Positions 1 to 64,000 of a stretch of 64,000 bases of DNA are shown piece by piece (positions within the stretch are counted from its first letter, which is position 1; each line of letters opens with the position of its first letter). A model generated the notes under the pieces. The model had not been told where the DNA came from. It did no database searches and saw nothing but the letters and a program-made list of their open reading frames with translations. Origin of the DNA: an uncultured Mariniplasma sp. (GTDB lineage: Bacteria > Bacillota_I > Bacilli_A > Acholeplasmatales > Acholeplasmataceae). The position numbers and the translations under genes were made by a program. Location: contig CAZMIG010000003.1 in the NCBI GenBank assembly GCA_964566285.1, forward strand, positions 28,654-92,653. Reading direction: 5' to 3'.

Positions 1-285
1 ATGCTCATTAAGAAGATCCATCCATTCAAAAATACGGTTAGCAATAGAAGAAAAAGCATTCTTCCTTTTGCTCTTCGAATGATTAAAAATGCAATTAAAA
101 CAATTGCAAAAAGAACAACAAAATTTCCGATTATCGCATTGATTTCACCAAGGAAAGTATGCTTAAAAGGTGCAATATATCTATTGAATCCTTGAATGGT
201 TAACATATAGGTATTGAGGATATTTAAAATGAAAAAAGCGATAACATAGAAAAAATAGATTAGTGATTGATTTTTCTTTTTCATC
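1..285 (-). CDS. Membrane protein, N-terminal fragment (gene continues beyond the left edge)
   Basis: My own translation of the minus strand from ATG at 285: MKKKNQSLIYFFYVIAFFILNILNTYMLTIQGF...LFAIVLIAFLIIRRAKGRMLFLLLLTVF. It is open to position 1, has GGAGAG upstream and several hydrophobic helices. It is absent from the ORF track because it has no stop in the window. Confidence 0.5.
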
Positions 286-350
286 TATAGGTCTCTCCTC
301 TTAATTTTTGTCGTCTATTCCATATTATACATTAAGAAAATAACAATAGC

Positions 351-380
351 AAAAAAACCATTCCAAAGAAGGAATGGTTT
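351..380 (-). terminator. Rho-independent terminator after gyrA
   Basis: Stem CCATTCC/GGAATGG (358-364/371-377) followed by a T-run on the minus strand (A7 at 351-357 on plus). Confidence 0.6.
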
Positions 381-395
381 ATCTTAGTTTATCTT

Positions 396-2999
396 TTATT
401 CATCAAATAGACTGTCAGTTGAAATGATTTCTTCTTGTTCTTCATCAGCTTCATCTGGAGCTAAATTTGTTGCTTCAAGAACTTTTTTTTCTTGTTCAAC
501 AGGAAGTGACTCCTGAATGAATTGTTGTTCTTCGACAAGATTTTCATCAACTTCATCTTGTCTAGGAATTAATGCAATTGTTGATACTTTATGATCAGGT
601 CTTAAACGAATAATTCTAACGCCTTGAGTTGCACGTTTCGTTTGAGAAATTTGATTTACATGTGTTCTGATAACAACGCCTTTATCTGAAACGACGATTA
701 AATCTTGGTCATTTGTAACAGTTCTAAGCGTTGATAGTTTACCATTCTTTTCAGTAACATTAACTGTCTTAACACCTTTACCACCACGAATTTGTTTGCG
801 GTACTCAGCAACGATAGTTCGCTTACCAAAGCCCTTTTCGGTAATAATGAGAATTTCTTCTTCATCATTATCAACAATAGCAATACCGACAATTTCATCT
901 TTTGGTCCAATGTTCATACCACGAACACCGCCAGCAGTTCTTCCCATTGATCTAGCATCAGTTTCAGCAAATCTAATCGCTTTACCATTAGATGCACCTA
1001 AGATAATTTCTTTAGTTCCGTCGGTTAACCTAACGCCTAACAGCTCATCATCTTCTTTAAGTGTGAGTGCAATAATACCGTTTGTTCTAATGTTCTGATA
1101 CTCACTAATTGGTGTTCGTTTTACAACACCTTTTTTAGTAATAAATGTCAAATATTCATTTTCAGCTTCGAAGTTTTTTACACTTGTGAATGATGTAAGA
1201 GTTTCATCTGAATCAAAGTCTAAGAGGTTGACAATAGGCAGACCTTTAGATTGTCTTGATCCTTCAGGTATTTGATAACCTTTGATTTTGTAAACTCTTC
1301 CTTTATTTGTGAAGAATAGATGATAGTCGTGGGTTGACGTCATGAGAATATGTTCAACATAATCATCTTCATGAACCTTGATGCCAGACATACCGACACC
1401 ACCACGATTTTGCGTCTTATAATGATCAACCTTCATCCGTTTGATGTATCCATTGTTAGTTACTGTAATGATGACATCTTCAACCGGAATTAAATCTTCA
1501 TTTTCAATACTTAAATCTTCAAGTAAATTAATTTCAGCTTCTCTAGGTTGATAGTAAGTTGCTCTTGTTGTAGAAAGTTCTTCTTTGATAATTTCAGTCT
1601 TTCTATCATTACTACCTATAATATCTTTGAAATCTATAATCTTAGCAACTAACTCTGTAAGTTCAGCTTCAATCTTTTCAATTTCTAATCCAGTTAAACG
1701 CTGAAGACGCATGTCAAGAATTGCTCTTGCTTGAATTTCAGAAAAACTATATTCAGCAATTAATGCTTCTCTAGCTTCTTCACCAGTACGGCTCTTTTTG
1801 ATAATTTCGATTGCGCGATCAATATCATGAAGCGCGATGACTAAACCATCTAAAATATGTTGTCTTGCTTCTGCCTTTTCTAGATCATAAATTGTTCTTC
1901 TTTGGATGACTTCTATCTGATGTTCAAGATAGTATTTAAGCATATCCTTTAAGGTCACCATTTGAGGTTGTCCATTAACCAATGCTATCATGTTAATTCC
2001 AAAGGATTGTTGAAGTTGTGTGTACTTATAAAGATTGTTCAACATGACATGAGGATTAACATCTCTTCTAAGTTCAATGACAATGCGCATTCCCTTACGA
2101 TTGGACTCATCTCTCAAATCTGTGATTCCTTCAACCATCTTCGCTTTTGCTATATCTGCAATACGTTCAATAAGTGTTGTTTTATTAACTTGGTAAGGAA
2201 TCGCTGTAACAATAATACTGTTTTTATTTTTATGTGTAATAATTTCAGCTGTTGCTCTATTTGCAATAATACCTTTACCAGTTTCATAGGCTTGACGCAA
2301 TCCAGTTAATCCTAGGACTTGTCCTCCAGTTGGAAAATCTGGGCCTTTGATATATTCCATGAGTTCAGCAATTGTTATTTCTTTGTTATCCATATATGCA
2401 AGAAGTCCATCGATGACTTCTGCAAGATTATGAGGTGGAATGTTGGTTGCCATACCTACGGCAATACCCGTTGATCCATTGACTAACAAATTCGGATATC
2501 TTGCTGGTAGTACACTAGGTTCGCGTTCTGAACCATCATAGTTATCAACATAATTAACTGTGTTTTTTTCTAAATCTCTAACAAGTTCTCCAGCTAATTT
2601 AGACATTCTTGCTTCGGTGTAACGCATTGCTGCTGCTCCATCACCATCAACAGAACCAAAATTACCGTGTCCATCAATTAGAGGCATACGATATGAAAAG
2701 GGTTGTGCCATACGAACCATAGCTTCATAGATACTTGAATCACCATGAGGGTGATATTTGCCCATAACTTCCCCAACGATTCTTGCTGATTTTTTATGTG
2801 CTGTAGATGAGGACATTCCCAAATCATTCATCACATATAAAATACGTCTTTGAACTGGCTTTAGCCCGTCTCTAATATCTGGAAGTGCTCGTGAAACAAT
2901 GACGCTCATTGCGTAATTTAAGAATGATGTCTTCATTTCTGTGGAGATATTTATTTCTTTTACATATCCCTCAGTTGTCTTTACGTTATTATTGTCCAT
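396..2999 (-). CDS. gyrA: DNA gyrase subunit A
   Basis: 867 aa. Contains the [10 protein letters not shown] active-site region and C-terminal beta-pinwheel repeats. Lies directly downstream of gyrB and has an acidic C-terminal tail. Confidence 0.97.
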
Positions 3000-3013
3000 T
3001 TATATCATCCTTC

Positions 3014-4912
<1,899 letters not shown>

Positions 4913-5941
4913 CTACTCCTTTTTCAAATGAATCATTTGTATATGCTCACCCTCAATTGGCAGGGCGCTGTTCATTAATATTTGATGTCCTTTTGGTAAA
5001 TGATCTAAGAATAACTTTTGTTTCTCAAAATCAAGTTCACTTAGAACATCGTCCAACAACAAGACAACTTGTTTGTTGGTCTTATGCTCAATGAGCTTTA
5101 ATAGCGCTAATTTCAACGCTACAACAATTAAACGTTGTTCCCCTTGTGATGCATAACTCTTTGCATCAAAACCGTTAAAATCGATGTAGAAGTCATCTCT
5201 GTGTGGCCCCGAAAGTGTGTTTTGATAGATAATATCTTGTTTTTGTTGTTTATTTAGTGCATTTTTAAATCCTTTTTCATCTACATCAGGTTTATATATT
5301 AGTTTCACATGATGTTCACTAAACAATGAGTAAATTTCATATAAATATTGATTAATTTCCTCAATAAATTCTCTTCTTTGATTAATAATTTCAATTCCCG
5401 CTTCAAATAGTTGATCACCCAAAATATTTAAAAATGTATAGTCGTCTTCAATTCCAATCTTTTTAAGCAAACTGTTTCTTTGTTTAAGCACATTTTTATA
5501 CGTGTTTAGCTGTTTTAAATATCCTTTACTTAACTGCATCCACTCCAAATCAAGAAATTGTCTGCGATTACTCGGTGAACCTTTAATTAAATCTAAATCT
5601 TCAGGAGCAAACATCACAACTCTTAAATGTCCAATAAAATCACTAATCTTTCTTTTTTCTATAGAGTCGATTGATGCTCTTTTACCATGTTTAGATAAAA
5701 CTAAATCAAATTTATTTTCATCAGTAATTACTCTTACATGTGTAAATGGTTCATTTCTTTTAATCAACTCTTTTTCGTCACTTGTTCGATGTGATTTTGT
5801 TGTTGCACAAAAATAAATACTTTCTAAAATGCTTGTTTTTCCGGATCCATTAATACCATCAATATAGACAAAGGGTTTATCAAATTTAAGTTCAAGGAAT
5901 TCATGATTCCTAAAATTTTTAAGTGTTATTTTTTGAATCAT
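4913..5941 (-). CDS. recF: DNA replication and repair protein RecF
   Basis: 342 aa. Walker A GINGSGKTS, SMC-like signature SQGEQR, Walker B LLLDDV. Canonical position between yaaA and gyrB. Confidence 0.93.
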   Translation of the reverse strand: MIQKITLKNFRNHEFLELKFDKPFVYIDGINGSGKTSILESIYFCATTKSHRTSDEKELIKRNEPFTHVRVITDENKFDLVLSKHGKRASIDSIEKRKISDFIGHLRVVMFAPEDLDLIKGSPSNRRQFLDLEWMQLSKGYLKQLNTYKNVLKQRNSLLKKIGIEDDYTFLNILGDQLFEAGIEIINQRREFIEEINQYLYEIYSLFSEHHVKLIYKPDVDEKGFKNALNKQQKQDIIYQNTLSGPHRDDFYIDFNGFDAKSYASQGEQRLIVVALKLALLKLIEHKTNKQVVLLLDDVLSELDFEKQKLFLDHLPKGHQILMNSALPIEGEHIQMIHLKKE

Positions 5942-6146
5942 AAATAATAAAATACTCAGAATTTTTTACGATAACTTTATCACCATGAAAGAGTTTTTTC
6001 CCACGTTCTTTTCTTTTTTCTCCATTGACATAAACGTCATTTTCAAATAAAAAAAACTTGGCTTCTCCTCCGGAACCAATCTGATCGGTTGCTTTTAAAA
6101 ATTGTCCTAAAGTTATGAAATCTGTATTTATTTTAAATTTATTCAT
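5919..6146 (-). CDS. yaaA: S4-domain RNA-binding protein (YaaA-like)
   Basis: 75 aa. Sits between dnaN and recF as in Bacillus. S4-like sequence ITLGQFLK...VYVNGEKRKERGKKL. Overlaps the recF start by 23 nt. Confidence 0.8.
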   Translation of the reverse strand: MNKFKINTDFITLGQFLKATDQIGSGGEAKFFLFENDVYVNGEKRKERGKKLFHGDKVIVKNSEYFIIYDSKNNT

Positions 6147-6247
6147 TCATTTACCCTCTTGCTACTTTTATATTATATCATAATATAAGGAAAAAAACAC
6201 CTATTTTTGAGTTTTTTTTCATAATAAACCTCTATTGAAAGTAGGCA

Positions 6248-6280
6248 TAAAAAAAAGCCTTAAATTTGAAATTAAGGCTG
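6248..6280 (-). terminator. Rho-independent terminator after dnaN
   Basis: Stem AGCCTTAA/TTAAGGCT (6256-6263/6272-6279), followed by a T-run on the minus strand. Confidence 0.6.
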
Positions 6281-6290
6281 TTTATTTGGA

Positions 6291-7421
6291 TTAATCTATA
6301 CGTACCGGTAAAATTAGATGTAATAAGTCTTGATCTAAATTTCCTTTAATTACGAAAGGTTTGACTTCTCCAGCAAATTGAATTAAGACTTCACTTGAAC
6401 TAAATGATTTGAGTGATTCTACCAAATATCTTGAACTGAATGCAATCTTGATTGGTGGTCCAATAACATCTGAAGATGGAATGATTTCTTCTAGTGCATC
6501 ACCAACTTCATTATTTGTGGAAGTCATTTCTACAACATAATCAGGACGTAAACTTAATTTGATAATATTGTAGTTTGTTTCACGATCTCTTGGGGAAAGT
6601 AAAGAGACACGTTCTACAGCTGCAAGTAACTCTTCTTTATTAAATGGAATAACTACTGGAAATTCAGTTGGAATTATTCTTAATGTATCAGGATAAGTTC
6701 CTTCAAGTAGTCTTGTTTGAAATAAAACTTTATTCATTTTAAATAAAACTTTGTTTGGATTAATGTATAATTCAACATCGCCATTTATATTATCGAGAAT
6801 TTTATTTAATTCATCTAAACTCTTACTTGGAACAACAATATCAAACATCTTAGAATGTGTTCTTAATTTAACATTTTTCTGACTTAAACGATAACTATCT
6901 GTTGCAACACAATACAAATGATTATCATGATATTTGAAATTTACACCAGTAAGAATTGGTCTTTTTTCACTGGTTGCAGTGGCAAAATTAGTTTCTTTAA
7001 TAACTGTTTTGATTAAAACACTATCCAAAACAATTGGATCATCTAAGTCTAAAAAGTCTATTTCTGGATAATCTTCAACATCCATTAAACGCAATTTAAA
7101 TTCAGAACGATCTGCTTTAATTACAATTAATTTATCCTCAATCAACGCAAACTCAACACGTTGTGAAGTAATTTTTCTAATAATTTCAATTAGATATTTA
7201 CCAGGAATTGCAACTTTACCAGGTTCTTTAATACTCAACGAATGATCATCGATTAATACTTGAATTGCAACATCTGTATTACTTGATGTTATCAACATGT
7301 GATCTTCATGTACTTCAAATTTAACAGCGTAAAGAATTGGTAAGGGTGTTTTGTTTGGTAACCCTTTTTGAACTATAAGTAATTGTGTTAATAAAATGTC
7401 TCGATCGATACTGAAAATCAT
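6291..7421 (-). CDS. dnaN: DNA polymerase III beta sliding clamp
   Basis: 376 aa of three-domain clamp length. Directly downstream of dnaA. RBS AAAGGAG. Confidence 0.93.
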   Translation of the reverse strand: MIFSIDRDILLTQLLIVQKGLPNKTPLPILYAVKFEVHEDHMLITSSNTDVAIQVLIDDHSLSIKEPGKVAIPGKYLIEIIRKITSQRVEFALIEDKLIVIKADRSEFKLRLMDVEDYPEIDFLDLDDPIVLDSVLIKTVIKETNFATATSEKRPILTGVNFKYHDNHLYCVATDSYRLSQKNVKLRTHSKMFDIVVPSKSLDELNKILDNINGDVELYINPNKVLFKMNKVLFQTRLLEGTYPDTLRIIPTEFPVVIPFNKEELLAAVERVSLLSPRDRETNYNIIKLSLRPDYVVEMTSTNNEVGDALEEIIPSSDVIGPPIKIAFSSRYLVESLKSFSSSEVLIQFAGEVKPFVIKGNLDQDLLHLILPVRID

Positions 7422-7552
7422 AGCGGTAGCTCCTTTTATTTATTTAGTTTAAATCTTTAATTATTGTTGTTACAATTGTGGGTTTGTGGATAAAACTCAG
7501 AAAGGCTTTATACTGCTATTATTATAACATATTTCCAACAAGTTATAAACAC
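7422..7552. other. dnaA-dnaN intergenic region, possible second half of a bipartite oriC
   Basis: One perfect DnaA box followed (in the dnaA direction) by a very AT-rich stretch ATTGTAACAACAATAATTAAAGATTTAAACTAAATAAATAAAA. Confidence 0.5.
7485..7493 (-). promoter_or_regulatory. DnaA box (perfect TTATCCACA on the minus strand)
   Basis: Plus strand reads TGTGGATAA. Confidence 0.7.
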
Positions 7553-8917
7553 TTATTTTTTATTAAATGCGTCTATTTTTTTGATAATTGTATCAACTGC
7601 AAGTTTTAATGTTGGATTTTGTTTAATTTCATTATCGATCTTTTCACAAGCAGCTAAAACTGTTGAGTGATCCCTATCTCCAAATAAAGTTCCAATTGTT
7701 TTATAAGGTATATTATATCTTGATTTAATTAAATACATTGCAATATGCCTTGGAAGAATATATTTAGAATGCCTTTTTTGACCAATTAAATCTTCAAGAG
7801 TTATTCCATAAAAATCACTAACAATACTCTGTATTTTATCATAATTATTTTCATTCAAAGAATCACTCTTACGCTTTGTCTTTAATAGTGGTTCTAGGGC
7901 TTCATTAACAGATTCAACTGTTAAATCAAGATTGTTAGTTAAGCAATAAAACAAGACACGTTTTAATGCTCCTTCAAGCTCTCTAATATTTGTTACAAAA
8001 GATGAAGCAATAAACTCTAAAACATCATTTGGAATATCATGAATATCAGAAGATTCAGTAGCAAGTTTTCTTTTCAGAATTTCTATACGGTGTTCTAAAT
8101 CTGGAACTTGAATATCAACAGTTAACCCTACTTCAAAACGTGAGGTTAAACGTGTCATAATGTTCTTTAATTCAGATGCCGGTTTATCACTAGTTATAAC
8201 AATTTGTTTGTTTTGTTGATATAAATAGTCAAACAATTTAAAGAATTCCATCTGGGTCTTAGTAGCACCACCCATGATTTGAATATCATCAACTAATAAA
8301 ATATCAATTTCACGATATTTTGAATTAAAATCTTCCATACGTTCCTTCTTTAATAAGTTGGCAAAATCTTCAATAAAACCATCAGCTTTCACGTATAAAA
8401 CTTTTTGATTTATATCTTCATCAAGGATGTAATTACCAATTGCTTGCATTAAATGGGTTTTTCCTAGTCCAACATCCCCAAAGATGTATAATGGATTTGC
8501 TACAGCACCAGGTTGATCTGCAACCTTCATTGCCATTCTAAAAGCAAACATGTTACTTTTACCAACAACAAAGTTATCAAAAGCATAAGTTGCATTCAAA
8601 TTACCAGGACGGTACTTTAGACCAAGGTTTCTTTCGGGACTAGTCAAAGTCTCTTCTGGAACGAGTTCAGATTCAACAACAAATTTAAAACGAATAGGCT
8701 CTTGATGGTATTTTATAGCCAATTCGTTAATTTTACTTAAGTATAAACGATTGATTCTATTTTTGATAAATTCAGTAGGAACTAGCACATAAACATGTCC
8801 GTTAGAGTATTTATGTGTCGTCTTTAAGGGTTCAAAAACATCAGCAAATGTTTCTTCGCTGAAAGTAAGTTCTAAATCGTTAAGTATTTTTTGCCATAAA
8901 AGATCATAAATGTTCAT
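7553..8917 (-). CDS. dnaA: Chromosomal replication initiator DnaA
   Basis: 454 aa. AAA+ Walker A GDVGLGKTH, Walker B LLVDDIQ, C-terminal DNA-binding domain with DRDHSTV. Confidence 0.97.
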   Translation of the reverse strand: MNIYDLLWQKILNDLELTFSEETFADVFEPLKTTHKYSNGHVYVLVPTEFIKNRINRLYLSKINELAIKYHQEPIRFKFVVESELVPEETLTSPERNLGLKYRPGNLNATYAFDNFVVGKSNMFAFRMAMKVADQPGAVANPLYIFGDVGLGKTHLMQAIGNYILDEDINQKVLYVKADGFIEDFANLLKKERMEDFNSKYREIDILLVDDIQIMGGATKTQMEFFKLFDYLYQQNKQIVITSDKPASELKNIMTRLTSRFEVGLTVDIQVPDLEHRIEILKRKLATESSDIHDIPNDVLEFIASSFVTNIRELEGALKRVLFYCLTNNLDLTVESVNEALEPLLKTKRKSDSLNENNYDKIQSIVSDFYGITLEDLIGQKRHSKYILPRHIAMYLIKSRYNIPYKTIGTLFGDRDHSTVLAACEKIDNEIKQNPTLKLAVDTIIKKIDAFNKK

Positions 8918-8994
8918 TAATTTGTCCCCTTAATCTTGTGTAAATATGATATCATGAATATGGCGAGATAAATAAAATACTTACCAACATAATT

Positions 8995-9003
8995 TGTGGA
9001 TAA
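8995..9003 (-). promoter_or_regulatory. DnaA box (perfect)
   Basis: Plus strand TGTGGATAA. Confidence 0.7.
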
Positions 9004-9094
9004 CTTTTTTTTACATACATAGTCATTGTGGAAAGATTGTGCACAAAAGTAGTTGATAGAATGCATTACAAAGGGCTCTTTTTGATTTACCCCT

Positions 9095-9103
9095 TTATCC
9101 ACA
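9095..9103 (+). promoter_or_regulatory. DnaA box (perfect)
   Basis: Plus strand TTATCCACA. Confidence 0.7.
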
Positions 9104-9115
9104 AAACTTCAAAAT

Positions 9116-9124
9116 TGTGAATAA
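9116..9124 (-). promoter_or_regulatory. DnaA box (1 mismatch)
   Basis: Plus strand TGTGAATAA. A 2-mismatch box TTTCCCACA lies adjacent at 9126-9134. Confidence 0.45.
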
Positions 9125-9234
9125 GTTTCCCACAAACGAAGCTAATTACTCATGATGAAAATGAAATGAAAATGGTTACTTTGAAATTTAATTTTAGAAA
9201 TAAAAAAAAATAATGAAAAAAAGAATGATTAAGG

Positions 9235-9263
9235 TTGACAAAAAGTAGCTCTTTTTATATAAT
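9235..9263 (+). promoter_or_regulatory. Sigma-A type promoter for rpmH
   Basis: TTGACA (9235-9240), 17-nt spacer, TATAAT (9258-9263). Confidence 0.65.
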
Positions 9264-9300
9264 GAATTAGCATGGTTTCGCAAGAAAGGTGGTTTTATTT

Positions 9301-9435
9301 GTGAAAAGAACGTATCAACCAAGTAAGCTCAAACGTCAAAAGACGCACGGATTCAGAGCTAGAATGGCTACTGCCGGTGGTCGTCGAGTACTTGCTCGTC
9401 GCAGATTGAAAGGCCGCGCAGAGTTAACTGTATAA
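9301..9435 (+). CDS. rpmH: 50S ribosomal protein L34
   Basis: Not in the ORF track (44 aa, GTG start). My translation is [55 protein letters not shown] upstream. Confidence 0.92.
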
Positions 9436-9457
9436 TTTAAATTATTTTAAAACACTA

Positions 9458-9509
9458 GGACTACTCGTTAAAATAATAACTTTTTGTTATTTTGAGTAGT
9501 CCTTTTTTT
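9458..9509 (+). terminator. Hairpin plus T7 between rpmH and rnpA
   Basis: Stem GGACTACTC (9458-9466) pairs with GAGTAGTCC (9494-9502), with an AT-rich inner stem-loop, followed by T7 at 9503-9509. Confidence 0.6.
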
Positions 9510-9515
9510 AAAACT

Positions 9516-9866
9516 ATGAACAAGAGATATCGCATTAAGAAAAGTAGCGAAATCGATGCGGTTTTCAAAGTTAAAAAAGTTAAAGGTGACAGTTATTTTG
9601 TGGTCTATCAATCTGAGGATCCAAATGGAATCAATTTCCGTTTTGCTCTTTCAATTGGAAAAAAGTATGGAAATGCAGTTTCAAGAAATTTAGCAAAGCG
9701 AAGAATTAGAATGATTGTAAGTGAATTTGAGAATCAATTTATGAGCAATAAATTGTTTGTTATCGTTATTAAACCTCTAGCTCACGAGTTATCATATCAA
9801 GAAATTAAGGACAAATTAACAGTCCTATTCAAAAAATCGAAATTAATGGAGAATACAAATGAGTAA
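9516..9866 (+). CDS. rnpA: Ribonuclease P protein component
   Basis: 116 aa from ATG 9516 (MNKRYRIKK...). RNR-type motif NAVSRNLAKRRIR. The ORF-track start at 9492 lies inside the upstream terminator hairpin, so I trimmed it. Confidence 0.85.
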   Translation: MNKRYRIKKSSEIDAVFKVKKVKGDSYFVVYQSEDPNGINFRFALSIGKKYGNAVSRNLAKRRIRMIVSEFENQFMSNKLFVIVIKPLAHELSYQEIKDKLTVLFKKSKLMENTNE

Positions 9867-11271
9867 AAGACTATTTTTTATAGCTATGATCTTAATGCTT
9901 GTTTTCAGTTTAGCAGCATGTGGATCAAAAGAAGATCCAGTAACTATGATTGTAGTAAACAACCCAATCGGTGATACAACTGCTTTGGATAAGTTAGTGT
10001 TTTCATCCGATGAAGCCAATAGTATTGTATTTAAAGGTGACAATGGACTATCTTATTGGACACTAACTGAAGGAGGCGCTGGATCTTTAATTGATTATGA
10101 AGGTTCACTTCCCACGAATGTTGTAGAAACAGAAGGTGTACGCACATATACCTTTGATGTAGGTGGTATGCCAGCTAGCTTTCAAGTTTATGTCATTCCA
10201 GATACAATTGTTGGAGATCCGAATGATATCGTTATGACAGCATTTCGCTTCGAAAAAAACAGCATACTATATCAGCAAGGTGAAGCATTTAATTCAAATG
10301 GAATTACAGTTTATGCTGTTCACCGTGATGGTAGTGTAGATACTTTAAATGGAGCAGATGTTGCTGCAAGTTTTGATGATTACGAATATTCACCAATTAA
10401 TGATAGCGGATTTAATAACAAAATTAGTTATACCGTAACATTCACATATCAAGGATTCACACACGATTTTGATGTTTACGTGGCAGGTGGAGAAAGACCT
10501 CTTTCAACAGTGAATGCTAATTTCTTTGATTGGATATTAGTTATTCCAGTAGCATTTCTTATGAATTTCTTTGGAGGGCTCTTCGGTAATTCATTTGCAC
10601 TAGGTATTTTATTTACAACAATTATCATACGTACGCTCGCGTGGCCAATTTATGCGAAGAGCAATGATTTATCAATTAAGATGAATGTTGCTCAACCAGA
10701 CATGCAACGTGTTCAAGCAAAATATGCAACAAGAAAAGATCCACAATCACAACAAATGCAACAAATGGAAATGATGCAGGTTTATAAAAAACATGGAATT
10801 AATGTCTTAGGATGTCTATTACCATTCCTTCAAATGCCTATCTTTATCGCAATGTATGGCGTTGTTAGACGTATCACTGTTCCAGGTGGATTGTATGTTG
10901 ACAATGTTATTAATACTCAATTTTTAGGGATTAACCTCGCAAATACTCAAGATGGTATTATCGGTATGGGGTTAGCAGCGATTGTAGGAGGAACTATGTT
11001 CCTCCTACAAAGAATTTCAATGAAGAAACCAAGTTATGCAAAAAACACTGTTTCTCATAATCCAAATGCACAAGCGGCGCAAACTCAAAAAACAATGAAA
11101 TATGTCAGTTACTTTATGGTTATTATGATGGCGTTTGCATCATTCCAGAGTAACGCACTTGCTCTTTACTGGATTTTTGGTAACATTTACTCACTAGGTC
11201 AAACACTAGTCAACAGAAGATTGAATGAAAAGAAGCACGAACAATTGCAGCAAAAACAATTAATGGGGTGA
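9859..11271 (+). CDS. yidC: YidC/Oxa1-family membrane insertase, lipoprotein with a long extracellular N-terminal domain
   Basis: 470 aa. Lipobox LAAC. Residues about 23-215 form extra Ig-like beta-rich sequence. The C-terminal half is a typical YidC core (IIIRTLAWPIYAKS...MQVYKKHGINVLGCLLPFLQMPIF). Overlaps the rnpA stop by 8 nt. Confidence 0.85.
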   Translation: MSKRLFFIAMILMLVFSLAACGSKEDPVTMIVVNNPIGDTTALDKLVFSSDEANSIVFKGDNGLSYWTLTEGGAGSLIDYEGSLPTNVVETEGVRTYTFDVGGMPASFQVYVIPDTIVGDPNDIVMTAFRFEKNSILYQQGEAFNSNGITVYAVHRDGSVDTLNGADVAASFDDYEYSPINDSGFNNKISYTVTFTYQGFTHDFDVYVAGGERPLSTVNANFFDWILVIPVAFLMNFFGGLFGNSFALGILFTTIIIRTLAWPIYAKSNDLSIKMNVAQPDMQRVQAKYATRKDPQSQQMQQMEMMQVYKKHGINVLGCLLPFLQMPIFIAMYGVVRRITVPGGLYVDNVINTQFLGINLANTQDGIIGMGLAAIVGGTMFLLQRISMKKPSYAKNTVSHNPNAQAAQTQKTMKYVSYFMVIMMAFASFQSNALALYWIFGNIYSLGQTLVNRRLNEKKHEQLQQKQLMG

Positions 11272-11278
11272 TTGAATT

Positions 11279-11899
11279 ATGTTAAAAAGAGTAGAATTTG
11301 AAGCAAAATCTTTGCAGGATGCTGAAAAGCAAGCTGTTGAGCTATTAAGAATTCAAAAAGATAAGATCAAACTAACTGTTCTTAGGGAAAAGAAGGGTTT
11401 ATTAGGAATAGGAGCTTCTGCAGTTTATGAAGCAACTCCTAATGTTAATTTAGCTGTAGAAGGTAAAATTTATCTAGAAAATATCCTTGAGACAATGGAA
11501 ATAAAAACACGAATGGAAGTTAGAACACTTGCCGATGGTGAAGAAGTTTATTTTCATGTAGAAAGTGATGAAAACGCGTTACTGATTGGCCGTGAAGGTA
11601 GAACACTTTTAGGGATACAATTTATGCTTCGCAATTATTTAAATACATTTGTTGATGGTCATATGATAATTTCACTTGATATTGGCAACTATCATGAAAA
11701 TAGAAAAAAACAATTAGAAATACTTGCTACTAAGACCGCTAAAGAAGTTGCACAAACTAAAATTGCAGTCAAATTAGATCCTATGAATGCTTATGATCGT
11801 AGAATCATTCACACAAAATTAAGTGAGTGGAGAGATGTCATAACTGAATCAGAAGGTGAAGGCGAACATAGAGCGTTAGTTATTAAACCAAAAAGGTAG
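11279..11899 (+). CDS. jag: Jag/KhpB-type RNA-binding protein (Jag_N, KH, R3H)
   Basis: 206 aa. Conserved position after yidC. C-terminal R3H-like MNAYDRRIIHTKL. Confidence 0.85.
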   Translation: MLKRVEFEAKSLQDAEKQAVELLRIQKDKIKLTVLREKKGLLGIGASAVYEATPNVNLAVEGKIYLENILETMEIKTRMEVRTLADGEEVYFHVESDENALLIGREGRTLLGIQFMLRNYLNTFVDGHMIISLDIGNYHENRKKQLEILATKTAKEVAQTKIAVKLDPMNAYDRRIIHTKLSEWRDVITESEGEGEHRALVIKPKR

Positions 11900-11918
11900 T
11901 CATTTGACTACTTTTTTT
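11896..11918 (+). terminator. Rho-independent terminator after jag
   Basis: Stem GTAGTC/GACTAC around loop ATTT, followed by T7. Overlaps the TAG stop. Confidence 0.55.
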
Positions 11919-11987
11919 ATCTTTTGATGGCTCGACTATCTATCATTCGAGTGGTATAATATAATCAAGTCAATAATAGGTGAAAGC

Positions 11988-12938
11988 ATGTATAGTCTTT
12001 TAAGAATCAGAATAAAAACTAAAAAGAAAAGAAGAATTACGATAGTTAAAACTATCATTTTTCTCCTTTTAATTATTCCCGGACTATTCATTTACGGATT
12101 TGGAGTTGCTCTATCAGAGAATATCAAAGTAAATCACGAAATAGAAGAATTTAAGAATAGAGCAAACGGAATATATATAGAAGAAGTATTCGATTATAAC
12201 GGAATAGACCAAGTAAGAAGGTATTATGAGGTTTCACGTGAAACATCTTATGAGCTTGGGGATACACGTAGTGTATACTATAATGACACAAGAACATATT
12301 TAGGGAAAAAAGGCGATATTTTTGTTGCTCACGACTCACCATTCCCTGATGTACCCGTTATTCATCAATTTATTTCTTATTATTTTGGTGGACATGCGGC
12401 AATTAACAATGGGGAAAATAAGTTCATTGAAGCTACAGGGTTTCCTGGAGATGATGAAACGCTGTTACAAATTATATTCCAGCCCGGTAACGAGCCTAAC
12501 GACCATGGGACAAAAGTCCATTCAACAAGTACGAATTATTGGTTGAATCCTAAATATAGAACACCCAGCGATGATGCTTACCCTTACTATGGACCAAACT
12601 ATCGTACGAATTTCGTTGGATTAAGAGTTAAGGATATCACGAGTGATCAAATTGATGGTGTTGTTGAGTTTGCAAATGACCAGATAGATTGGGCACTATA
12701 TAACTTCACTTTTTTCTTAGATATGAAGTATAAATTTTATTGTACTGATTTAGTCAGTAGAGCATATCAATCAGTTATGGTTGACGAAGAAGATCAACGG
12801 GATTATGCAAGGGCACTTAATGATGATAAATTTATCACTTCGGTAAATGACATCATTCTATCGAAAGAAACATATATGATTTTTTATGTCGAGATTGTAG
12901 ATGGAATAACGAACATCTATTATCTTGAAGATATGTAA
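11988..12938 (+). CDS. Membrane-anchored YiiX-like permuted papain/NlpC-P60 superfamily protein (putative)
   Basis: 316 aa with an N-terminal TM helix. The order GDIFVAHDS...GGHAAINNGENKFIEATG...KFYCTDLVSRAYQ (His before Cys) fits the permuted papain-fold family. Judged by eye only. Confidence 0.5.
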   Translation: MYSLLRIRIKTKKKRRITIVKTIIFLLLIIPGLFIYGFGVALSENIKVNHEIEEFKNRANGIYIEEVFDYNGIDQVRRYYEVSRETSYELGDTRSVYYNDTRTYLGKKGDIFVAHDSPFPDVPVIHQFISYYFGGHAAINNGENKFIEATGFPGDDETLLQIIFQPGNEPNDHGTKVHSTSTNYWLNPKYRTPSDDAYPYYGPNYRTNFVGLRVKDITSDQIDGVVEFANDQIDWALYNFTFFLDMKYKFYCTDLVSRAYQSVMVDEEDQRDYARALNDDKFITSVNDIILSKETYMIFYVEIVDGITNIYYLEDM

Positions 12939-12949
12939 GGAGGTTTCAG

Positions 12950-14116
12950 ATGATTGATTATATTATTATCGGTTTACTTGTTATCATCATATTTGTTGCA
13001 GTATATGCTACTTTTATATTTATAAAATATAAAGAGAGTAATTTTAATGGTATATCAGGTGACCAAAAGGATGCAAATAATGAATTAAAACTATATTTCC
13101 AAAAGGAATATGGAGATTTAAAGTTTGAAATGGGAAAGCTTTTTAGTGAATCCAATAAAACCGGACAAACTGATTTAAATGCTTTTAAAGACCATATGAT
13201 GCAACATATAGACGCTCAAATGAAACAAATTAATGATAAAGTTGAATCCAGATTGGGTAAAGGATTCGAAGAAACCAATAAAACATTTATTAATGTCATT
13301 GAACGCTTAAGTAAAATTGATGAAGCACAGAAGAAAATTGAAAGTCTTTCTAGTGAAGTTATTACCCTAAATGATTTACTTACAGATAAAAAAACTCGAG
13401 GTATTTTTGGGGAAGTTCAACTCTATCAATTATTATCAGCTATATTAGGTGAAAATAAACAACTATATGAAAAACAAAAGCTGATGTCTAATGGCAATAT
13501 TGCTGATGCTGTTGTTCACGCACCTGAGCCACTAGGAATGATTGCAATTGATTCAAAATTCCCTTTAGATAATTATAAGAGAATGGTGGATCGTTCTTTA
13601 GGTGATGCAGATAGAAAAACAGCAACAAAAGACTTTAAAAATGATATTAAAAAGCACATTAACGATATTGCTAGTAAATACATAATATTAAATGAAACTG
13701 CTGACCAAGCATTTATGTTTGTTCCAGCCGAAGCAATATTTGCTGAAATTACAGCATATCATGAAGATCTAATTGAATACGCAACAAAAAATAAGGTATG
13801 GATGGCATCACCGACCACTCTAATTTCAACACTGTCGATGATTCAAATGGTTGTCAAAAATATCCAAAGAGATGATCAAGCAAAAGTAATAATTCAAGAA
13901 CTTATCAAATTAGGGGAAGACTTTAGAAGATACAGTGAAAGATGGGATAAACTTAAAAGATCAATTGAGAGTGTATCCAAAAATGCTGATCAAGTATCCA
14001 TTACTACATCAAAGATTAGTGCGAAATTTCAGCATATTTCAGAGGCCAAATTCGATGAAATTGAAGATGACGATGTGATTGAAATTGAGGATGAACCCAT
14101 TGAAGAACTTGATTGA
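12950..14116 (+). CDS. rmuC: DNA recombination protein RmuC
   Basis: 388 aa. N-terminal TM, coiled coil, and a RmuC-like core (TRGIFGEVQLYQLLSAILG, AFMFVPAEAIFAEI). Confidence 0.85.
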   Translation: MIDYIIIGLLVIIIFVAVYATFIFIKYKESNFNGISGDQKDANNELKLYFQKEYGDLKFEMGKLFSESNKTGQTDLNAFKDHMMQHIDAQMKQINDKVESRLGKGFEETNKTFINVIERLSKIDEAQKKIESLSSEVITLNDLLTDKKTRGIFGEVQLYQLLSAILGENKQLYEKQKLMSNGNIADAVVHAPEPLGMIAIDSKFPLDNYKRMVDRSLGDADRKTATKDFKNDIKKHINDIASKYIILNETADQAFMFVPAEAIFAEITAYHEDLIEYATKNKVWMASPTTLISTLSMIQMVVKNIQRDDQAKVIIQELIKLGEDFRRYSERWDKLKRSIESVSKNADQVSITTSKISAKFQHISEAKFDEIEDDDVIEIEDEPIEELD

Positions 14117-14141
14117 CAAAAATATAAATTAAAGTTATAAT
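14113..14141 (+). promoter_or_regulatory. Sigma-A type promoter for the asnS leader
   Basis: TTGACA (14113-14118, overlapping the rmuC TGA stop), 17-nt spacer, TATAAT (14136-14141). Confidence 0.65.
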
Positions 14142-14386
14142 AGTTAAGAAATCGATGAAGAGAGAGTAACTTTCAATTGTGATGAAAGCGATCTGGGGAT
14201 AGTGTAAGCCCGGGCATACCAATGAAAGGGAAAAACACTTGGAGAGATAGAAGAAATCCTATGGAAATTAGACCTATCCGTTACCCTGCGTTAAAGGACT
14301 CAAGGGCTAGAAAGATTATTTTCTAGAACTAAGGTGGTACCGCGTATTTTTACGTCCTTAGAATATTCTGAGGACGTTTTATTTTT
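14142..14386 (+). promoter_or_regulatory. T-box riboswitch leader (tRNA-Asn responsive, putative)
   Basis: Stem I elements (GAAGAGAGAGTAA) are present. The conserved T-box sequence AAGGTGGTACCGCG is at 14331-14344. Terminator hairpin ACGTCCTTAGAATATTCTGAGGACGT (14352-14377) is followed by a T-run. The candidate specifier AAC lies in GGGAAAAACACTTGG (about 14229-14243). Confidence 0.8.
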
Positions 14387-14432
14387 AGTGACATAGCAGC
14401 TTTATTAAGGTATATTTAAAAAGGAGTTTATC

Positions 14433-15824
14433 ATGGAAACTACAGTAAAAAGTATTTACAGAACAACTGAATCTTTACTGAAAAAAGAACTGATTTTATA
14501 TGGCTGGGTTAGAAATAATCGGGCACAAAAAGAGTTTGGTTTCATCAACTTTCATGATGGTACATTTTTTGAAAGCATTCAAGTCGTTTACGAGGATGCA
14601 AAACTCGATAATTTTAAAGATGTTCAAAAGATTAGAGTGGGAAGCTCAGTTGAAATTATAGGAGAATTGATTCTCACCCCTCAAGCAAAACAACCTTTTG
14701 AAATCAAAGCAACCTCAATCGTTCTTTTGGGAGATTCAGATGAAGATTATCCAATTCAACCTAAAAGACATTCGAGAGAGTTCTTAAGAGAGGTTGCACA
14801 TCTGCGCGCAAGAACTAACCTTTTTCATGCTGTTTTTAGATTAAGAAGTATTGTATCATTTTCAATTCATGAATTTTTTCAAAAACAAGACTATATTTAT
14901 GTCCATACACCCATTATTACTAGTAACGATGGGGAAGGTGCCGGACAAACGTTTAATGTGTCTACGCTACCCTTGGATGACCTTCCATATAATGATGAGA
15001 AAGAGATAGACTTTAAAAAAGACTTTTTTGGTAAAAAAACTAATCTAGCTGTAACTGGTCAATTAGAAGCGGAAGCCTATGCGCTTGCTTTTAAGAATGT
15101 TTATACTTTCGGTCCAACATTTAGAGCAGAAAACTCAAATACACAACGCCATGCATCAGAATTTTGGATGATTGAACCTGAAATTGCCTTCGCCGATTTA
15201 AATAAGGATATGGAAGTTGCAGAAGCAATGGTAAAATACATCATAAAAGATGTATTTGAAAAAGCTCCAGAAGAAATGGCATTCTTTAATAAATACGTTG
15301 AACCTGGACTTTCGCAGCGCCTACTTCATGTTTTAACGCAACCTTTTGCAAAAGTTACACATAAAGAAGCGATCAATATACTATTAGATAGTAAGGAAAA
15401 ATTTGAAAATATACCAAAACAAGGCCAAGATATTAATACAGAACATGAAAAATATTTAACAGAAAAACACTTTAAAAGACCTGTGTTTATTACAGATTGG
15501 CCAAAGAATATCAAGGCTTTCTATATGAGATTAAATAGTGATGAAGAAACTGTTGCAGCAATGGATTTACTCGTCCCTGGCAGTGGTGAACTTATTGGAG
15601 GATCCCAAAGAGAAGAAAGAATGGATTTTCTTATAAAACGTATGGACGAAATGGGTATTCCTAAAGAGGATATGCAATGGTATCTTGATTTAAGAAGATA
15701 TGGTGGGTGTATCCACTCTGGGTTTGGATTAGGTTTTGAAAGACTTATCATGTATTTGACCGGTGTTGAAAACATAAGAGACGTGATTCCTTTCCCAAGA
15801 ACACCTAAAAATTGTGAATTTTAA
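14433..15824 (+). CDS. asnS: Asparaginyl-tRNA synthetase
   Basis: 463 aa. N-terminal OB (GWVRNNRAQKEFGFINFHDGT), class II motifs FRAENSNTQRHASEFWMIEPE and GFGLGFERLIMYLTGVENIRDVIPFPR. Confidence 0.93.
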   Translation: METTVKSIYRTTESLLKKELILYGWVRNNRAQKEFGFINFHDGTFFESIQVVYEDAKLDNFKDVQKIRVGSSVEIIGELILTPQAKQPFEIKATSIVLLGDSDEDYPIQPKRHSREFLREVAHLRARTNLFHAVFRLRSIVSFSIHEFFQKQDYIYVHTPIITSNDGEGAGQTFNVSTLPLDDLPYNDEKEIDFKKDFFGKKTNLAVTGQLEAEAYALAFKNVYTFGPTFRAENSNTQRHASEFWMIEPEIAFADLNKDMEVAEAMVKYIIKDVFEKAPEEMAFFNKYVEPGLSQRLLHVLTQPFAKVTHKEAINILLDSKEKFENIPKQGQDINTEHEKYLTEKHFKRPVFITDWPKNIKAFYMRLNSDEETVAAMDLLVPGSGELIGGSQREERMDFLIKRMDEMGIPKEDMQWYLDLRRYGGCIHSGFGLGFERLIMYLTGVENIRDVIPFPRTPKNCEF

Positions 15825-15896
15825 TTGAAAGTGGACTATGTTGAAAATTATTCATAACATAGTTAGAAGTATTGATTATTTGATAAAAATATGAAC

Positions 15897-15919
15897 AAAA
15901 CACCTATTTAGGTGTTTTT
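15897..15919 (+). terminator. Rho-independent terminator after asnS
   Basis: AAAACACCT ATTT AGGTGTTTTT. Confidence 0.65.
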
Positions 15920-15952
15920 CTTTATATTTAATGTACTTTCATAACTCTTTCA

Positions 15953-15981
15953 TTGACAAAGCATATTTAACATACTATAAT
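15953..15981 (+). promoter_or_regulatory. Sigma-A type promoter for the ABC/nuclease operon
   Basis: TTGACA (15953-15958), 17-nt spacer, TATAAT (15976-15981). About 285 nt upstream of the first CDS. Confidence 0.55.
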
Positions 15982-15991
15982 TTAATTACCC

Positions 15992-16007
15992 ATAAAAGCG
16001 CTTTCAC
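15992..16007. promoter_or_regulatory. cre-like / LacI-family operator-like palindrome
   Basis: ATAAAAGCGCTTTCAC has a central AAGCGCTT palindrome and about 14/16 matches to WTGNNARCGNWWWCAW. It lies about 10-25 nt downstream of the -10 box. Confidence 0.35.
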
Positions 16008-16267
16008 ATTTTTTGTTTGAAAAAAGTGTGTAAAATTCATTGCTAACATGCGAATCCTAATTGTTTTTTCCAGTTTATTATTATATAATAGACCTGATGA
16101 GGTGAGTAGTGTATGCCAGCATTGCAATTTACCATTCGAACAACTATATGCGAAACAAATACTATCGTTTTTTTCGTATCAAAACTTTAAAGTGCTTTTG
16201 GGATACCATCAGTACTTTTATTTTTTCAAAAAAAGAAAAAAATATTACATAAGGAGTAGTAAACTAC

Positions 16268-17320
16268 ATGGAGATTAGATTAGAAAATTTAACCAAAGTC
16301 TTTACCGATAAAAACGGCAAAGAAACCAGAGCTGTCGATGATTTAACCATTACAATTCCCTCAGGTAAGTTAGTTGGCTTATTAGGACCATCGGGATGTG
16401 GGAAATCAACAACTCTTTTTATGATTGCGGGTTTATTTAAACCATCAGGAGGAAAAATTTATTTTGGTAATGACGATGTTACTCGTCTTGCTCCAGAAAA
16501 AAGAGGAATTGGCTTAGTTTTCCAAAACTATGCGCTTTATCCTCACATGTCAGTACGTCAAAATATTATGTTTCCGCTTGAAAATTTGAATATAGGACGC
16601 GCTGAAGCCACAGTACTTGTTGAAGATATGGCTAAACTTGTTGGTATTAGTGATCAACTTGATAAGAAACCATCACAATTATCTGGTGGACAACAACAAC
16701 GTGTTGCTATTGCGAGAGCGTTGGTCAAAAAACCTCGAGTTTTATTATTGGATGAACCTCTATCTAACTTAGATGCAAGACTTCGTCTTCAAACAAGAGA
16801 AGAAATCAAACGTATTCAAAGAGAAACGGGTATTACAACGATATTTGTAACCCACGACCAAGAAGAAGCCATGAGTATCAGTGATAAAATGGTTGTTCTT
16901 GACTTTGGTGTACAGCAACAAATGGATATTCCTCAAGAAATGTATACTAAACCTGATAATTTATTTGTTGCTAAATTTTTAGGTAGCCCTCCTATCAATA
17001 TTTTAGAAGGAAAGATTGAAAATGGTAAAATAATCGTTGCCGATAACGTCGTTATTGGTTCAAAAGAAATTAAAGATGGAATTTATGACTTAGGCATTCG
17101 TCCTGAAGATTTTAAGTTCGATGTTAATGGATTTGAAGTCAATACAAAGGATATTGATCACACAGGTAGAGATACAATGATTCGTTTCCCAATGGGAGAT
17201 GTCATTGTCAGAGCACTTGTTGATTCAGATAGCGTTTATGGAAAAAAATCGATCAAATTAAGTGTTAAAAAAGATAAAATTCATGTATTTGAAAAAGAAA
17301 CAGGACATGTGGTTCTATGA
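16268..17320 (+). CDS. ABC transporter ATP-binding protein, CUT1 (MalK/MsmX/UgpC) type
   Basis: 350 aa. Walker A GPSGCGKST, signature LSGGQQQRVAIARAL, Walker B LLLDEPLSNLD, and a C-terminal MalK-like regulatory domain. Confidence 0.92.
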   Translation: MEIRLENLTKVFTDKNGKETRAVDDLTITIPSGKLVGLLGPSGCGKSTTLFMIAGLFKPSGGKIYFGNDDVTRLAPEKRGIGLVFQNYALYPHMSVRQNIMFPLENLNIGRAEATVLVEDMAKLVGISDQLDKKPSQLSGGQQQRVAIARALVKKPRVLLLDEPLSNLDARLRLQTREEIKRIQRETGITTIFVTHDQEEAMSISDKMVVLDFGVQQQMDIPQEMYTKPDNLFVAKFLGSPPINILEGKIENGKIIVADNVVIGSKEIKDGIYDLGIRPEDFKFDVNGFEVNTKDIDHTGRDTMIRFPMGDVIVRALVDSDSVYGKKSIKLSVKKDKIHVFEKETGHVVL

Positions 17321-18375
17321 AAGATTTTAAACATAAACTGAGGGATTTTCTTTGGAGGGCCAGAAATACCATCCATGTGTCTTCAGTCAGAACAAATGAG
17401 TTCTTTCAAAGACATCATTTAGGATTTATCACAAGGTGGCCAGGTTGGTTAAAAGCAATTTTTTATCTAGCTCCAGCGTTGACATTATTAGCAATATTCA
17501 CTTTTTACCCAATATTTAACTCATTTTTAATCTCATTTTATACCGGATATAACATTCAAACTGGTGAATTTGATGGTTATACATTCTTGGGTAACTACGC
17601 TGTTGTTCTACAGCATGCAAACTTTAAACAAGCTGTTCTAAACACAGCAATTATCGTTTTCGTGTCAGTTCCTATAACAATTATTGTTGGTCTATTAATT
17701 GCAGTAGCTTTAAACGCAGTTAAGCCATTGAAGAGTTTTTATCAAACCGTATTCTTTTTGCCCTATGTTACAAATACAATCGCTATTGGTTTGGTCTTTG
17801 CATTCATATTTAGTGGGAATACAAACACCATTGCAAATCCTGTCGGATTAGGGCTGGCAAACCAAGTAATTACTTTATTTGGAGGGAAACCCATAGCATG
17901 GGTAGCTACAGGTGCGACGTATTGGTCTGCAATGTCGGTTATTCTTGTTTATAGTGTTTGGAATGGACTTGCATTTAAGATTATCGTCTTTTTGGCAGGT
18001 ATCCAAGGCATTGATAAACAATATTACCAAGCAGCACAAATTGATGGAGCAAGTAGATCTAAATCATTTACTCGAATTACTGTTCCATTGATATCACCTA
18101 TGATTTTCTATATTTTAATTACTTCCGTTATTGGATCGTTTAAAACGTATTCATCTGTTGTAGCTATTATTAATCGTGAAGGTTTAATTACAACAGGTGC
18201 ACAGGGATCCATTAATTTAAAAACAATCGTTTTCTATATTTACGATTATATTGGTGGGGCAGCACTTAACGGTGTTATGTCATATGCTTCTGCAGCTGCG
18301 ATTATTCTCTTCGCAATCATACTGGTCTTTACGATAATCCAACTTCAAGTTGGTAAACGTAGAGTTCATTACTAG
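17317..18375 (+). CDS. ABC transporter permease (MalF/UgpA-like)
   Basis: 352 aa, multi-TM. EAA loop YYQAAQIDGASRSKSFTRITVPL. ATGA overlap with the ATPase stop. Confidence 0.88.
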   Translation: MKDFKHKLRDFLWRARNTIHVSSVRTNEFFQRHHLGFITRWPGWLKAIFYLAPALTLLAIFTFYPIFNSFLISFYTGYNIQTGEFDGYTFLGNYAVVLQHANFKQAVLNTAIIVFVSVPITIIVGLLIAVALNAVKPLKSFYQTVFFLPYVTNTIAIGLVFAFIFSGNTNTIANPVGLGLANQVITLFGGKPIAWVATGATYWSAMSVILVYSVWNGLAFKIIVFLAGIQGIDKQYYQAAQIDGASRSKSFTRITVPLISPMIFYILITSVIGSFKTYSSVVAIINREGLITTGAQGSINLKTIVFYIYDYIGGAALNGVMSYASAAAIILFAIILVFTIIQLQVGKRRVHY

Positions 18376-18388
18376 GAGGGAGAGCAAG

Positions 18389-19798
18389 ATGAAAAGAATT
18401 ACTAAAAAAATTAAAAAGCTTGATTTAATTGCTACTCTCATTGATTTAGTTTATGTATTTGCAGGTTTAGCACTCATTTCATACTTCTTTATTATTCTAA
18501 AAGAACCTCAATTCATTACAGAAGTTATTAACACAACATATAACGTTATGGGCATTACAATAACGTCAGCTCAACTTAATGCTGGCATTAGTATCCTAGT
18601 TGGATATCTTGTTGTATTTATTCCACTCATCGTTTCTCATTCCAAACGTATTAGAAACAAAGACGATATCGAAATGGATGAATGGACATATAGAACACAA
18701 TACCTTTATATGTTTATGAGTTTATTTACGCTAAACCCATTCAGCGCCTTTGTTCGTTATTTAATGGCTACTGAAATTCTGGAAACAGTTCAAGGGTATG
18801 GATTTGTTCAAGCAACGAAAAATGTTTTTATAACGCTCAAAGACCTTCTCACAGGAAAAACTTTCAAACGTATTAAAGAAAAAAGAGAGCACAGAAAACT
18901 TCAATCTGAATCTCAAGCTGACCTTGAAAAAATCAGTAGACAAGATTTAGTTGTTAAAGTTCTTGTCATGGTTGCAACTTATACTTTCTTGACAATGATT
19001 GCTCTATTCATCTTTATTCCATTTTATTGGATGATGATTACAGCTTTAAAAACTCATCAGGAATTATCAAATGCAATCACTCCACGTATGTTTGTAGGTA
19101 TTTCTGAAATGCAATGGGTAAACTTTAAAGTTGCATTAACACAATTTAATTTCTACAGATATATTCAAAACACAATCGTTGTTGGTATATTGTCGATGAT
19201 TGGTACAGTTATAACAACAATACTTGCAGCATTTGCATTTTCGAGATTAGATTTCAAAGGCCGTGAGTTTATTTTCTCAGTTCTATTAATGACAATGATG
19301 ATTCCAGGAGAACTATATACGATTACAAACTATATTACTGTTAGAAATCTTGGTTGGTATGATAGTTTCTACGCATTAATATTTCCATTCATGACAAGCG
19401 TATTTTATATTTTCTTCCTTAGACAATCATTTAAACAAATTCCTGACACACTCTACCGAGCGGCTCAGGTTGATGGCTGTGGAGATTTTAAATATTTAAG
19501 ACGCGTTATGATTCCAATTGCAAAACCAACAATTATTACAATTACAATTTTAAGTGCTATTGGTGCATGGGATGCATATATTTGGCCACAATTAGTTGCT
19601 CCATCACAGGAACATTGGCTAATTTCGGTCGCCTTAAGAAGTACAAGTTTTGTTACAGGTGAAGGTTCTGATGCACGACCAGTATATAACTTACAGCTGG
19701 CTGCAATTGCACTAGTCACCGTTCCACTCCTCATTATTTTCTTCTCACTTAAGAAATACATTATTAGAGGCGTTGGAAGAAGCGGAACGAAAGGTTAA
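18389..19798 (+). CDS. ABC transporter permease (MalG/UgpE-like) with an approximately 200-aa N-terminal membrane extension
   Basis: 469 aa from ATG 18389 (RBS AGGAGGGAG). EAA loop LYRAAQVDGCGDFKYLRRVMIPI. Extra N-terminal hydrophobic helices plus a charged linker KRIKEKREHRKLQSESQADLEK. Confidence 0.85.
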   Translation: MKRITKKIKKLDLIATLIDLVYVFAGLALISYFFIILKEPQFITEVINTTYNVMGITITSAQLNAGISILVGYLVVFIPLIVSHSKRIRNKDDIEMDEWTYRTQYLYMFMSLFTLNPFSAFVRYLMATEILETVQGYGFVQATKNVFITLKDLLTGKTFKRIKEKREHRKLQSESQADLEKISRQDLVVKVLVMVATYTFLTMIALFIFIPFYWMMITALKTHQELSNAITPRMFVGISEMQWVNFKVALTQFNFYRYIQNTIVVGILSMIGTVITTILAAFAFSRLDFKGREFIFSVLLMTMMIPGELYTITNYITVRNLGWYDSFYALIFPFMTSVFYIFFLRQSFKQIPDTLYRAAQVDGCGDFKYLRRVMIPIAKPTIITITILSAIGAWDAYIWPQLVAPSQEHWLISVALRSTSFVTGEGSDARPVYNLQLAAIALVTVPLLIIFFSLKKYIIRGVGRSGTKG

Positions 19799-19850
19799 TT
19801 ATAAGATATTAAGATTGAAAAAGACTAATAAATATATTTGGAGGAAAAAA

Positions 19851-22277
19851 ATGAAAAAAATAGTATTTACGATTCTCATATTATTTGGAGCATTAGCGCT
19901 TTCAGCGTGTGCAACAAAAAGAAATCAAGCACCGGTAATTTCGGGTGCAAATTTAACTCCCGAAATTTATTTAGGAGATGATTATGATCCTTTAGATGGG
20001 GTAACAGCAAGCGACCCCGAAGACGGTGATATCACATCTAGTATTGTAGTTAGTGGCCTAGAAGGCGCGACAGACTCTGTGGGAACTGCAACAATTATTT
20101 TATCAGTTTCGGATTCACAGGGACTTGAGGCAACAAGCGTTACAATCAATTTGACTGTTATAGCAGCAATTGTTCAAGTGCCAACACTTACAGGAGTTGT
20201 CACAAATCCTATGGTTACAGAAGATGATCTGTATAACCCACTCACTGGAGTTACAGCTACAGATATTCAAGATGGTATTTTGACGAGCAGTATTGAAACT
20301 GTAGGATATGATGCAAATGTTTTAGAAACCCCAGGCACATATACATTTTCAATATCTGTAACAGATAGCGATTCAAATACCACTTCAGTAACTGTTACGC
20401 TTACAGTTATTGCAAGAAGTTCATTTGAACCATCGATTAGTTTAGTCAATAGAAATCCTGTAATTACAGTTGGAGATCCTTTTAATCCTTTAACTGGAGT
20501 CACAGCGAGTGACCCTCAAGATGGTGATTTGACAAGTAGTATCGTTGTTTCAGGTTTTGATGTTGAAGACATCAGTGTACCCGGTGTTTATGTTATTACT
20601 CTTGAAATTACTGATGCAGATCAAAATACAACAAGTACGACATTAACATTAACTGTTCTTGCAGTTATTACGCCACCGGTAATTACAGGAGTTGTAGCAG
20701 TTCAGACATATTATATTGGTTCAGGCGCATATGATCCACTTTCTGGCGTTACTGCCACTGATTCAACTGACGGTAACATTACAGATCAAATCGTTGTTAC
20801 AGGTACATATTTATTGGATACTCCAGGCGTGTACACAATTACATTGCGTGTAACGAATTCAAATTTACTTAGAACATCAGTTACCATTCGTTTGACGGTA
20901 GCACAAAGTGAAATTCCACTCACACTTGGAACTGATCCAATTGAAATTACATTATGGCATGCAATGGGTGAAGCGAACCAAGCACTGCTTCAAAAGTATG
21001 CAGATAGCTTCCAGCTATTGTATCCTAATGTTACAGTAATTATTCCTGCTGGTGTCGGCTCTTATGACACATTAAAGACAAACATGATTAATGCAATTAC
21101 TGCTCAAGACATGCCTAATCTTGTTCAAGGGTATCCAGACCATGTAGCTGAATATTTAAATGGTAAAGCTGTAGTTAATTTGAATCCTTATATCTATAGT
21201 GATCAATGGGGTTTAAATGGAGATAATGCACTTGACGATGTTATTGCTTCATACCTTGAAGAAAACAGTCAGTATGATGCTGCTGGAACATATTATTCTC
21301 TCCCATTCAATAAATCTACAGAAATTATGATTTATAACAAGACAGTATTTACTGCACTTGGACTTGATGAACCAGAAACATGGCAAGATATTATTGCAGC
21401 TGGTCCAGATCTTAAAGAATATGGTGATGATCTAGCTGAAGCAAAAGTTAGAGCTGCAAATTCAACACTTGGTGAAACCGCTTTAGCTCCACTTATTGCA
21501 GCAGCTCAGTCATTGATTGTTCCTTCTTCATATGATTCTACAGGTAATGGATTCATTACATTTACACGACAATTTAATGGTGCGTATACGGGAATTGATT
21601 ATGCAACATTTAGCGGTGAGTATTTATGGAATGATAATGTAAATACAACTGCAGCAATGCAATTTTTGAAAGATAATAATGACATTATCACATTGCCAGA
21701 ATTTTGGGATCAAGAATTTGCTTCGGTACCATTCCTTGCCCAACAAACATTTGTAACTATAGGTTCATCCGCAGGTATTAGATATAATATTCCAGCAATT
21801 GATCCAACAACAAGTCTTCCAGTATTTGAAATTGCTGTAGGTCCAGTACCTTATAATGCTGATCTTCCTGATGCAAAAGCTGTTATTCAACAAGGAACTA
21901 ATATTTCATTGATGAAGACGGGCACAGCACAAGAACAACTTGCATCATGGTTATTCTTAAAACACTTAATTAAGACTGAAAACACAACTGACTGGGCTAT
22001 GAATACTGGCTATTTACCAGTTAGAACCAGTGCATATTTAAGTGCAGCATATCAAACTTTCTTAACTTCTCCTACTGCAAATCAACTTCCTATTTCTATG
22101 GCTGCAAACGCTGCATACAAACAATCCGGATATATGTTCTATGATCCAGCATTTATTGGTTCATCTAGAGCACGTGTTCAAGTTGGTTTAGCATTAGAAC
22201 GTATCATGATTGGCGATGGAAATATTGCAGAAGCACTTCTAGAAGCGTATACTGAAGCTAATTTGGGTGGATCGTGA
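19851..22277 (+). CDS. Lipoprotein: four Ig-like (DUF5011-like) repeats fused to an ABC extracellular solute-binding domain (family 1)
   Basis: 808 aa from ATG 19851 (RBS GGAGG). Lipobox LSAC. Four roughly 80-aa repeats of the form ...YDPLDGVTASDPEDGDITSSIVVSG...T.T.TV.A. The C-terminal half is SBP-like (ITLWHAMGEANQALLQKYADSF...). Confidence 0.85.
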   Translation: MKKIVFTILILFGALALSACATKRNQAPVISGANLTPEIYLGDDYDPLDGVTASDPEDGDITSSIVVSGLEGATDSVGTATIILSVSDSQGLEATSVTINLTVIAAIVQVPTLTGVVTNPMVTEDDLYNPLTGVTATDIQDGILTSSIETVGYDANVLETPGTYTFSISVTDSDSNTTSVTVTLTVIARSSFEPSISLVNRNPVITVGDPFNPLTGVTASDPQDGDLTSSIVVSGFDVEDISVPGVYVITLEITDADQNTTSTTLTLTVLAVITPPVITGVVAVQTYYIGSGAYDPLSGVTATDSTDGNITDQIVVTGTYLLDTPGVYTITLRVTNSNLLRTSVTIRLTVAQSEIPLTLGTDPIEITLWHAMGEANQALLQKYADSFQLLYPNVTVIIPAGVGSYDTLKTNMINAITAQDMPNLVQGYPDHVAEYLNGKAVVNLNPYIYSDQWGLNGDNALDDVIASYLEENSQYDAAGTYYSLPFNKSTEIMIYNKTVFTALGLDEPETWQDIIAAGPDLKEYGDDLAEAKVRAANSTLGETALAPLIAAAQSLIVPSSYDSTGNGFITFTRQFNGAYTGIDYATFSGEYLWNDNVNTTAAMQFLKDNNDIITLPEFWDQEFASVPFLAQQTFVTIGSSAGIRYNIPAIDPTTSLPVFEIAVGPVPYNADLPDAKAVIQQGTNISLMKTGTAQEQLASWLFLKHLIKTENTTDWAMNTGYLPVRTSAYLSAAYQTFLTSPTANQLPISMAANAAYKQSGYMFYDPAFIGSSRARVQVGLALERIMIGDGNIAEALLEAYTEANLGGS
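19929..20900 (+). repeat. Four tandem intragenic Ig-like domain repeats (about 240 nt each, diverged)
   Basis: The recurring protein motif P(L/T)xGVTA(S/T)D..DG.(I/L)T(S/D) occurs four times. Confidence 0.8.
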
Positions 22278-24355
22278 GAAAATATTATTTCGTTCTACTT
22301 ATCATAATTTTCGGATTCTTTGCATCATCGTGCGAAGAATCTGAAATTCCAGTTGTAGACAATAAAATTACGTTAATAGATTTAGCAGGAAAAATAGAGG
22401 AAGAAATATTAGCACTATATGCGAATGAGGATTTAACTATTACTTTTAGCACTTTGGAAACCAATGATTATTCGGAAAATGAATTTGTTAGATATATAGG
22501 ATATTCTATTGGAGATCAAGTTGATCCTGGGATAGAAATAAGTATTGAAATCGCAATACCATTAATTACAAGTTTTATTCTTGAAGATTTATCAGGTAAG
22601 ACACAGGCTGAAATATCAGCAATTTATGCAGATACAGATGTAACAATCACGTTTGTTTTGACAAAAACAAATGATGTTGCACCAGGCTTGTTTGTTTCCT
22701 ATGTTGGTTATCAATTTGGTGATGAGGTTGATTTTGGAGAAACTATTACTATTCAAATTGCAGAACCGCTTGTTTTGAAATTCACTCTACCCGATTTGGT
22801 TGGAATGACTCAAACAGAGATTGAAGTATTATTTGCTGATGTGGACTTAGTTATTACTTATAGAGAAGTTTCATCAAGTGAAGTTCCAGCTGGACAGTTT
22901 ATTAAATATGGTGGATTTTCAGCAGGAAACGAAGTGAGTTTTGGCACAAATATTAGAATTGACATAGCTGTTTTAGCACCATCTGCACCTACGATAAGCG
23001 GAGCTGATGATGAAACTATTTATGCAGCAGTTACAGGTAACCCGCCAACTTTTGATATTTTCGATGGTGTTCATGCTTATGATTATTTAGGAAATGAAAT
23101 ACCACTCGGTGGATTCTTCTTCATTCTTAAGATTGAGGACAGCGCAAGCAATATCATCGAAGCAGTTGATTATTATAGAGTAGGAGATTATACAATTTAC
23201 TATCAAGCTATAAATTCTCTACTTACCACAACTGTTGAAAGGGTAATTCATATTGTAATTCCACCATTTGATACCGATCAAACAGATGCATTGAGACTTG
23301 ATGTTACTTATACTGGACTATCATTTATTGATGATGGTATCGGAGAAGTTGAAATTACATCATTTACTGATGCTGACACAACTAATTTTGTTGATGTTGT
23401 AAGTGGTGACAAATTTACAGTTCGTTATTTAGGCATTGATGCTCCCGAAGCAACTAGCAAATATGATCCTTGGGGTATCAAAGCAGCTAATTTTGTTCGT
23501 GAAATACTGACGAATGCTGATAAGATTATTCTACAGGCTGAAGGCGACAGAACAGATGGCAACGGTAGATATCTTGCTTGGGTGTGGTATATTGTTGATG
23601 GCGAAACTAGATTACTCAATTTAGAAATAGTTGAACAGGCGTACGCGTGGGTATCTGGAGCAACCACAACACAATATGCAACTCCATTTGAGATTGCAGG
23701 TGCGGAAACTCAGTTAACTGGAAAACGTATTTATGGTGAAATAGATCCAGATTATGATTATAGTACTGAAGGTACACCAATTGAAATAGGTATCCTAATT
23801 GATACATTTGATGACTATTTAGCAAGAAAAGTAACTGTAACAGGTATTATCACATCAAAAGTAGGTAATAGTATTTACTTAGAACAAAATGGTAGAGGTA
23901 TATATATATATACAGGTTATAATCCAACTAATGAACTACAAATTGGTTATGAAGTTACAATTCAAGGGTTAGTTGGTGCTGTATATTATGAAGGAAAGCA
24001 ATTATCGGATTACAAGTATGAAAATATGCAGCTCGAATCTATCGACAATCCAGTGGTTATAACAACAATTATGGGAAATCAAATCGGAAATTATGTTGGT
24101 AGAGTTGTAAATTTTGAAAATTTAACGATTCAAAGTATAGATCCATCTGATACTAATAATGCATATACCATTATTGCGAAGGATGATTTAAACAACACAG
24201 TAAACATTCGTGTTGACGACTATACTGCATCATTTGCACCAAGTTATTTATTTGTTTCTGGTGCACACATATCGGTTTTTGGACCTGTTACACAATTTTA
24301 TTCAACATATCAATTGATGCTACCAGGTTTGGGAAATATAGAGTTCAAGGATTAA
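22274..24355 (+). CDS. Surface lipoprotein nuclease A: PASTA-like x3 + Ig-like + SNase (thermonuclease) + OB-like C-terminus
   Basis: 693 aa. The GTG start overlaps the SBP stop. Lipobox ASSC. SNase core FTVRYLGIDAPEATSKY...GRYLAWVWY...LNLEIVEQAYAWV. C-terminal module KVTVTGIITSKVGNSIYLEQNGRGIYIYTG. Confidence 0.8.
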   Translation: MRKYYFVLLIIIFGFFASSCEESEIPVVDNKITLIDLAGKIEEEILALYANEDLTITFSTLETNDYSENEFVRYIGYSIGDQVDPGIEISIEIAIPLITSFILEDLSGKTQAEISAIYADTDVTITFVLTKTNDVAPGLFVSYVGYQFGDEVDFGETITIQIAEPLVLKFTLPDLVGMTQTEIEVLFADVDLVITYREVSSSEVPAGQFIKYGGFSAGNEVSFGTNIRIDIAVLAPSAPTISGADDETIYAAVTGNPPTFDIFDGVHAYDYLGNEIPLGGFFFILKIEDSASNIIEAVDYYRVGDYTIYYQAINSLLTTTVERVIHIVIPPFDTDQTDALRLDVTYTGLSFIDDGIGEVEITSFTDADTTNFVDVVSGDKFTVRYLGIDAPEATSKYDPWGIKAANFVREILTNADKIILQAEGDRTDGNGRYLAWVWYIVDGETRLLNLEIVEQAYAWVSGATTTQYATPFEIAGAETQLTGKRIYGEIDPDYDYSTEGTPIEIGILIDTFDDYLARKVTVTGIITSKVGNSIYLEQNGRGIYIYTGYNPTNELQIGYEVTIQGLVGAVYYEGKQLSDYKYENMQLESIDNPVVITTIMGNQIGNYVGRVVNFENLTIQSIDPSDTNNAYTIIAKDDLNNTVNIRVDDYTASFAPSYLFVSGAHISVFGPVTQFYSTYQLMLPGLGNIEFKD

Positions 24356-24380
24356 AAAAAATATAATGGAGGAAAGTCAA

Positions 24381-27300
24381 ATGAGTAAAAGATTAACGTT
24401 TAAAAGCGCATTATCATTCATTGTGATACTATTTACTGCATTTTTTCTTGTTGGTTGTGGCGACACAGATCAAGAACTAGTAGATGCAGCACTCAGTGAT
24501 GTTGCATTAGTTTTTGCAACAGGAGATAGTGCGACTTCAGTGACACAGAACTTATCATTGCCAACGGCAGTTGGTGAAACAATCACCATTTCATGGTCTT
24601 CTGATAAGACTGCAGTCATATCAAATGCTGGCGTAGTTGTACGTCCTGCAGTTGGTCAGCCAGATGCAACAGTTGTTTTAACTGGCACATTGACCATGGG
24701 TGAAGCAACAGCAACAAAAGCATTTACGCTTGTTGTTAAAGCAATGGTGCTAACTGATCAACAAACTGTTGATGCGGCGGTTCCTAACGTTGCAATCACA
24801 TATGCAACTGGTGATAGTGCAACATTAGTCAACGAAGATGTAGTTTTACCTACAGCAGTTGGTACAGTTGTAGTTGCATGGTCTTCTGATACACCTGCAG
24901 TAATTTCTAATGCTGGTGTTGTTGTACGACCTGCAAAAGGTGAAGCAGATGCGACAGTTGTTTTAACAGCAACCTTAACTAAGGGTACTGCAACAGCAAC
25001 TAAAACATTCACATTGGTTGTTCATGCTTTGCAATATACTGATCAAGAATTAGTAGACATGGCAGTTACTGCACTAATGGTTGGTTATGCAGTTGGTGAT
25101 ACTGTTGATACAGTCACTGCAGATGTAACTCTTGCTGCAACATCAAACACAGCAACAGTTGCTTGGGCATCAGATACTCCAGCAGTTATTTCTAACGCTG
25201 GTGTCGTTGTACGTCCTGCAAAAGGTGAAGCTGATGTGGTAGTTATCTTAACTGCAACGCTTACTATTGGCGCTGTTGAAGAAACTAAGACATTTACTCT
25301 TACAGTCTTAGCTATTCCTTATACTGAAGAAGATGCTACAGCTGCACTTGATATTTCAGGTACAGATCTTGTCTATAATGCTGAAACAAGCAGATACACT
25401 ACAACAAGTGATATTACTTTACCAGAAACATCATTAGAATTTGATATTGTTTGGACATCTGGAAATGAAACATTTATTGGTGCAAATGGCGTAGTCGTCA
25501 GACCAGCATATGGAGAAACAGATTCAACAGTTATCTTAACTGCAACGATTGGTGAAGAAACAAAAGAATTTATTGTTACAGTCTTAGCTATTACAGTTAA
25601 ACCTGCAGCATTAAAGCTTGCAGATGCAGCGACTATCTTATTGCTTTCTGGCGGAATTGAAGCTGGTGTTGTAACTGGCAAACTAGAATTAGCAACTACA
25701 GTTGGTACTGAAGGTGTTACAGTTGCATGGGCTTCAAGTGATACAACCGTTATTACATCTACAGGTAGTGTATATAGACCTGAATTAGGTGAAGAAAATG
25801 CAAACGTTACATTAACAGCAACATTGTCTGTTGATGATGAATCAACTACTAAGGTTTTCAATGTTATTGTTACAGCTAGAACAGTTGCAGCAGAATTTTC
25901 TGGAACCATAGCTGAAGTCATGGCACAAGCAAAAGACACTTATGTTAGAGTTGTTGGTGTTACGATTTTCGGTGAAGCTTTAGATGGTTTTTATATTGCA
26001 GATGCAACAGGTACAGCATTTATATATGGCGCAGCAATTCCTACTGATTTTGATTTTGGTAGTGTTGTTGATATTGAAGGATTTATTGATATATATTATC
26101 TTGCAATGCAAATATCTGGTACTGATGCTGAACCAATTTATGTTCTTCCTTCTGACGCAGCAGTAACAGAAGTTGCTTATCCAGAAACAGCAATTGATAG
26201 TATTACTTCTATGGCTCTACCTGCAGTTGGTACTGAATTCAATATGATGCCAGTAACCGTTACAGCAAGAGTACTTGTTACAGGAACAGGCAACTATGAT
26301 GTATTCTTAGTGCCAGTTGATCATAGAGGCGATTTAGATAAGGACACAGCACTTATGATTTATTATAAGTCTAATATTGCAGCTTTAAGACCTTTAGATG
26401 GACAAAAAGTTCAAATTGAAATCGTCGTGTCTACCTATCGTACAAATGATCTAGTATGGACTTTTGTCTTCTTACAAGAAGCAGAAGATATTACTATTAT
26501 TCCAAATACAGATTTAGAATGGATTGAAATTGCTCAAGGCTCATTAGCATATGAATTTGAAAAAGAATATGTCTTAACAGAAACATTCGAATTGCCTACA
26601 GATATTGAAGGCGTAGCAATCAGTTGGGTATCAGATAACGAATTGTTTGATGTAACAACTGGCGTTCTTGCAATGCCATTAACTGGACAAGAAGATGTTA
26701 CATTGACTGCAACACTTACAAAAGGTGATGCTACAGGTGAATTTACAGCTACATTCAAAGCTGGTGACAAACCAGTTCAGACTATAGCAGAAGCACTCGC
26801 AGTTTCCACAGGAGATTTAGTTCATGTTGTTGGTGTTGTAACAGCAAATCAATACTATAGAATATTCTTTATTCAAGATGATACTGGTGGTATTGCAATT
26901 TATACATCCGATGCTGATCTTATCACTTTCTTAACAACAAATTATGGTAAAGAAGTTGACATCGTTGGTACAAGAGCAGCTAACTATGGTTTAAATGAAA
27001 TTTCTTATACTCAAATTTACAGTCTTGTCGGTGATGCTACAATGCCAATAGCTGTAAATATTGATTCATTTGAACTAGATGCAACAGCTTTAGCACCATA
27101 TCAAGGACAATTGGTCGAATTGACTGGTCTTGCAGTTCTTGAAATAGATGAAGATAAATATGGAAATATTAGCGTTACATTATATGATGCAAATGCTAAT
27201 GAAGAAATTATATTGAAATGGGATTCAAGATTTACATTGACAACAGAAGCAGCTGCTGTATTAGATTCTATAGCTGTTAATGATGTTATTGATATTGTAA

Positions 27301-29531
27301 ATCCACTTGCTTGGGATGGCGGACCTCGTCTATTCTTTACAGATTCTACAACTATTACTAAGCAAGATTTATCAGATGCTGAAAGAGTTGCTTTGGCAAA
27401 ATCTACAGCTGTTGGATATTTTGAAGATGAATATAATGTAATTACAACTTTAGTTCCATTTACATCTTTATTTGGAGCTACAATCGCTTATGATACTGCA
27501 AGTGAATATTTTGATGTAACAACAGGCGAAGTAACTCTTCCTACAATGGGACGTGAAACTGTTAGTATTACAGCCACTATTTCATTCGGCACTGAAACTG
27601 ACACGGCTACAATTGAGTTTATCGTTGGACCATATCTAATATCGGATGTAAAGGCCGGGGTTGACGATGATGAGTTCCGTATTCAAGGTATAGTTATTTC
27701 AAGCCCTTACAACGCTACATATTTTATACAAGATGAATCTGGTGCACTTGCAATATATACATATGATACAGCACTTCAAGCTTTATTAGTCTTAGGTGAT
27801 CTTGTTGAAATAACTGGTGTTAGAGATTCATTTGGTGGATTAATAGAATTTGCACCAAGTACTGTTGTTGTTTTAGATAATGATGTCACACTACCGGATG
27901 CAGTTAATGTTGACTCCTTAGATTTAGACGATGAAGCATTATTACCATATCAATCACAGGTTGTTGTTATGACGCAAATGGTTGTTAATTCAATAGCAAC
28001 TGGATACAATAATTACTCCGTAATCTTATATAACGCAATCGCTGATGATACAATCGAACTTCGTTATGACACACGTCTTACAATTTCTACAACAGCTCTT
28101 GATGTTCTTCATGGCTTAGTTGTTGGTGATATTGTTGACGTTACATCTGTACTTTCGTGGTACTTTACTGGACCTCAATATATCTATACAGAATCTACTA
28201 TTGTTGTTGATACTCCAGTACCAAGTGCAGAAGCGCTTGCTGCAGTTGATAAAATGAAGGCTGATGCAGATGCAGCAGAACTTACTATTGTTGCAAAAGT
28301 TGAAGAAGCAACTACTTTGGACCTTGATGTTTTAGGTACAAATGGTTCCACCATTGTTTGGACATCAACTGATGATTTAGTCATTGATCCAGATACTGGT
28401 ATTGTTGTTCTTCCAGCAGAAGGTCAAGTCACAATTACTTTAACTGCTACAGTAACATTGAATTTAGCTGAAACTGTAGTTACATTTGATGTATTAGTTG
28501 GTGTTCCTTCTGCACCAGTTGTACAAACATTAGATTTATACTTCTCAGAATATATTGAAGGTAGTAGTTATAATAAAGCTATTGAAATTTATAACCCAAC
28601 TAATGCAACTATAGATTTAACTACTTATACTGTTGAACTTTATTCCAATGGATCAGCTACTGTTGGATTTACAGAAACACTAACAGGAACGTTAAATGCT
28701 GGCCAAACACTTGTTCTAGTTTATGCTTCAGCTACGGCAGCTTTTAAAGTTGGTAATTATGTTGAAAGTGCTGTAACAAACTTTAATGGTGATGACACAA
28801 TTCTACTTAAAAATGATGGTGCTATTATTGATAGCTTTGGACAAAATGGATTTGATCCAGGTACAAGTTGGACAGTGGGCGGTGTTAGTACAGCAAACAT
28901 GACTTTAATTAGAAAAGCTGCTGTCAAATATGGCGACCTAGATTCAACAAACGTTTTTGATCCAAGTGCTGAATGGGTTGCATTTGAACAAGATACTACA
29001 ACTTACCTTGGATACCATGCTCCTGATTTATTCATCTCTGAATATATTGAAGGTTCAAGTAGTAACAAGGCATTAGAAATTTATAACCCAACTGTAGAAA
29101 CTATTGATTTATCAACGTATGTTATTGAACAGTATAAAGGGACTTTAGTTGCAGATTATACATTATCACTCACTGGAACATTAGCTCCAGGTGCTGTATA
29201 TGTTATAGCTGCTGACCAAGCCAGTACAACTGTACTTGACTTGGCAGATTTAGAACTTTCTTATCCAAGTATTGTTCATTTCACCGGTGACGACACTATA
29301 GTTTTAAAAAATGCTACTACAATTATTGACTGTATTGGACAAATTGGATTCGATCCAGGTACTGCATGGGGAGTTTCTACTGTTAGTTATACAGCTGAAA
29401 TGACGCTCGTAAGAAATGTAGATATTATGCGTGGCTATACAGATGCACTTGCTGTTTACGATCCAACTCTTGAATGGACTTTTTACCCACAAGATACTTT
29501 TACTTATCTAGGATCTCATACAGTTAGCTAA
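24381..29531 (+). CDS. Giant surface lipoprotein: 8 Ig-like repeats, 3 OB-like modules, 2 C-terminal lamin-tail domains, no catalytic domain recognised
   Basis: 1716 aa from ATG 24381 (RBS GGAGGA). Lipobox LVGC. Repeats of the form LP.....ITWSS......ISN.GVVVRP..G..DA.V.LTATLT.G.....K.F.L.V. OB-like modules such as LVHVVGVVTANQYYRIFFIQDDTGGIAIYT. LTD motifs FSEYIEGSSYNKAIEIYNPT and ISEYIEGSSSNKALEIYNPT. Confidence 0.8.
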   Translation: MSKRLTFKSALSFIVILFTAFFLVGCGDTDQELVDAALSDVALVFATGDSATSVTQNLSLPTAVGETITISWSSDKTAVISNAGVVVRPAVGQPDATVVLTGTLTMGEATATKAFTLVVKAMVLTDQQTVDAAVPNVAITYATGDSATLVNEDVVLPTAVGTVVVAWSSDTPAVISNAGVVVRPAKGEADATVVLTATLTKGTATATKTFTLVVHALQYTDQELVDMAVTALMVGYAVGDTVDTVTADVTLAATSNTATVAWASDTPAVISNAGVVVRPAKGEADVVVILTATLTIGAVEETKTFTLTVLAIPYTEEDATAALDISGTDLVYNAETSRYTTTSDITLPETSLEFDIVWTSGNETFIGANGVVVRPAYGETDSTVILTATIGEETKEFIVTVLAITVKPAALKLADAATILLLSGGIEAGVVTGKLELATTVGTEGVTVAWASSDTTVITSTGSVYRPELGEENANVTLTATLSVDDESTTKVFNVIVTARTVAAEFSGTIAEVMAQAKDTYVRVVGVTIFGEALDGFYIADATGTAFIYGAAIPTDFDFGSVVDIEGFIDIYYLAMQISGTDAEPIYVLPSDAAVTEVAYPETAIDSITSMALPAVGTEFNMMPVTVTARVLVTGTGNYDVFLVPVDHRGDLDKDTALMIYYKSNIAALRPLDGQKVQIEIVVSTYRTNDLVWTFVFLQEAEDITIIPNTDLEWIEIAQGSLAYEFEKEYVLTETFELPTDIEGVAISWVSDNELFDVTTGVLAMPLTGQEDVTLTATLTKGDATGEFTATFKAGDKPVQTIAEALAVSTGDLVHVVGVVTANQYYRIFFIQDDTGGIAIYTSDADLITFLTTNYGKEVDIVGTRAANYGLNEISYTQIYSLVGDATMPIAVNIDSFELDATALAPYQGQLVELTGLAVLEIDEDKYGNISVTLYDANANEEIILKWDSRFTLTTEAAAVLDSIAVNDVIDIVNPLAWDGGPRLFFTDSTTITKQDLSDAERVALAKSTAVGYFEDEYNVITTLVPFTSLFGATIAYDTASEYFDVTTGEVTLPTMGRETVSITATISFGTETDTATIEFIVGPYLISDVKAGVDDDEFRIQGIVISSPYNATYFIQDESGALAIYTYDTALQALLVLGDLVEITGVRDSFGGLIEFAPSTVVVLDNDVTLPDAVNVDSLDLDDEALLPYQSQVVVMTQMVVNSIATGYNNYSVILYNAIADDTIELRYDTRLTISTTALDVLHGLVVGDIVDVTSVLSWYFTGPQYIYTESTIVVDTPVPSAEALAAVDKMKADADAAELTIVAKVEEATTLDLDVLGTNGSTIVWTSTDDLVIDPDTGIVVLPAEGQVTITLTATVTLNLAETVVTFDVLVGVPSAPVVQTLDLYFSEYIEGSSYNKAIEIYNPTNATIDLTTYTVELYSNGSATVGFTETLTGTLNAGQTLVLVYASATAAFKVGNYVESAVTNFNGDDTILLKNDGAIIDSFGQNGFDPGTSWTVGGVSTANMTLIRKAAVKYGDLDSTNVFDPSAEWVAFEQDTTTYLGYHAPDLFISEYIEGSSSNKALEIYNPTVETIDLSTYVIEQYKGTLVADYTLSLTGTLAPGAVYVIAADQASTTVLDLADLELSYPSIVHFTGDDTIVLKNATTIIDCIGQIGFDPGTAWGVSTVSYTAEMTLVRNVDIMRGYTDALAVYDPTLEWTFYPQDTFTYLGSHTVS

Positions 29532-29556
29532 TTATATTTGATATTTTAAGATTTAT

Positions 29557-29585
29557 AAGACGCATAGATTTTATGCGTCTTTTTC
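29557..29585 (+). terminator. Rho-independent terminator after the giant lipoprotein gene
   Basis: AAGACGCATA GATTT TATGCGTCTT followed by TTTT. Confidence 0.7.
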
Positions 29586-29658
29586 TTTGCTTTATTGTTC
29601 AAATGACATCTATAACATTATATGTTATAATACTTATGCCTACGAGGAGATAATTTAT

Positions 29659-31509
29659 ATGTTCAAAAAAGTATGTTTTATAATAATAAGTGTAATAAGT
29701 ATAATAAGCCTTGGGGCGTGTCATCAACCAGTAGAGGAAACTGATGATATCATATTACCTAATCTATCAGGGATGAATAAGACACAAGCACTTGATCAAT
29801 TTTCTGAGTTTGATCTAAATGTTACTGTAATAGATGTTATCAATAATGATATTATGGTTGGAAGGTTTATTTCTTATAACGAGCCATATATAGCAGGTAT
29901 GATTGTTCTTCCGGATACAGAAATTATATTGTATTTCGTGAAGCAAGCAAACGAATTACCTGATTTGTCAGGAATGAACCAGACAGAAATTATAGAGGAA
30001 CTATCCTTAATTGATGTTAATGTTTCTTTTGAGTATATTGATACAAATGCAATCCAAGAAGGACTATTTGTTCAATATGGTGATCTTCTAAAATCTGGAG
30101 ATATTGTAGATATTGGAACGGAAATTACTATTGATCTTGCAACTCCATTTGATGTTTTAGTTTACTTACCTAATTTGAGTGGACTAAATGAAGCAGAAAT
30201 AGAAATTAGATTATCAGCAATTGATATTGATTTCGATATACAGACCATTCAAAATAATGATGTATCAGAAGGATATTTTGTTCAATATGAAGGTCTATAC
30301 ATAACTGGTAGCGCAGTACCCTTGGGACAAGCAATTATTGTCTATGTTGCTGAACATGTCAATATGTTGCCAGACCTAGATGGCCTCAATCAGACTCAAA
30401 TCATCAGCAGATTAGCTAAAATTAGCGTCATCATTGAGTTTAAGGTCACTGCTACAAATGATATAGAAGAAGGATTGTTTGTAAATTATGGCAATGATTT
30501 ACAATCTGGAGATATCGTTAAGATCAATTCAATCGTTATAATATATATTGCTCAGCCTGTGATAACCGTTAATACTAACTTAATGATCTCTAGCTATCTC
30601 GAGGGGGCACTTTTGAATCGAGCAATTGAACTTTATAATGTTTCCGATGAACCGATTGACTTGTCAAACTATAAATTAGTTCTTTATCTTGACGGATTAG
30701 AATCAGTTGGGGTAACTATTGATTTGGAGGGAATTCTTTTGGCAAAAGATGTTTATGTGATTGCTCATGAAAACAGCAATGAAAGTATCTTATCGAAAGC
30801 TAACTTAACAACACAAAATTTGATTTTTAATGGCAATGATGCAGTTGCACTTCAATATTATAATGATGTTATTGTTGATATTGTTGGTAATATAGGATGG
30901 GGTTTATACTATTTAAGCGATCGGACACTGGTCAGAGATGGGTCTGTTTCTCAAGCAAGCGATCTTTTCAATATTGATGAATGGGATGAATACAGATCAG
31001 ATTATGATGCTATTTTGGGCATACATCCAACGCAATATCCAGTAACGTTCACTTTTGATTCATCATTTCTAACTGTTCCCTTTACTGAGCCCGGCGGAAT
31101 GATTGAAGTTGAATATGTTTCAATATATGATGGGGATACAGCATATTTTACACCAGGATTTCTTGGAGATAATAGAGTCCGTTTCATCGGAATTGATACG
31201 ACAGAAATAGGCAGTGGAACATTTGCTATTGCTGCAAGAAACTTTGTTGCATCTTTACTCTCTAATGCAACAACCATATACCTTCAACATGATCCTGAAT
31301 CTGGAATTGTTGATACATATGGAAGATCACTTGCACTCGTTTGGGCTGATGGTGTTCTCATAAATTATGAGGTCGTTCTTCATGGATACAGTCAAAACAA
31401 TTATCAGGACCCTACACACGCTTTAATTTTTAATAATATTCCACTCAGCACATGGATGACTAATGCTGAAAAATATGCAAAAGAAAATCACTTAGGAGTA
31501 TGGGCATAA
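29659..31509 (+). CDS. Surface lipoprotein nuclease B: PASTA-like x4 + lamin-tail domain + SNase (thermonuclease)
   Basis: 616 aa from ATG 29659 (RBS GAGGAG). Lipobox LGAC. Four repeats LPNLSGMN...(I/V)..G.F(I/V).Y. LTD ISSYLEGALLNRAIELYNVSDEPIDLSNY. SNase core VRFIGIDTTE...YGRSLALVWADGVLINYEVVLHGY. Confidence 0.8.
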   Translation: MFKKVCFIIISVISIISLGACHQPVEETDDIILPNLSGMNKTQALDQFSEFDLNVTVIDVINNDIMVGRFISYNEPYIAGMIVLPDTEIILYFVKQANELPDLSGMNQTEIIEELSLIDVNVSFEYIDTNAIQEGLFVQYGDLLKSGDIVDIGTEITIDLATPFDVLVYLPNLSGLNEAEIEIRLSAIDIDFDIQTIQNNDVSEGYFVQYEGLYITGSAVPLGQAIIVYVAEHVNMLPDLDGLNQTQIISRLAKISVIIEFKVTATNDIEEGLFVNYGNDLQSGDIVKINSIVIIYIAQPVITVNTNLMISSYLEGALLNRAIELYNVSDEPIDLSNYKLVLYLDGLESVGVTIDLEGILLAKDVYVIAHENSNESILSKANLTTQNLIFNGNDAVALQYYNDVIVDIVGNIGWGLYYLSDRTLVRDGSVSQASDLFNIDEWDEYRSDYDAILGIHPTQYPVTFTFDSSFLTVPFTEPGGMIEVEYVSIYDGDTAYFTPGFLGDNRVRFIGIDTTEIGSGTFAIAARNFVASLLSNATTIYLQHDPESGIVDTYGRSLALVWADGVLINYEVVLHGYSQNNYQDPTHALIFNNIPLSTWMTNAEKYAKENHLGVWA

Positions 31510-31510
31510 T

Positions 31511-32335
31511 ATGATTAAATATATCAACCGGATTATCTATGCTTTATTGGCAGCATTAGGATTAATGATTGTCTTCAACTTAACCGATTCATACGCAAGA
31601 ACACTCTATCTTGAAGAGCAGGGAGCAATTGCTATTGAAAATAATGATTACGCATATTTTATATCCGTAAGATTTTATGATGAAGTGCCACTTGTCGAAG
31701 AAACAATTACAGTTTCTGACCGCACATTTGATTTGATGATTTATCAAGCTGCATATATTCAGTTAGTAAACGAAACTTATGTTGTTCATGATGGAATTTA
31801 TATTATGATGCATCAAACGGTAGGCAATTCACTAAATGATTTCTTTACAGTTCGGATTTCTTCGGGAACCAAAATTACGAAAGATTTTATGGGAGTTAAA
31901 ATATTTAGTTTACCACTTTACTCAGTATTAGATGAGGATACTCAAGCATCTCTACTAAAGAAGAGTGCATTTGAAAGTGATAGTGTTTTTCAAACCATTA
32001 CCAATATAACTATTTTTCAGGACAATGATGAATTAACACAAATTCCTGTGAATATTGAAGAAACACAATTTACAGTAAAAACCGATATCATCGATTACAT
32101 CAATTTGAATGGATCTGCTCCAGATGAAGCATTCGGAAATGTATCTATGGCACCTATTATCGAAATTGATACAAGACCTATTGTTTTTCGTAATATTGCT
32201 ATCTATATCGTTTTCGCTATCGGAGTGACAGTTTTAATCTTCACAGCACGCAAGAGACTAGGTAAAAAAGAGCCTACAATAGGCGTTAAACAGGATATTG
32301 AAAAATTAGTAGAACAGGATAGAAAAGAGCGATGA
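31511..32335 (+). CDS. Hypothetical bitopic membrane protein (N- and C-terminal TM helices, extracytoplasmic middle)
   Basis: 274 aa. Starts 1 nt after the nuclease B stop. I recognise no family motif. Confidence 0.6.
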   Translation: MIKYINRIIYALLAALGLMIVFNLTDSYARTLYLEEQGAIAIENNDYAYFISVRFYDEVPLVEETITVSDRTFDLMIYQAAYIQLVNETYVVHDGIYIMMHQTVGNSLNDFFTVRISSGTKITKDFMGVKIFSLPLYSVLDEDTQASLLKKSAFESDSVFQTITNITIFQDNDELTQIPVNIEETQFTVKTDIIDYINLNGSAPDEAFGNVSMAPIIEIDTRPIVFRNIAIYIVFAIGVTVLIFTARKRLGKKEPTIGVKQDIEKLVEQDRKER

Positions 32336-32349
32336 ATATCGCTTTTTTC
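32326..32349 (+). terminator. Rho-independent terminator overlapping the stop codon
   Basis: AGCGAT GAAT ATCGCT followed by TTTTT. Confidence 0.6.
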
Positions 32350-32396
32350 TTCTATTTATGATATACTATTCTAATATAATTGAGAAAGGAACTTAC

Positions 32397-33356
32397 ATGA
32401 ATATTAAAACAAAAATCTATGAAATGATTAAAACTTACAAGGTAATTATCATTCATAGGCATTTAAGACCAGATATGGATGCAATCGGTAGCCAATATGG
32501 CCTATATTTAACGATCAAGGCTAATTTTCCTAATAAATCAGTATATGTTGTTGGTGATGCTAGCGACATGAGCTATCTATCAACAATGGATGATATACCT
32601 GATGAAACCTATCGAGACGCATTAGCAATTATTACAGATGTTTCGGTGACTAAACTAATTAGTGATGATCGGTATAATCTTGCTAAAGAGCGCATTATTA
32701 TTGATCACCATCAAAACGATACAGATGTATCTAATGTTTCAGTTTTTTATAAAGAACCAACTTTCGCTTCCGCATCTGAAATGATTGTTGATTTAATCAG
32801 AACCTTTAAATTAATAGTTACACCAGAAGCTGCAACTTATCTTTACGGAGGTATGGTTACTGATACTGGAAGATTTCTTCATCTAAATGATGCAAGCAAA
32901 ACATTTGAACTTGCAGCTTACATTACAAGATTCAACCCCAATATTCAAGAGTTCTATGCATATATCTATACTGAACCTCTCCAAAAAAGACTTACAAAAA
33001 ATTTATTTTCAACTTTTGAGACAACAGAAAATGGAGTTGCGTACAGAAAAAATGATGCTGAATTGATTAACAAAAGTGGATTGGAGTTTCAGTCTATAAG
33101 TCGAGGTATGGTTAATCAAATGGCGGGTATCAAAGAGATTCCTATTTGGGCAAACTTTACAGAAGACGTTGAAAATAATGTCATCGTTGGAGAATTTAGA
33201 GCAAGAGGTATTACCATTGTTGACATTGCCAAGAAATATGGTGGTGGTGGACACAATCAGGCTTGTGGAGCAAGTTTTAAGAATTGGCGAGATGTTGATT
33301 TAATTATCAAAGATTTAGACGAAAGGGCAAAATTACATGCAAAAGATACTAAATAA
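32397..33356 (+). CDS. DHH/DHHA1 phosphoesterase (NrnA-like nanoRNase/pAp phosphatase), paralog 1
   Basis: 319 aa from ATG 32397. Motifs HRHLRPDMDAIGS, DHHQN, GGGGHNQACGASF. Confidence 0.85.
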   Translation: MNIKTKIYEMIKTYKVIIIHRHLRPDMDAIGSQYGLYLTIKANFPNKSVYVVGDASDMSYLSTMDDIPDETYRDALAIITDVSVTKLISDDRYNLAKERIIIDHHQNDTDVSNVSVFYKEPTFASASEMIVDLIRTFKLIVTPEAATYLYGGMVTDTGRFLHLNDASKTFELAAYITRFNPNIQEFYAYIYTEPLQKRLTKNLFSTFETTENGVAYRKNDAELINKSGLEFQSISRGMVNQMAGIKEIPIWANFTEDVENNVIVGEFRARGITIVDIAKKYGGGGHNQACGASFKNWRDVDLIIKDLDERAKLHAKDTK

Positions 33357-34275
33357 AATTAAAGAATATAATACGATTATCATTCACGGACACAAAAGAC
33401 CAGATGGGGATTGTTATGGATCTCAATTTGGATTAAAAAATATTATAAAAAATTCATTTCCGGATAAAAAAGTTTATGTCGTTGGTCAAACGAGTGCTTT
33501 TGTTGATTTCATTGGTAAAATAGATGAAATCACTGACGAAACTTATCAAGGTGCTTTAAGCATTGTTGTAGATACGGCAGTTGAAGATAGAATTAGTGAT
33601 CCACGTTATTCGTTAGGCAAAGAGATTATTAAAATTGATCATCATATTCCCGTTGATGATTATGGCGATATTAGATGGGTTGATACAAATTTTCCTTCAT
33701 GTGCACAAATGATTGCGTATTTTTACTACAAAAATAAAAAAGAATTAAAATTATCATTAGATGGAGCAATCGCAATGTATACAGGAATCGTCACTGACAC
33801 AGGGAGATTCCGTTTTAGAGGTGTTTCTAACCTCACACATAAAATGGCTGGCATGTTACTAGATAAGGGCGTAGACGTCGAATACATAGACTCAAAACTC
33901 AGTAAAGAATCCTTAGAGATGATTGGTCTTAAAGGATATGTATATAGTAATTTTGTTACAACGAAGGGCTTTATCTATTTGAAGATGACAAGAGACATCA
34001 TAGATAAATTCCAAGTAACTGATGAGCAAGCTGCATCTGTTGTGGGCTTGTTAGGCGGTATTGAAGGATTTCCGGTATGGGCGTTATTTATTGAATACCC
34101 AAATGAAGTTAGAATTAGATTGAGATCTAATGGTCCTACAATCAATGAACTAGCAAATAGATTTGGTGGAGGCGGACACGCAAAAGCATCAGGAGCAAGA
34201 TTAGAAAGTTGGGATCAACTTCCAGAATTTATTGCCGATGTTGAAGCTGTAGTAAAAGCTTATAACGAAGCATAA
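33337..34275 (+). CDS. DHH/DHHA1 phosphoesterase (NrnA-like), paralog 2
   Basis: 312 aa. Motifs HGHKRPDGDCYGS, DHHIP, GGGGHAKASGARL. Overlaps paralog 1 by 20 nt. Confidence 0.85.
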   Translation: MQKILNKIKEYNTIIIHGHKRPDGDCYGSQFGLKNIIKNSFPDKKVYVVGQTSAFVDFIGKIDEITDETYQGALSIVVDTAVEDRISDPRYSLGKEIIKIDHHIPVDDYGDIRWVDTNFPSCAQMIAYFYYKNKKELKLSLDGAIAMYTGIVTDTGRFRFRGVSNLTHKMAGMLLDKGVDVEYIDSKLSKESLEMIGLKGYVYSNFVTTKGFIYLKMTRDIIDKFQVTDEQAASVVGLLGGIEGFPVWALFIEYPNEVRIRLRSNGPTINELANRFGGGGHAKASGARLESWDQLPEFIADVEAVVKAYNEA

Positions 34276-34276
34276 A

Positions 34277-35143
34277 ATGCAAAGCTGTCAAACGATTATC
34301 GTTGAAAAACCAAAACTTCCTTTAGCTGATATTGAAAGAAGTTTAACGAAAACGTATAAAAAAGATATTTTAGTACCATTTGTCAAAGCAATCAATGAAT
34401 ATGAACTCGTTGAACCAGGAGACAAGATTGCTGTTGCCGTTTCAGGTGGGAAAGATAGTTTAATACTAGCAAAACTATTTCAAGAATTAAAAAAACATAA
34501 TAAAATAGACTTTGACCTTGTTTTTCTTTCAATGGATCCCGGGTTTAGAGCAATCAATCGTGAATTACTCGAAAGCAATACGAAATATTTGGATATTCCA
34601 GTAATTATTAAAGAATCAGAGATTTTTAATGTGATAGGTAAAATTGCTAAAGAAAATCCTTGTTATATGTGTGCAAGAATGAGAAGAGGATTTTTATATA
34701 AAGCAGCCCTAGATTTGGGATGTAATAAATTAGCTTTGGGTCATCATTTTAATGATGTGATAGAAACAACTTTGATGAACATGTTTTATAATGGGCAATT
34801 CATGACGATGGTTCCCAAAATAGAAGCTGATAACTTTGAAGGAATTGAATTGATTCGGCCCATGGTGTTCGTTAAAGAACATGATATTATCAGATGGGTT
34901 AAACATAGTGGAATTCAAGCAATGAATTGTGGATGCACAGTCGTAGCTGAAAAAACCTCTTCAAAGAGACGCGAAATCAAACAGTTGATTGAACAATTAA
35001 AGAAAGATCAACCTGATGTTGATCAACTCATTTATAACTCAGCAGCAAATATAAACTTGGAAGCTATTTTAGGCTACCATCAAAATAATACGAACAAAGT
35101 ACATTTTAATCAAATCTATAAAGAAAGGAGAAAACAAAAATGA
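34277..35143 (+). CDS. PP-loop ATPase, TtcA-like tRNA 2-thiocytidine synthetase family
   Basis: 288 aa. PP-loop SGGKDS, Cys motifs CYMCARMRR and NCGC. Confidence 0.75.
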   Translation: MQSCQTIIVEKPKLPLADIERSLTKTYKKDILVPFVKAINEYELVEPGDKIAVAVSGGKDSLILAKLFQELKKHNKIDFDLVFLSMDPGFRAINRELLESNTKYLDIPVIIKESEIFNVIGKIAKENPCYMCARMRRGFLYKAALDLGCNKLALGHHFNDVIETTLMNMFYNGQFMTMVPKIEADNFEGIELIRPMVFVKEHDIIRWVKHSGIQAMNCGCTVVAEKTSSKRREIKQLIEQLKKDQPDVDQLIYNSAANINLEAILGYHQNNTNKVHFNQIYKERRKQK

Positions 35144-35670
35144 TTTTAGATTTCGATTTAACCTTAACTGAAGTATTAATAAAAATATTATTACCACTCG
35201 TTATCGTTTTTCTTATTGGATCGTTTATTGGACTTGAAAGACAAAATGTTGGGAAAGCAGCAGGTTTATCTGCACACGTATTGGTTGCAATGGGTGCTGC
35301 AGGTATCGCTATTATGCAGCGTTTGATGTTTGAGTATCAAATTGATCTACAATTGATTACTGGAGTTAATATTGATCCAGAAGGACAAAGAGTTATTGCA
35401 CAGGTTATCACAGGTATTGGGTTTATCGGCGCTGGTGTCATTATCAAGGATCAGACAAATGTTGTCAAAGGTATTACAACCGCAGCTACTTTGTGGTTTA
35501 TGGCAATGATTGGATTGATTTTAGGTAGTGGGTATATCTTAGTAGGTTCAATATTAGGATTGTTCATCGCTGGTTTTATTGCTATAAGAGATTTGCATCG
35601 TGGATTTAATCCATTTAAAGGAAAACCATTTCAGCATCCGAAAAAAATAAAGGAACCCAAAAAAGAATGA
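35140..35670 (+). CDS. MgtC/SapB family membrane protein
   Basis: 176 aa with four or five TM helices. MgtC-like sequence GLERQ...AGLSAHVLVAMGAA. Overlaps both neighbours. Confidence 0.75.
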   Translation: MILDFDLTLTEVLIKILLPLVIVFLIGSFIGLERQNVGKAAGLSAHVLVAMGAAGIAIMQRLMFEYQIDLQLITGVNIDPEGQRVIAQVITGIGFIGAGVIIKDQTNVVKGITTAATLWFMAMIGLILGSGYILVGSILGLFIAGFIAIRDLHRGFNPFKGKPFQHPKKIKEPKKE

Positions 35671-37013
35671 ACTTTGATACAATTGCTGCAATATCAACAG
35701 CATATGGTACAGCTGGAATCTCAGTGATTAGAATCAGTGGAGATTCAGCAATCAAGGAATTCAATCAAATATTTAAAGGGTGTGATTTAACAGAAGTTAA
35801 AAGTCACACGGCTCACTATGGTCATATCTTAAATGAGGACGGGAGTTACTTAGATGAGGTAATGATTACAGTGCTCAAAGCACCTAAAACATTTACTGCT
35901 GAAGATGTGGTTGAAGTATCCACACATGGTGGTATTTTGATTACTCAAAAGGTTTTAGAAAGAATTTTATCCTTAGATATTCGATTAGCTGAACCTGGAG
36001 AATTTAGTCAAAGAGCATATTTAAATGGACGAATAGATTTAGTTGAAGCCGAATCGATTATGGATTTAATTCATGCGAAAAGTGAACAAGCCTTAAAGAT
36101 AGCAAATCTTGGTGTACAAAAAGAAACTTCAAAACTGATTAGAAACTTAAGATCGAAACTATTAACCATTATTGCTCAAATAGAAGTTAATATTGATTAT
36201 CCCGAATATGATGATGCAATTGTAATGAGTAAAGAAATTATTAAACCGGATACTTTAGCACTCATCAAAGAAATTGATGAACTACTTAAGGAGTCTGGAA
36301 AGAATCAAATGATTAGAGAAGGTGTCAAAACCGTAATCATCGGTAAACCAAATGTTGGAAAAAGTAGTTTACTAAATGCGCTTATTGATGAAGATAAAGC
36401 AATCGTTACTGAAGTTGAAGGAACAACAAGAGATACAATTGAAGCTTACGTTAATATCAATGGTGTCACATTGAATCTAATTGATACCGCAGGGATAAGA
36501 AAGACAATTGATGTTGTTGAACAAATTGGTGTAAACCGCTCTATGAAGGCACTTAACGAAGCTGAGCTAGTACTACTTGTTTTGGACCAATCGAAAGTAT
36601 TGACGAAAGAAGATAAAGAATTATTAGCATTAACAAAGCATAAAAAAAGAATTATTATTGCTAATAAATCTGATTTGCCTAGTGTACTTCAGATGAATGA
36701 CGCCATATTAATTTCAACACTTACAAGAGCAGGACTTAAAGCGTTGGAAAATGCGATCCTTAAACTATTATCTTTAGAGGATATTGAACAAAGAGACTTT
36801 AATTATTTGTCAAACGCTAGACATATTGCTAAAGTAAATGAAGCAAAGAAAGCTCTAGAAAATGTTTTAAAATCTATTGATCTCGATATGCCTGTTGACG
36901 TTTATGCGATTGATTTGACGAGTGCTTGGAGACTTTTAGGAGATATTTTGGGAGAAAATTATCAAGATGATTTATTGAATGAATTGTTCTCTAAATTTTG
37001 TCTTGGGAAATAA
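35667..37013 (+). CDS. mnmE: tRNA modification GTPase MnmE
   Basis: 448 aa. G-domain GKPNVGKSSLLNAL and DTAGIR. C-terminal FCLGK motif. Confidence 0.93.
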   Translation: MNFDTIAAISTAYGTAGISVIRISGDSAIKEFNQIFKGCDLTEVKSHTAHYGHILNEDGSYLDEVMITVLKAPKTFTAEDVVEVSTHGGILITQKVLERILSLDIRLAEPGEFSQRAYLNGRIDLVEAESIMDLIHAKSEQALKIANLGVQKETSKLIRNLRSKLLTIIAQIEVNIDYPEYDDAIVMSKEIIKPDTLALIKEIDELLKESGKNQMIREGVKTVIIGKPNVGKSSLLNALIDEDKAIVTEVEGTTRDTIEAYVNINGVTLNLIDTAGIRKTIDVVEQIGVNRSMKALNEAELVLLVLDQSKVLTKEDKELLALTKHKKRIIIANKSDLPSVLQMNDAILISTLTRAGLKALENAILKLLSLEDIEQRDFNYLSNARHIAKVNEAKKALENVLKSIDLDMPVDVYAIDLTSAWRLLGDILGENYQDDLLNELFSKFCLGK

Positions 37014-37105
37014 TTTAGTTTCAAATTTATAAAATTAGTTTTAGCCATATTATAAGATATAATATGTGTTATAATGGTAAAAGAAAGAAAGCGAGGGAAC
37101 ATCAA

Positions 37106-38752
37106 ATGGCATACATTGCTTTATATCGTGCATACCGTCCAAAAGCTTTTAGTGAAGTGTCTGGACAAAAGGTTATAATTAAAACACTACAAAATGCATT
37201 GTTGCATGAAAAGATCGCCCACGCTTATCTATTTAGTGGTCCTCGTGGAACAGGTAAAACAAGTATTGCAAAAATATTTGCAAAGGCTGTTAACTGTCTC
37301 CATCAACCAACAAATGAACCATGTAACACATGTGATATTTGCAAAGGAATTGATAAGGGTGACATTCCTGATGTCATTGAAATCGATGCAGCATCAAATA
37401 ATGGTGTAGATGAAATTAGAGACTTAAGAGATAAAGTCAAGTATATGCCAAGCGTCGCTAGATACAAGGTTTATATCATTGATGAAGTCCATATGTTAAC
37501 ACCAGGTGCATTTAATGCATTACTTAAAACGTTGGAAGAACCTCCTAAGCATGTCATCTTTATTTTAGCAACAACAGAAGTTCATAAAATCCCACCAACA
37601 ATTTTATCGAGATGTCAGAGATTTGATTTTAAAAATATTGAAACGACTGATATCATTGAAAAATTAGATGAGATTGCCGTTAAAGAAAAAATAAGCATTA
37701 CACCTGAAGCAATTCATGCGATTGCTGTTAATTCAGAAGGTGGATTAAGAGATGCAATCAGCTTATTAGACCAAGCAATTTCTTTTGCTGATGAAACGAT
37801 TAGTGAAGATGATGTACACCAGGTTTCTGGAAGTGTATCAAAAAAAGCACTTACGGAAATGCTGCTTGCAATATCAAGTAAAGAAATTAGTAAGGCAATG
37901 ATCCTTCTTAAAAATCTTATTGCTGAAGGGAAGGAAATCACAAGAATTGTTAATGACTTAATTTTAGCTCTTCGTGATATACTTATAGAAAAATCAACAA
38001 CTGTTGATTTACCCAAATATAGTGAATTAATCAGTGTATTTTCATTTGATCGAATATATTTCTATTTAGATGTACTTAATCAAGCACAACAAGATATGAA
38101 GTGGACACATCAAAAACGCGCTTATGTTGAATTAGCACTTATCAAAATGATGGAACACCAAACACTCAGAACAATTGATTATGAAGCAACTATTCTAGAT
38201 ATGAAAGCTAGCATTCAAGATCTTAGAGAGCAAATAAAAATTCAGCCTAGAGAAGTTTCAAAGGTTAACAAAAAACCTTTAGTAACAATTAAAGAAGTTG
38301 AAAGCATCATGAATAATGATGATAAAAAGAAGAAAGCTTTAATGCAGTCAGGATGGGATCATCTAAAAGACTATCCAAAATCACATCTCAAGATGGCAGC
38401 ATATTTATTATCACAAGCTGAGCTCGAAGCAGTTTCTAATTCAATGCTCCTGGTTTTTAATGATATTAGTTCTTGCAAAAGAATCTTAGAACCAGAAACA
38501 AAAGCATTGGTTTTGGAAATCCTTAATAGCAAAAAACATTTAATTGATGACTACGTAGCCATTCTTAAAACGGATTGGTTAGTAATCAAAGAGGTTTACC
38601 TAGATTTGTGGAAAAAAGGGCAGAAAAAGCCAAAATTGCCACCATATGACCTCAAATTATATATTGATATTGAGTCCAAAGATAAAAAGGAACCAGAAAT
38701 CATAGCTTTGGCTAAAGAATATTTTGGGGATAAAGTTACAATAAAGGAGTAA
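37106..38752 (+). CDS. dnaX: DNA polymerase III subunit gamma/tau
   Basis: 548 aa from ATG 37106 (MAYIALYRAYRP...). Walker A GPRGTGKTS, zinc module CNTCDICKG, SRCQRF. Confidence 0.93.
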   Translation: MAYIALYRAYRPKAFSEVSGQKVIIKTLQNALLHEKIAHAYLFSGPRGTGKTSIAKIFAKAVNCLHQPTNEPCNTCDICKGIDKGDIPDVIEIDAASNNGVDEIRDLRDKVKYMPSVARYKVYIIDEVHMLTPGAFNALLKTLEEPPKHVIFILATTEVHKIPPTILSRCQRFDFKNIETTDIIEKLDEIAVKEKISITPEAIHAIAVNSEGGLRDAISLLDQAISFADETISEDDVHQVSGSVSKKALTEMLLAISSKEISKAMILLKNLIAEGKEITRIVNDLILALRDILIEKSTTVDLPKYSELISVFSFDRIYFYLDVLNQAQQDMKWTHQKRAYVELALIKMMEHQTLRTIDYEATILDMKASIQDLREQIKIQPREVSKVNKKPLVTIKEVESIMNNDDKKKKALMQSGWDHLKDYPKSHLKMAAYLLSQAELEAVSNSMLLVFNDISSCKRILEPETKALVLEILNSKKHLIDDYVAILKTDWLVIKEVYLDLWKKGQKKPKLPPYDLKLYIDIESKDKKEPEIIALAKEYFGDKVTIKE

Positions 38753-38756
38753 AAGT

Positions 38757-39047
38757 ATGAATCCAAATATGTTAAGTAAACTGAAAAAAATGCAGAAACA
38801 AATGGTAGAAGCACAAGAACAACTTGAAAGAAAAGAATATTTCGGAAAAGCAAGTGGTGTAATTGTTATAATGCAGGGAACAAGACAAGTCATCGATGTA
38901 CAAATAAATGCTGAAATATTAGAAGAAGTTGAATTGTTACAAGATGCAATATTACTTGCTGTTAATGATGCACTAAAACAAATAGAAAAAGACCAAGAAG
39001 AAACCATGAGTCAATTTAGCGGTGGTTTGGGAGGATTTGGATTTTAA
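38757..39047 (+). CDS. ybaB: Nucleoid-associated protein YbaB/EbfC
   Basis: 96 aa. Conserved dnaX-ybaB-recR order. MLSKLKKMQKQMVEAQEQLE. Confidence 0.88.
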   Translation: MNPNMLSKLKKMQKQMVEAQEQLERKEYFGKASGVIVIMQGTRQVIDVQINAEILEEVELLQDAILLAVNDALKQIEKDQEETMSQFSGGLGGFGF

Positions 39048-39637
39048 TGTATCCCAATATTTTAAAGAAAATCATTGAGGATTTTCAAAGATTGCCAGGA
39101 ATAGGAGAAAAAACTGCAGAACGTCTTGCATTACATTTGATCAGTCATTTCGATGATCACGATATCTTAGCATTTTCTGATCATCTGAAAAGATTAAAGG
39201 AAGAAATTAAATACTGTTCAGTTTGTCATATGATCACTGATCATGATATCTGTGATATTTGCAAAGATCAAGATAGAGACCATGAAACGTTAATGGTTGT
39301 TGCTGATGCTAGAGATGTTTTTATTATGGAAAAGATGAAAACATATCAAGGTGTTTATCATGTTTTAGGGGGATTGGTTGATTTTTCTAGAGGAATCACT
39401 GATAAAGACCTTAATATTGAATCTCTTGAGAAACGCATTAAATCTGTTAAAGAAATGATTATAGCAACTAACGGTACTGTAGAAGGTGAGATGACTGCTA
39501 AGTATCTAAAATCATTATTTGCAGATGAATCATTATCGATCACTAGACTTGCTTCTGGGTTACCTGTCGGTGCAGAATTAAAATATGCAGATGAACTTAC
39601 TTTAAGACAAGCAGTTGAAAATAGAAGAAAATATTGA
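39047..39637 (+). CDS. recR: Recombination protein RecR
   Basis: 196 aa. HhH LPGIGEKTAERLA, zinc finger CSVCHMITDHDICDIC, Toprim. Confidence 0.93.
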   Translation: MYPNILKKIIEDFQRLPGIGEKTAERLALHLISHFDDHDILAFSDHLKRLKEEIKYCSVCHMITDHDICDICKDQDRDHETLMVVADARDVFIMEKMKTYQGVYHVLGGLVDFSRGITDKDLNIESLEKRIKSVKEMIIATNGTVEGEMTAKYLKSLFADESLSITRLASGLPVGAELKYADELTLRQAVENRRKY

Positions 39638-39661
39638 AATCATTACTAGGAGGAAAAAACG

Positions 39662-39934
39662 ATGTGGGAAGCAGTTACAGGATTTTTAGAATCAATTTAT
39701 GGCAAATTCAATGGATTTTTACAGAGCTCTCTTGATATTGATGGTAAACTAACCGGTTTATACGATCAATTCGTATCTCCACTTCCAGAACTTATCAAAA
39801 TTGTTGGTGCAGTTTTTGTAGGAATTATCCTTGTACTTGGAACGTTAAGCTTTGTTAAAAAGATGCTTAAATTGTTTATCGTTCTCGCAGTCATACTTGC
39901 TATCGTTTTACTAATTACACAATTAAATAAATAA
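39662..39934 (+). CDS. Small hypothetical membrane protein
   Basis: 90 aa. Strong RBS AGGAGG. Two C-terminal TM helices. Confidence 0.55.
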   Translation: MWEAVTGFLESIYGKFNGFLQSSLDIDGKLTGLYDQFVSPLPELIKIVGAVFVGIILVLGTLSFVKKMLKLFIVLAVILAIVLLITQLNK

Positions 39935-39989
39935 CACTTGCAAAATGATAATGATTAGTATACAATATATACGGTTTTAGGAGGAAGAA

Positions 39990-40553
39990 ATGAACGATAA
40001 AATGAAATCATTAGCAATGCTTGATGTTGCTGAAGCATTACTGAAAGAACAAGAAGGTCCAATGACCATTCAACAACTCATTAAATCAGTTGTTGAAATA
40101 AAAGAAGTTTCAATGGATGACATCGATAAATTAACTCAGTTATACATGGATATCACGCAAAGCGCGAAATTTGTGTATTGTGGTGATGATCACTGGGATT
40201 TAAAGGAAAGAAATTTAGAACTTTGGGACAAAGATGGTTTTGCTTTTGTTCGCGCTGAAGAAACTGTTGAAGAAGAGGAAGAGGAAGAGGAAGACTTAGA
40301 CTTTACTGAATTCATTCTTGAAGAAGAGGAAGAGGAAGAAGTAGTCGAAGTTGATGATGAAGAAGAAAAAGTTGAAGAAGCTGACAAAGAAGAAATTAAA
40401 GAAGAAAAAGCATATATCGAAATAGAATTACCAATTAAGTCTACAGATGATGATGATGCGGATGAACCCGAAGTTGAATTTGACGATGAAGGTTACAATG
40501 AAGATGACTATAATGAGATTATGGATGATTATGAAGATATGTACGACAAATAA
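39990..40553 (+). CDS. rpoE: DNA-directed RNA polymerase delta subunit
   Basis: 187 aa. N-terminal HARE-HTH-like domain (SLAMLDVAEALLKE...DHWDLKE) followed by a long Glu/Asp tail. Confidence 0.85.
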   Translation: MNDKMKSLAMLDVAEALLKEQEGPMTIQQLIKSVVEIKEVSMDDIDKLTQLYMDITQSAKFVYCGDDHWDLKERNLELWDKDGFAFVRAEETVEEEEEEEEDLDFTEFILEEEEEEEVVEVDDEEEKVEEADKEEIKEEKAYIEIELPIKSTDDDDADEPEVEFDDEGYNEDDYNEIMDDYEDMYDK

Positions 40554-40580
40554 AAAATAGAGTATTATGAACCTCAAATC

Positions 40581-40611
40581 AGGTATGCGTATGCTACGTA
40601 TACCTTTTTTA
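40581..40611 (+). terminator. Rho-independent terminator after rpoE
   Basis: AGGTATGCGT ATGCT ACGTATACCT followed by TTTTT. Confidence 0.65.
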
Positions 40612-40662
40612 TTGGATTTTTAGATTTAAGTATATAATGGATTTGAAGAAAGGGTGTTGAAC

Positions 40663-41295
40663 ATGCCAAACGTATTAGAATATATAGGTTATATTGCATC
40701 ATTAATTGTATTAATATCATTATTGATGAGTTCAGTTAAAAAACTAAGATGGATTAATCTATTAGGAGCTTCCATTTTTGCAGTATATGGATTTTTAATT
40801 AATGCACTTCCCGTTGGATTTATGAATTCAGCTATAGTCATTGTGAATATTTATTATTTATTCATCATGTATACAAAAAAAGATTATTTCACATTACTAA
40901 AATTAGGCAACCAAACTGAGTATTTCAATCATTTTATGTCATTTTATAAAGAAAATATTCGATCATTCATGGAAGTAGAAAACAATTTAGACGATCCTAA
41001 GTATATTAAACTATTCATATTAAGAAATACAATTCCTGCAGGAGTTGTTGTTACTAAGATTAAAAATGAAACGACTCTTGAGATTGTCATCGATTATGCT
41101 GTCCCAGCATATCGTGATTTTAAAATCGGCAATTTTCTTTATGAAGGTCAAAAAGATTTCTTTATTTCTCAGGGATATGATACTTTAATTTCCAAACCCG
41201 GAAATGATAAGCATCAAAACTATTTAAAAAGAATGGGATTCATTCCTGAAACTGTTGACGATGAGTTTTATTTCTTAAAGAATCTTAATGAGTAA
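40663..41295 (+). CDS. Fusion protein: three-TM YgjV-like N-terminus + GNAT-like C-terminal domain (putative)
   Basis: 210 aa from ATG 40663. N-terminus YIGYIASLIVLISLLMSSVKKLRWINLLGASIFAVYGFL. C-terminus IDYAVPAYRDFKIGNFLY...YLKRMGF resembles an acetyltransferase fold. Judged by eye only. Confidence 0.45.
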   Translation: MPNVLEYIGYIASLIVLISLLMSSVKKLRWINLLGASIFAVYGFLINALPVGFMNSAIVIVNIYYLFIMYTKKDYFTLLKLGNQTEYFNHFMSFYKENIRSFMEVENNLDDPKYIKLFILRNTIPAGVVVTKIKNETTLEIVIDYAVPAYRDFKIGNFLYEGQKDFFISQGYDTLISKPGNDKHQNYLKRMGFIPETVDDEFYFLKNLNE

Positions 41296-41320
41296 ACATA
41301 TAAGTAATTAACGATATTAA

Positions 41321-41348
41321 AAATCTCCAAAAATTAGGAGATTTTTTT
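41321..41348 (+). terminator. Rho-independent terminator
   Basis: AAATCTCC AAAAATTA GGAGATTT followed by TTTT. Confidence 0.65.
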
Positions 41349-41514
41349 ATGAAAATATTGAATTTGATTTATACACATTTGTTATTTTCCACATTTATCA
41401 ATCAAACAGATAAATAATGTTAATATGTGAAGAATTACACGGTTAAAATTGATTGCTAAAAGCAAAGCTTTGTATTATAATAGACTTGACCAAATTCTAA
41501 GGAGGAATAAAATT

Positions 41515-42381
41515 ATGGCAGTTGTATCAGCAAAAGAAATGTTACTTAAAGCTCACAAGGAAGGTTATGGTGTTGCTCAAATCAACATTAATAATTTAGA
41601 GTGGACCAAAGCAGTACTAACAACAGTAGAAGAAATGAAATCTCCAGTTATTCTAGGTGTATCTGAAGGTGCAGCTAAATACATGGGTGGTTATAAGACA
41701 GTTATGGCTATGGTAAGATCATTGGATGAATATTACAATGTTACTGTACCGGTAGCTGTTCATTTAGATCATGGAACATATGAAGGATCATATAAAGCAC
41801 TAGCTGCTGGATTTACATCTATTATGTTTGATGGCTCACATTATCCATTTGCAGAAAATTTAGAAAAAACTAAAGAAATCGTTGCTGCATGTCACGCTAA
41901 AGGCGTTTCAGTAGAAGCTGAAGTTGGAGCAATTGGTGGAGAAGAAGATGGTGTTATTGGAATGGGAGAAATCGCAGATCCAAAGGAATGTAAAGCAATA
42001 GCAGCAACTGGTGTTGATATGTTTGCGGCAGGCATTGGTAATATCCATGGTAAGTATCCAGCAAATTGGAAGGGTTTAAATTTTGAAGTTCTTGAAGAAG
42101 TTCAAGAAGTTACTGGTGGAGTACCTCTAGTTTTACATGGTGGAACTGGAATTCCAGCTGCTATGGTTCAAAAAGCTATTTCACTTGGTGTATCTAAGAT
42201 TAATGTTAATACAGAACTTCAATTAGTCTTTGCAGCAGCAACACGTAAATACATCGAAGAAGGTAAAGATTTAGTAGGTAAAGGCTTTGACCCAAGAAAA
42301 CTTTTAGCTCCTGGCTATGAAGCAATGAAAAATATTATTAAAGAAAAAATCGAAGTATTTGGTTCTGCAAATAAAGCATAA
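41515..42381 (+). CDS. fba: Fructose-bisphosphate aldolase, class II
   Basis: 288 aa from ATG 41515 (RBS AAGGAGG). Motifs VHLDHG, GNIHGKY, LVLHGGTG. Confidence 0.92.
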   Translation: MAVVSAKEMLLKAHKEGYGVAQININNLEWTKAVLTTVEEMKSPVILGVSEGAAKYMGGYKTVMAMVRSLDEYYNVTVPVAVHLDHGTYEGSYKALAAGFTSIMFDGSHYPFAENLEKTKEIVAACHAKGVSVEAEVGAIGGEEDGVIGMGEIADPKECKAIAATGVDMFAAGIGNIHGKYPANWKGLNFEVLEEVQEVTGGVPLVLHGGTGIPAAMVQKAISLGVSKINVNTELQLVFAAATRKYIEEGKDLVGKGFDPRKLLAPGYEAMKNIIKEKIEVFGSANKA

Positions 42382-42393
42382 GTAGGTGATTAT

Positions 42394-42945
42394 ATGCGTG
42401 ATGAAAGAATTTATCACGAGTACGCAAATTGGAAAATTGAAAATCATGAGTTACTAACATACTTAATTGAAAGCAATTCTGATTTGATTATGCGTTTTAA
42501 ACATGTCATTGATGTCATTGACTATTTGTATAATAAGCTCATTGATGACAAAAATTATAGTGATGATGAAGAACATATTTTTGAAACTGGATTTTATTAT
42601 ATGTTTGATCAAATTGAAGAGATTACTGGACTACTCAAAAAATCATACCACAACAATATTCAAAACCTTGAGGAAAGAGCAAAAGATGTTAACCTGTTGC
42701 TCAGCACGATTGATTTTCAAAACGAACTTCTAGGTGTGGAGAATTTTGAACAAGTTGATATGGATAAATTGATAGACTTTGAACAAGACATTATGAAGAA
42801 GCTTGAAAATAAAGAAGAAGTTCCAATCTTCATGTTTGAAAAACTAGATGAAATGACATTTGAAATGTTTCAAAAATTAAATGTTGAATATTATGCAATT
42901 AATGATATATTTCTAGATATTGCAGATGAATTAGGGATTCTTTAA
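42394..42945 (+). CDS. Hypothetical acidic, predicted helical cytoplasmic protein
   Basis: 183 aa. Starts 12 nt after fba. RBS GTAGGTGA. No motif recognised. Confidence 0.55.
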   Translation: MRDERIYHEYANWKIENHELLTYLIESNSDLIMRFKHVIDVIDYLYNKLIDDKNYSDDEEHIFETGFYYMFDQIEEITGLLKKSYHNNIQNLEERAKDVNLLLSTIDFQNELLGVENFEQVDMDKLIDFEQDIMKKLENKEEVPIFMFEKLDEMTFEMFQKLNVEYYAINDIFLDIADELGIL

Positions 42946-42961
42946 AAATAATCAAATAGAT

Positions 42962-43006
42962 AAAAAAAGCGATACGTTCAAGAGAACGCGTCGCTTTTTA
43001 TTTTTT
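42962..43006. terminator. Bidirectional terminator between convergent genes
   Basis: A7, then the stem AGCGATACGTTC AAGA GAACGCGTCGCT, then T-runs. Confidence 0.7.
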
Positions 43007-43020
43007 GTTAAATCTTAACC

Positions 43021-46000
43021 TTATGCAGGTTCTTCAGAGCCAACTGTAGGTAGCATATCCATTAATGCATAAAGTCGATCAATATCAACTTGAGTCATTA
43101 CAGTGAAATCGAGCAATGCGATTGCATGTATTTCAGCAAATAAATCAGTAAACATTGTTTCAACATCACCAATCATTAAATCTACGTCTTCAACTGTTGA
43201 TTCATTAAGTACTAAAACATCAGCATTCTTTAAGATGTTATCACTAACAATTGTAATCGATGTGAAGATGAGCGCTTCATTAAGCGTTGTAAGTGTATCA
43301 TCTAGTGCTAATACTAAAAGAGCTATAGACGCATCGTCACCTGTGATATTCCAAGTAGCCACGACTGATAAATCTAAACCATCAATTGCAGCAACTAGAT
43401 CTTCTTCAATGCTAATAATGTTAACAATAACAGTTGATACTGGAACTAGCAGTGCATTAAACATGATATTAACATCAGCGGGTTCCATTGTAGCATCCAT
43501 TGATAATTGAACAACTAGTGGAATTCTAACAAGTTTTAATAAAGTTTGTACATTAGCTATATCAAGAGTATCAATGATAGCTGCATTATAATTTAATGCT
43601 TGAGCTATTAGTGCTTCAACATCAGCTACGAACAATGGATCTGTTAAATCACCAGGACCATTATTAACCAAATCATAGATATCCAAGAACATTTGTCCTT
43701 CATTTGATAGGAATTCATCAACAACGTTTCCACCAATAGAACCAATAACTTGAGTAGCAGCAATGATATTATCATAATCTGCAAGAACTTCATCTATGAC
43801 TAAGGACACTGTTGCAAATTCATCAGGATCCATTTGAGGTTCCATTTGATCTTTAGCAATACCTGCCAATAAGCCTAATAATGTTTCAATTTGTCCATCT
43901 GTGAATAATGCATTTACTGCATCAAACTTAATACTATTTTCAGTCTTGAAGGTATCAAGATAAGTACCAACATAAACTGCAAGTTCAATCACTTTGTCGA
44001 AATCTACAATATCTGGTTCTGTATACATGTAGTTGTCAAATTCATCATAGACATCAATTCCAGGAGTAACCATACCATTTGCAATTGAAACAATATCAAT
44101 AACAACAGTTTCATCAACATCATTTAATAATGTGAATACCAAGTCAAGCATTGTTGAAACTGGAACGAGCATTGCATCGAATGTTGTATCAAAATCAGTA
44201 ATTTCGATTTCTTGCATCATTAATCCAATCTTCAATGGAACTCTAAGTGCATTAAGTAATGCTTCAATAGACGCTTCATCAAGTTCATTTAATAGTGCGG
44301 CTTTATAATCAACCATTTGAGCAAGTACGGCTTCAACATCAGCTAGGAATAATGGATTATCTAAATCACCAGAACCATTATTGATCAAATCATATAGATC
44401 CAAGAACATTTGTCCTTCATTTAATAAGAATTGATCAACAACACCAATACCTGCTGAATGTATAACTGCAATGGCGTCAACTATTACATCATAATTTGCA
44501 AGGACTTCATCTATCACTGCAGATGCCATAGTAAATTCATCAGGATCCATTTGAGGTTCCATTTGATCTTTAGCAATACCAGCCAATAAGCCTAATAATG
44601 TTTCAATTTGTCCATCTGTGAATAATGCATTTACTGCATCAAATTTAGCACTATTTTCAGTCTTGAAGGTATCAAGATATGTACCGATATAAACAGCGAG
44701 TTCAATAGCTTTTTCAAAATCTACATCATCGCCATTACAATAATATTCATCCCAGTATTCGTCATAATAACATTCACCAGGAGTAACCATACCATTGGCA
44801 ATTGAAACAATATCAATAACAACAGTTTCATCAACATCATTTAACATTGTAATTACCAAGTCAAGCATTGTTGAAACTGGAACGAGCATTGCATCGAATG
44901 TTGCATCAAAATCAGTAATTTCAATTTCTTGTATCATTAATCCAATCTTCAATGGAACTTTTAATACTGCTAATAATGTTTCAATAGATGTTTCATCTAA
45001 TTCATTAAACATTGCTGCTTTATAATCAACCATTTGAGCAAGTACGGCTTCAACATCAGCTAGGAATAATGGATCATCTAAATCTCCAGAACCATTATTG
45101 ATTAAATCATATAGATCCAAAAACATTTGTCCTTCATTTAATAAGAATTCACTGACAACACTCATGCCTACAGTATTGATAACGTCAACTGCTGCCATGA
45201 TTTCTGTGTAATTATCTAGAACTTCATCTATAACCATAGAAGCCATCGCGTAACTATCTGGATCCATTTCTTGTGCCATGACTGTCTTGATTGAATTAGC
45301 AAACAAGTTAACTAACTCTTCAACTTGTTCATCTTCAGATAAACCAGTTAAAGTTTCAAATTTAGCAGCATTATCAAGTGTAAAGGTATCAATATAATTT
45401 CCTACATAGACAGCAAGTTCAATAGCTTTTTCAAAATCTACGTCATCGCCATCACAATAATAATCTTCCCAGAATTCGTCATAATAACATTCACCTGGAA
45501 TAACCATGCCATCAACAATATCCATGACATCTTGAACGGTTTGTTGATCGATACCATCAATAAAGGTTAATGCCAAATCAATAGTTGTATAATCAACTTC
45601 ACCTAGGAAGTCAGCGTAAGGTAGATAATCTTCAACTGTTGCGACATCAAATGCATCAGCAACAGTAAATAATAAAGTATAAATTCCAGCAAAATCCTCA
45701 CTTGAAGGTAATGTTGTTAATAAAATATCAACAACCTCATCTTTTAGCATGAAGTATTCTGGCATCGTAAGTTCGCCGTTTTCCATGAAGTTATCTAGTA
45801 GACCAACCATTGATATTGGAACTGTATCATAAATTAATGTTAAATAATCAACAACACCAGTTGCAGAATCCATAACGAGATCTTTTTCATCAGTTAGGAA
45901 AACTGATAGTTCATTCATTGTTGCTATTTCATTTTCACGACGAACGATATCTTCATTGCGATACATGATTGATTCATATCTCCAAGCGATATCATATAAA

Positions 46001-47505
46001 CTGTTGAGTGGATAACTATTGATAAATGTTTCTAGAAGCGTTCCATTTCCTGCAATCATAGCATCTAAGAGAATATTATAAAACATTTGGAGATATTCAT
46101 CACCATCTTCTAAGTAGAAGGGGTCATTAAAACTATATCTCAAATCAGATGCTAAATACTGTAAATTATTAAGAACATTTCCAGTATTTTCATATTCACC
46201 GGTTAGGAAATATGTAAGTTGAACAAGTTCTTCAGGAGTAGCATAAACAGCTAATTGATCATATATAGCAGTAAAATCAAGAAGAGCTTGTGCATCTGAT
46301 ATTTCTTGTTCTAGGTCGAGAATGTCTTGTTCGTTATATGCAATATAATCTTCAAGATCACCAATATGAATTGTTACACCAACAATAGCAAGCTCATAAA
46401 GCATTGTAGCCAGGTCTGTTGAACTCATATCGAACATGTCATAAGAATCAATTTCAGCCATCATAGCTGACATACTATCAATTGTTTGCATGCGAGCTGG
46501 AGTAGTTGCAACATGTGCAAATAAAGCAAGAGCTTCAACTTGGGTCATACCCATTTCTACAACAGCGGTACTATATGCATAAACCATTTGAGACATATCT
46601 AAGTAATCTTGATATTCATAATCATCCTCAAAATCTTCTGCAACCATATCAGGTTCATAAGTCGGATCAAGAAGTGCTAATGAATTCGCATAGATTTCAC
46701 TTAGATTTGCACTTTCAATAAAGTAATTTAATACTGTCGAACTAGCAGATAAATCAGTACCTGCTTTAGCGGCTACAAAGACATCATGATCACCAGGTGC
46801 TAAGTCTAAAGTTGTAAGATCATAAGTAGTTACTGTAACAGTATAGCTGTCTTCATCCACATATACGACATAACTATCAGCGCCAGCTACAGCACTCCAA
46901 GTTAAGATACCAGCTGCAATTGCCACATTTTGTGGAACATCAAGTGTCGTTCCTCCAACAAAGTAACTCACTGTTGTAGAAGGTGATGAGGCATCCGTGC
47001 CTATCATTGCTACGACAAATACAGAATAATTTCCCTCTGTTAGAGTTAATGTTGATAAATCAAAAGTAGTCACCGTTACAGTATGTGTTTCTGTACCAAC
47101 ATGAACGACATAGCTGCTGGCATCAGTTACAGCACTCCAAGTAACAACACCATCATTAATAGCAACGTTTTGCGGAACACCTATAACCACCGCCTCAACT
47201 ACAAAGTTAATTGTTGTCGATGGCTCGGAAAGGTTTAGACCTTGCGTTGCTACAATATGAACAGGATAAGTCCCTACTGGCAAGTCAAGGGTATTAAGAT
47301 CAAAAGTAGTCACCGATACAGTATAACTATTTGAGTCAACAATAACAGTATAAGCTGTAGCATCTGTCACGGCATCCCAAGTCAGTACACCATCTGTAAT
47401 TGTAACATTTTGCGGGGTGTCTAATGTAATTGCTATTTCACCAGCACAACTAACTAATACAAATGAAATCAACAATAATAAAGTGACACGTAATAATTTT
47501 TTCAC
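43021..47505 (-). CDS. Giant acidic surface lipoprotein: three FN3/Ig-like repeats + three 239-aa tandem repeats
   Basis: 1494 aa from GTG 47505, preceded by AGGAGG. The ORF-track ATG at 47535 lies upstream of that RBS. Lipobox LVSCAG. Three copies of PQNV.I.DGV(L/V)TW.AV.(D/G)A..Y.V. The long repeats are listed as a separate feature. Confidence 0.8.
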   Translation of the reverse strand: MKKLLRVTLLLLISFVLVSCAGEIAITLDTPQNVTITDGVLTWDAVTDATAYTVIVDSNSYTVSVTTFDLNTLDLPVGTYPVHIVATQGLNLSEPSTTINFVVEAVVIGVPQNVAINDGVVTWSAVTDASSYVVHVGTETHTVTVTTFDLSTLTLTEGNYSVFVVAMIGTDASSPSTTVSYFVGGTTLDVPQNVAIAAGILTWSAVAGADSYVVYVDEDSYTVTVTTYDLTTLDLAPGDHDVFVAAKAGTDLSASSTVLNYFIESANLSEIYANSLALLDPTYEPDMVAEDFEDDYEYQDYLDMSQMVYAYSTAVVEMGMTQVEALALFAHVATTPARMQTIDSMSAMMAEIDSYDMFDMSSTDLATMLYELAIVGVTIHIGDLEDYIAYNEQDILDLEQEISDAQALLDFTAIYDQLAVYATPEELVQLTYFLTGEYENTGNVLNNLQYLASDLRYSFNDPFYLEDGDEYLQMFYNILLDAMIAGNGTLLETFINSYPLNSLYDIAWRYESIMYRNEDIVRRENEIATMNELSVFLTDEKDLVMDSATGVVDYLTLIYDTVPISMVGLLDNFMENGELTMPEYFMLKDEVVDILLTTLPSSEDFAGIYTLLFTVADAFDVATVEDYLPYADFLGEVDYTTIDLALTFIDGIDQQTVQDVMDIVDGMVIPGECYYDEFWEDYYCDGDDVDFEKAIELAVYVGNYIDTFTLDNAAKFETLTGLSEDEQVEELVNLFANSIKTVMAQEMDPDSYAMASMVIDEVLDNYTEIMAAVDVINTVGMSVVSEFLLNEGQMFLDLYDLINNGSGDLDDPLFLADVEAVLAQMVDYKAAMFNELDETSIETLLAVLKVPLKIGLMIQEIEITDFDATFDAMLVPVSTMLDLVITMLNDVDETVVIDIVSIANGMVTPGECYYDEYWDEYYCNGDDVDFEKAIELAVYIGTYLDTFKTENSAKFDAVNALFTDGQIETLLGLLAGIAKDQMEPQMDPDEFTMASAVIDEVLANYDVIVDAIAVIHSAGIGVVDQFLLNEGQMFLDLYDLINNGSGDLDNPLFLADVEAVLAQMVDYKAALLNELDEASIEALLNALRVPLKIGLMMQEIEITDFDTTFDAMLVPVSTMLDLVFTLLNDVDETVVIDIVSIANGMVTPGIDVYDEFDNYMYTEPDIVDFDKVIELAVYVGTYLDTFKTENSIKFDAVNALFTDGQIETLLGLLAGIAKDQMEPQMDPDEFATVSLVIDEVLADYDNIIAATQVIGSIGGNVVDEFLSNEGQMFLDIYDLVNNGPGDLTDPLFVADVEALIAQALNYNAAIIDTLDIANVQTLLKLVRIPLVVQLSMDATMEPADVNIMFNALLVPVSTVIVNIISIEEDLVAAIDGLDLSVVATWNITGDDASIALLVLALDDTLTTLNEALIFTSITIVSDNILKNADVLVLNESTVEDVDLMIGDVETMFTDLFAEIHAIALLDFTVMTQVDIDRLYALMDMLPTVGSEEPA
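43420..45580 (-). repeat. Three intragenic tandem repeats with a period of exactly 717 nt
   Basis: Anchors are at about 44056, 44773 and 45490 (PG(E/I)...YDE motif). The segment 43821-43925 matches 44538-44642 with a single mismatch, while flanking parts are more diverged. Confidence 0.85.
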
Positions 47506-47713
47506 TATAAATCTCCTCCTTTTTATAAAATCCAAAACAGCAAATACACATCTCTTCCCCTTATTTCTGAAAATAAGAGAGTGTACAAATGAAATAACAA
47601 CATGATAAAAATATCGTATTGCAACATAAATATGTAATGATTACGTATATTATACTATCTTTCATGTATGAAATACAAACTTAGCATGTTACTTATTAAA
47701 AATTAGAAAAAAG

Positions 47714-50233
47714 TTAATATGTTTTTACAACATCGCTTGGTTTTATTCTCAAAACACCCCAAAGATAAATAATTTTAGTAGCAATAAAAACCAAAAGAAT
47801 AATAAAACTTCCTAGTAAAACAGATTTTAGCGATAATTGAATATTTTCATATTCTCCAGAAATTAGTATTAACTGACTCAAAACACCGGATAGAAGAATG
47901 AAACTGAAAATAGAAGTTATCATGAGAATGAAAAATAGCAAGGCGCTCTCTTTTGTAAGCATAGCAAGCATTTTTCGTTTTGAAAAACCCAAAACATATA
48001 AGCGAGCATATGAATCCTTCATTTGTTCCAAGAGTAGAATAGAATGATTGAAGATGGAGAGAATAAAACATCCTATAATTGTTGATAGAATAATAATCAT
48101 ATAATCTGTCACGGTTTGCAGCTCTGATATTTTTGAATCAACTACGAGTTGAAAATCTAAGATATAAACCATATTTTTACTATAAAGGTTGATGAGTTCA
48201 TTCTTTAGCGTTTCTTTATTTGCGCTTGCATTAACGAAAATTGCATTTTGACTAACATCATCATAGATAGGAAACAAATGAAGATTAACAAGTGCCATAT
48301 CCCCAATTTCCTTTTTAAAAAAGCCACCAATTTCAAATGATTCATGAGGATGTAAGGGGCTAATGTTTAAATGGATTATTTCACCAATCTGCATAGCGTA
48401 AAGCATTTGAAATCTTTCAGGTAATAAGATGACTAATTTTTGTGTATTCGAGAGATTCTCAAGTGACTCAGAAGATAAATCAAAATTAAAATAATCTGAT
48501 AGGTCTTGAGAATCTATTGATATGACACTACTGATATTTTGTTCAAAATCCACAAAATTAATACTCTTTAGATATCCGACTTTGGCAACATCATCAACAT
48601 TATCCAACATCTCTATTTGGTTAAAGGTTTCATCATAACGACTAATAAAATTAGTTAAAATGAAATCAACTTTAAATTCGTTTTCATAATTGCTAATTCG
48701 CTTATTCATATGATCATTCGAAAGAACGAGTAAAAAGATGCTCACAAAGCACACCAGCATGACAGCAATGTATTGATAGAAGGATTTCTTTGCAGATAAA
48801 ATTTTAAATTGAAGAGCAAAAATTAAAGGTTTCTTTTTAATATATTTTATCTTTGAAAATAGATAGATGAGTAAAAAAGCGAGTGAAAACAAAATAGCAA
48901 TTATTGATAATGATTGAATAATTGCTTCACACTCTCCAAATAACGGATTCGTAACACTTAATTTTGGAATAAAATAGATAAATAAAAATGTGATAAAAAT
49001 AATTAACTGAGGAATGAATTTGATTTCTTTTTCTATACCTTGGCTCATTGTTTGCTGTATCGACGATTCCTTATTAAACACAGTGAAATAATAAAATGAA
49101 GTTAATATATATATTACAGAAGCAATCAGCGCTGACCAAAGAATTGATGATAATTCCAACTGGTAACTTGCAGATGATCCTACATAACGCAACCCATTCT
49201 GCATTACAGCATTAGAAATAAACACAGATAATATCAAAGAAAGCGTAAAGAAAAATAATATCTCAATAAGAACGACCCCATATGAAAACCAATGAGATCC
49301 CCCAAGTAATTTAACAATAGCAAATCCCTTTTTCTTTTCTTGGAAATATAGTAGAAATGTTGTTTGCATTACCAATAAAATTACCAAGACAACAATAACT
49401 ACAATAAAGTTGAAAAAAGAAGAAGTTCTTCTAACTAACTGATTAAGCGCATCTTCATCAATTGACTGTTGAAAATTCAAACCCGAGAATTGAGTTATTG
49501 AAGAAATATTTTGCATGGCTTGTTCTGTTTGTGTTCCACTTTTCACTTCAAAATAAACTTGATTATAAAAATTAGTTAAAAGAATTGGATTTAAAGAACC
49601 CAATGAGGGATTTAAAGCTGATAAGAAAAACGATAAACTTCCTTCTTTATTTAGATAGATTGTTTCACCTTGAAATAATCCACCATCATCTACGATATCA
49701 ACGATATTATATTCTTTAGTTAAATCTCCCAAAAATAGTGTTAAATAATCACCAGCTTCTAATTGATATGAATCTGAAAGACTTCGTGTAATAATAACCT
49801 CATCATCTTCTAAGGTGGCATTGGTGTAGTGAATTGGATTTGTTACCTTTATGAAGTTATCTAGAGTTGAAGCCATGGTTTTAACATATTGTTTAGAACC
49901 ATTAATTTCAACGAGTGTATCCATTTCAAAGAAGGGTGCATAATCTTCAATGTAAGTATCGATATCAGAGGCTTCAGTAAGAGGACGAATTGAAAAAAAC
50001 CTCAAATTACTATTCAAGGTAATACCCATTGAAAAATCAATATCTCGATATTTATCGACAAGTTCATCATAATAGTATGATTTGATGAACATTTGCGTTG
50101 AAGAACCTAATAGTAATGTAACAAATAAAGCAATGAAACTAAAGATGAGTAGAATTGATCTCAGTCTGAAACGAATTAGATTCTTGAATGCAAACCGAAA
50201 TGAAAATCCAAATCTATTGATTGTTTTTTTCAT
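47714..50233 (-). CDS. ABC transporter permease, duplicated FtsX/MacB-type (two TM1-ectodomain-TM2-4 halves)
   Basis: 839 aa. Hydrophobic clusters and two large extracytoplasmic segments. Overlaps the upstream ATPase gene by 20 nt. Confidence 0.8.
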   Translation of the reverse strand: MKKTINRFGFSFRFAFKNLIRFRLRSILLIFSFIALFVTLLLGSSTQMFIKSYYYDELVDKYRDIDFSMGITLNSNLRFFSIRPLTEASDIDTYIEDYAPFFEMDTLVEINGSKQYVKTMASTLDNFIKVTNPIHYTNATLEDDEVIITRSLSDSYQLEAGDYLTLFLGDLTKEYNIVDIVDDGGLFQGETIYLNKEGSLSFFLSALNPSLGSLNPILLTNFYNQVYFEVKSGTQTEQAMQNISSITQFSGLNFQQSIDEDALNQLVRRTSSFFNFIVVIVVLVILLVMQTTFLLYFQEKKKGFAIVKLLGGSHWFSYGVVLIEILFFFTLSLILSVFISNAVMQNGLRYVGSSASYQLELSSILWSALIASVIYILTSFYYFTVFNKESSIQQTMSQGIEKEIKFIPQLIIFITFLFIYFIPKLSVTNPLFGECEAIIQSLSIIAILFSLAFLLIYLFSKIKYIKKKPLIFALQFKILSAKKSFYQYIAVMLVCFVSIFLLVLSNDHMNKRISNYENEFKVDFILTNFISRYDETFNQIEMLDNVDDVAKVGYLKSINFVDFEQNISSVISIDSQDLSDYFNFDLSSESLENLSNTQKLVILLPERFQMLYAMQIGEIIHLNISPLHPHESFEIGGFFKKEIGDMALVNLHLFPIYDDVSQNAIFVNASANKETLKNELINLYSKNMVYILDFQLVVDSKISELQTVTDYMIIILSTIIGCFILSIFNHSILLLEQMKDSYARLYVLGFSKRKMLAMLTKESALLFFILMITSIFSFILLSGVLSQLILISGEYENIQLSLKSVLLGSFIILLVFIATKIIYLWGVLRIKPSDVVKTY

Positions 50234-50894
50234 CCTTGATCACTTTCCCATCCAACATATGCAACGTTCGAGTTCCATAGATGGTTGTGTCTTCATTATG
50301 AGTAACCATCAAAATAGTTTTATGATATTTTTGATTGAGTTCTTTAAATAATTCCATAATGGCAAGTCCATTTTTATAATCTAGACTACCAATCGGTTCA
50401 TCAGCAAAAATGATTTTAGGTTCATTAATTAAACATCTTGCTATAGCTACTCTCTGTTGCATACCACCAGATAGTTGAGAAGGATAGTAACTACTATAAT
50501 CTTTCATACCAACTGACTCAAGAACATCAATTATCTCATCTTTCGACTTATTGATACCTAAAACTGAGGATAGAAGAATATTTTCGTAGACTGTTAGATT
50601 AGGAATAAGGTTATAAAATTGAAATACATAACCAATGTCTTGTGAACGCATTTTTGCTTTTTCTGAATCTGTATACGTGTCTAATTCTTTGCCAAACATT
50701 GATATAGAGCCACCCGTATGCGGTTCAAGGCCACCAAGAACGTACAAGAGTGTAGTTTTTCCCGATCCTGAAGGTCCACAAATAGATACAAATTCACCTT
50801 GGTCAATAGAAAAATCAATGCCTTTGAGAACTTCGTGGACAATTTTTCCATTTAGATAATCTTTCTTTAATCCAGAAACGATAATCTGCTTCAT
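50214..50894 (-). CDS. ABC transporter ATP-binding protein (MacB/LolD/FtsE-like)
   Basis: 226 aa. Walker A GPSGSGKTT, signature LSGGMQQRVAIARCL, Walker B IFADEP. Confidence 0.9.
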   Translation of the reverse strand: MKQIIVSGLKKDYLNGKIVHEVLKGIDFSIDQGEFVSICGPSGSGKTTLLYVLGGLEPHTGGSISMFGKELDTYTDSEKAKMRSQDIGYVFQFYNLIPNLTVYENILLSSVLGINKSKDEIIDVLESVGMKDYSSYYPSQLSGGMQQRVAIARCLINEPKIIFADEPIGSLDYKNGLAIMELFKELNQKYHKTILMVTHNEDTTIYGTRTLHMLDGKVIKDEKNNQ

Positions 50895-50946
50895 TTGTAC
50901 TCCTCTTTTATCTTCATTGTATCATATATCAAGTATAGTATATATA

Positions 50947-50974
50947 TAAAAAAGCAACTGAACATCAGTTGCTT
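50947..50974 (-). terminator. Rho-independent terminator after lysS
   Basis: Stem AGCAACTGA/TCAGTTGCT, followed by T6 on the minus strand. Confidence 0.65.
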
Positions 50975-50981
50975 CAAAATT

Positions 50982-52466
50982 TTATCTAGGCTTTAAATGG
51001 GGGAATAAGATGACATCTCTAATGTTAGGAGTATTTGTTAATAGCATAACGAATCTATCGATTCCAATCCCTAGGCCACCTGTTGGAGGCATACCGTATT
51101 CTAAGGATTCAACAAAGTCGATATCCATTTCAGTCGCTTCATCGTTGCCTAATTCTTTTTCTTTTAATTGATTTTCAAATCTTTCTCTTTGATCTATTGG
51201 ATCATTGAGTTCACTAAAAGCGTTTGCGTATTCACTAGACATGATATACAATTCAAACCGGTCTGTGTAGCGTGAATCTTTAGCACTTTTTTTTGCTAAA
51301 GGACTAATTTCAAGTGGGTGTCCATAAACCATTGTTGGTTGAATAATGACTGGTTCAACATACTTCTCAAAAAATGATTCAACAATATGGCCTACACTGA
51401 AGTGTTTTTCAATGTGAATATCGTGAGCTTCAGCAAGTTTAAGTGCCTCATCAAATGTATATTTTTTCCAAAAATCAACACCAGATAGTTCCTTAATTGC
51501 ATCAACCATATGCCAACGTTTCCAGGGGCGAGCCATATGTATGACTTGGTCATTAACATTTAATTCATATGTTCCTAAGGTTTCATAAGTTATTTTTGAA
51601 AGACAATCTTCAACTAGATCCATCATGTCTTCCATGTCAGCATAAGCTAAGTAAGCTTCAATTGTTGTAAATTCTGGATTATGTTTAGCATCCATACCTT
51701 CGTTTCTGAAGAGTCTACCAATTTCATATACCGCTTCCATGCCACCTACGATAAGTCTCTTTAGAGGCAATTCAGTAGCAATTCGCAAGTAGAAGTCCAT
51801 ATCTAGAGTATTGTGATGTGTAACAAATGGACGAGCGGATGCTCCACCTAAAATACTATGAAGTACTGGTGTTTCAACCTCAACAAAGCCTTTTGCATCA
51901 AAGTATTTTTGAATTTCACGTATTATTTTTGGTCTCATGAAAGCAACTCTTCGAGCTTCTTCATTGACCATTAAATCAACATAACGGCGACGTCTTGACT
52001 CTTCTTTATCTTGTAAACCATGAAATTTATCGGGTAGTGGTCTAAGTGCTTTTGTCAGATGAGTAAATACTTGCGCCTTAACGGTGAGCGCATTAGTTTT
52101 AGTTCTGAATAGAACGCCTTTGATACCCACAATGTCACCTAAATCTGCTTGTTTAAATATCTCATAAGAGTCTTCGCCAATAGCATCTTGTCTGACATAA
52201 ACTTGAATTTGTCCATCTCTATCTTGAAGATTCATAAAGCCAGCTTTACCTTGCCCTCTTTTAAGCATGATTCTTCCAGCAACAGTGACTTCAATATGTT
52301 TTTCTTCAAGTGTATCGTGATCATCAGCTTGGTATAAATTAAAAATTTGTTTGCTGTTATGTGTTCTAACAAACTTTTGACCGAAGGGTTCAATTCCTTT
52401 ATTTTTAAGTTCTTGTGCCTTCTCGCGACGCACAATTTGTTGTTCTTTCAAGTCTTCTGGATACAT
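50982..52466 (-). CDS. lysS: Lysyl-tRNA synthetase, class II
   Basis: 494 aa. Motifs [15 protein letters not shown] and [15 protein letters not shown]. Confidence 0.95.
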
Positions 52467-52500
52467 TGTTAATCCTCCTAATTCAAGATATTATATCATA

Positions 52501-52528
52501 GAAAAAGCCATAATTAAAGTTATGGCCG
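52501..52528 (-). terminator. Hairpin plus T-run overlapping the end of the S4 gene (possible attenuator or terminator before lysS)
   Basis: Stem GCCATAA/TTATGGC, followed by T5 on the minus strand. A TATAAT-like box and AGGAGGA follow before the lysS ATG. Confidence 0.45.
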
Positions 52529-52765
52529 TTTTTCTTCTTGTAAAAGTTCATACATAAGTAGATCTTTTTTAAGTTCTAATGATATCACTTTAACCTTGAT
52601 AATTTTTGAACCAAGATAAAGTGTTAAGATATCATTTTCTTTAACAGCAGTAGAAGGTTTTGCTATTTTTCCATTAATCTCTACCTTTTCTTTTTCTACT
52701 GCTTGTTTTGCAATTGTTCTTCGCTTGATAATGCGAGCAACCTTGAGATATTTATCAAGCCGCAT
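52520..52765 (-). CDS. S4-domain RNA-binding protein (YabO/RqcP/Hsp15-like)
   Basis: 81 aa. [38 protein letters not shown]. Overlaps the ftsH 3' end by 11 nt. Confidence 0.75.
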   Translation of the reverse strand: MRLDKYLKVARIIKRRTIAKQAVEKEKVEINGKIAKPSTAVKENDILTLYLGSKIIKVKVISLELKKDLLMYELLQEEKRP

Positions 52766-54677
52766 TAGTAACTAGTTCCTGTTTTTCATGCCACCATGAT
52801 AGTTTACCAGTTTCGACGATTTCATCGATGTCAGCTTTAGTGAGTGTTTCAACTTCAACAAGATAGTGAGCAATTAAATCTAATAATTCACGATTTTCTT
52901 CAATAATTGTTTTTGCAGTATTGAAGCATTCAGTAATGATATGACGAACTTCCTTATCAATTTCATGTGCAACTTGATCTGAGAAGTTCTTTTCTTTGAA
53001 GTAATCTCTACCTAAGAAAACATTACCTCCAGAACTTTCATATTGGATAGGACCTAAATCACTCATCCCATATTCTGTAACCATAGATCTTGCAATTTTA
53101 GTTGCAATCTTGAAGTCATTATATGCTCCCGTTGTTACAGTATCAAATACAATTTCTTCAGCAACTCTACCACCAAGATAAGAAATAATATGAGCTGTTA
53201 ATGATTTCTTTGTTTCAAGGAACTTTTCTTCAGCAGGAATCATTAGATTATAACCACCAGCAATACCTCTAGGAATAATAGTTACTTTTTGAACAACATT
53301 TGCATCTTCTAATTTAATACCAATAACGGCATGTCCAGCTTCGTGATAAGCAACGGTTTTCTTCTCACTAACTGAATATTTTCTACTCTTTTTAGCAGGT
53401 CCCATCATTACTCTATCAATAGCTTCATCCATATCTGTTTCAGATATAAGGGTACGATTATCACGAGCAGCAAGTAAAGCTGCTTCATTTAATAAATTTT
53501 CAATATCAGCACCAGTAAAGCCTGGAATGCGTGCTGCAAATACATCTAATTTAATTTTAGGATCCAATTTTTTATTTCTTGCGTGAACTTGAAGAATAGC
53601 TGCACGTCCACGTACATCAGGTAAATTGATTGTGATTTGACGATCAAAACGACCTGGACGAAGTAATGCAGGATCTAATACATCAGGGCGGTTTGTTGCT
53701 GCCATAATGATAATTCCCATATTGGTTGTAAATCCATCCATTTCAACGAGTAATTGATTTAATGTTTGTTCTCTTTCATCATGTCCTCCACCTAAACCAG
53801 CGCCACGTTGACGTCCTACAGCATCAATTTCATCAATGAAAATGATACAAGGTGAATTTTCTTTTGCAACCTTAAATAAATCACGTACACGAGAAGCACC
53901 AACACCAACAAACATTTCAACAAAATCAGAACCTGAAATTGAGAAGAATGGGACATTGGCTTCACCAGAAACTGCTCTAGCGAGTAGAGTTTTACCAGTA
54001 CCAGGAGCACCTACAAGAAGTACACCTTTTGGAATTCTAGCACCCATATCAATATATTTTTTTGGTGCTTTTAAGAAATCAATGAGTTCTTCCATTTCTT
54101 GTTTTTCTTCATCGCATCCAGCAACATCTTTAAATGTTATTGATTTTTCACGATTGAGTTTTGCTCTATTTTTAGCAAAATCGAATGCTTTGCTATTTTG
54201 ATTATTTGCATTTTTAAATATGACAAATAGAATGACGAGCACCAAAATGATTGGTACTAAATTAAATAAGACAGACCATATGGTAATACCGGATTTTGCA
54301 ACGACATTCGTTGTACCCCCATAACCCTCTACGGTATCTAAGATTGATTGAGCTTGCTCAATTCTCATGACTCTTTCAAAGCTTACAATATTATTGTACA
54401 AAGCTTTTTGTTGGTCGTAAATTTTACCAGTCACTTGAACTAAGTCAAAATTATCACCACCGATTAATGAATATTCGATAGATTCTATATGTTCGAGTGT
54501 TGCTGCTTGTTCAATTTCAGAAACAGTCAACTCTTGTACTTGTCCTTCAAGAGCATCTCTTAAAAATAAGAAGATACCAATGACAACGACAAGTGTAAAT
54601 AGCATGATTAGGTAATCGGGCTTTTTACGATATTCAATTTTTCTTTTTGGGTCAGTTCTTTTTGGGTTTTGATTCAT
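52755..54677 (-). CDS. ftsH: ATP-dependent zinc metalloprotease FtsH
   Basis: 640 aa. Two TM helices, Walker [12 protein letters not shown], zinc motif HEAGHA. Confidence 0.96.
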
Positions 54678-54694
54678 AAAAACACCCCTTTATA

Positions 54695-55234
54695 TTAATG
54701 ATTATATACATCTGGTTTTAAAATTCCTACATAAGGTAGGTTTCTGTAGTATTCGTTATAGTCTAATCCATAACCTACAACGAATTCTTTTGGAATTACT
54801 TTTCCAACATATTCAGGTTGGAATGGTCTAAGTCTGCCCTCTGTTTTGTCTAATAGCGTAACCACTTTAACAGATTTTGCTCCACGATGTTTAAAAAGTT
54901 CAACAATTGTGACAATTGTGTTTGCAGTATCGATGATATCTTCAACGATAAGGACGTCTCTACCTTTAATTGAGATGTCTAAATCCATTTTAATTTTAAC
55001 ATCTCCAGAGGAAGCAATTCCTCCGTGATAACTACTTACAGCCATATATGCAATGTCAAATTTGAGATTGATTTCTTTTGATAAATCAGACATAAAAGGC
55101 ATACATCCTTTTAGTAGTCCGACTAGGAGTGGTTGTTTGTCTTTGTAATCCTGAGTTAATTGTGCTCCTAATTTAGTACAAATTTGAGCAATTTCTTCTT
55201 CAGAAACTAGAACTTTTGCTATATCATTTCGCAT
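54695..55234 (-). CDS. hpt: Hypoxanthine-guanine phosphoribosyltransferase
   Basis: 179 aa. PRPP-binding loop VLIVEDIIDTANT. Conserved tilS-hpt-ftsH order. Confidence 0.92.
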   Translation of the reverse strand: MRNDIAKVLVSEEEIAQICTKLGAQLTQDYKDKQPLLVGLLKGCMPFMSDLSKEINLKFDIAYMAVSSYHGGIASSGDVKIKMDLDISIKGRDVLIVEDIIDTANTIVTIVELFKHRGAKSVKVVTLLDKTEGRLRPFQPEYVGKVIPKEFVVGYGLDYNEYYRNLPYVGILKPDVYNH

Positions 55235-56519
55235 GCTTTTTTACCCCTTTTAATTGAAAGAATAGAACTTTAGATTCACCAAGGGTTTGATTGGTATAAT
55301 AGTTTTGAACCCAAAGTATATGGTCATCGTTATCCGTTAAAACCCAAAGTTTCTTGCGTTCTTCATTCGGAATTTTAAGGTCAATCAGCAACTTTTTGAG
55401 TTTTTTATGACCGTATTCAAATGCTAATAGATCACCATCTTCTCTATGTCTTATCCATAGTGGAAATGCTAATTTATTATAACATAATTTAGAGAATTCT
55501 TCAGTAATCGCATCAGAATTATGAAAAAATGTGAAAATAGCCATATTTAATAGGTTATTTTCGCCTTCTTGGAGCTTTATTCTAACAGGTTTTATCAGTG
55601 ATAAAGTCTTTATGTAAGCCTCATTGTAAGCTTTAACAAAAGAGTGATCTTTACTTAGTTTGAAAACTTGATTTGGCTTTTTAGAAAGCAGTAGTTTCTT
55701 AATTTTTTGAATAATATCATTAGAGAGTGTCAGGTGTTCTGATTCAATGAAATATGCAATGATATCGTCTTGTATCGCTTCATCATAAGATTTATACTGT
55801 TCAACATTGATAATCATATCGTCTTTAAAAAGAGATTTTGTTGTTTTTCTAATGAAATTAAAAGCATGAGTTACCTGTTGATTGTATTGTTTAATTTGAT
55901 CTAGAAGGTTCTCGTTTTCTTGTTTCATGATGGGGACAATTGCATGCCGATAACGATTACGCAAATAATAGTTTTCTTCATTAGAACTATCGTCAAGATA
56001 AGAAATATTGTTTTTAGTTGCGAATGAGATAATATCTTCTTTGGACGTATATAATAAAGGTTTTACATAAGTGTATTTGCCGTCTGAATGCATCAACTGC
56101 ATTCCAGCATAACCTAGCAGGTTGCTGCCTCTAGTAAGTTTAATTAGTATATTTTCAAATAGATCATCAAGATGATGAGCAGTTAGGATGTAAGATGTTT
56201 TGTAGAGATTTGCAACCTCAGATAGATAATAAATACGCATCTTATGCGCTTGATGATGAAAATTACCCGAGTTTACCGAAATTGTGTAGTAGTGGAATGG
56301 AATTTCATGGGTTTGACAATAATTTCTCACCAAATCTTTTTCAATAACCGATTCATCACGTTTGAGGTGATTGAAGTGAACAACAACGATGTTGTATGGA
56401 CCATTTGTGAGAATGGATAGTAAAACCATAGAATCACCACCACCACTCACTGATAAAATCAGTGTTGACTTGGGTTCTATCTTGAGTTCGTTTTTGATTA
56501 GTGGAATGATTCTGTTCAT
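55224..56519 (-). CDS. tilS: tRNA(Ile)-lysidine synthase
   Basis: 431 aa. PP-loop SGGGDS. Conserved synteny with hpt and ftsH. Confidence 0.9.
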   Translation of the reverse strand: MNRIIPLIKNELKIEPKSTLILSVSGGGDSMVLLSILTNGPYNIVVVHFNHLKRDESVIEKDLVRNYCQTHEIPFHYYTISVNSGNFHHQAHKMRIYYLSEVANLYKTSYILTAHHLDDLFENILIKLTRGSNLLGYAGMQLMHSDGKYTYVKPLLYTSKEDIISFATKNNISYLDDSSNEENYYLRNRYRHAIVPIMKQENENLLDQIKQYNQQVTHAFNFIRKTTKSLFKDDMIINVEQYKSYDEAIQDDIIAYFIESEHLTLSNDIIQKIKKLLLSKKPNQVFKLSKDHSFVKAYNEAYIKTLSLIKPVRIKLQEGENNLLNMAIFTFFHNSDAITEEFSKLCYNKLAFPLWIRHREDGDLLAFEYGHKKLKKLLIDLKIPNEERKKLWVLTDNDDHILWVQNYYTNQTLGESKVLFFQLKGVKKHAK

Positions 56520-56625
56520 TTTTTACTTCACCTCTACAAGACTATTATAACATGCGACATGTAAATAAATGGATAAATATCAACATAGATGTGTTATAAT
56601 ATTTTACAATAAAGGGGGTTGAACA

Positions 56626-57177
56626 ATGCTCATATTAGCGAGTAATTCACCCAGAAGAGCTAAACTGCTGAAAGATGCAGGTCTGGATTTCATTATCGAG
56701 GCCAGTGATTTGGAAGAAAATGTTGATGAAAAGCTAAAACCACAAGACATGGTAATAGAATTAGCCAAAATGAAAGCTGTGCATGTTGCAGCATTACATC
56801 CAAATGACGTAGTGATTGGTGCAGATACAATTGTTGTCTATGGAAATGAAATTTTAGGTAAGCCCAAAGATGAAGATGATGCATATCGCATGTTAAAAAT
56901 GTTATCTGGGGAAAGACATACAGTATATACCGGTGTTGCGTTAGCTAAAGGTGAAAAAATGCATGCCTTTGTTTCTGCAACTGAAGTTTGGTTTAAATCA
57001 ATCAGTGATATAGAAATCAGAAATTACATAAAAACGGGTGAACCAATGGACAAAGCTGGATCTTATGGTATTCAAGGTGATGGAGGAAGTTTGGTTGATT
57101 GTTATAAAGGCGACTTTTTTACAATCATCGGATTACCTTTAAAAGATTTATTAGAGGCGTTAAAGGATTTTAATTAA
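56626..57177 (+). CDS. maf: Maf-like nucleoside triphosphate pyrophosphatase
   Basis: 183 aa. Motifs LASNSPRR, GADT, AGSYGIQG. Confidence 0.9.
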   Translation: MLILASNSPRRAKLLKDAGLDFIIEASDLEENVDEKLKPQDMVIELAKMKAVHVAALHPNDVVIGADTIVVYGNEILGKPKDEDDAYRMLKMLSGERHTVYTGVALAKGEKMHAFVSATEVWFKSISDIEIRNYIKTGEPMDKAGSYGIQGDGGSLVDCYKGDFFTIIGLPLKDLLEALKDFN

Positions 57178-57306
57178 TTACAACAAAGATTGTTTCTAAA
57201 CTAAGAAACAGTCTTTTTTTGTTATATTAGTTGTTTAAATAGTCATAAGTATTTAAACATTTTGTTATATAATAAGAATAAATCAAACGTTTATATAGGA
57301 GAAATT

Positions 57307-58917
57307 ATGAAACAAACAGAACTATGGAAAAATGGTATTGTTTATCAAATCTATCCAAGAAGTTTCATGGACAGTAATAATGATGGAATTGGAGATATAC
57401 AGGGAATTATCTCCAAATTAGATTATCTCAAAAACTTAGGAGTAGATATTATTTGGCTATCCCCGGTTTATTGTTCTCCGAATGATGATAATGGATACGA
57501 TATTAGCGACTATATGAATATTAATCCTGAATATGGCACGATGAAAGATATGGATGAACTTATTGAGAAAGCAAAAGAAAAAGGTTTGCGGATCTTAATG
57601 GATTTAGTAATCAATCACACATCAGATGAACATGCATGGTTTAAAGAAAGTATAAATCCTGAAAGTCAATATCGCGATTATTATATTTGGAGAGACAGAC
57701 CAAACAATTGGACGGGCTTTTTTAGTGGAACTACTTGGGAGAAAGTAGGAGATAGTTACTATCTTCATTTGTTCAGTAGGAAACAACCAGATCTCAATTG
57801 GAAGAATCCCAAAGTAATGGAAGAAATTAAAAAAGTAATGCATTACTGGTTACAAAAAGGTATTTATGGATTTAGATGTGATGTGATTAATATCATCTAT
57901 AAAACATCGTTAGATAACGGAAAGAAAAAATTTGTTTTAACAGGCAAGGAACATTATCATTCACAAGAAGGATGTCATCAAATATTAAAGACGTTGAGAA
58001 AAGAAGTCTTAGATAAGTATGACGCTTTTACTGTTGGCGAAACAGTGATGGTAACAACCAAGCAAGCTAATGATTTAATACTTCCAGAGAGAAAAGAATT
58101 GAATATGGTTTTTGCTTTTGAGCATATGGAAGTAGATCAAATTAACAATAAATGGTTTAAAACAAAATTCAAACCAAATAAATGGATGAAAGTAATTTCA
58201 AAGTGGCAGCAAGAAGCATATTGGAATGCGAACTATTTAGAAAATCACGATCAGCCAAGATCAGTTTCGAGATTTGGTGATGACCAAACGTATCGTATTG
58301 AAAGTGCAAAAATGTTAGCAACCTTAAATCTGACATTAAAAGGAACACCATATATTTTTGAAGGTGAAGAAATAGGAATGACCAATGGTGATTTCACATC
58401 AATTGATGAACTCAAAGATATAGAATCACATCGCATCAATGCATTAGCAAAAAAGCTATTGTTTCCTAAAAAAACCAGATTTAAAATGATCATGAAAACA
58501 GCGCGAGATAATGCACGAACACCCATGCAGTGGAATAAGAAAGGCGGGTTCACAAAAGCGACGCCTTGGTTGAAAATTAATTCAAATACGAAGACAATAA
58601 ATGTCGAAGAAAGTTTAAATAATCCACATTCAATTTACAAGCATTATCAAAAACTAATTGAAATTAGGAAAAATAATAAAACACTTATAAATGGCTTATT
58701 TAAGCCATTATACACAAATAAAAATATTTTCATTTTTTCAAGAGATACAGAAGATGAATCATTTATTACAGTTTCAAATATGAGCAATAAAACAAAAAGT
58801 GTACCAATTAACTTAAAAGGAGAAATTATTTTATCCAATTATAATAGAACACAATTAGATGACCAGAAATTAAAACCTTATGAGTCTATTTTGATTCGAA
58901 AGAAGGTAATCCAATGA
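57307..58917 (+). CDS. GH13 alpha-glucosidase (oligo-1,6-glucosidase-like)
   Basis: 536 aa from ATG 57307. Motifs DLVINHTSDEH, GFRCDVINII, GETV, YLENHDQPR. Confidence 0.88.
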   Translation: MKQTELWKNGIVYQIYPRSFMDSNNDGIGDIQGIISKLDYLKNLGVDIIWLSPVYCSPNDDNGYDISDYMNINPEYGTMKDMDELIEKAKEKGLRILMDLVINHTSDEHAWFKESINPESQYRDYYIWRDRPNNWTGFFSGTTWEKVGDSYYLHLFSRKQPDLNWKNPKVMEEIKKVMHYWLQKGIYGFRCDVINIIYKTSLDNGKKKFVLTGKEHYHSQEGCHQILKTLRKEVLDKYDAFTVGETVMVTTKQANDLILPERKELNMVFAFEHMEVDQINNKWFKTKFKPNKWMKVISKWQQEAYWNANYLENHDQPRSVSRFGDDQTYRIESAKMLATLNLTLKGTPYIFEGEEIGMTNGDFTSIDELKDIESHRINALAKKLLFPKKTRFKMIMKTARDNARTPMQWNKKGGFTKATPWLKINSNTKTINVEESLNNPHSIYKHYQKLIEIRKNNKTLINGLFKPLYTNKNIFIFSRDTEDESFITVSNMSNKTKSVPINLKGEIILSNYNRTQLDDQKLKPYESILIRKKVIQ

Positions 58918-61256
58918 TTACATTTAACAAACCATATTTTAAACTAGAAACTAAAGATCTTAATTACATTTTCGAAGTGCTAAATACGGGTCAAATTGAA
59001 CATTTGTATTTAGGTAAAAAGCTTGTTGATACAAACTACGATGCACTTAAAACAAAACTTAATGCTAGTGCTGGGTCCACGATAGACTGTGTAGCCGGTG
59101 ATGATAAAACTTCATTAGATCTTTTAACTTTAGAATACTCAGGTATCGGTAAAGGTGATTATAGATTAACGCCACTAGAGATGAAAATGCCAGATGGAAG
59201 TTATGTCACAGACTTCGTATACGATTCATATGAAATCAAAGATGGAATCATAGAAAGTAATAAACTTCCTCAAGCTAAAAGTAATGATAAAAAAGTAAAA
59301 AGCTTGGTGATTAAGATGAAAGATAGAAAGTTCAATATTGAACTAGATTTAATCTATACCGTCTTTTTCGATTCAAATGTATTTACTAGAAAAGTTATCA
59401 TCCATAACAATGAAAAACAAGAATTAAATATTAGAAAAATCATGAGTATGATGATTGATTTATCAGAATCAGATTATAATTTGATAACCTTTGATGGGGG
59501 TTGGATTAAAGAGACTCACAAGCATATAAGACCTTTAACATATGGAACCTATATGATTGATTCTACAACTGGAAACAGTAGCAATAGACATAATCCAGGG
59601 ATTATTTTAGCAAAGAAAACAACCCATGAAGACTATGGTGTTTGTATAGGAATTAATCTCATTTATAGTGGCAATCACTATGAAGCCGTCCAAATATCAA
59701 ATCATGGATTGTTGCGTGTAATGACAGGAATTAATCCTCATTGTTTTGAATGGCCACTTAAAAAAGGCGAGTACTTTGAAACTCCCGAAGCTGTCTTAAC
59801 GTATTCAGATCAAGGACTGAATACGTTAAGTCAATCATTTCATGAATTTATTAATTATCATATAACGCCTAAGCAATTTCAAGAAACAGAGAGATTAATC
59901 GCACTCAATAGTTGGGAAGCGTTCTTTTTCAAATATAACCACAAGAAACTTAAAGGACTAGCACATCAAGCGAGTCATCTCGGGATTGAACTTTTTGTAT
60001 TAGATGATGGTTGGTTTGGGACAAGAAATGACGACACTCAAAGTCTTGGAGACTATGATGTAAATTATAAGAAACTTCCAAAAGGTTTGACTGGAATTGC
60101 TGACTATGTTCATAAATTAGGTATGAAATTTGGGCTTTGGTTTGAACCTGAAATGGTGAATCCTGAAAGTAAATTATTTAGGTCTCATCCTGAATATGCA
60201 ATCCAAATAGAAGGAAGAACACCATCTATAGGTAGAAATCAACTAGTTTTAGACTTGTGTAATGATAAAGTCAGAGCGTATATAGTCGAACAAATATCTG
60301 AAATATTGGAAAATACTCAAATTGATTATATAAAATGGGATATGAATCGACATATAACTGATATGTATTCATCTCATGTTGAAAATCAAGGAATGTTTTT
60401 TCATACCTATATCCTTGGACTTTATGATATTTTAAGTCAAATAACAACAAAGTATCCACATGTAATCATTGAATCCTGCTCAAGTGGTGGAAATAGATAT
60501 GATTTGGGAATGTTGACATATAGTCCACAAATTTGGGCTTCTGATAACACCGATCCTATTGAAAGATTAAATATTCAACAAGGATTAAGCTATCTATATC
60601 CCCAGTCAACAATAAGTGCACATGTTTCAATGGCTCCACATACACAAACACTAAGAAAAACACCGTTATCAACGAGATTCAATGTTGCAAGTTTTGGTAT
60701 TTTGGGATACGAACTTGATTTGAAGTTTGTTACACCTGTCGAAAAAAAGGAAATTAAGAAACAGATTGAGCTATATAAAGCATATCGACATGTGTTTCAG
60801 TATGGGAAGTTCTACCGATTTAATTCAACAGATCCGAACTATCAAAAATGGCAAGTGAGCCATGATGATATACACATTTTAGGCAATTATCAATCTTTAT
60901 CACATTCAAGTCCTGATTTTGATGTTATACATATGAAGGAATTAGATGAAAATACAAAATATCAGATTCATTCTGTGCAACAGACAATGTCTATTAGCAG
61001 ATTTGGACACTTGATTAGTTACGCTTTACCGATAAAGTTAAATGTTGATGGTATCTTGATGAAATTCATTTCAAGGCATAGACAGCTTGGTAATGGAACT
61101 GAGTCCTATGAAGCAAGCGGAAGACTACTGAATGCTGGATTTAAACCTAAACAGCAGTTCATGGGAACGGGGTATAGTGATCAAATTAGGTTATTAGGTG
61201 ATTATGGGTCACAAATATATATTGCAGAAAAAGAGAAAAAAGAGGTGTTATCATGA
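58914..61256 (+). CDS. GH36 alpha-galactosidase
   Basis: 780 aa. Motifs FVLDDGWF, IDYIKWDMNR, ESCSSGGNRYD. ATGA overlap with the GH13 gene. Confidence 0.85.
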   Translation: MITFNKPYFKLETKDLNYIFEVLNTGQIEHLYLGKKLVDTNYDALKTKLNASAGSTIDCVAGDDKTSLDLLTLEYSGIGKGDYRLTPLEMKMPDGSYVTDFVYDSYEIKDGIIESNKLPQAKSNDKKVKSLVIKMKDRKFNIELDLIYTVFFDSNVFTRKVIIHNNEKQELNIRKIMSMMIDLSESDYNLITFDGGWIKETHKHIRPLTYGTYMIDSTTGNSSNRHNPGIILAKKTTHEDYGVCIGINLIYSGNHYEAVQISNHGLLRVMTGINPHCFEWPLKKGEYFETPEAVLTYSDQGLNTLSQSFHEFINYHITPKQFQETERLIALNSWEAFFFKYNHKKLKGLAHQASHLGIELFVLDDGWFGTRNDDTQSLGDYDVNYKKLPKGLTGIADYVHKLGMKFGLWFEPEMVNPESKLFRSHPEYAIQIEGRTPSIGRNQLVLDLCNDKVRAYIVEQISEILENTQIDYIKWDMNRHITDMYSSHVENQGMFFHTYILGLYDILSQITTKYPHVIIESCSSGGNRYDLGMLTYSPQIWASDNTDPIERLNIQQGLSYLYPQSTISAHVSMAPHTQTLRKTPLSTRFNVASFGILGYELDLKFVTPVEKKEIKKQIELYKAYRHVFQYGKFYRFNSTDPNYQKWQVSHDDIHILGNYQSLSHSSPDFDVIHMKELDENTKYQIHSVQQTMSISRFGHLISYALPIKLNVDGILMKFISRHRQLGNGTESYEASGRLLNAGFKPKQQFMGTGYSDQIRLLGDYGSQIYIAEKEKKEVLS

Positions 61257-63604
61257 GAGAAATAACTCCAATCAATTTTAATTGGTACTTTGCTCATTAT
61301 GAAGAGAATCATCAGGATAAAAGAGATATTGAGAGTTTTGAGAAGATAAATCTTCCTCATAGTGCAGTTGAGATACCTTATAATCATTTTAATGAAAAAA
61401 TGCTTGAAACAACTTCGAGCTATGTTTATTTTCTCGAAGCTAAAAACAAATGGAAAGATAAGCTCTTAAAACTTCAGTTTGAAGGTGTTGCTCATCAAGC
61501 AAGGGTTTATGTCAATAATCAGTATGTTGCTGACCACAGAGGAGGATATACCTCTTTTGAAATTGATATAACTGATAAAGTGATCTTTGGTGAAAAAAAT
61601 GAAATATGGGTTGTGGTTGATAGTAAAGAAGATTCCACAATTCCTCCTTTTGGTGGTGTTGTTGATTTTTTAGGATATAGCGGGATATATCGCGAAGTAT
61701 CTTTAATTGTTGTTGAAAAGCAATATATTAAATATGCCTTTATTAAAACTGATGGAAGCAAACGGATTCAATGTGAAATTGGTCTTTCTCACGGTAATGG
61801 AGAAGTAGAGGTTACAATCTTAAAAGCGAATGAAAAGATTGTATCAATGAAAAGTGCAAAAGTAATGGATCAGTCTGTAAATATCGGTATCAATATTGAA
61901 AGACCCGTCTTATGGGATTTAGAAACGCATTATTTATATGATGCGGTAATTACCTATAGTATTAACGATCAAGTTGTTGATGAAATCACTGAAAGATTTG
62001 GTATACGAAGTGCTGAATTTAAAGAAGATGGTTTTTACTTGAATGGTGAAAAGATTAAATTATTAGGATTGAATCGCCATCAGAGTTATCCATATGTTGG
62101 CTATGCAATGCCAAAAAGTGCACAGTATGAAGATGCTGAGATTCTTAAGTATCAACTAGGACTGAATCTTGTAAGAACTTCCCATTATCCACAATCAAAG
62201 CATTTTTTAAATAGATGTGATGAAATTGGGTTATTAGTTTTTGAAGAAATTCCTGGTTGGCAACATATAGGTAATGAACAATGGCAAGAATTAAGTTGTC
62301 AAAATCTAAGTGAAATGATTTTAAGAGATCGAAATCACCCATCGATTATTTTATGGGGTGTTCGTATCAATGAATCACCTGATCATCATGATTTTTATTT
62401 CAAAACTAATAATATAGCTAGGGCATTAGATGAAACAAGACAAACAGCTGGAGTTAGAAATATACAAGATAGTGAATTTTTAGAAGACGTTTATACCTAT
62501 AACGATTTTTCTCATCGAGGTTTCAATAAAGGGTTAGAAAAGAAGAGTAAAATCACCAAGAAAGTGCCCTATCTTGTTTCTGAGTATAATGGACACATGT
62601 TTCCAACGAAAAGATATGATGACGAGACACATCGTCTAGAACATGCGTTAAGACATTTGAATGTTATTAATGAAATGATGGATCCAAATAATCAGATCAG
62701 TGGATCAATTGGATGGTGTATGGCAGATTATAATACGCACCAAGAGTTTGGAAGTGGAGACCGTGTTTGTTATCATGGAATTTTAGACATGTTCAGAATT
62801 CCTAAATTAGCGAGTTATGTCTATTCATCACAAAATGAACAAAAGCCAGTTTTAGAAGTATCATCTATGATGAATATTGGAGATCACCCAGCAGGTGAAC
62901 TCTCTTCTATTCATGTATTGACTAATATGGATCACATTAAACTATACAAAAATGACCAATATGTCGGAACCTTTTATCCAAATGAAGATAAATATCCTAA
63001 TTTAAAGCATCCACCAGTGATAATTGATGATTTTATTGGTGAAACTTTAAAAGAAAATGAAAAGATGAGTCATAAAGATGCTGAATTAACTAAAAAGATT
63101 TTAAAAGCTGTTGGTAAATATGGCAATCATTTACCACTGAGATATAAACTACGTATTTTGTATTTACTAAAAAAATATAAAATGACTTATGATCAGGGTG
63201 TGATGATGTTTTACAGATATATCGGTGGCTGGGGATCTCAAAAAATGAGTTACCGGTTTGAAGGTTATCAAAATCAACAATTGATGAAAACTAAATATAA
63301 AGAAAATAATGAAATGTTTGAATATGTTTTAGATATAAAAAAGAGAGAATTAAAGATTGAAGATACTTATGATGTAGCTCGATGTACAATTTCCAAAGTA
63401 AATCAAGCTGAGGAATTGGTTCATTATAGTTTTGATCCTGTAGAGATTTCGGTTACAGGAGCTCTAGAACTCATTGGTCCAAATCTTATCAGTTTACAAG
63501 GTGGAGTTGTTGGATTTTGGGTGAAAACAAAATCAAGAGGAAAAGGAAAAATTGAAGTTGTAGTTAATGGTCAAACAATCACTAAGGGAGTCGTTGTATC
63601 ATGA
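61253..63604 (+). CDS. GH2 family glycoside hydrolase (beta-galactosidase/beta-glucuronidase-like)
   Basis: 783 aa. Motifs NLVRTSHYP, NHPSIILWGVRINES, and a sugar-binding N-terminus. Confidence 0.8.
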   Translation: MREITPINFNWYFAHYEENHQDKRDIESFEKINLPHSAVEIPYNHFNEKMLETTSSYVYFLEAKNKWKDKLLKLQFEGVAHQARVYVNNQYVADHRGGYTSFEIDITDKVIFGEKNEIWVVVDSKEDSTIPPFGGVVDFLGYSGIYREVSLIVVEKQYIKYAFIKTDGSKRIQCEIGLSHGNGEVEVTILKANEKIVSMKSAKVMDQSVNIGINIERPVLWDLETHYLYDAVITYSINDQVVDEITERFGIRSAEFKEDGFYLNGEKIKLLGLNRHQSYPYVGYAMPKSAQYEDAEILKYQLGLNLVRTSHYPQSKHFLNRCDEIGLLVFEEIPGWQHIGNEQWQELSCQNLSEMILRDRNHPSIILWGVRINESPDHHDFYFKTNNIARALDETRQTAGVRNIQDSEFLEDVYTYNDFSHRGFNKGLEKKSKITKKVPYLVSEYNGHMFPTKRYDDETHRLEHALRHLNVINEMMDPNNQISGSIGWCMADYNTHQEFGSGDRVCYHGILDMFRIPKLASYVYSSQNEQKPVLEVSSMMNIGDHPAGELSSIHVLTNMDHIKLYKNDQYVGTFYPNEDKYPNLKHPPVIIDDFIGETLKENEKMSHKDAELTKKILKAVGKYGNHLPLRYKLRILYLLKKYKMTYDQGVMMFYRYIGGWGSQKMSYRFEGYQNQQLMKTKYKENNEMFEYVLDIKKRELKIEDTYDVARCTISKVNQAEELVHYSFDPVEISVTGALELIGPNLISLQGGVVGFWVKTKSRGKGKIEVVVNGQTITKGVVVS

Positions 63605-64000
63605 AATTAACTTTTGAGGATAAAGTGGCACTTTTAGATGGAAGCGATGTTTGGCATACGAAAGTCTTTGAAGGATTACCATCAATAATGATTACAGATG
63701 GTCCCCATGGACTGAGAAAGCAAATTGAATCCAATGATACAATAGGGATTTCAGGAAGCGTAGAAGCTACCGCTTTTCCTACTGCAAGTTTGACTGCTTG
63801 TAGTTTTGATCGTGAGTTAATAGCAACAATGGCTGAACTAATTGCTATTGAAGCCAAAGCGAATGAAGTTAACATGGTTCTAGGACCAGGTATCAATATG
63901 AAAAGAAGTCCGCTTTGTGGAAGAAATTTTGAATATCTTTCTGAAGACCCATTTTTAGCAGGAGAGTTAGCTGCTGCTTATGTGAAAGCTATGGAAGATC
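63601..64000 (+). CDS. GH3 beta-glucosidase, N-terminal fragment (continues beyond the right edge)
   Basis: My translation from ATG 63601: MKLTFEDKVALLDGSDVWHTK...GPGINMKRSPLCGRNFEYLSEDPFLAGELAAAYVKAMED. This is the typical GH3 N-terminal domain signature. ATGA overlap with the GH2 stop. Confidence 0.8.
   Translation, partial: MKLTFEDKVALLDGSDVWHTKVFEGLPSIMITDGPHGLRKQIESNDTIGISGSVEATAFPTASLTACSFDRELIATMAELIAIEAKANEVNMVLGPGINMKRSPLCGRNFEYLSEDPFLAGELAAAYVKAMED

What the first reader, a model, noticed from the sequence alone, without database searches (positions are those of the whole stretch)
16268..34275. Candidate system for extracellular DNA capture, digestion and import: CUT1 ABC importer, two SNase lipoproteins, an LTD/OB giant lipoprotein and tandem NrnA
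What the sequence shows: a consensus promoter (15953-15981) precedes a MalK-type ATPase, two EAA-loop permeases and a lipoprotein solute-binding protein. The binding-protein stop (TGA 22275-22277) overlaps the GTG start (22274) of a lipoprotein with a staphylococcal-nuclease core (VRYLGIDAPE...GRYLAWVW). Twenty-five nt later a 1716-aa lipoprotein begins, with three OB-like modules and two lamin-tail domains (SEYIEGSS.NKA.EIYNPT) but no catalytic domain I can recognise. After a hairpin terminator comes a second lipoprotein combining a lamin-tail domain with SNase (VRFIGIDTTE...GRSLALVW). A membrane protein starts 1 nt after its stop, and two DHH/DHHA1 (NrnA-like) genes follow. What is established: SNase releases 3'-phospho mono- and dinucleotides. 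Lamin-tail domains recur in secreted bacterial nucleases (ExeM/NucH type). OB plus SNase occurs in B. subtilis YhcR. NrnA degrades very short oligonucleotides and pAp. The CUT1 family includes the glycerophosphodiester/glycerol-phosphate importer UgpBAEC. From memory, SNase-like lipoprotein nucleases of some Mycoplasma species (Mhp379, MAG_5040) also lie inside ABC-transporter operons whose substrate was never shown. What I infer: the block may be one functional unit that tethers DNA at the surface, cuts it, imports the phosphorylated products through a Ugp-like importer, and finishes them with NrnA. Such an elaborate multi-domain version would be undescribed, and it would address how wall-less or low-GC nucleotide auxotrophs take up nucleic-acid precursors.
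Basis: partly seen in the sequence, partly recalled or inferred. Interest (0 to 1): 0.8.

Follow-up and report, generated by a model that had tools for sequence, protein, structure and literature searches.

The report
Nucleic-acid capture, digestion and import locus
A wall-less bacterium carries a gene block that most likely catches DNA or RNA at the cell surface, cuts it, imports the small fragments and finishes them inside; loci of this kind are already described in related bacteria, but what is imported has never been shown, and here it looks like dinucleotides.

Summary
The block is one conserved unit. Of 39 related genomes with enough sequence downstream of the binding-protein gene, 37 keep an SNase gene, 36 the giant protein and 31 NrnA. 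Both SNase domains keep their catalytic residues. The giant lipoprotein has no catalytic domain; it consists of 8 Ig-like domains, 3 tandem-OB modules and 2 lamin-tail domains. The modelled binding protein is closest to a Thermus thermophilus ABC binding protein crystallised with the dinucleotide UpG. The residues mutated in that study have identical or conservative counterparts here, and seven of the eight counterpart positions are (nearly) invariant in 83 family members. Distant relatives couple the importer to NrnA and the cytoplasmic nucleotidase SurE. This favours import of short phosphorylated nucleic-acid fragments over nucleosides. The claim that the system is undescribed does not hold. 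"DNA-degradation loci" of Izemoplasmatales and SNase–ABC operons of Mycoplasma are published. I file it as a new member of a known kind, with a sharper and testable substrate hypothesis. In passing I found a conserved leader ORF of 24–25 codons that ends at the foot of a terminator upstream of the operon. It looks like an undescribed attenuator.

The parts
15953..15981 (+). Promoter P1 (TTGACA-17-TATAAT)
   Evidence: 12 of 12 consensus matches. The hexamers are conserved in most of 31 aligned loci.
15993..16006 (+). Operator-like palindrome TAAAAGCGCTTTCA. It resembles a cre or LacI-family site and lies just downstream of the P1 -10 hexamer.
   Evidence: Nearly invariant in the 31-locus alignment. 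It is not repeated elsewhere in the window above chance. The binding factor is unknown.
16099..16190 (+). Leader ORF: Shine-Dalgarno GAGGTG at 16099-16104, ATG at 16113, 25 codons, TAA at 16188-16190. Peptide MPALQFTIRTTICETNTIVFFVSKL. It contains a conserved run of seven U.
   Evidence: The SD and ATG are invariant or nearly so. The ORF is 24-25 codons in 26 of 40 loci, and its stop lies 0-2 nt from the terminator stem in nearly all of those.
16189..16226 (+). Intrinsic terminator (attenuator) hairpin plus U-run, 42 nt upstream of the ATPase start
   Evidence: It is the only helix in the RNAalifold consensus. It has 10 pairs, 5 of them with compensatory changes.
16268..17320 (+). ABC ATPase, MalK/UgpC type
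   Evidence: ABC_tran E=9e-37. UgpC model 344 bits, below the 432-bit cutoff.
17317..18375 (+). Permease 1 (UgpA/MalF-like, EAA loop)
   Evidence: BPD_transp_1 E=3e-15. About 6 predicted transmembrane segments.
18389..19798 (+). Permease 2 (UgpE/MalG-like) with about 200 extra N-terminal residues (2 extra transmembrane segments)
   Evidence: BPD_transp_1 E=1e-15. Gene call of 469 aa. 8 predicted transmembrane segments.
19851..22277 (+). Solute-binding lipoprotein: four Ig-like stalk domains plus a CUT1 binding domain that resembles a dinucleotide-binding protein
   Evidence: Pfam. AF2 model with pLDDT 91.8. The top 22 Foldseek matches are chains of the T. thermophilus UpG-bound protein. Residue mapping.
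22274..24355 (+). Lipoprotein nuclease 1: PASTA repeats, Ig-like domain, SNase, C-terminal tandem-OB module
   Evidence: SNase E=4e-10. Counterparts of D21, R35, D40, E43 and R87 are present. The C-terminal end aligns with the giant protein's OB modules.
24381..29531 (+). Giant non-catalytic lipoprotein (1716 aa): 8 aBig_2 domains, 3 tandem-OB modules, 2 lamin-tail domains
   Evidence: aBig_2 E=6e-129 and LTD E=2e-29. Matches the N-terminal region of ExeM. The OB-module model matches Teb1, HIN-200, RPA70 and SSB.
29557..29631 (+). Terminator (29557-29581) followed by a promoter (29603-29631) for the second transcription unit
   Evidence: 11-pair hairpin plus T-run. The promoter scores 11/12 with a TG extension.
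29659..31509 (+). Lipoprotein nuclease 2: four PASTA repeats, lamin-tail domain, SNase
   Evidence: PASTA, LTD and SNase. All catalytic residues and Y85 are present. 42 % identical to the SNase core of nuclease 1.
31511..32335 (+). Conserved membrane protein of unknown function. It has 2 transmembrane segments and a loop of about 200 aa that is probably extracellular. Its start lies 1 nt after the stop of nuclease 2, which suggests translational coupling.
   Evidence: No Pfam or NCBIfam family. It follows the PASTA-LTD-SNase gene in 31 of 39 full-length loci, even where that pair has moved. Topology.
32321..32350 (+). Terminator after the membrane-protein gene
   Evidence: 13-pair hairpin plus T-run.
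32358..33356 (+). NrnA paralogue 1 (DHH/DHHA1); the true start is probably ATG 32397
   Evidence: NrnA model E=2e-67. The DHH and GGGH motifs are present in the translation. No signal peptide is visible at the N-terminus.
33337..34275 (+). NrnA paralogue 2 (DHH/DHHA1)
   Evidence: NrnA model E=1e-80. 36 % identical to paralogue 1. The tandem pair is kept in most loci.

Best explanation
This is a nucleic-acid utilisation locus of a free-living wall-less Acholeplasmataceae bacterium. It is the nucleic-acid counterpart of a polysaccharide utilisation locus.

Proposed mechanism:
1. Extracellular DNA or RNA is held at the membrane surface by a giant non-catalytic lipoprotein with three tandem-OB modules and two lamin-tail domains. 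The OB and lamin-tail domains fused to the two nucleases probably help.
2. Two membrane-anchored staphylococcal-type nucleases cut the nucleic acid to mono- and dinucleotides and short oligonucleotides. For this enzyme family the products carry 3'-phosphates.
3. A stalked lipoprotein binding protein related to UgpB and to the Thermus dinucleotide-binding protein captures the short phosphodiester products. These are most likely dinucleotides. It hands them to a CUT1-type ABC importer.
4. Two cytoplasmic NrnA paralogues hydrolyse the imported fragments to mononucleotides. The NrnA family has both oligonucleotidase and 3'-phosphatase (pAp) activity. In some distant lineages one NrnA plus SurE does this job.

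Expression appears to be controlled by a conserved leader containing an operator-like palindrome and a leader-ORF/terminator attenuator.

Shown here: domain content, intact catalytic residues, gene-cluster conservation, structural and residue-level similarity of the binding protein, and the layout of transcription signals.
Shown in relatives (literature): growth on DNA/RNA and induction of comparable loci.
Inferred: DNA binding by the giant protein, the identity of the imported molecule, the division of labour between the NrnA paralogues, and the regulatory logic.
For: Cluster conservation. The order ATPase, two permeases, binding protein, (SNase), giant protein, PASTA-LTD-SNase, membrane protein, NrnA, NrnA recurs in loci whose binding proteins are 87 % down to 32 % identical to the window's. 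Of 39 loci with at least 9.5 kb downstream of the binding-protein gene, 37 have SNase, 36 the giant protein and 31 NrnA. The only 4 loci with none of these end less than 700 bp after that gene. In L052-L054, L057, L067 and L080 the nuclease (plus membrane-protein) genes lie upstream of the ABC genes instead, so the association survives rearrangement.

Distant lineages. MAGs labelled Turicibacter, Bacilli, Clostridiaceae and Spirochaetales keep the ABC genes with SNase and/or NrnA. Four of them add a SurE nucleotidase gene whose product starts with a cytoplasmic-type N-terminus.

Enzymes. The SNase catalytic residues are intact in both nucleases. Both NrnA paralogues keep the DHH and GGGH motifs.

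Binding protein. The model has pLDDT 91.8. The top 22 Foldseek matches are chains of the T. thermophilus protein bound to UpG (TM-score 0.74 by query length, 0.84 by target length). M. tuberculosis UgpB ranks 23 and E. coli UgpB follows. The eight residues mutated in the Thermus study (Y56, F79, N81, S127, Y224, T240, Y246, Q274) align to Y47, Y70, D72, S131, F260, S281, Y287 and Q323 of the binding domain. Six of these are invariant in 82-83 of 83 family members; Y287 is Y in 67 and position 260 varies. E. coli UgpB has Ala and Gly at the Y287 and Q323 positions.

Giant protein. One module modelled at pLDDT 86 matches tandem-OB DNA binders: Teb1, HIN-200, RPA70 and SSB.

Literature. Loci listing comparable genes are induced by DNA or DNA/RNA, and the strains carrying them grow better with added nucleic acid (PMC8397711; PMC10470597). 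The same model is proposed for Mycoplasma SNase-ABC operons (PMC3585158).
Against: - No binding or transport data exist for any member of this binding-protein family.
- Foldseek scores for the Thermus protein and for UgpB are close (E 2e-24 against 9e-23). Fold alone therefore does not separate dinucleotide binding from glycerophosphodiester binding.
- The UpG in the Thermus crystals was endogenously bound, and its authors call the finding a moonlighting function, so its physiological ligand is itself uncertain.
- SNase products carry 3'-phosphates, whereas UpG does not.
- Whether NrnA accepts 5'-OH/3'-phosphate fragments was not tested here.
- Part of the gene order could be inherited synteny. 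The locus lies next to dnaX-recR in both the window and distant loci, and NrnA could be a housekeeping gene.
- Wasmund et al. read the same transporters as nucleoside or nucleobase importers.
Confidence: 0.6

Rival explanations
1. It is the same nucleic-acid-scavenging locus, but the ABC transporter imports nucleosides or nucleobases. These would be produced outside the cell by nucleases plus nucleotidases encoded elsewhere. NrnA would then be unrelated housekeeping.
For: This is the published reading for the homologous Izemoplasmatales loci (PMC8289736). Charged nucleotides are generally thought not to cross membranes. The genomes of relatives encode secreted 5'-nucleotidases.
Against: No nucleotidase or phosphatase with a signal peptide lies in the cluster. 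The binding protein is of CUT1/UgpB type. It is not the Bmp/PnrA type of nucleoside binding protein, as exemplified by Mycoplasma P48 (PMC12892991). Its closest solved relatives all bind phosphodiester or phosphate ligands. The cytoplasmic enzymes that co-travel with it, NrnA and SurE, act on phosphorylated substrates.
Confidence: 0.15
2. The transporter is a genuine Ugp-type importer of glycerol-phosphate or glycerophosphodiesters, or a sugar importer. It sits beside the nucleases only because both serve phosphate or carbon scavenging, or through inherited synteny.
For: The best NCBIfam models for all four ABC components are UgpC, UgpA, UgpE and UgpB. The best sequence hits in the PDB are UgpB proteins. 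Sources annotate homologues as glycerol-3-phosphate or multiple-sugar binding proteins.
Against: All four scores lie far below the equivalog cutoffs, for example UgpB 82 bits against 411. The residues shared with the UpG binder (Y287, Q323, T325, N326, K130) differ in E. coli UgpB. The nuclease genes are present in 37 of 39 full-length loci and stay linked through rearrangements.
Confidence: 0.1
3. The surface nucleases and the giant DNA-binding protein serve mainly a non-nutritional role. Examples are remodelling extracellular-DNA matrices, escaping DNA traps, or processing DNA for transformation. The transporter and NrnA would then be bystanders.
For: Mycoplasma SNase lipoproteins degrade neutrophil extracellular traps (PMC9740415). 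ExeM/Xds-type lamin-tail nucleases act in biofilms (from my own knowledge of that family).
Against: The organism appears in environmental metagenomes rather than in hosts. The tight operon structure with the importer, including overlapping stop and start codons, points to coupled function. Relatives grow on DNA/RNA (PMC8397711, PMC10470597). This role does not exclude the nutritional one.
Confidence: 0.1

Closest known systems
'DNA-degradation loci' of Candidatus Izemoplasmatales (Wasmund et al. 2021, PMC8289736) and the DNA- or nucleic-acid-degradation loci of Xianfuyuplasma coldseepsis zrk13 and Hujiaoplasma nucleasis zrk29 (PMC8397711, PMC10470597)
   Same: Secreted nucleases, an ABC transporter with a binding protein, a large lamin-tail protein and DHH-type phosphohydrolases are clustered in wall-less free-living relatives. 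Izemoplasmatales MAGs are among the loci recovered here with the window's binding protein (L025, L053, L055, L060, L068, L085). The gene list published for zrk29 (NrnA, ABC transporters, nucleoid-associated protein, RecR) fits the window's neighbourhood, where DnaX and RecR lie downstream.
   Different: The published loci also contain phosphate (pst) transporters, an EddB-type protein or non-specific endonucleases; I did not find these in the window. The published large protein (1,049 aa) was reported to include a nuclease domain, whereas this one (1716 aa) is non-catalytic. The papers assign the transporter to nucleosides or nucleobases and did not analyse the binding protein, the NrnA/SurE coupling or the leader.
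Mycoplasma SNase-lipoprotein/ABC operons (Mhp379, MAG_5040 with the P80 binding protein, MHO_0730, Mpn133; the polynucleotide-binding lipoprotein MslA)
   Same: A membrane SNase lipoprotein is co-transcribed with a sugar-type ABC importer and a lipoprotein binding protein. These operons are proposed to supply nucleotide precursors (PMC3585158, PMC9740415). The window's binding-protein family gives a weak but consistent match to the Mycoplasma P68 lipoprotein model: 35 of 35 members, best E 2e-15.
   Different: The Mycoplasma versions are minimal, with one nuclease, no giant OB/lamin-tail protein and no adjacent NrnA reported. Orthology of the transporters was not tested here because no Mycoplasma sequences were available. 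The P68 scores are far below the model's cutoff.
Thermus thermophilus dinucleotide-binding protein of an ABC transporter (PDB 7C0F/7C0K/7C0L; Chandravanshi et al. 2021, FEBS J 288:4614)
   Same: It is the best structural match (TM-score 0.74/0.84). The shared motifs include PFNKS and QGTN. Of the eight mutated residues, four are identical and four conservatively replaced in the window protein.
   Different: Only about 20 % identity. The Thermus protein has no Ig-like stalk. Its genomic context and physiological substrate were not examined here.
UgpBAEC glycerol-phosphate/glycerophosphodiester importer (CUT1)
   Same: Same transporter architecture. It gives the best NCBIfam models and the best PDB sequence hits. 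Its ligands are also phosphate esters or diesters.
   Different: Scores are far below the equivalog cutoffs. The pocket positions corresponding to Y287, Q323, T325 and N326 differ in E. coli UgpB. The genomic context is nucleases rather than glycerophosphodiesterase.
ExeM/NucH/Xds-type extracellular nucleases and B. subtilis YhcR
   Same: Lamin-tail and OB domains are combined with a nuclease on the cell surface. The N-terminal region of the ExeM model matches the giant protein and nuclease 2. OB plus SNase occurs in nuclease 1, as in YhcR (YhcR architecture from my own knowledge).
   Different: The catalytic domain here is SNase, not the endonuclease/exonuclease/phosphatase fold. The binding domains are largely split off into a separate non-catalytic giant protein.

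Membership tests
CUT1 family ABC importer (TC 3.A.1.1) | MalK/UgpC-type ATPase with a C-terminal regulatory domain | tested here: met
   ABC_tran E=9e-37. The OB_MalK match is weak (23.8 bits, just below the cutoff). The UgpC model aligns over residues 2-348 at 344 bits.
CUT1 family ABC importer (TC 3.A.1.1) | Two BPD_transp_1 permeases with EAA loops, plus an SBP_bac_1/8 binding protein | tested here: met
   BPD_transp_1 in both permeases and SBP_bac_8 at E=6e-26. The EAA motifs are visible in the translations.
UgpBAEC (sn-glycerol-3-phosphate/glycerophosphodiester importer) | Scores above the NCBIfam equivalog cutoffs for UgpB, UgpA, UgpE and UgpC | tested here: not met
   UgpB 82 bits against 411, UgpA 71 against 335, UgpE 90 against 297, UgpC 344 against 432.
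UgpBAEC (sn-glycerol-3-phosphate/glycerophosphodiester importer) | The Trp pair that binds the glycerol moiety (E. coli W169/W172; described in PMC12718374) | tested here: inconclusive
   The profile alignments to E. coli UgpB do not cover that segment, so the equivalent residues could not be assigned.
Dinucleotide-binding ABC binding protein (T. thermophilus, PDB 7C0F) | Same fold with the closest structural similarity | tested here: met
   The top 22 Foldseek matches are its chains, E 2e-24, TM-score 0.74/0.84. UgpB is only slightly weaker.
Dinucleotide-binding ABC binding protein (T. thermophilus, PDB 7C0F) | Conservation of the residues mutated in that study (Y56, F79, N81, S127, Y224, T240, Y246, Q274), taken here as ligand contacts | tested here: met
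   They align to Y47, Y70, D72, S131, F260, S281, Y287 and Q323: four identical and four conservative. Six of the eight positions are invariant in 82-83 of 83 family members; Y287 is Y in 67 and position 260 varies. The mapping comes from sequence alignment only.
Dinucleotide-binding ABC binding protein (T. thermophilus, PDB 7C0F) | Measured binding of a dinucleotide | not testable with these tools
   Needs ITC, thermal shift or a crystal structure of the purified domain.
Staphylococcal nuclease (SNase) family | Catalytic and Ca2+-binding residues D21, R35, D40, E43 and R87 | tested here: met
   All are present in both nucleases in the alignment to S. aureus nuclease. T41 is Ala in nuclease 1; this residue binds Ca2+ through its backbone (my own knowledge).
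NrnA (bifunctional oligoribonuclease / pAp phosphatase) | DHH plus DHHA1 domains with DHH and GGGH motifs; score above the NCBIfam equivalog cutoff | tested here: inconclusive
   The domains and motifs are present. The NrnA model scores 228 and 271 bits, below the 350-bit cutoff. Both proteins are NrnA-like paralogues, but equivalence is not established.
DNA-degradation locus of Izemoplasmatales (Wasmund 2021) | Co-located secreted nucleases, an ABC transporter, a large lamin-tail protein and further nucleases or phosphohydrolases | tested here: met
   All are present in the window. Izemoplasmatales MAGs are recovered as homologous loci with the same gene order.
DNA-degradation locus of Izemoplasmatales (Wasmund 2021) | Adjacent phosphate (pst) ABC transporter | tested here: not met
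   No Pst components were found among the window ORFs scanned with Pfam. A few ORFs were not scanned.

The most novel reading that the evidence does not exclude
The ABC system would be a dedicated importer of dinucleotides or short 3'-phospho-oligonucleotides. That would make it the long-sought route by which Mollicutes and their relatives take up phosphorylated nucleic-acid precursors intact. Its cargo would be finished inside by specialised NrnA paralogues, one acting as a 3'-phosphatase and one as a dinucleotidase. The whole operon would be switched by a previously undescribed attenuator: a Thr-rich leader ORF of 24-25 codons that ends at the foot of a terminator. It could act through U-run (UTP-sensitive) pausing or through a nascent-peptide stall at the stop codon, and so might report the cell's nucleotide status.
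Probability: 0.35. Interest if true: 0.8.

Novelty: new member of a known kind. Interest (0 to 1): 0.5.

Why it matters
Extracellular DNA is a major source of phosphorus, nitrogen and carbon in sediments and digesters. Mollicutes cannot make nucleotides de novo. The transporter that brings nucleic-acid breakdown products into these cells has never been identified biochemically. In the Mycoplasma literature read here the SNase–ABC link is still presented as a model.

This locus, with the family census made here, narrows the question to one protein family. Its pocket is invariant, and its nearest solved relative is a dinucleotide binder. The family occurs in cultured strains (Acholeplasma equifetale, Peloplasma aerotolerans, Mariniplasma anaerobium). 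The hypothesis can therefore be tested directly by ligand-binding and uptake assays.

If it holds, the current picture would change. That picture assumes DNA must be broken down to nucleosides outside the cell before uptake. The result would also carry over to the pathogenic Mycoplasma operons.

Tried and rejected
- **Rfam.** I scanned the whole window at gathering thresholds and the leader at permissive thresholds. The only real hit is a T-box at 14146-14362. The leader matches no known riboswitch.
- **Leader structure.** RNAalifold on 31 leaders supports only the terminator hairpin, so I dropped a riboswitch-like fold.
- **Antiterminator.** A long-range pairing between the 5' end of the P1 transcript and the 5' arm of the terminator appears in the minimum-free-energy fold (z = -3.8). 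It forms standard pairs in 84 % of alignment cells. It has no covariation support because both sides barely vary. I keep it only as an idea.
- **Palindromes.** I searched the window for more copies of the two leader palindromes. The counts were at chance level for one and marginal for the other, so there is no regulon evidence.
- **OB module.** A homologue search with the OB module gave only 2 hits. Pfam at relaxed thresholds gave only weak BOF and DUF5689 matches. The fold assignment therefore rests on the AF2 model.
- **Membrane protein.** The 274-aa protein matches no Pfam or NCBIfam family.
- **Mycoplasma link.** The MslA paper (PMC3754236) is not held in the library. The P68 lipoprotein match shows remote homology only. 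P68 is mhp390, which the papers read here do not place in the Mhp379 operon.
- **Mycoplasma P48.** The paper on this protein concerns a PnrA-type nucleoside binder, which is a different family.
- **SurE.** It occurs in only four distant loci and not in the window or in any other locus fetched.

Full report
**Where the window comes from.** The window holds dnaA, dnaN, gyrB, gyrA, rnpA, yidC and jag next to the block, so the block lies close to the chromosomal origin. Exact copies of the ATPase protein occur on metagenome contigs. The nearest genomes are MAGs labelled Acholeplasmataceae, Mariniplasma or Bacillota. The organism is therefore an uncultured, free-living, wall-less relative of Acholeplasma.

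**Check of the observation.**
- The ATPase is of MalK/UgpC type, and there are two BPD_transp_1 permeases with EAA loops.
- The binding protein is an 808-aa lipoprotein with an SBP_bac_8 domain.
- One lipoprotein carries an SNase domain, and its GTG start overlaps the binding protein's TGA stop.
- A 1716-aa lipoprotein with 8 aBig_2 and 2 lamin-tail domains starts 25 nt further on.
- A second lipoprotein combines a lamin-tail domain with SNase.
- A membrane protein starts 1 nt after that gene's stop, and two DHH/DHHA1 genes follow.
- The 12/12 promoter at 15953-15981 and the terminator at 29557-29581 are confirmed.
- The same scan adds a promoter at 29603-29631 and a terminator at 32321-32350. 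The block therefore has three likely transcription units: ABC genes, nuclease 1 and the giant protein; nuclease 2 and the membrane protein; and the two NrnA genes.

- The binding protein has four Ig-like stalk domains.
- Both nucleases carry PASTA repeats.
- The second permease has two extra N-terminal transmembrane segments.
- The C-terminal end of nuclease 1 holds the same OB module as the giant protein.

**Are the parts functional?** Aligned to S. aureus nuclease, both SNase domains keep D21, R35, D40, E43 and R87. Both NrnA paralogues keep the DHH and GGGH motifs and are 36 % identical. The giant protein is fully accounted for by 8 Ig-like domains, three modules of about 200 aa and two lamin-tail domains, which leaves no room for a catalytic domain. 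One module was modelled at pLDDT 86. It is a tandem OB pair whose structural matches are all tandem-OB DNA binders: Teb1, HIN-200, RPA70 and Deinococcus SSB. Whole-module TM-scores are low (about 0.35), which I attribute to a different relative orientation of the two barrels.

**Is it one unit?** I fetched 80 loci around homologues of the binding protein from one genome per species. I scored every ORF in them against the window's domains. The same gene order recurs from 87 % down to about 40 % binding-protein identity. Of the 39 loci with at least 9.5 kb downstream, 37 have SNase, 36 the giant protein, 34 a lamin-tail domain, 31 the membrane protein and 31 NrnA. The only four loci with none of these end within 700 bp of the binding-protein gene. 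In several lineages the nuclease-2 gene, with or without the membrane-protein gene, lies upstream of the ABC genes instead. The genes thus stay together through rearrangement. At 32-38 % identity, MAGs labelled Bacilli, Clostridiaceae, Spirochaetales and Turicibacter still pair the importer with SNase and/or NrnA. Four of them add SurE, a 5'/3'-nucleotidase with a cytoplasmic-type N-terminus. One caveat applies: dnaX and recR adjoin the locus in both the window and the distant loci. Some of the linkage may therefore be inherited synteny.

**What is imported?** By sequence the binding domain is nearest to UgpB, and then to a Thermus thermophilus protein deposited as a 'sugar ABC transporter' binding protein.
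- *Fold.* The AlphaFold model (pLDDT 91.8) places that Thermus protein first. The top 22 Foldseek matches are its chains, described as a dinucleotide-binding protein bound to uridylyl-3'-5'-phospho-guanosine. UgpB from M. tuberculosis and E. coli follow. The scores are close, so fold alone does not discriminate.
- *Residues.* The eight residues mutated in the Thermus study align to Y47, Y70, D72, S131, F260, S281, Y287 and Q323 of the window's domain. Four are identical and four conservative. E. coli UgpB has Ala and Gly at the positions of Y287 and Q323, and it lacks the shared QGTN and FNKS motifs.
- *Family conservation.* Across 83 binding proteins from all loci, Y47, Y70, D72, K130, S131, S281, Q322, Q323, N326, Y363 and R367 are invariant or differ in a single sequence, and T325 in two. 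Y287 is Y in 67 of 83, and position 260 varies. The whole family, including the Turicibacter-type loci with NrnA and SurE, thus probably binds the same class of ligand.
- *Context.* There is no secreted phosphatase in the cluster, and the cytoplasmic enzymes linked to it act on phosphorylated substrates.

Together this favours import of short phosphodiester or phosphorylated fragments over nucleosides. It is not proof. The Thermus ligand was bound endogenously, and its physiological relevance is uncertain. SNase products also carry 3'-phosphates, which UpG lacks.

**What is already known.** Wasmund et al. 2021 described 'DNA-degradation loci' in Izemoplasmatales. These hold several secreted nucleases, further nucleases and phosphohydrolases, ABC transporters whose binding-protein homologues also neighbour nucleases, phosphate transporters and a large lamin-tail protein. 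The authors proposed nucleoside or nucleobase transport. Zheng et al. showed that cultured Xianfuyuplasma coldseepsis and Hujiaoplasma nucleasis degrade DNA (and RNA), grow better with it and up-regulate such loci. The Hujiaoplasma locus lists NrnA, ABC transporters, a nucleoid-associated protein and RecR, which fits the window's neighbourhood. For Mycoplasma, the SNase lipoprotein, P80 binding protein and ABC operon has been a model for precursor uptake since Mhp379 and MAG_5040. The claim that the system is undescribed is therefore wrong. What remains unshown is the substrate. I found no paper linking these loci to the Thermus dinucleotide binder.

**Regulation, found in passing.** The 280 nt between the promoter and the ATPase start are 70-80 % identical in loci whose binding proteins are only about 42 % identical. 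Rfam finds nothing there. The alignment shows these elements in order:
- the promoter;
- a near-invariant palindrome, AAAAGCGCTTT, resembling a cre or LacI-type operator, just after the -10 hexamer;
- a second invariant palindrome, TATTATATAATA, which contains a -10-like hexamer;
- an invariant Shine-Dalgarno sequence (GAGGTG) and ATG;
- an ORF of 24-25 codons in 26 of 40 loci, whose stop codon (TAA, TAG or TGA) lies 0-2 nt from a terminator stem in nearly all of them;
- a conserved run of seven U inside that ORF;
- the terminator itself, which is the only helix RNAalifold supports, with compensatory changes in 5 of its 10 pairs.

The peptide is 20 % Thr and has fixed positions: Q5, I8, T10, T15 and V19-F20-F21-I22. 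nhmmer finds the element once per locus, always upstream of the ATPase gene, in about 40 of the 81 sequences searched (the window plus 80 loci). This layout is that of a translation-coupled attenuator. Candidate mechanisms are UTP-sensitive pausing at the U-run, as in pyrBI (textbook knowledge). Alternatives are a stall at the Thr codons or a nascent-peptide stall at the stop codon. I could not distinguish between them.

**Verdict.** The locus is a new member of a published kind. Three things are added here: a specific and testable substrate hypothesis, the NrnA/SurE coupling, and a conserved leader-ORF attenuator.

Noticed in passing
window 15948-16267 (leader ORF 16113-16190, terminator 16189-16226); also L007, L010, L011, L064, L065, L069, L070 and about 30 further loci, just upstream of the ATPase gene: The 280-nt leader is more conserved at the DNA level (70-80 %) than the operon's proteins (about 42 %). 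It holds an invariant Shine-Dalgarno sequence and ATG, and a Thr-rich ORF of 24-25 codons that ends at the foot of an intrinsic terminator. It also holds a conserved run of seven U and two near-invariant palindromes, AAAAGCGCTTT and TATTATATAATA. Rfam has no match. It looks like an undescribed leader-ORF attenuator.
   Followed up: partly
window 31511-32335; homologues follow the PASTA-LTD-SNase gene in 31 of 39 full-length loci: This is a conserved 274-aa protein with two transmembrane segments and a loop of about 200 aa that is probably extracellular. It belongs to no known family. Its start lies 1 nt after the stop of nuclease 2, and it moves together with that gene when the pair is relocated. 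Its role is unknown; it could be a nuclease partner, an anchor or a regulator.
   Followed up: partly
L074 18232-18999, L081 4239-4961, L084 4962-5705, L086 14110-14838: In distant loci labelled Turicibacter, Bacilli or Bacillota, the importer is followed by a single NrnA gene (two in L074) and then by a SurE (5'/3'-nucleotidase) gene. Where only one NrnA is present, SurE may stand in for the second paralogue.
   Followed up: partly
window 14146-14362: A T-box leader (105 bits, above the gathering score) lies upstream of the class II aminoacyl-tRNA synthetase gene at 14433-15824. This is ordinary.
   Followed up: no
window 43021-47535 (- strand), next to 47714-50894: A 1504-aa ORF with no Pfam family lies beside a MacB/FtsX-type permease gene (839 aa) and an ABC ATPase gene.
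   Followed up: no
window 19851-20924 and homologues P0001-P0120: The window's binding protein has four Ig-like stalk domains (808 aa). Most homologues are about 644 aa, so the stalk length varies between close relatives.
   Followed up: no
binding-protein family (alignment A3): All 35 members scanned give a weak match to the NCBIfam 'P68 family surface lipoprotein' model of Mycoplasma (best E 2e-15, far below the cutoff). This hints at remote homology to Mycoplasma surface lipoproteins.
   Followed up: partly

Follow-up and report, generated by a model that had tools for sequence, protein, structure and literature searches.

RESULTS

A giant lipoprotein gene lies between two SNase genes

The window, by which we mean the whole 64,000-nucleotide stretch of DNA that was analyzed, contains an open reading frame (ORF) of 1,716 codons plus a stop codon at 24381..29531. 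This ORF, its neighbors in the locus, and the domains they encode all lie on the + strand. We took ATG 24381 as the right start codon because a Shine-Dalgarno sequence, GGAGGA, is located 7 nt upstream at 24368-24373; a mechanically listed start, ATG 24366, was rejected, as it falls within this ribosome-binding site. In the N terminus, MSKRLTFKSALSFIVILFTAFFLVGC, a basic n-region and a hydrophobic core precede an L-V-G-C lipobox at amino acids 23-26 that satisfies the pattern [LVI][ASTVI][GAS]C. The signal peptide (amino acids 1-26, 24381..24458) was assigned by direct reading of the sequence. We refer to the encoded protein as the giant lipoprotein.

The gene is the last of a predicted operon that encodes, in order, an ABC ATPase, two permeases, a substrate-binding lipoprotein, an SNase lipoprotein, and the giant lipoprotein. 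A perfect sigma-70-type promoter (TTGACA-17-TATAAT) precedes the ATPase gene at 15953..15981 (+), and a terminator-like hairpin for the asnS gene lies at 15897-15918; both were found solely by consensus scan. The same type of scan placed a terminator-like hairpin directly 3' of the giant gene (29557-29581, +) and a promoter-like site for the gene that follows (29603-29631, +). The importer (16268..19798; Pfam ABC_tran and BPD_transp_1) consists of the ATPase (16268-17320) and permeases encoded at 17317-18375 and 18350-19798. The substrate-binding lipoprotein (19773..22277; Pfam and NCBIfam) combines four Ig-like domains with a UgpB-like SBP_bac_8 domain.

The original prediction had put the gene between two SNase lipoproteins, and Pfam did detect an SNase domain on either side, in proteins with the lipoboxes FFASSC and SLGAC. 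SNase lipoprotein 1 (22274..24355) carries PASTA repeats, an Ig-like domain, the SNase domain, and a probable C-terminal tandem-OB module, the features being identified with Pfam, the module profile described below, and hhalign. SNase lipoprotein 2 (29659..31509; Pfam and NCBIfam) carries PASTA repeats, a lamin-tail domain (LTD), and the SNase domain, and its likely start is ATG 29659, which follows an AGGAG ribosome-binding site. Reading of the sequences revealed that both nucleases retain the motifs DxDT, R..GIDxPE/GIDTTE, and GR, which we take to be the Ca-ligand and catalytic motifs of the Staphylococcus aureus nuclease pattern. Downstream of the second nuclease are a conserved 274-amino-acid membrane protein (31511..32335) and two DHH/DHHA1 enzymes. 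The former has hydrophobic N- and C-terminal segments and always follows SNase 2; it has no family match, and a PDB sequence search with it was empty. The latter (32358..34275) are NrnA-like, cytoplasmic phosphoesterases recognized by Pfam and by their conserved position. There were no competence genes among the window ORFs scanned.

The giant lipoprotein is strongly acidic, with a net charge of -168, a pI of about 4, and a net charge of -6 to -17 on each domain. Its neighbors are similarly acidic (-65 and -67 for the SNases and -52 for the substrate-binding protein). Such acidity is unusual for a DNA binder, yet it is a trait of the whole exoproteome, and it weighs less against DNA binding because the neighboring nucleases are equally acidic. 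Another giant acidic lipoprotein is encoded in the same genome at 43021-47535.

The giant lipoprotein is built from Ig-like, OB, and lamin-tail domains

The protein had been predicted to be a lipoprotein of 1,716 amino acids with the layout (Ig-like)5-[OB-like + Ig-like]3-(lamin-tail)2, and Pfam, BLAST of fragments against the protein itself, and the lipobox reading together bear out this architecture. Whole-length self-BLAST gave the identity match alone; sliding fragments resolved the repeats, whose borders were then adjusted by eye on the sequence. Pfam detected eight copies of aBig_2 (PF20578; E value of 5.9e-129, 420.6 bits versus a cut-off of 27) and two LTDs (PF00932; E value of 2.1e-29, 102.6 bits versus a cut-off of 34.3). 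Five aBig_2 repeats are in tandem directly behind the lipobox and form a presumed stalk (amino acids 28-500, 24462..25880; repeats at amino acids 28-120, 125-215, 220-310, 325-404, and 413-500). The remaining three, also found by both Pfam and self-BLAST, alternate with the OB modules: repeat 6 at amino acids 709-795 (26505..26765), repeat 7 at about 1005-1083 (27393..27629), and repeat 8 at about 1290-1374 (28248..28502). The repeats share 39-68% identity with one another by self-BLAST, are visible in the DNA as a 285-nt period, and match PDB entry 5ho0, a noncatalytic domain of an arabinanase, in a PDB sequence search. The two LTDs at the C terminus (amino acids 1384-1546 and 1549-1716, 28530..29528) are 52-63% identical at the amino acid level and 71-77% identical at the nucleotide level, and they match the N-terminal region of ExeM (ExeM positions 18-173; NCBIfam E value of 2.5e-38).

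The prediction that the protein lacks a catalytic domain also held. No catalytic family, including EEP, matched at E values up to 1 in Pfam, and none was found in the NCBIfam or PDB sequence searches; the Foldseek matches of the models of modules 1 and 2 likewise contained no enzyme fold. On the basis of these searches, we rejected a hidden catalytic domain. Ig, OB, and LTD cover the sequence, leaving unassigned gaps of at most about 12 residues. The scores against the extracellular nuclease models NF033680 (131.7 bits; cut-off, 1300) and NF033681 (30 bits; cut-off, 300) are far below these cut-offs. Pfam, NCBIfam, and Foldseek searches also returned no carbohydrate-binding module, lectin family, or lectin fold, so the identification of the OB modules as carbohydrate-binding modules, which no match in any search supported, was set aside.

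The three OB modules are predicted to be tandem OB folds

The segments between the Ig-like repeats had been called OB-like, with a short string of residues quoted for each. Their OB nature was upheld, but the quoted strings are not the whole unit; they cover only the first strands of a first barrel, and each module of about 200 amino acids is predicted to be a tandem OB fold. For module 1 (amino acids 503-706, 25887..26498) and module 2 (amino acids 797-994, 26769..27362), this conclusion comes from AF2 models and Foldseek. Both models contain two OB barrels, with pLDDT values of 88.5 and 91.2, respectively. Module 3 (amino acids 1084-1278, 27630..28214) is read as a tandem OB fold because it is about 40% identical to modeled module 2 by self-BLAST; it scores 281 bits with the module profile. 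Module 1 is divergent: its first barrel aligns to module 2 with an hhalign probability of 91%, and hhalign gave no alignment between the second barrels of the two modules.

Structural matches to module 1 include RPA70, POT1, p204/AIM2 HIN, and Teb1, and those to module 2 include Teb1, HIN-200 double-stranded DNA (dsDNA) complexes, RPA70, SSB, and YgiW. Across both modules, every Foldseek match with an E value below 1e-3 is a nucleic acid binder (Teb1, RPA70, POT1, Cdc13, SSB, BRCA2, and the dsDNA-bound HIN-200 domains of AIM2, IFI16, and p202), with the exception of YgiW; the HIN/p202-type entries include 4jbm, 4l5q, 3rnu, and 3rn2. YgiW/BOF, which has no known ligand, is the best match for a single barrel, and we counted this against a nucleic acid ligand. 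Matches to the tandem domains of HIN, RPA70, and POT1 have a Foldseek probability of about 1.0 and TM scores of about 0.4 to 0.45, the values near 0.4 for HIN and RPA arising because the two barrels are differently oriented. These proteins have the same two-barrel OB arrangement as the modules, with a different interbarrel geometry and no relationship at the sequence level, and their DNA-binding surfaces are basic, whereas the giant lipoprotein is acidic.

Module 2 is marked by the conserved motifs FFIQDxTGGIAIY, YQGQLV, KWDSR, and PLAW; the barrel motifs contain 33 invariant columns, aromatic and K/R residues among them (in module 2, Y27, F32, Y43, K148, W149, R152, and W180 by module numbering). 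It weakly matches the OB region of ExeM/NucH (NF033681 positions 1-130; NCBIfam E value of 2.3e-7). Other weak sequence matches of the OB modules are to RPA14, YhaM, and YgiW, as well as to the Pfam families BOF and DUF5689. The C terminus of SNase 1 (amino acids about 495-693) matches the module profile with an E value of 1.5e-7 and aligns to the module over 160 columns by hhalign (probability of 79%; E value of 1.6e-5), and a PDB profile search with it gave only chance-level matches. From these alignments, the C terminus of SNase 1 is probably a tandem-OB module like those of the giant lipoprotein.

The locus is conserved, and relatives of the OB module are fused to nucleases

An exhaustive profile search retrieved 4,502 relatives, and a word-indexed search retrieved 3 with the protein and 3 fragments with the profile. 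To scan genomes, we used patterns built from an alignment of module 2 orthologs; patterns from a single sequence found nothing, and an alignment of mixed modules was too divergent. The order ATPase, permease, permease, substrate-binding protein, (SNase 1), giant lipoprotein, PASTA/LTD/SNase protein, 274-amino-acid-type protein, DHH, DHH was found at 28 loci in other Acholeplasmataceae-type species genomes, and it holds wherever the contig extends far enough. Module identity across these loci falls to as low as 33%. The operon is also present in cultivable relatives, Paracholeplasma vituli and strain MO-XQ (complete genome, CP017948). Some of them lack SNase 1, in which case the giant-lipoprotein gene directly adjoins the gene for the substrate-binding protein. 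The numbers of Ig and LTD units vary, and LTDs are missing from roughly a third of the orthologs, an absence that we counted against the nucleic acid reading.

The original prediction had also stated that OB and LTD modules normally flank catalytic domains. This is not the case for the closest relatives of the module, as at most 11 of the 113 scanned have any catalytic domain. Where the module profile search did find such fusions, the partner was SNase, PLDc_2, EEP, or Metallophos plus 5'-nucleotidase, and the catalytic partners are nucleic acid phosphodiesterases in 10 matches versus a protease in 1. Opp operons without a nuclease nearby also encode fusions of the module to OppA-type binding proteins; these, too, were counted against the nucleic acid reading. 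Six relatives match DUF4131, which we take to be the OB-like N-terminal domain of ComEC, and a few carry HL_N-beta, chitobiase C-terminal, or InlB-type repeats. A relative at an Izemoplasmatales locus (L031) matches only Ig and OB among the profiles run here.

Close relatives match the tRNA_anti-codon OB and DUF5689 models, with best whole-protein E values of 2.6e-22 and 3.2e-56, respectively. The giant lipoprotein itself scores 11.6 bits (E value of 0.25) on DUF5689 (PF18942), for which the cut-off is 28.6. In contrast, one relative retrieved by the module profile (P0080) matches DUF5689 over the same residues at 73.6 bits, above the cut-off. Because the giant lipoprotein falls below the cut-off and relatives found through its module rise above it, the sequence profiles indicate kinship to DUF5689 at the superfamily level only. 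Current labels of the relatives are "hypothetical," "lamin tail domain-containing," and, for one relative in IMG, "predicted extracellular nuclease." The last label probably stems from LTD/OB similarity to ExeM.

DISCUSSION

Extracellular DNA is a major pool of phosphorus, nitrogen, and carbon, and Mollicutes rely on scavenged nucleotides. Earlier published work on this theme centered on nucleases. With moderate confidence, we propose that the giant lipoprotein is a lipid-anchored, catalytically inert, polyvalent nucleic acid capture protein in the scavenging system of a wall-less, Mariniplasma-like marine bacterium of the Acholeplasmataceae type. The original prediction of a noncatalytic DNA-binding scaffold is partly supported: the nucleic acid-binding reading has indirect support from the tandem-OB fold matches, the weak sequence links to ExeM/NucH and DUF5689, the nuclease fusions, and the conserved operon position, and the promoter before the ATPase gene and the terminator-like hairpin after the giant gene also count in its favor. 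We infer the ligand, the handing of substrate to the nucleases, and the cargo of the transporter. In the proposed mechanism, the five aBig_2 repeats would form a stalk rising from the membrane, and the three Ig-spaced tandem-OB modules (six OB barrels), together with the two distal LTDs, would use avidity to bind extracellular DNA or RNA and retain it at the surface. The two coencoded SNase lipoproteins, one probably with an OB module and the other with an LTD, would cleave the held polymer. Phosphorylated products could then be taken up by the UgpB-like binding lipoprotein and the ABC importer, and the two cytoplasmic DHH/DHHA1 enzymes would complete the degradation. In this way, DNA would stay on the cell surface as the nucleases digest it for nutrition. 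The nuclease activity of ExeM and Xds depends on their OB region, which we counted in favor of this reading (PMC6085458, PMC6746945), along with the published proposals for DdbD and the Mycoplasma operons and the role of a DUF5689 protein in Riemerella transformation, described below. Counted against it was that Xds, and ExeM in degrading extracellular DNA, can do without the LTD.

Several other functions could be envisioned for a protein of this design. As an adhesin or a binder of glycans or particles, it would use its OB barrels and LTDs to attach to oligosaccharides or to host or mineral surfaces, serving as a general attachment factor. OB folds and LTDs are indeed known in sugar-binding contexts (PMC6085458, PMC6746945), aBig_2 repeats occur in an arabinanase, the HL_N-beta, chitobiase C-terminal, or InlB-type repeats of a few relatives would fit, as would the second giant acidic lipoprotein of the genome, and the acidic surface is unfavorable to DNA. 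We regard this as rather unlikely, given that no search found a carbohydrate-binding module or lectin family or fold, that the catalytic partners of the module are overwhelmingly nucleic acid phosphodiesterases, and that the gene has a fixed position within a nuclease/ABC/DHH operon in 28 species. A protein-protein scaffold or spacer that does not bind DNA itself, and whose task would be to position the SNases, importer, and binding protein on the membrane or to shield the cell, is unlikely as well. OB folds can make protein-protein contacts (PMC6746945), a tethering role has been suggested for the LTD (PMC6085458), the signal scan indicates cotranscription with the binding protein and an SNase, and the variable Ig and LTD numbers look structural. 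The strong conservation of the barrel motifs, including their invariant aromatic and K/R residues, argues against a scaffold, as does the presence of the same module on single-chain secreted nucleases, where a scaffold for partners would be unneeded.

A further version of capture would have the OB modules pick up the products of the SNases, as short oligonucleotides or nucleotides, and transfer them to the binding protein without holding the polymer. It draws on the direct fusion of the module to ABC substrate-binding proteins and on the gene's place immediately after the binding-protein gene where SNase 1 is missing. It is a subvariant of the capture explanation and not a true alternative; we consider it improbable, since a polyvalent array on a long stalk is better suited to a polymer than to small products and the nuclease fusions favor binding of substrate over product. 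The DUF5689 protein RA0C_RS04920 of Riemerella is essential for natural transformation (PMC8459023), which, along with the DUF4131 matches in relatives, raises the idea of a receptor that delivers intact DNA to an uptake machine. This is very unlikely for the giant lipoprotein: the scanned ORFs include no competence genes, the transporter is a small-solute ABC importer, and the two SNases and nanoRNase-type DHH enzymes of the operon would destroy incoming DNA. Least credible, to the point of being highly improbable, is a cryptic enzyme with a diverged nuclease or phosphatase site hidden in a module. The IMG label and the unalignable second barrel of module 1 could be read in its favor, but that label probably reflects similarity to ExeM, Ig, OB, and LTD folds account for all residues, both modeled modules are plain OB pairs that match no enzyme fold, and no catalytic family matched at E values up to 1.

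For the capture reading, precedents exist, as the concept of a surface DNA holder is already published for Izemoplasmatales (PMC8289736) and for Bacteroides DdbD (PMC12478041). For a large protein encoded in the DNA-degradation loci of "Candidatus Izemoplasmatales," Wasmund et al. (2021, PMC8289736, supplement) hypothesized that it keeps DNA polymers close to the cell as they are digested, which is also the idea of the original prediction. Like the giant lipoprotein, it is large and secreted and has OB domains (YhcR-like) and a lamin-tail domain, and its gene, from a Tenericutes-related lineage, lies among those for extracellular nucleases, phosphohydrolases, and ABC transporters. [quoted passage not shown]

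DdbD, a DUF5689 protein of the Bacteroides ddbABCDEF locus (WP_048698952.1 in B. thetaiotaomicron) with RA0C_RS04920 as its Riemerella homolog, is likewise a noncatalytic surface lipoprotein encoded beside secreted nucleases and a transporter, and it was proposed to be the DNA-binding partner of that transporter (PMC12478041); an in vitro DNA-binding assay for DdbD was not found in that paper. Its predicted fold resembles the dsDNA-binding HIN domain of p202 (PDB 4JBM), and entries of that PDB family head the Foldseek results for modules 1 and 2. Whereas the proposed partner of DdbD is the TonB-dependent transporter DdbC, the giant lipoprotein neighbors an ABC importer and its binding protein, and it presents three modules, together with LTDs, on a stalk of Ig repeats; its host is a monoderm of the wall-less Mollicutes type. 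SusE/SusF-type glycan binders share only the logic of a noncatalytic, multidomain, lipid-anchored binder associated with hydrolases and a transporter for one polymer. They differ in fold, polymer, cell envelope, and transporter type, so the comparison, also drawn for the ddb locus (PMC12478041), is an analogy only.

Among nucleases, ExeM, Xds, and NucH combine an N-terminal LTD, a YhcR-like double OB, and an EEP domain. The giant lipoprotein has LTDs and tandem OB folds without EEP and in reverse order, OB first and LTD last; its accessory domains are multiplied and rearranged, and NCBIfam scores so far under the cut-offs place it outside that family. The mhp379 and MAG_5040/P80 operons of Mycoplasma also bring together SNase lipoproteins, a sugar-type ABC importer, and a binding lipoprotein, and they were proposed to import nucleic acid precursors; an OB/Ig/LTD giant is not described there (PMC3585158). 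We found no literature specific to extracellular DNA in Mariniplasma or Acholeplasmataceae.

More tentatively, and with somewhat less than even confidence, we suggest that the giant lipoprotein may represent an unnamed, conserved class of enzyme-free, polyvalent "DNA fishing-line" lipoproteins with the architecture Ig(3-5)-(tandem OB-Ig)(2-3)-LTD(0-2), a wall-less monoderm counterpart of SusD/E/F- or DdbD-type binders. Together with the SNase lipoproteins, ABC importer, and DHH enzymes, it might constitute a "nucleic-acid utilization locus" widespread in Acholeplasmataceae. Its low pI (about 4) notwithstanding, the protein would bind DNA, and would presumably do so by divalent-cation bridging and stacking of aromatic residues and not by basic patches.

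The "predicted extracellular nuclease" label is a misleading annotation. The module of about 200 amino acids, modeled with a pLDDT of about 90, is tractable for asking whether tandem OB folds of the DUF5689/YhcR type bind DNA, and the giant lipoprotein bears on how a protein of such low pI could do so. If the proposal is true, wall-less bacteria would organize DNA foraging much as Bacteroidota organize glycan foraging, one locus supplying the binder, the hydrolases, the transporter, and the enzymes that finish the breakdown in the cytoplasm.

The giant lipoprotein consists of Ig-like, inter-repeat, and lamin-tail domains

The ORF at 24381..29531 (+) translates without interruption into a protein of 1716 aa. 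A ribosome-binding site, GGAGGA at 24368-24373, lies 7 nt 5' of the ATG at 24381, so the start named in the original prediction is correct. The start given by the ORF lister, ATG 24366, was rejected, as it falls inside that ribosome-binding site. The N-terminus of the protein, MSKRLTFKSALSFIVILFTAFFLVGC, is that of a typical lipoprotein and includes the predicted lipobox L-V-G-C in its signal sequence. Pfam detected eight copies of aBig_2, the "atrophied bacterial Ig" repeat (E 5.9e-129), two lamin-tail domains (LTDs; E 2.1e-29), and no catalytic family at E up to 1. Domain borders were placed by BLAST of fragments against the whole protein and then adjusted by reading the sequence. Five N-terminal aBig_2 repeats (aa 28-500) precede three inter-repeat modules of ~200 aa each (modules 1, 2, and 3; aa 503-706, 797-994, and 1084-1278), each followed by a further aBig_2 repeat (aa 709-795, ~1005-1083, and ~1290-1374), and the protein ends with the two LTDs (aa 1384-1546 and 1549-1716). 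No stretch outside the assigned domains is longer than ~12 residues. Pfam and fragment BLAST thus bear out the layout originally read from the sequence, (Ig-like)5-[module + Ig-like]3-(lamin-tail)2 with no catalytic domain. Duplication is also visible in the DNA, with a 285-nt period for the Ig repeats (73% and 61% identity) and 71-77% identity between the LTD copies.

The modules are predicted tandem OB folds

An alignment of the three modules with three database relatives served as input for an AlphaFold2 model of module 2 (pLDDT 91.2, pTM 0.83), which has two five-stranded barrels with one helix each. The earlier description of the modules as "OB-like" therefore holds for the fold and not for the number of barrels, since there are two per module. 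Foldseek matched the model in the PDB to Teb1 AB, RPA70 AB, Deinococcus/Thermus SSB, BRCA2, and many HIN-200 domains, including dsDNA-bound p202, AIM2, and IFI16, and matched single barrels to YgiW (TM 0.78), RPA14, and the LysRS anticodon-binding domain. Module 3 shares ~40% identity with module 2. Module 1 diverges the most; its first barrel matches module 2 (hhalign probability 91%), and because hhalign gave no alignment of its second barrel to module 2, we modeled it separately. This model is also a tandem OB (pLDDT 88.5), and a fold search matched it to RPA70, POT1, p204/AIM2 HIN, Teb1, and Cdc13 and to no enzyme fold. A hidden EEP or metallophosphatase fold was sought in the inter-repeat regions and was not found, in agreement with the enzyme-free protein first proposed.

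Links to known OB families at the sequence level are weak but consistent. The modules match RPA14, YhaM, and YgiW at E ~0.01-0.07 and the beginning of the NCBIfam model for ExeM/NucH at E 2.3e-7, under the model cut-off, and BOF and DUF5689 match the lipoprotein in Pfam at E 0.08-0.25. Invariant residues (module 2 numbering) include Y27, F32, Y43, K148, W149, R152, and W180.

Relatives of the module are mostly enzyme-free or joined to nucleases

A profile built from the module alignment and used in an exhaustive search recovered 4,502 proteins with E no higher than 1e-3, 115 of them with E no higher than 1e-30. A Pfam scan covering 113 of the best 150 relatives found aBig_2 in 83 of the 113, tRNA_anti-codon OB in 40, LTD in 28, and DUF5689 in 23; SNase, Metallophos with 5'-nucleotidase, and PLDc_2 occurred in 3 each, and EEP and Subtilase in 1 each. 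No Pfam catalytic domain is present in any of the 37 closest relatives (0/37), so an enzyme-free array is the rule among them. Where the module has a catalytic partner, that partner is nearly always a nucleic-acid phosphodiesterase. One relative (P0080) has the architecture DUF6359-SNase-DUF5689, and two Bacteroidota proteins (locus L036, 9827-12217; locus L043, 9920-12145) carry two PLD-type nuclease domains and a T9SS sorting tail alongside a DUF5689-like tandem OB. At L043, a TonB-dependent receptor gene lies ~4 kb from the DUF5689-like/PLD gene. Profile matches and Pfam DUF5689 matches cover the same residues, which indicates that the module is a divergent relative of DUF5689.

Public names of the relatives are uninformative ("hypothetical," "lamin tail domain-containing," "immunoglobulin-like domain-containing"), with "predicted extracellular nuclease" used once. 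That name was given by IMG to P0179 (1639 aa), whose cluster representative of equal length, P0042, has no Pfam domains other than aBig_2 and LTD; the label is likely an annotation carry-over from ExeM-type LTD/OB similarity.

The lipoprotein lies in a conserved importer-nuclease locus

Upstream of the giant lipoprotein gene are genes for an ABC ATPase, two permeases, a binding lipoprotein (SBP), and SNase 1, an SNase lipoprotein with PASTA repeats (22274-24355); downstream are genes for SNase 2, a PASTA-LTD-SNase lipoprotein (29659-31509), a 274-aa protein, and two DHH/DHHA1 enzymes. SNase genes thus flank it on both sides, as predicted, and both have kept their nuclease motifs. The SBP (19773-22277 (+)) carries four Bact_surface_Ig-like domains (~380 aa) before its UgpB-like domain and is, like the giant lipoprotein, probably held off the membrane on an Ig stalk. 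The final ~200 aa of SNase 1 (23756-24352 (+)) score against the module profile at E 1.5e-7 in a search of the window, and an alignment of their orthologues pairs with 160 columns of module 2 (hhalign probability 79%, E 1.6e-5); Pfam did not report a tandem-OB module there. These two matches suggest that SNase 1 probably bears the same tandem OB. With an LTD on SNase 2, each accessory type of the giant lipoprotein would recur on a flanking nuclease.

Both SNase lipoproteins (22274-24355 and 29659-31509 (+)) contain several PASTA repeats. The familiar setting of PASTA domains is peptidoglycan sensing by penicillin-binding proteins and PknB kinases; they are odd on nucleases when the bacterium presumably has no wall, and may be simple spacers. 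The 274-aa protein (31511-32335 (+)) is hydrophobic at both ends with an acidic middle and has no match in Pfam, NCBIfam, or PDB. Its gene separates the SNase 2 gene from the DHH pair in almost every related locus reaching that region, and the protein probably belongs to the scavenging system as a part not yet described. The tandem DHH/DHHA1 paralogues (32358-34275 (+)) overlap by 20 nt, and the pair is kept in nearly all related loci extending that far 3'.

A consensus scan placed the best promoter of the region ahead of the ATPase gene (15953-15981, 12/12), a hairpin terminator directly 3' of the giant lipoprotein gene (29557-29581), and a new promoter for SNase 2 after this hairpin. Judging from the first promoter and the terminator, the importer operon is predicted to end with the giant lipoprotein gene.

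Scanning one genome per species by sequence pattern turned up 28 loci, which come from Acholeplasmataceae, Mariniplasma, Paracholeplasma vituli, strain MO-XQ, an Izemoplasmatales MAG, and comparable genomes. Identity to module 2 ranges from 70 to 33% and is highest in a MAG labelled Bacillota (70%), followed by one of Mariniplasma (66%). These nearest matches place the window in a Mariniplasma-like genome of the Acholeplasmataceae. When all ORFs were searched with the window's proteins, the order, given enough contig, was asnS, ATPase, permease, permease, SBP, (SNase 1), giant lipoprotein, PASTA/LTD/SNase, unknown protein, DHH, DHH. SNase 1 is present in 11 of the 28 loci; a few loci deviate downstream, among them L031, which lacks SNase 2, and L025, which has an SNase upstream instead. 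Orthologues have the architecture Ig3-(OB2-Ig)2-3-LTD0-2, and none observed is as large as the Ig5-(OB2-Ig)3-LTD2 described here. They share the OB-Ig core and differ in their LTDs and in the length of the stalk.

Acidity and Opp fusions weigh on the choice of ligand

The main counter-evidence to nucleic-acid capture is acidity: every domain of the giant lipoprotein is acidic (net -168, pI ~4). The other predicted surface proteins in 19773-31509 also have a pI of ~4, with net charges of -52 for the SBP and -67 and -65 for the SNases. Another giant lipoprotein-like ORF (43021-47535 (-), 1503 aa) has a net charge of -231; its sole match is a weak Ig-like one, MtxA_IG-like (E 5e-4). Cytoplasmic neighbors are near neutral or only mildly acidic. 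Acidity is therefore exoproteome-wide, possibly linked to a saline habitat, and does not single out the giant lipoprotein.

The ligand is also at issue in three relatives whose module is fused to OppA-type binding proteins within OppBCDF operons, with no nuclease nearby. Two Mollicutes-like examples (L045, 8001-11747; L046, 8001-12572) head such operons and combine tandem-OB, Big_2, Ig-like, and OppA-type (SBP_bac_5) domains. These Opp systems may import oligonucleotides; if they do not, the module can serve other ligands.

A candidate capture protein for extracellular nucleic acid

The concept of a surface DNA holder has clear precedents in neighboring systems. ExeM and Xds, which combine an LTD, two OB folds, and an EEP domain, cannot degrade DNA without the OB region; Xds does not need its LTD, nor does ExeM for extracellular degradation, but LTD-less ExeM is slower in vitro (PMC6085458, PMC6746945). 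In contrast to these enzymes, the giant lipoprotein has no EEP domain and is not a member of their family. In Bacteroides ddbABCDEF, the DUF5689 lipoprotein DdbD, whose model resembles p202 (4JBM), is the proposed DNA-binding partner of a TonB-dependent transporter, a role for which we found no binding assay in that paper (PMC12478041); its Riemerella homologue is essential for transformation (PMC8459023). Izemoplasmatales DNA-degradation loci encode a protein of 1,049 aa, built of OB, LTD, and endonuclease I domains, which Wasmund et al. hypothesized keeps polymeric DNA near the cell while it is digested (PMC8289736), and Mycoplasma SNase-ABC-SBP operons are proposed importers of nucleic-acid precursors (PMC3585158). 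Unlike these systems, the giant lipoprotein has completely lost catalysis, carries an array of three tandem-OB modules on a stalk of Ig repeats, is coupled, in a cell without a wall, to an ABC importer, and is a distinct gene strictly conserved across a family.

A lipid-anchored, enzyme-free, polyvalent capture protein for extracellular nucleic acid is the reading with the most support; it is plausible and partly supported, and we favor it moderately. The folds, absent enzyme domain, fusions, and synteny are shown; we infer what the protein binds, that it passes substrate to the nucleases, and what the importer carries. Products of staphylococcal nuclease carry a 3'-phosphate, and NrnA-type DHH enzymes break down short oligonucleotides and pAp. 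Binding, if real, would probably depend on cations and aromatic stacking. The giant lipoprotein would hold extracellular nucleic acid on the cell surface for the SNase lipoproteins, whose products would enter through the UgpB-like binding protein and ABC importer and be received by the cytoplasmic DHH/DHHA1 enzymes.
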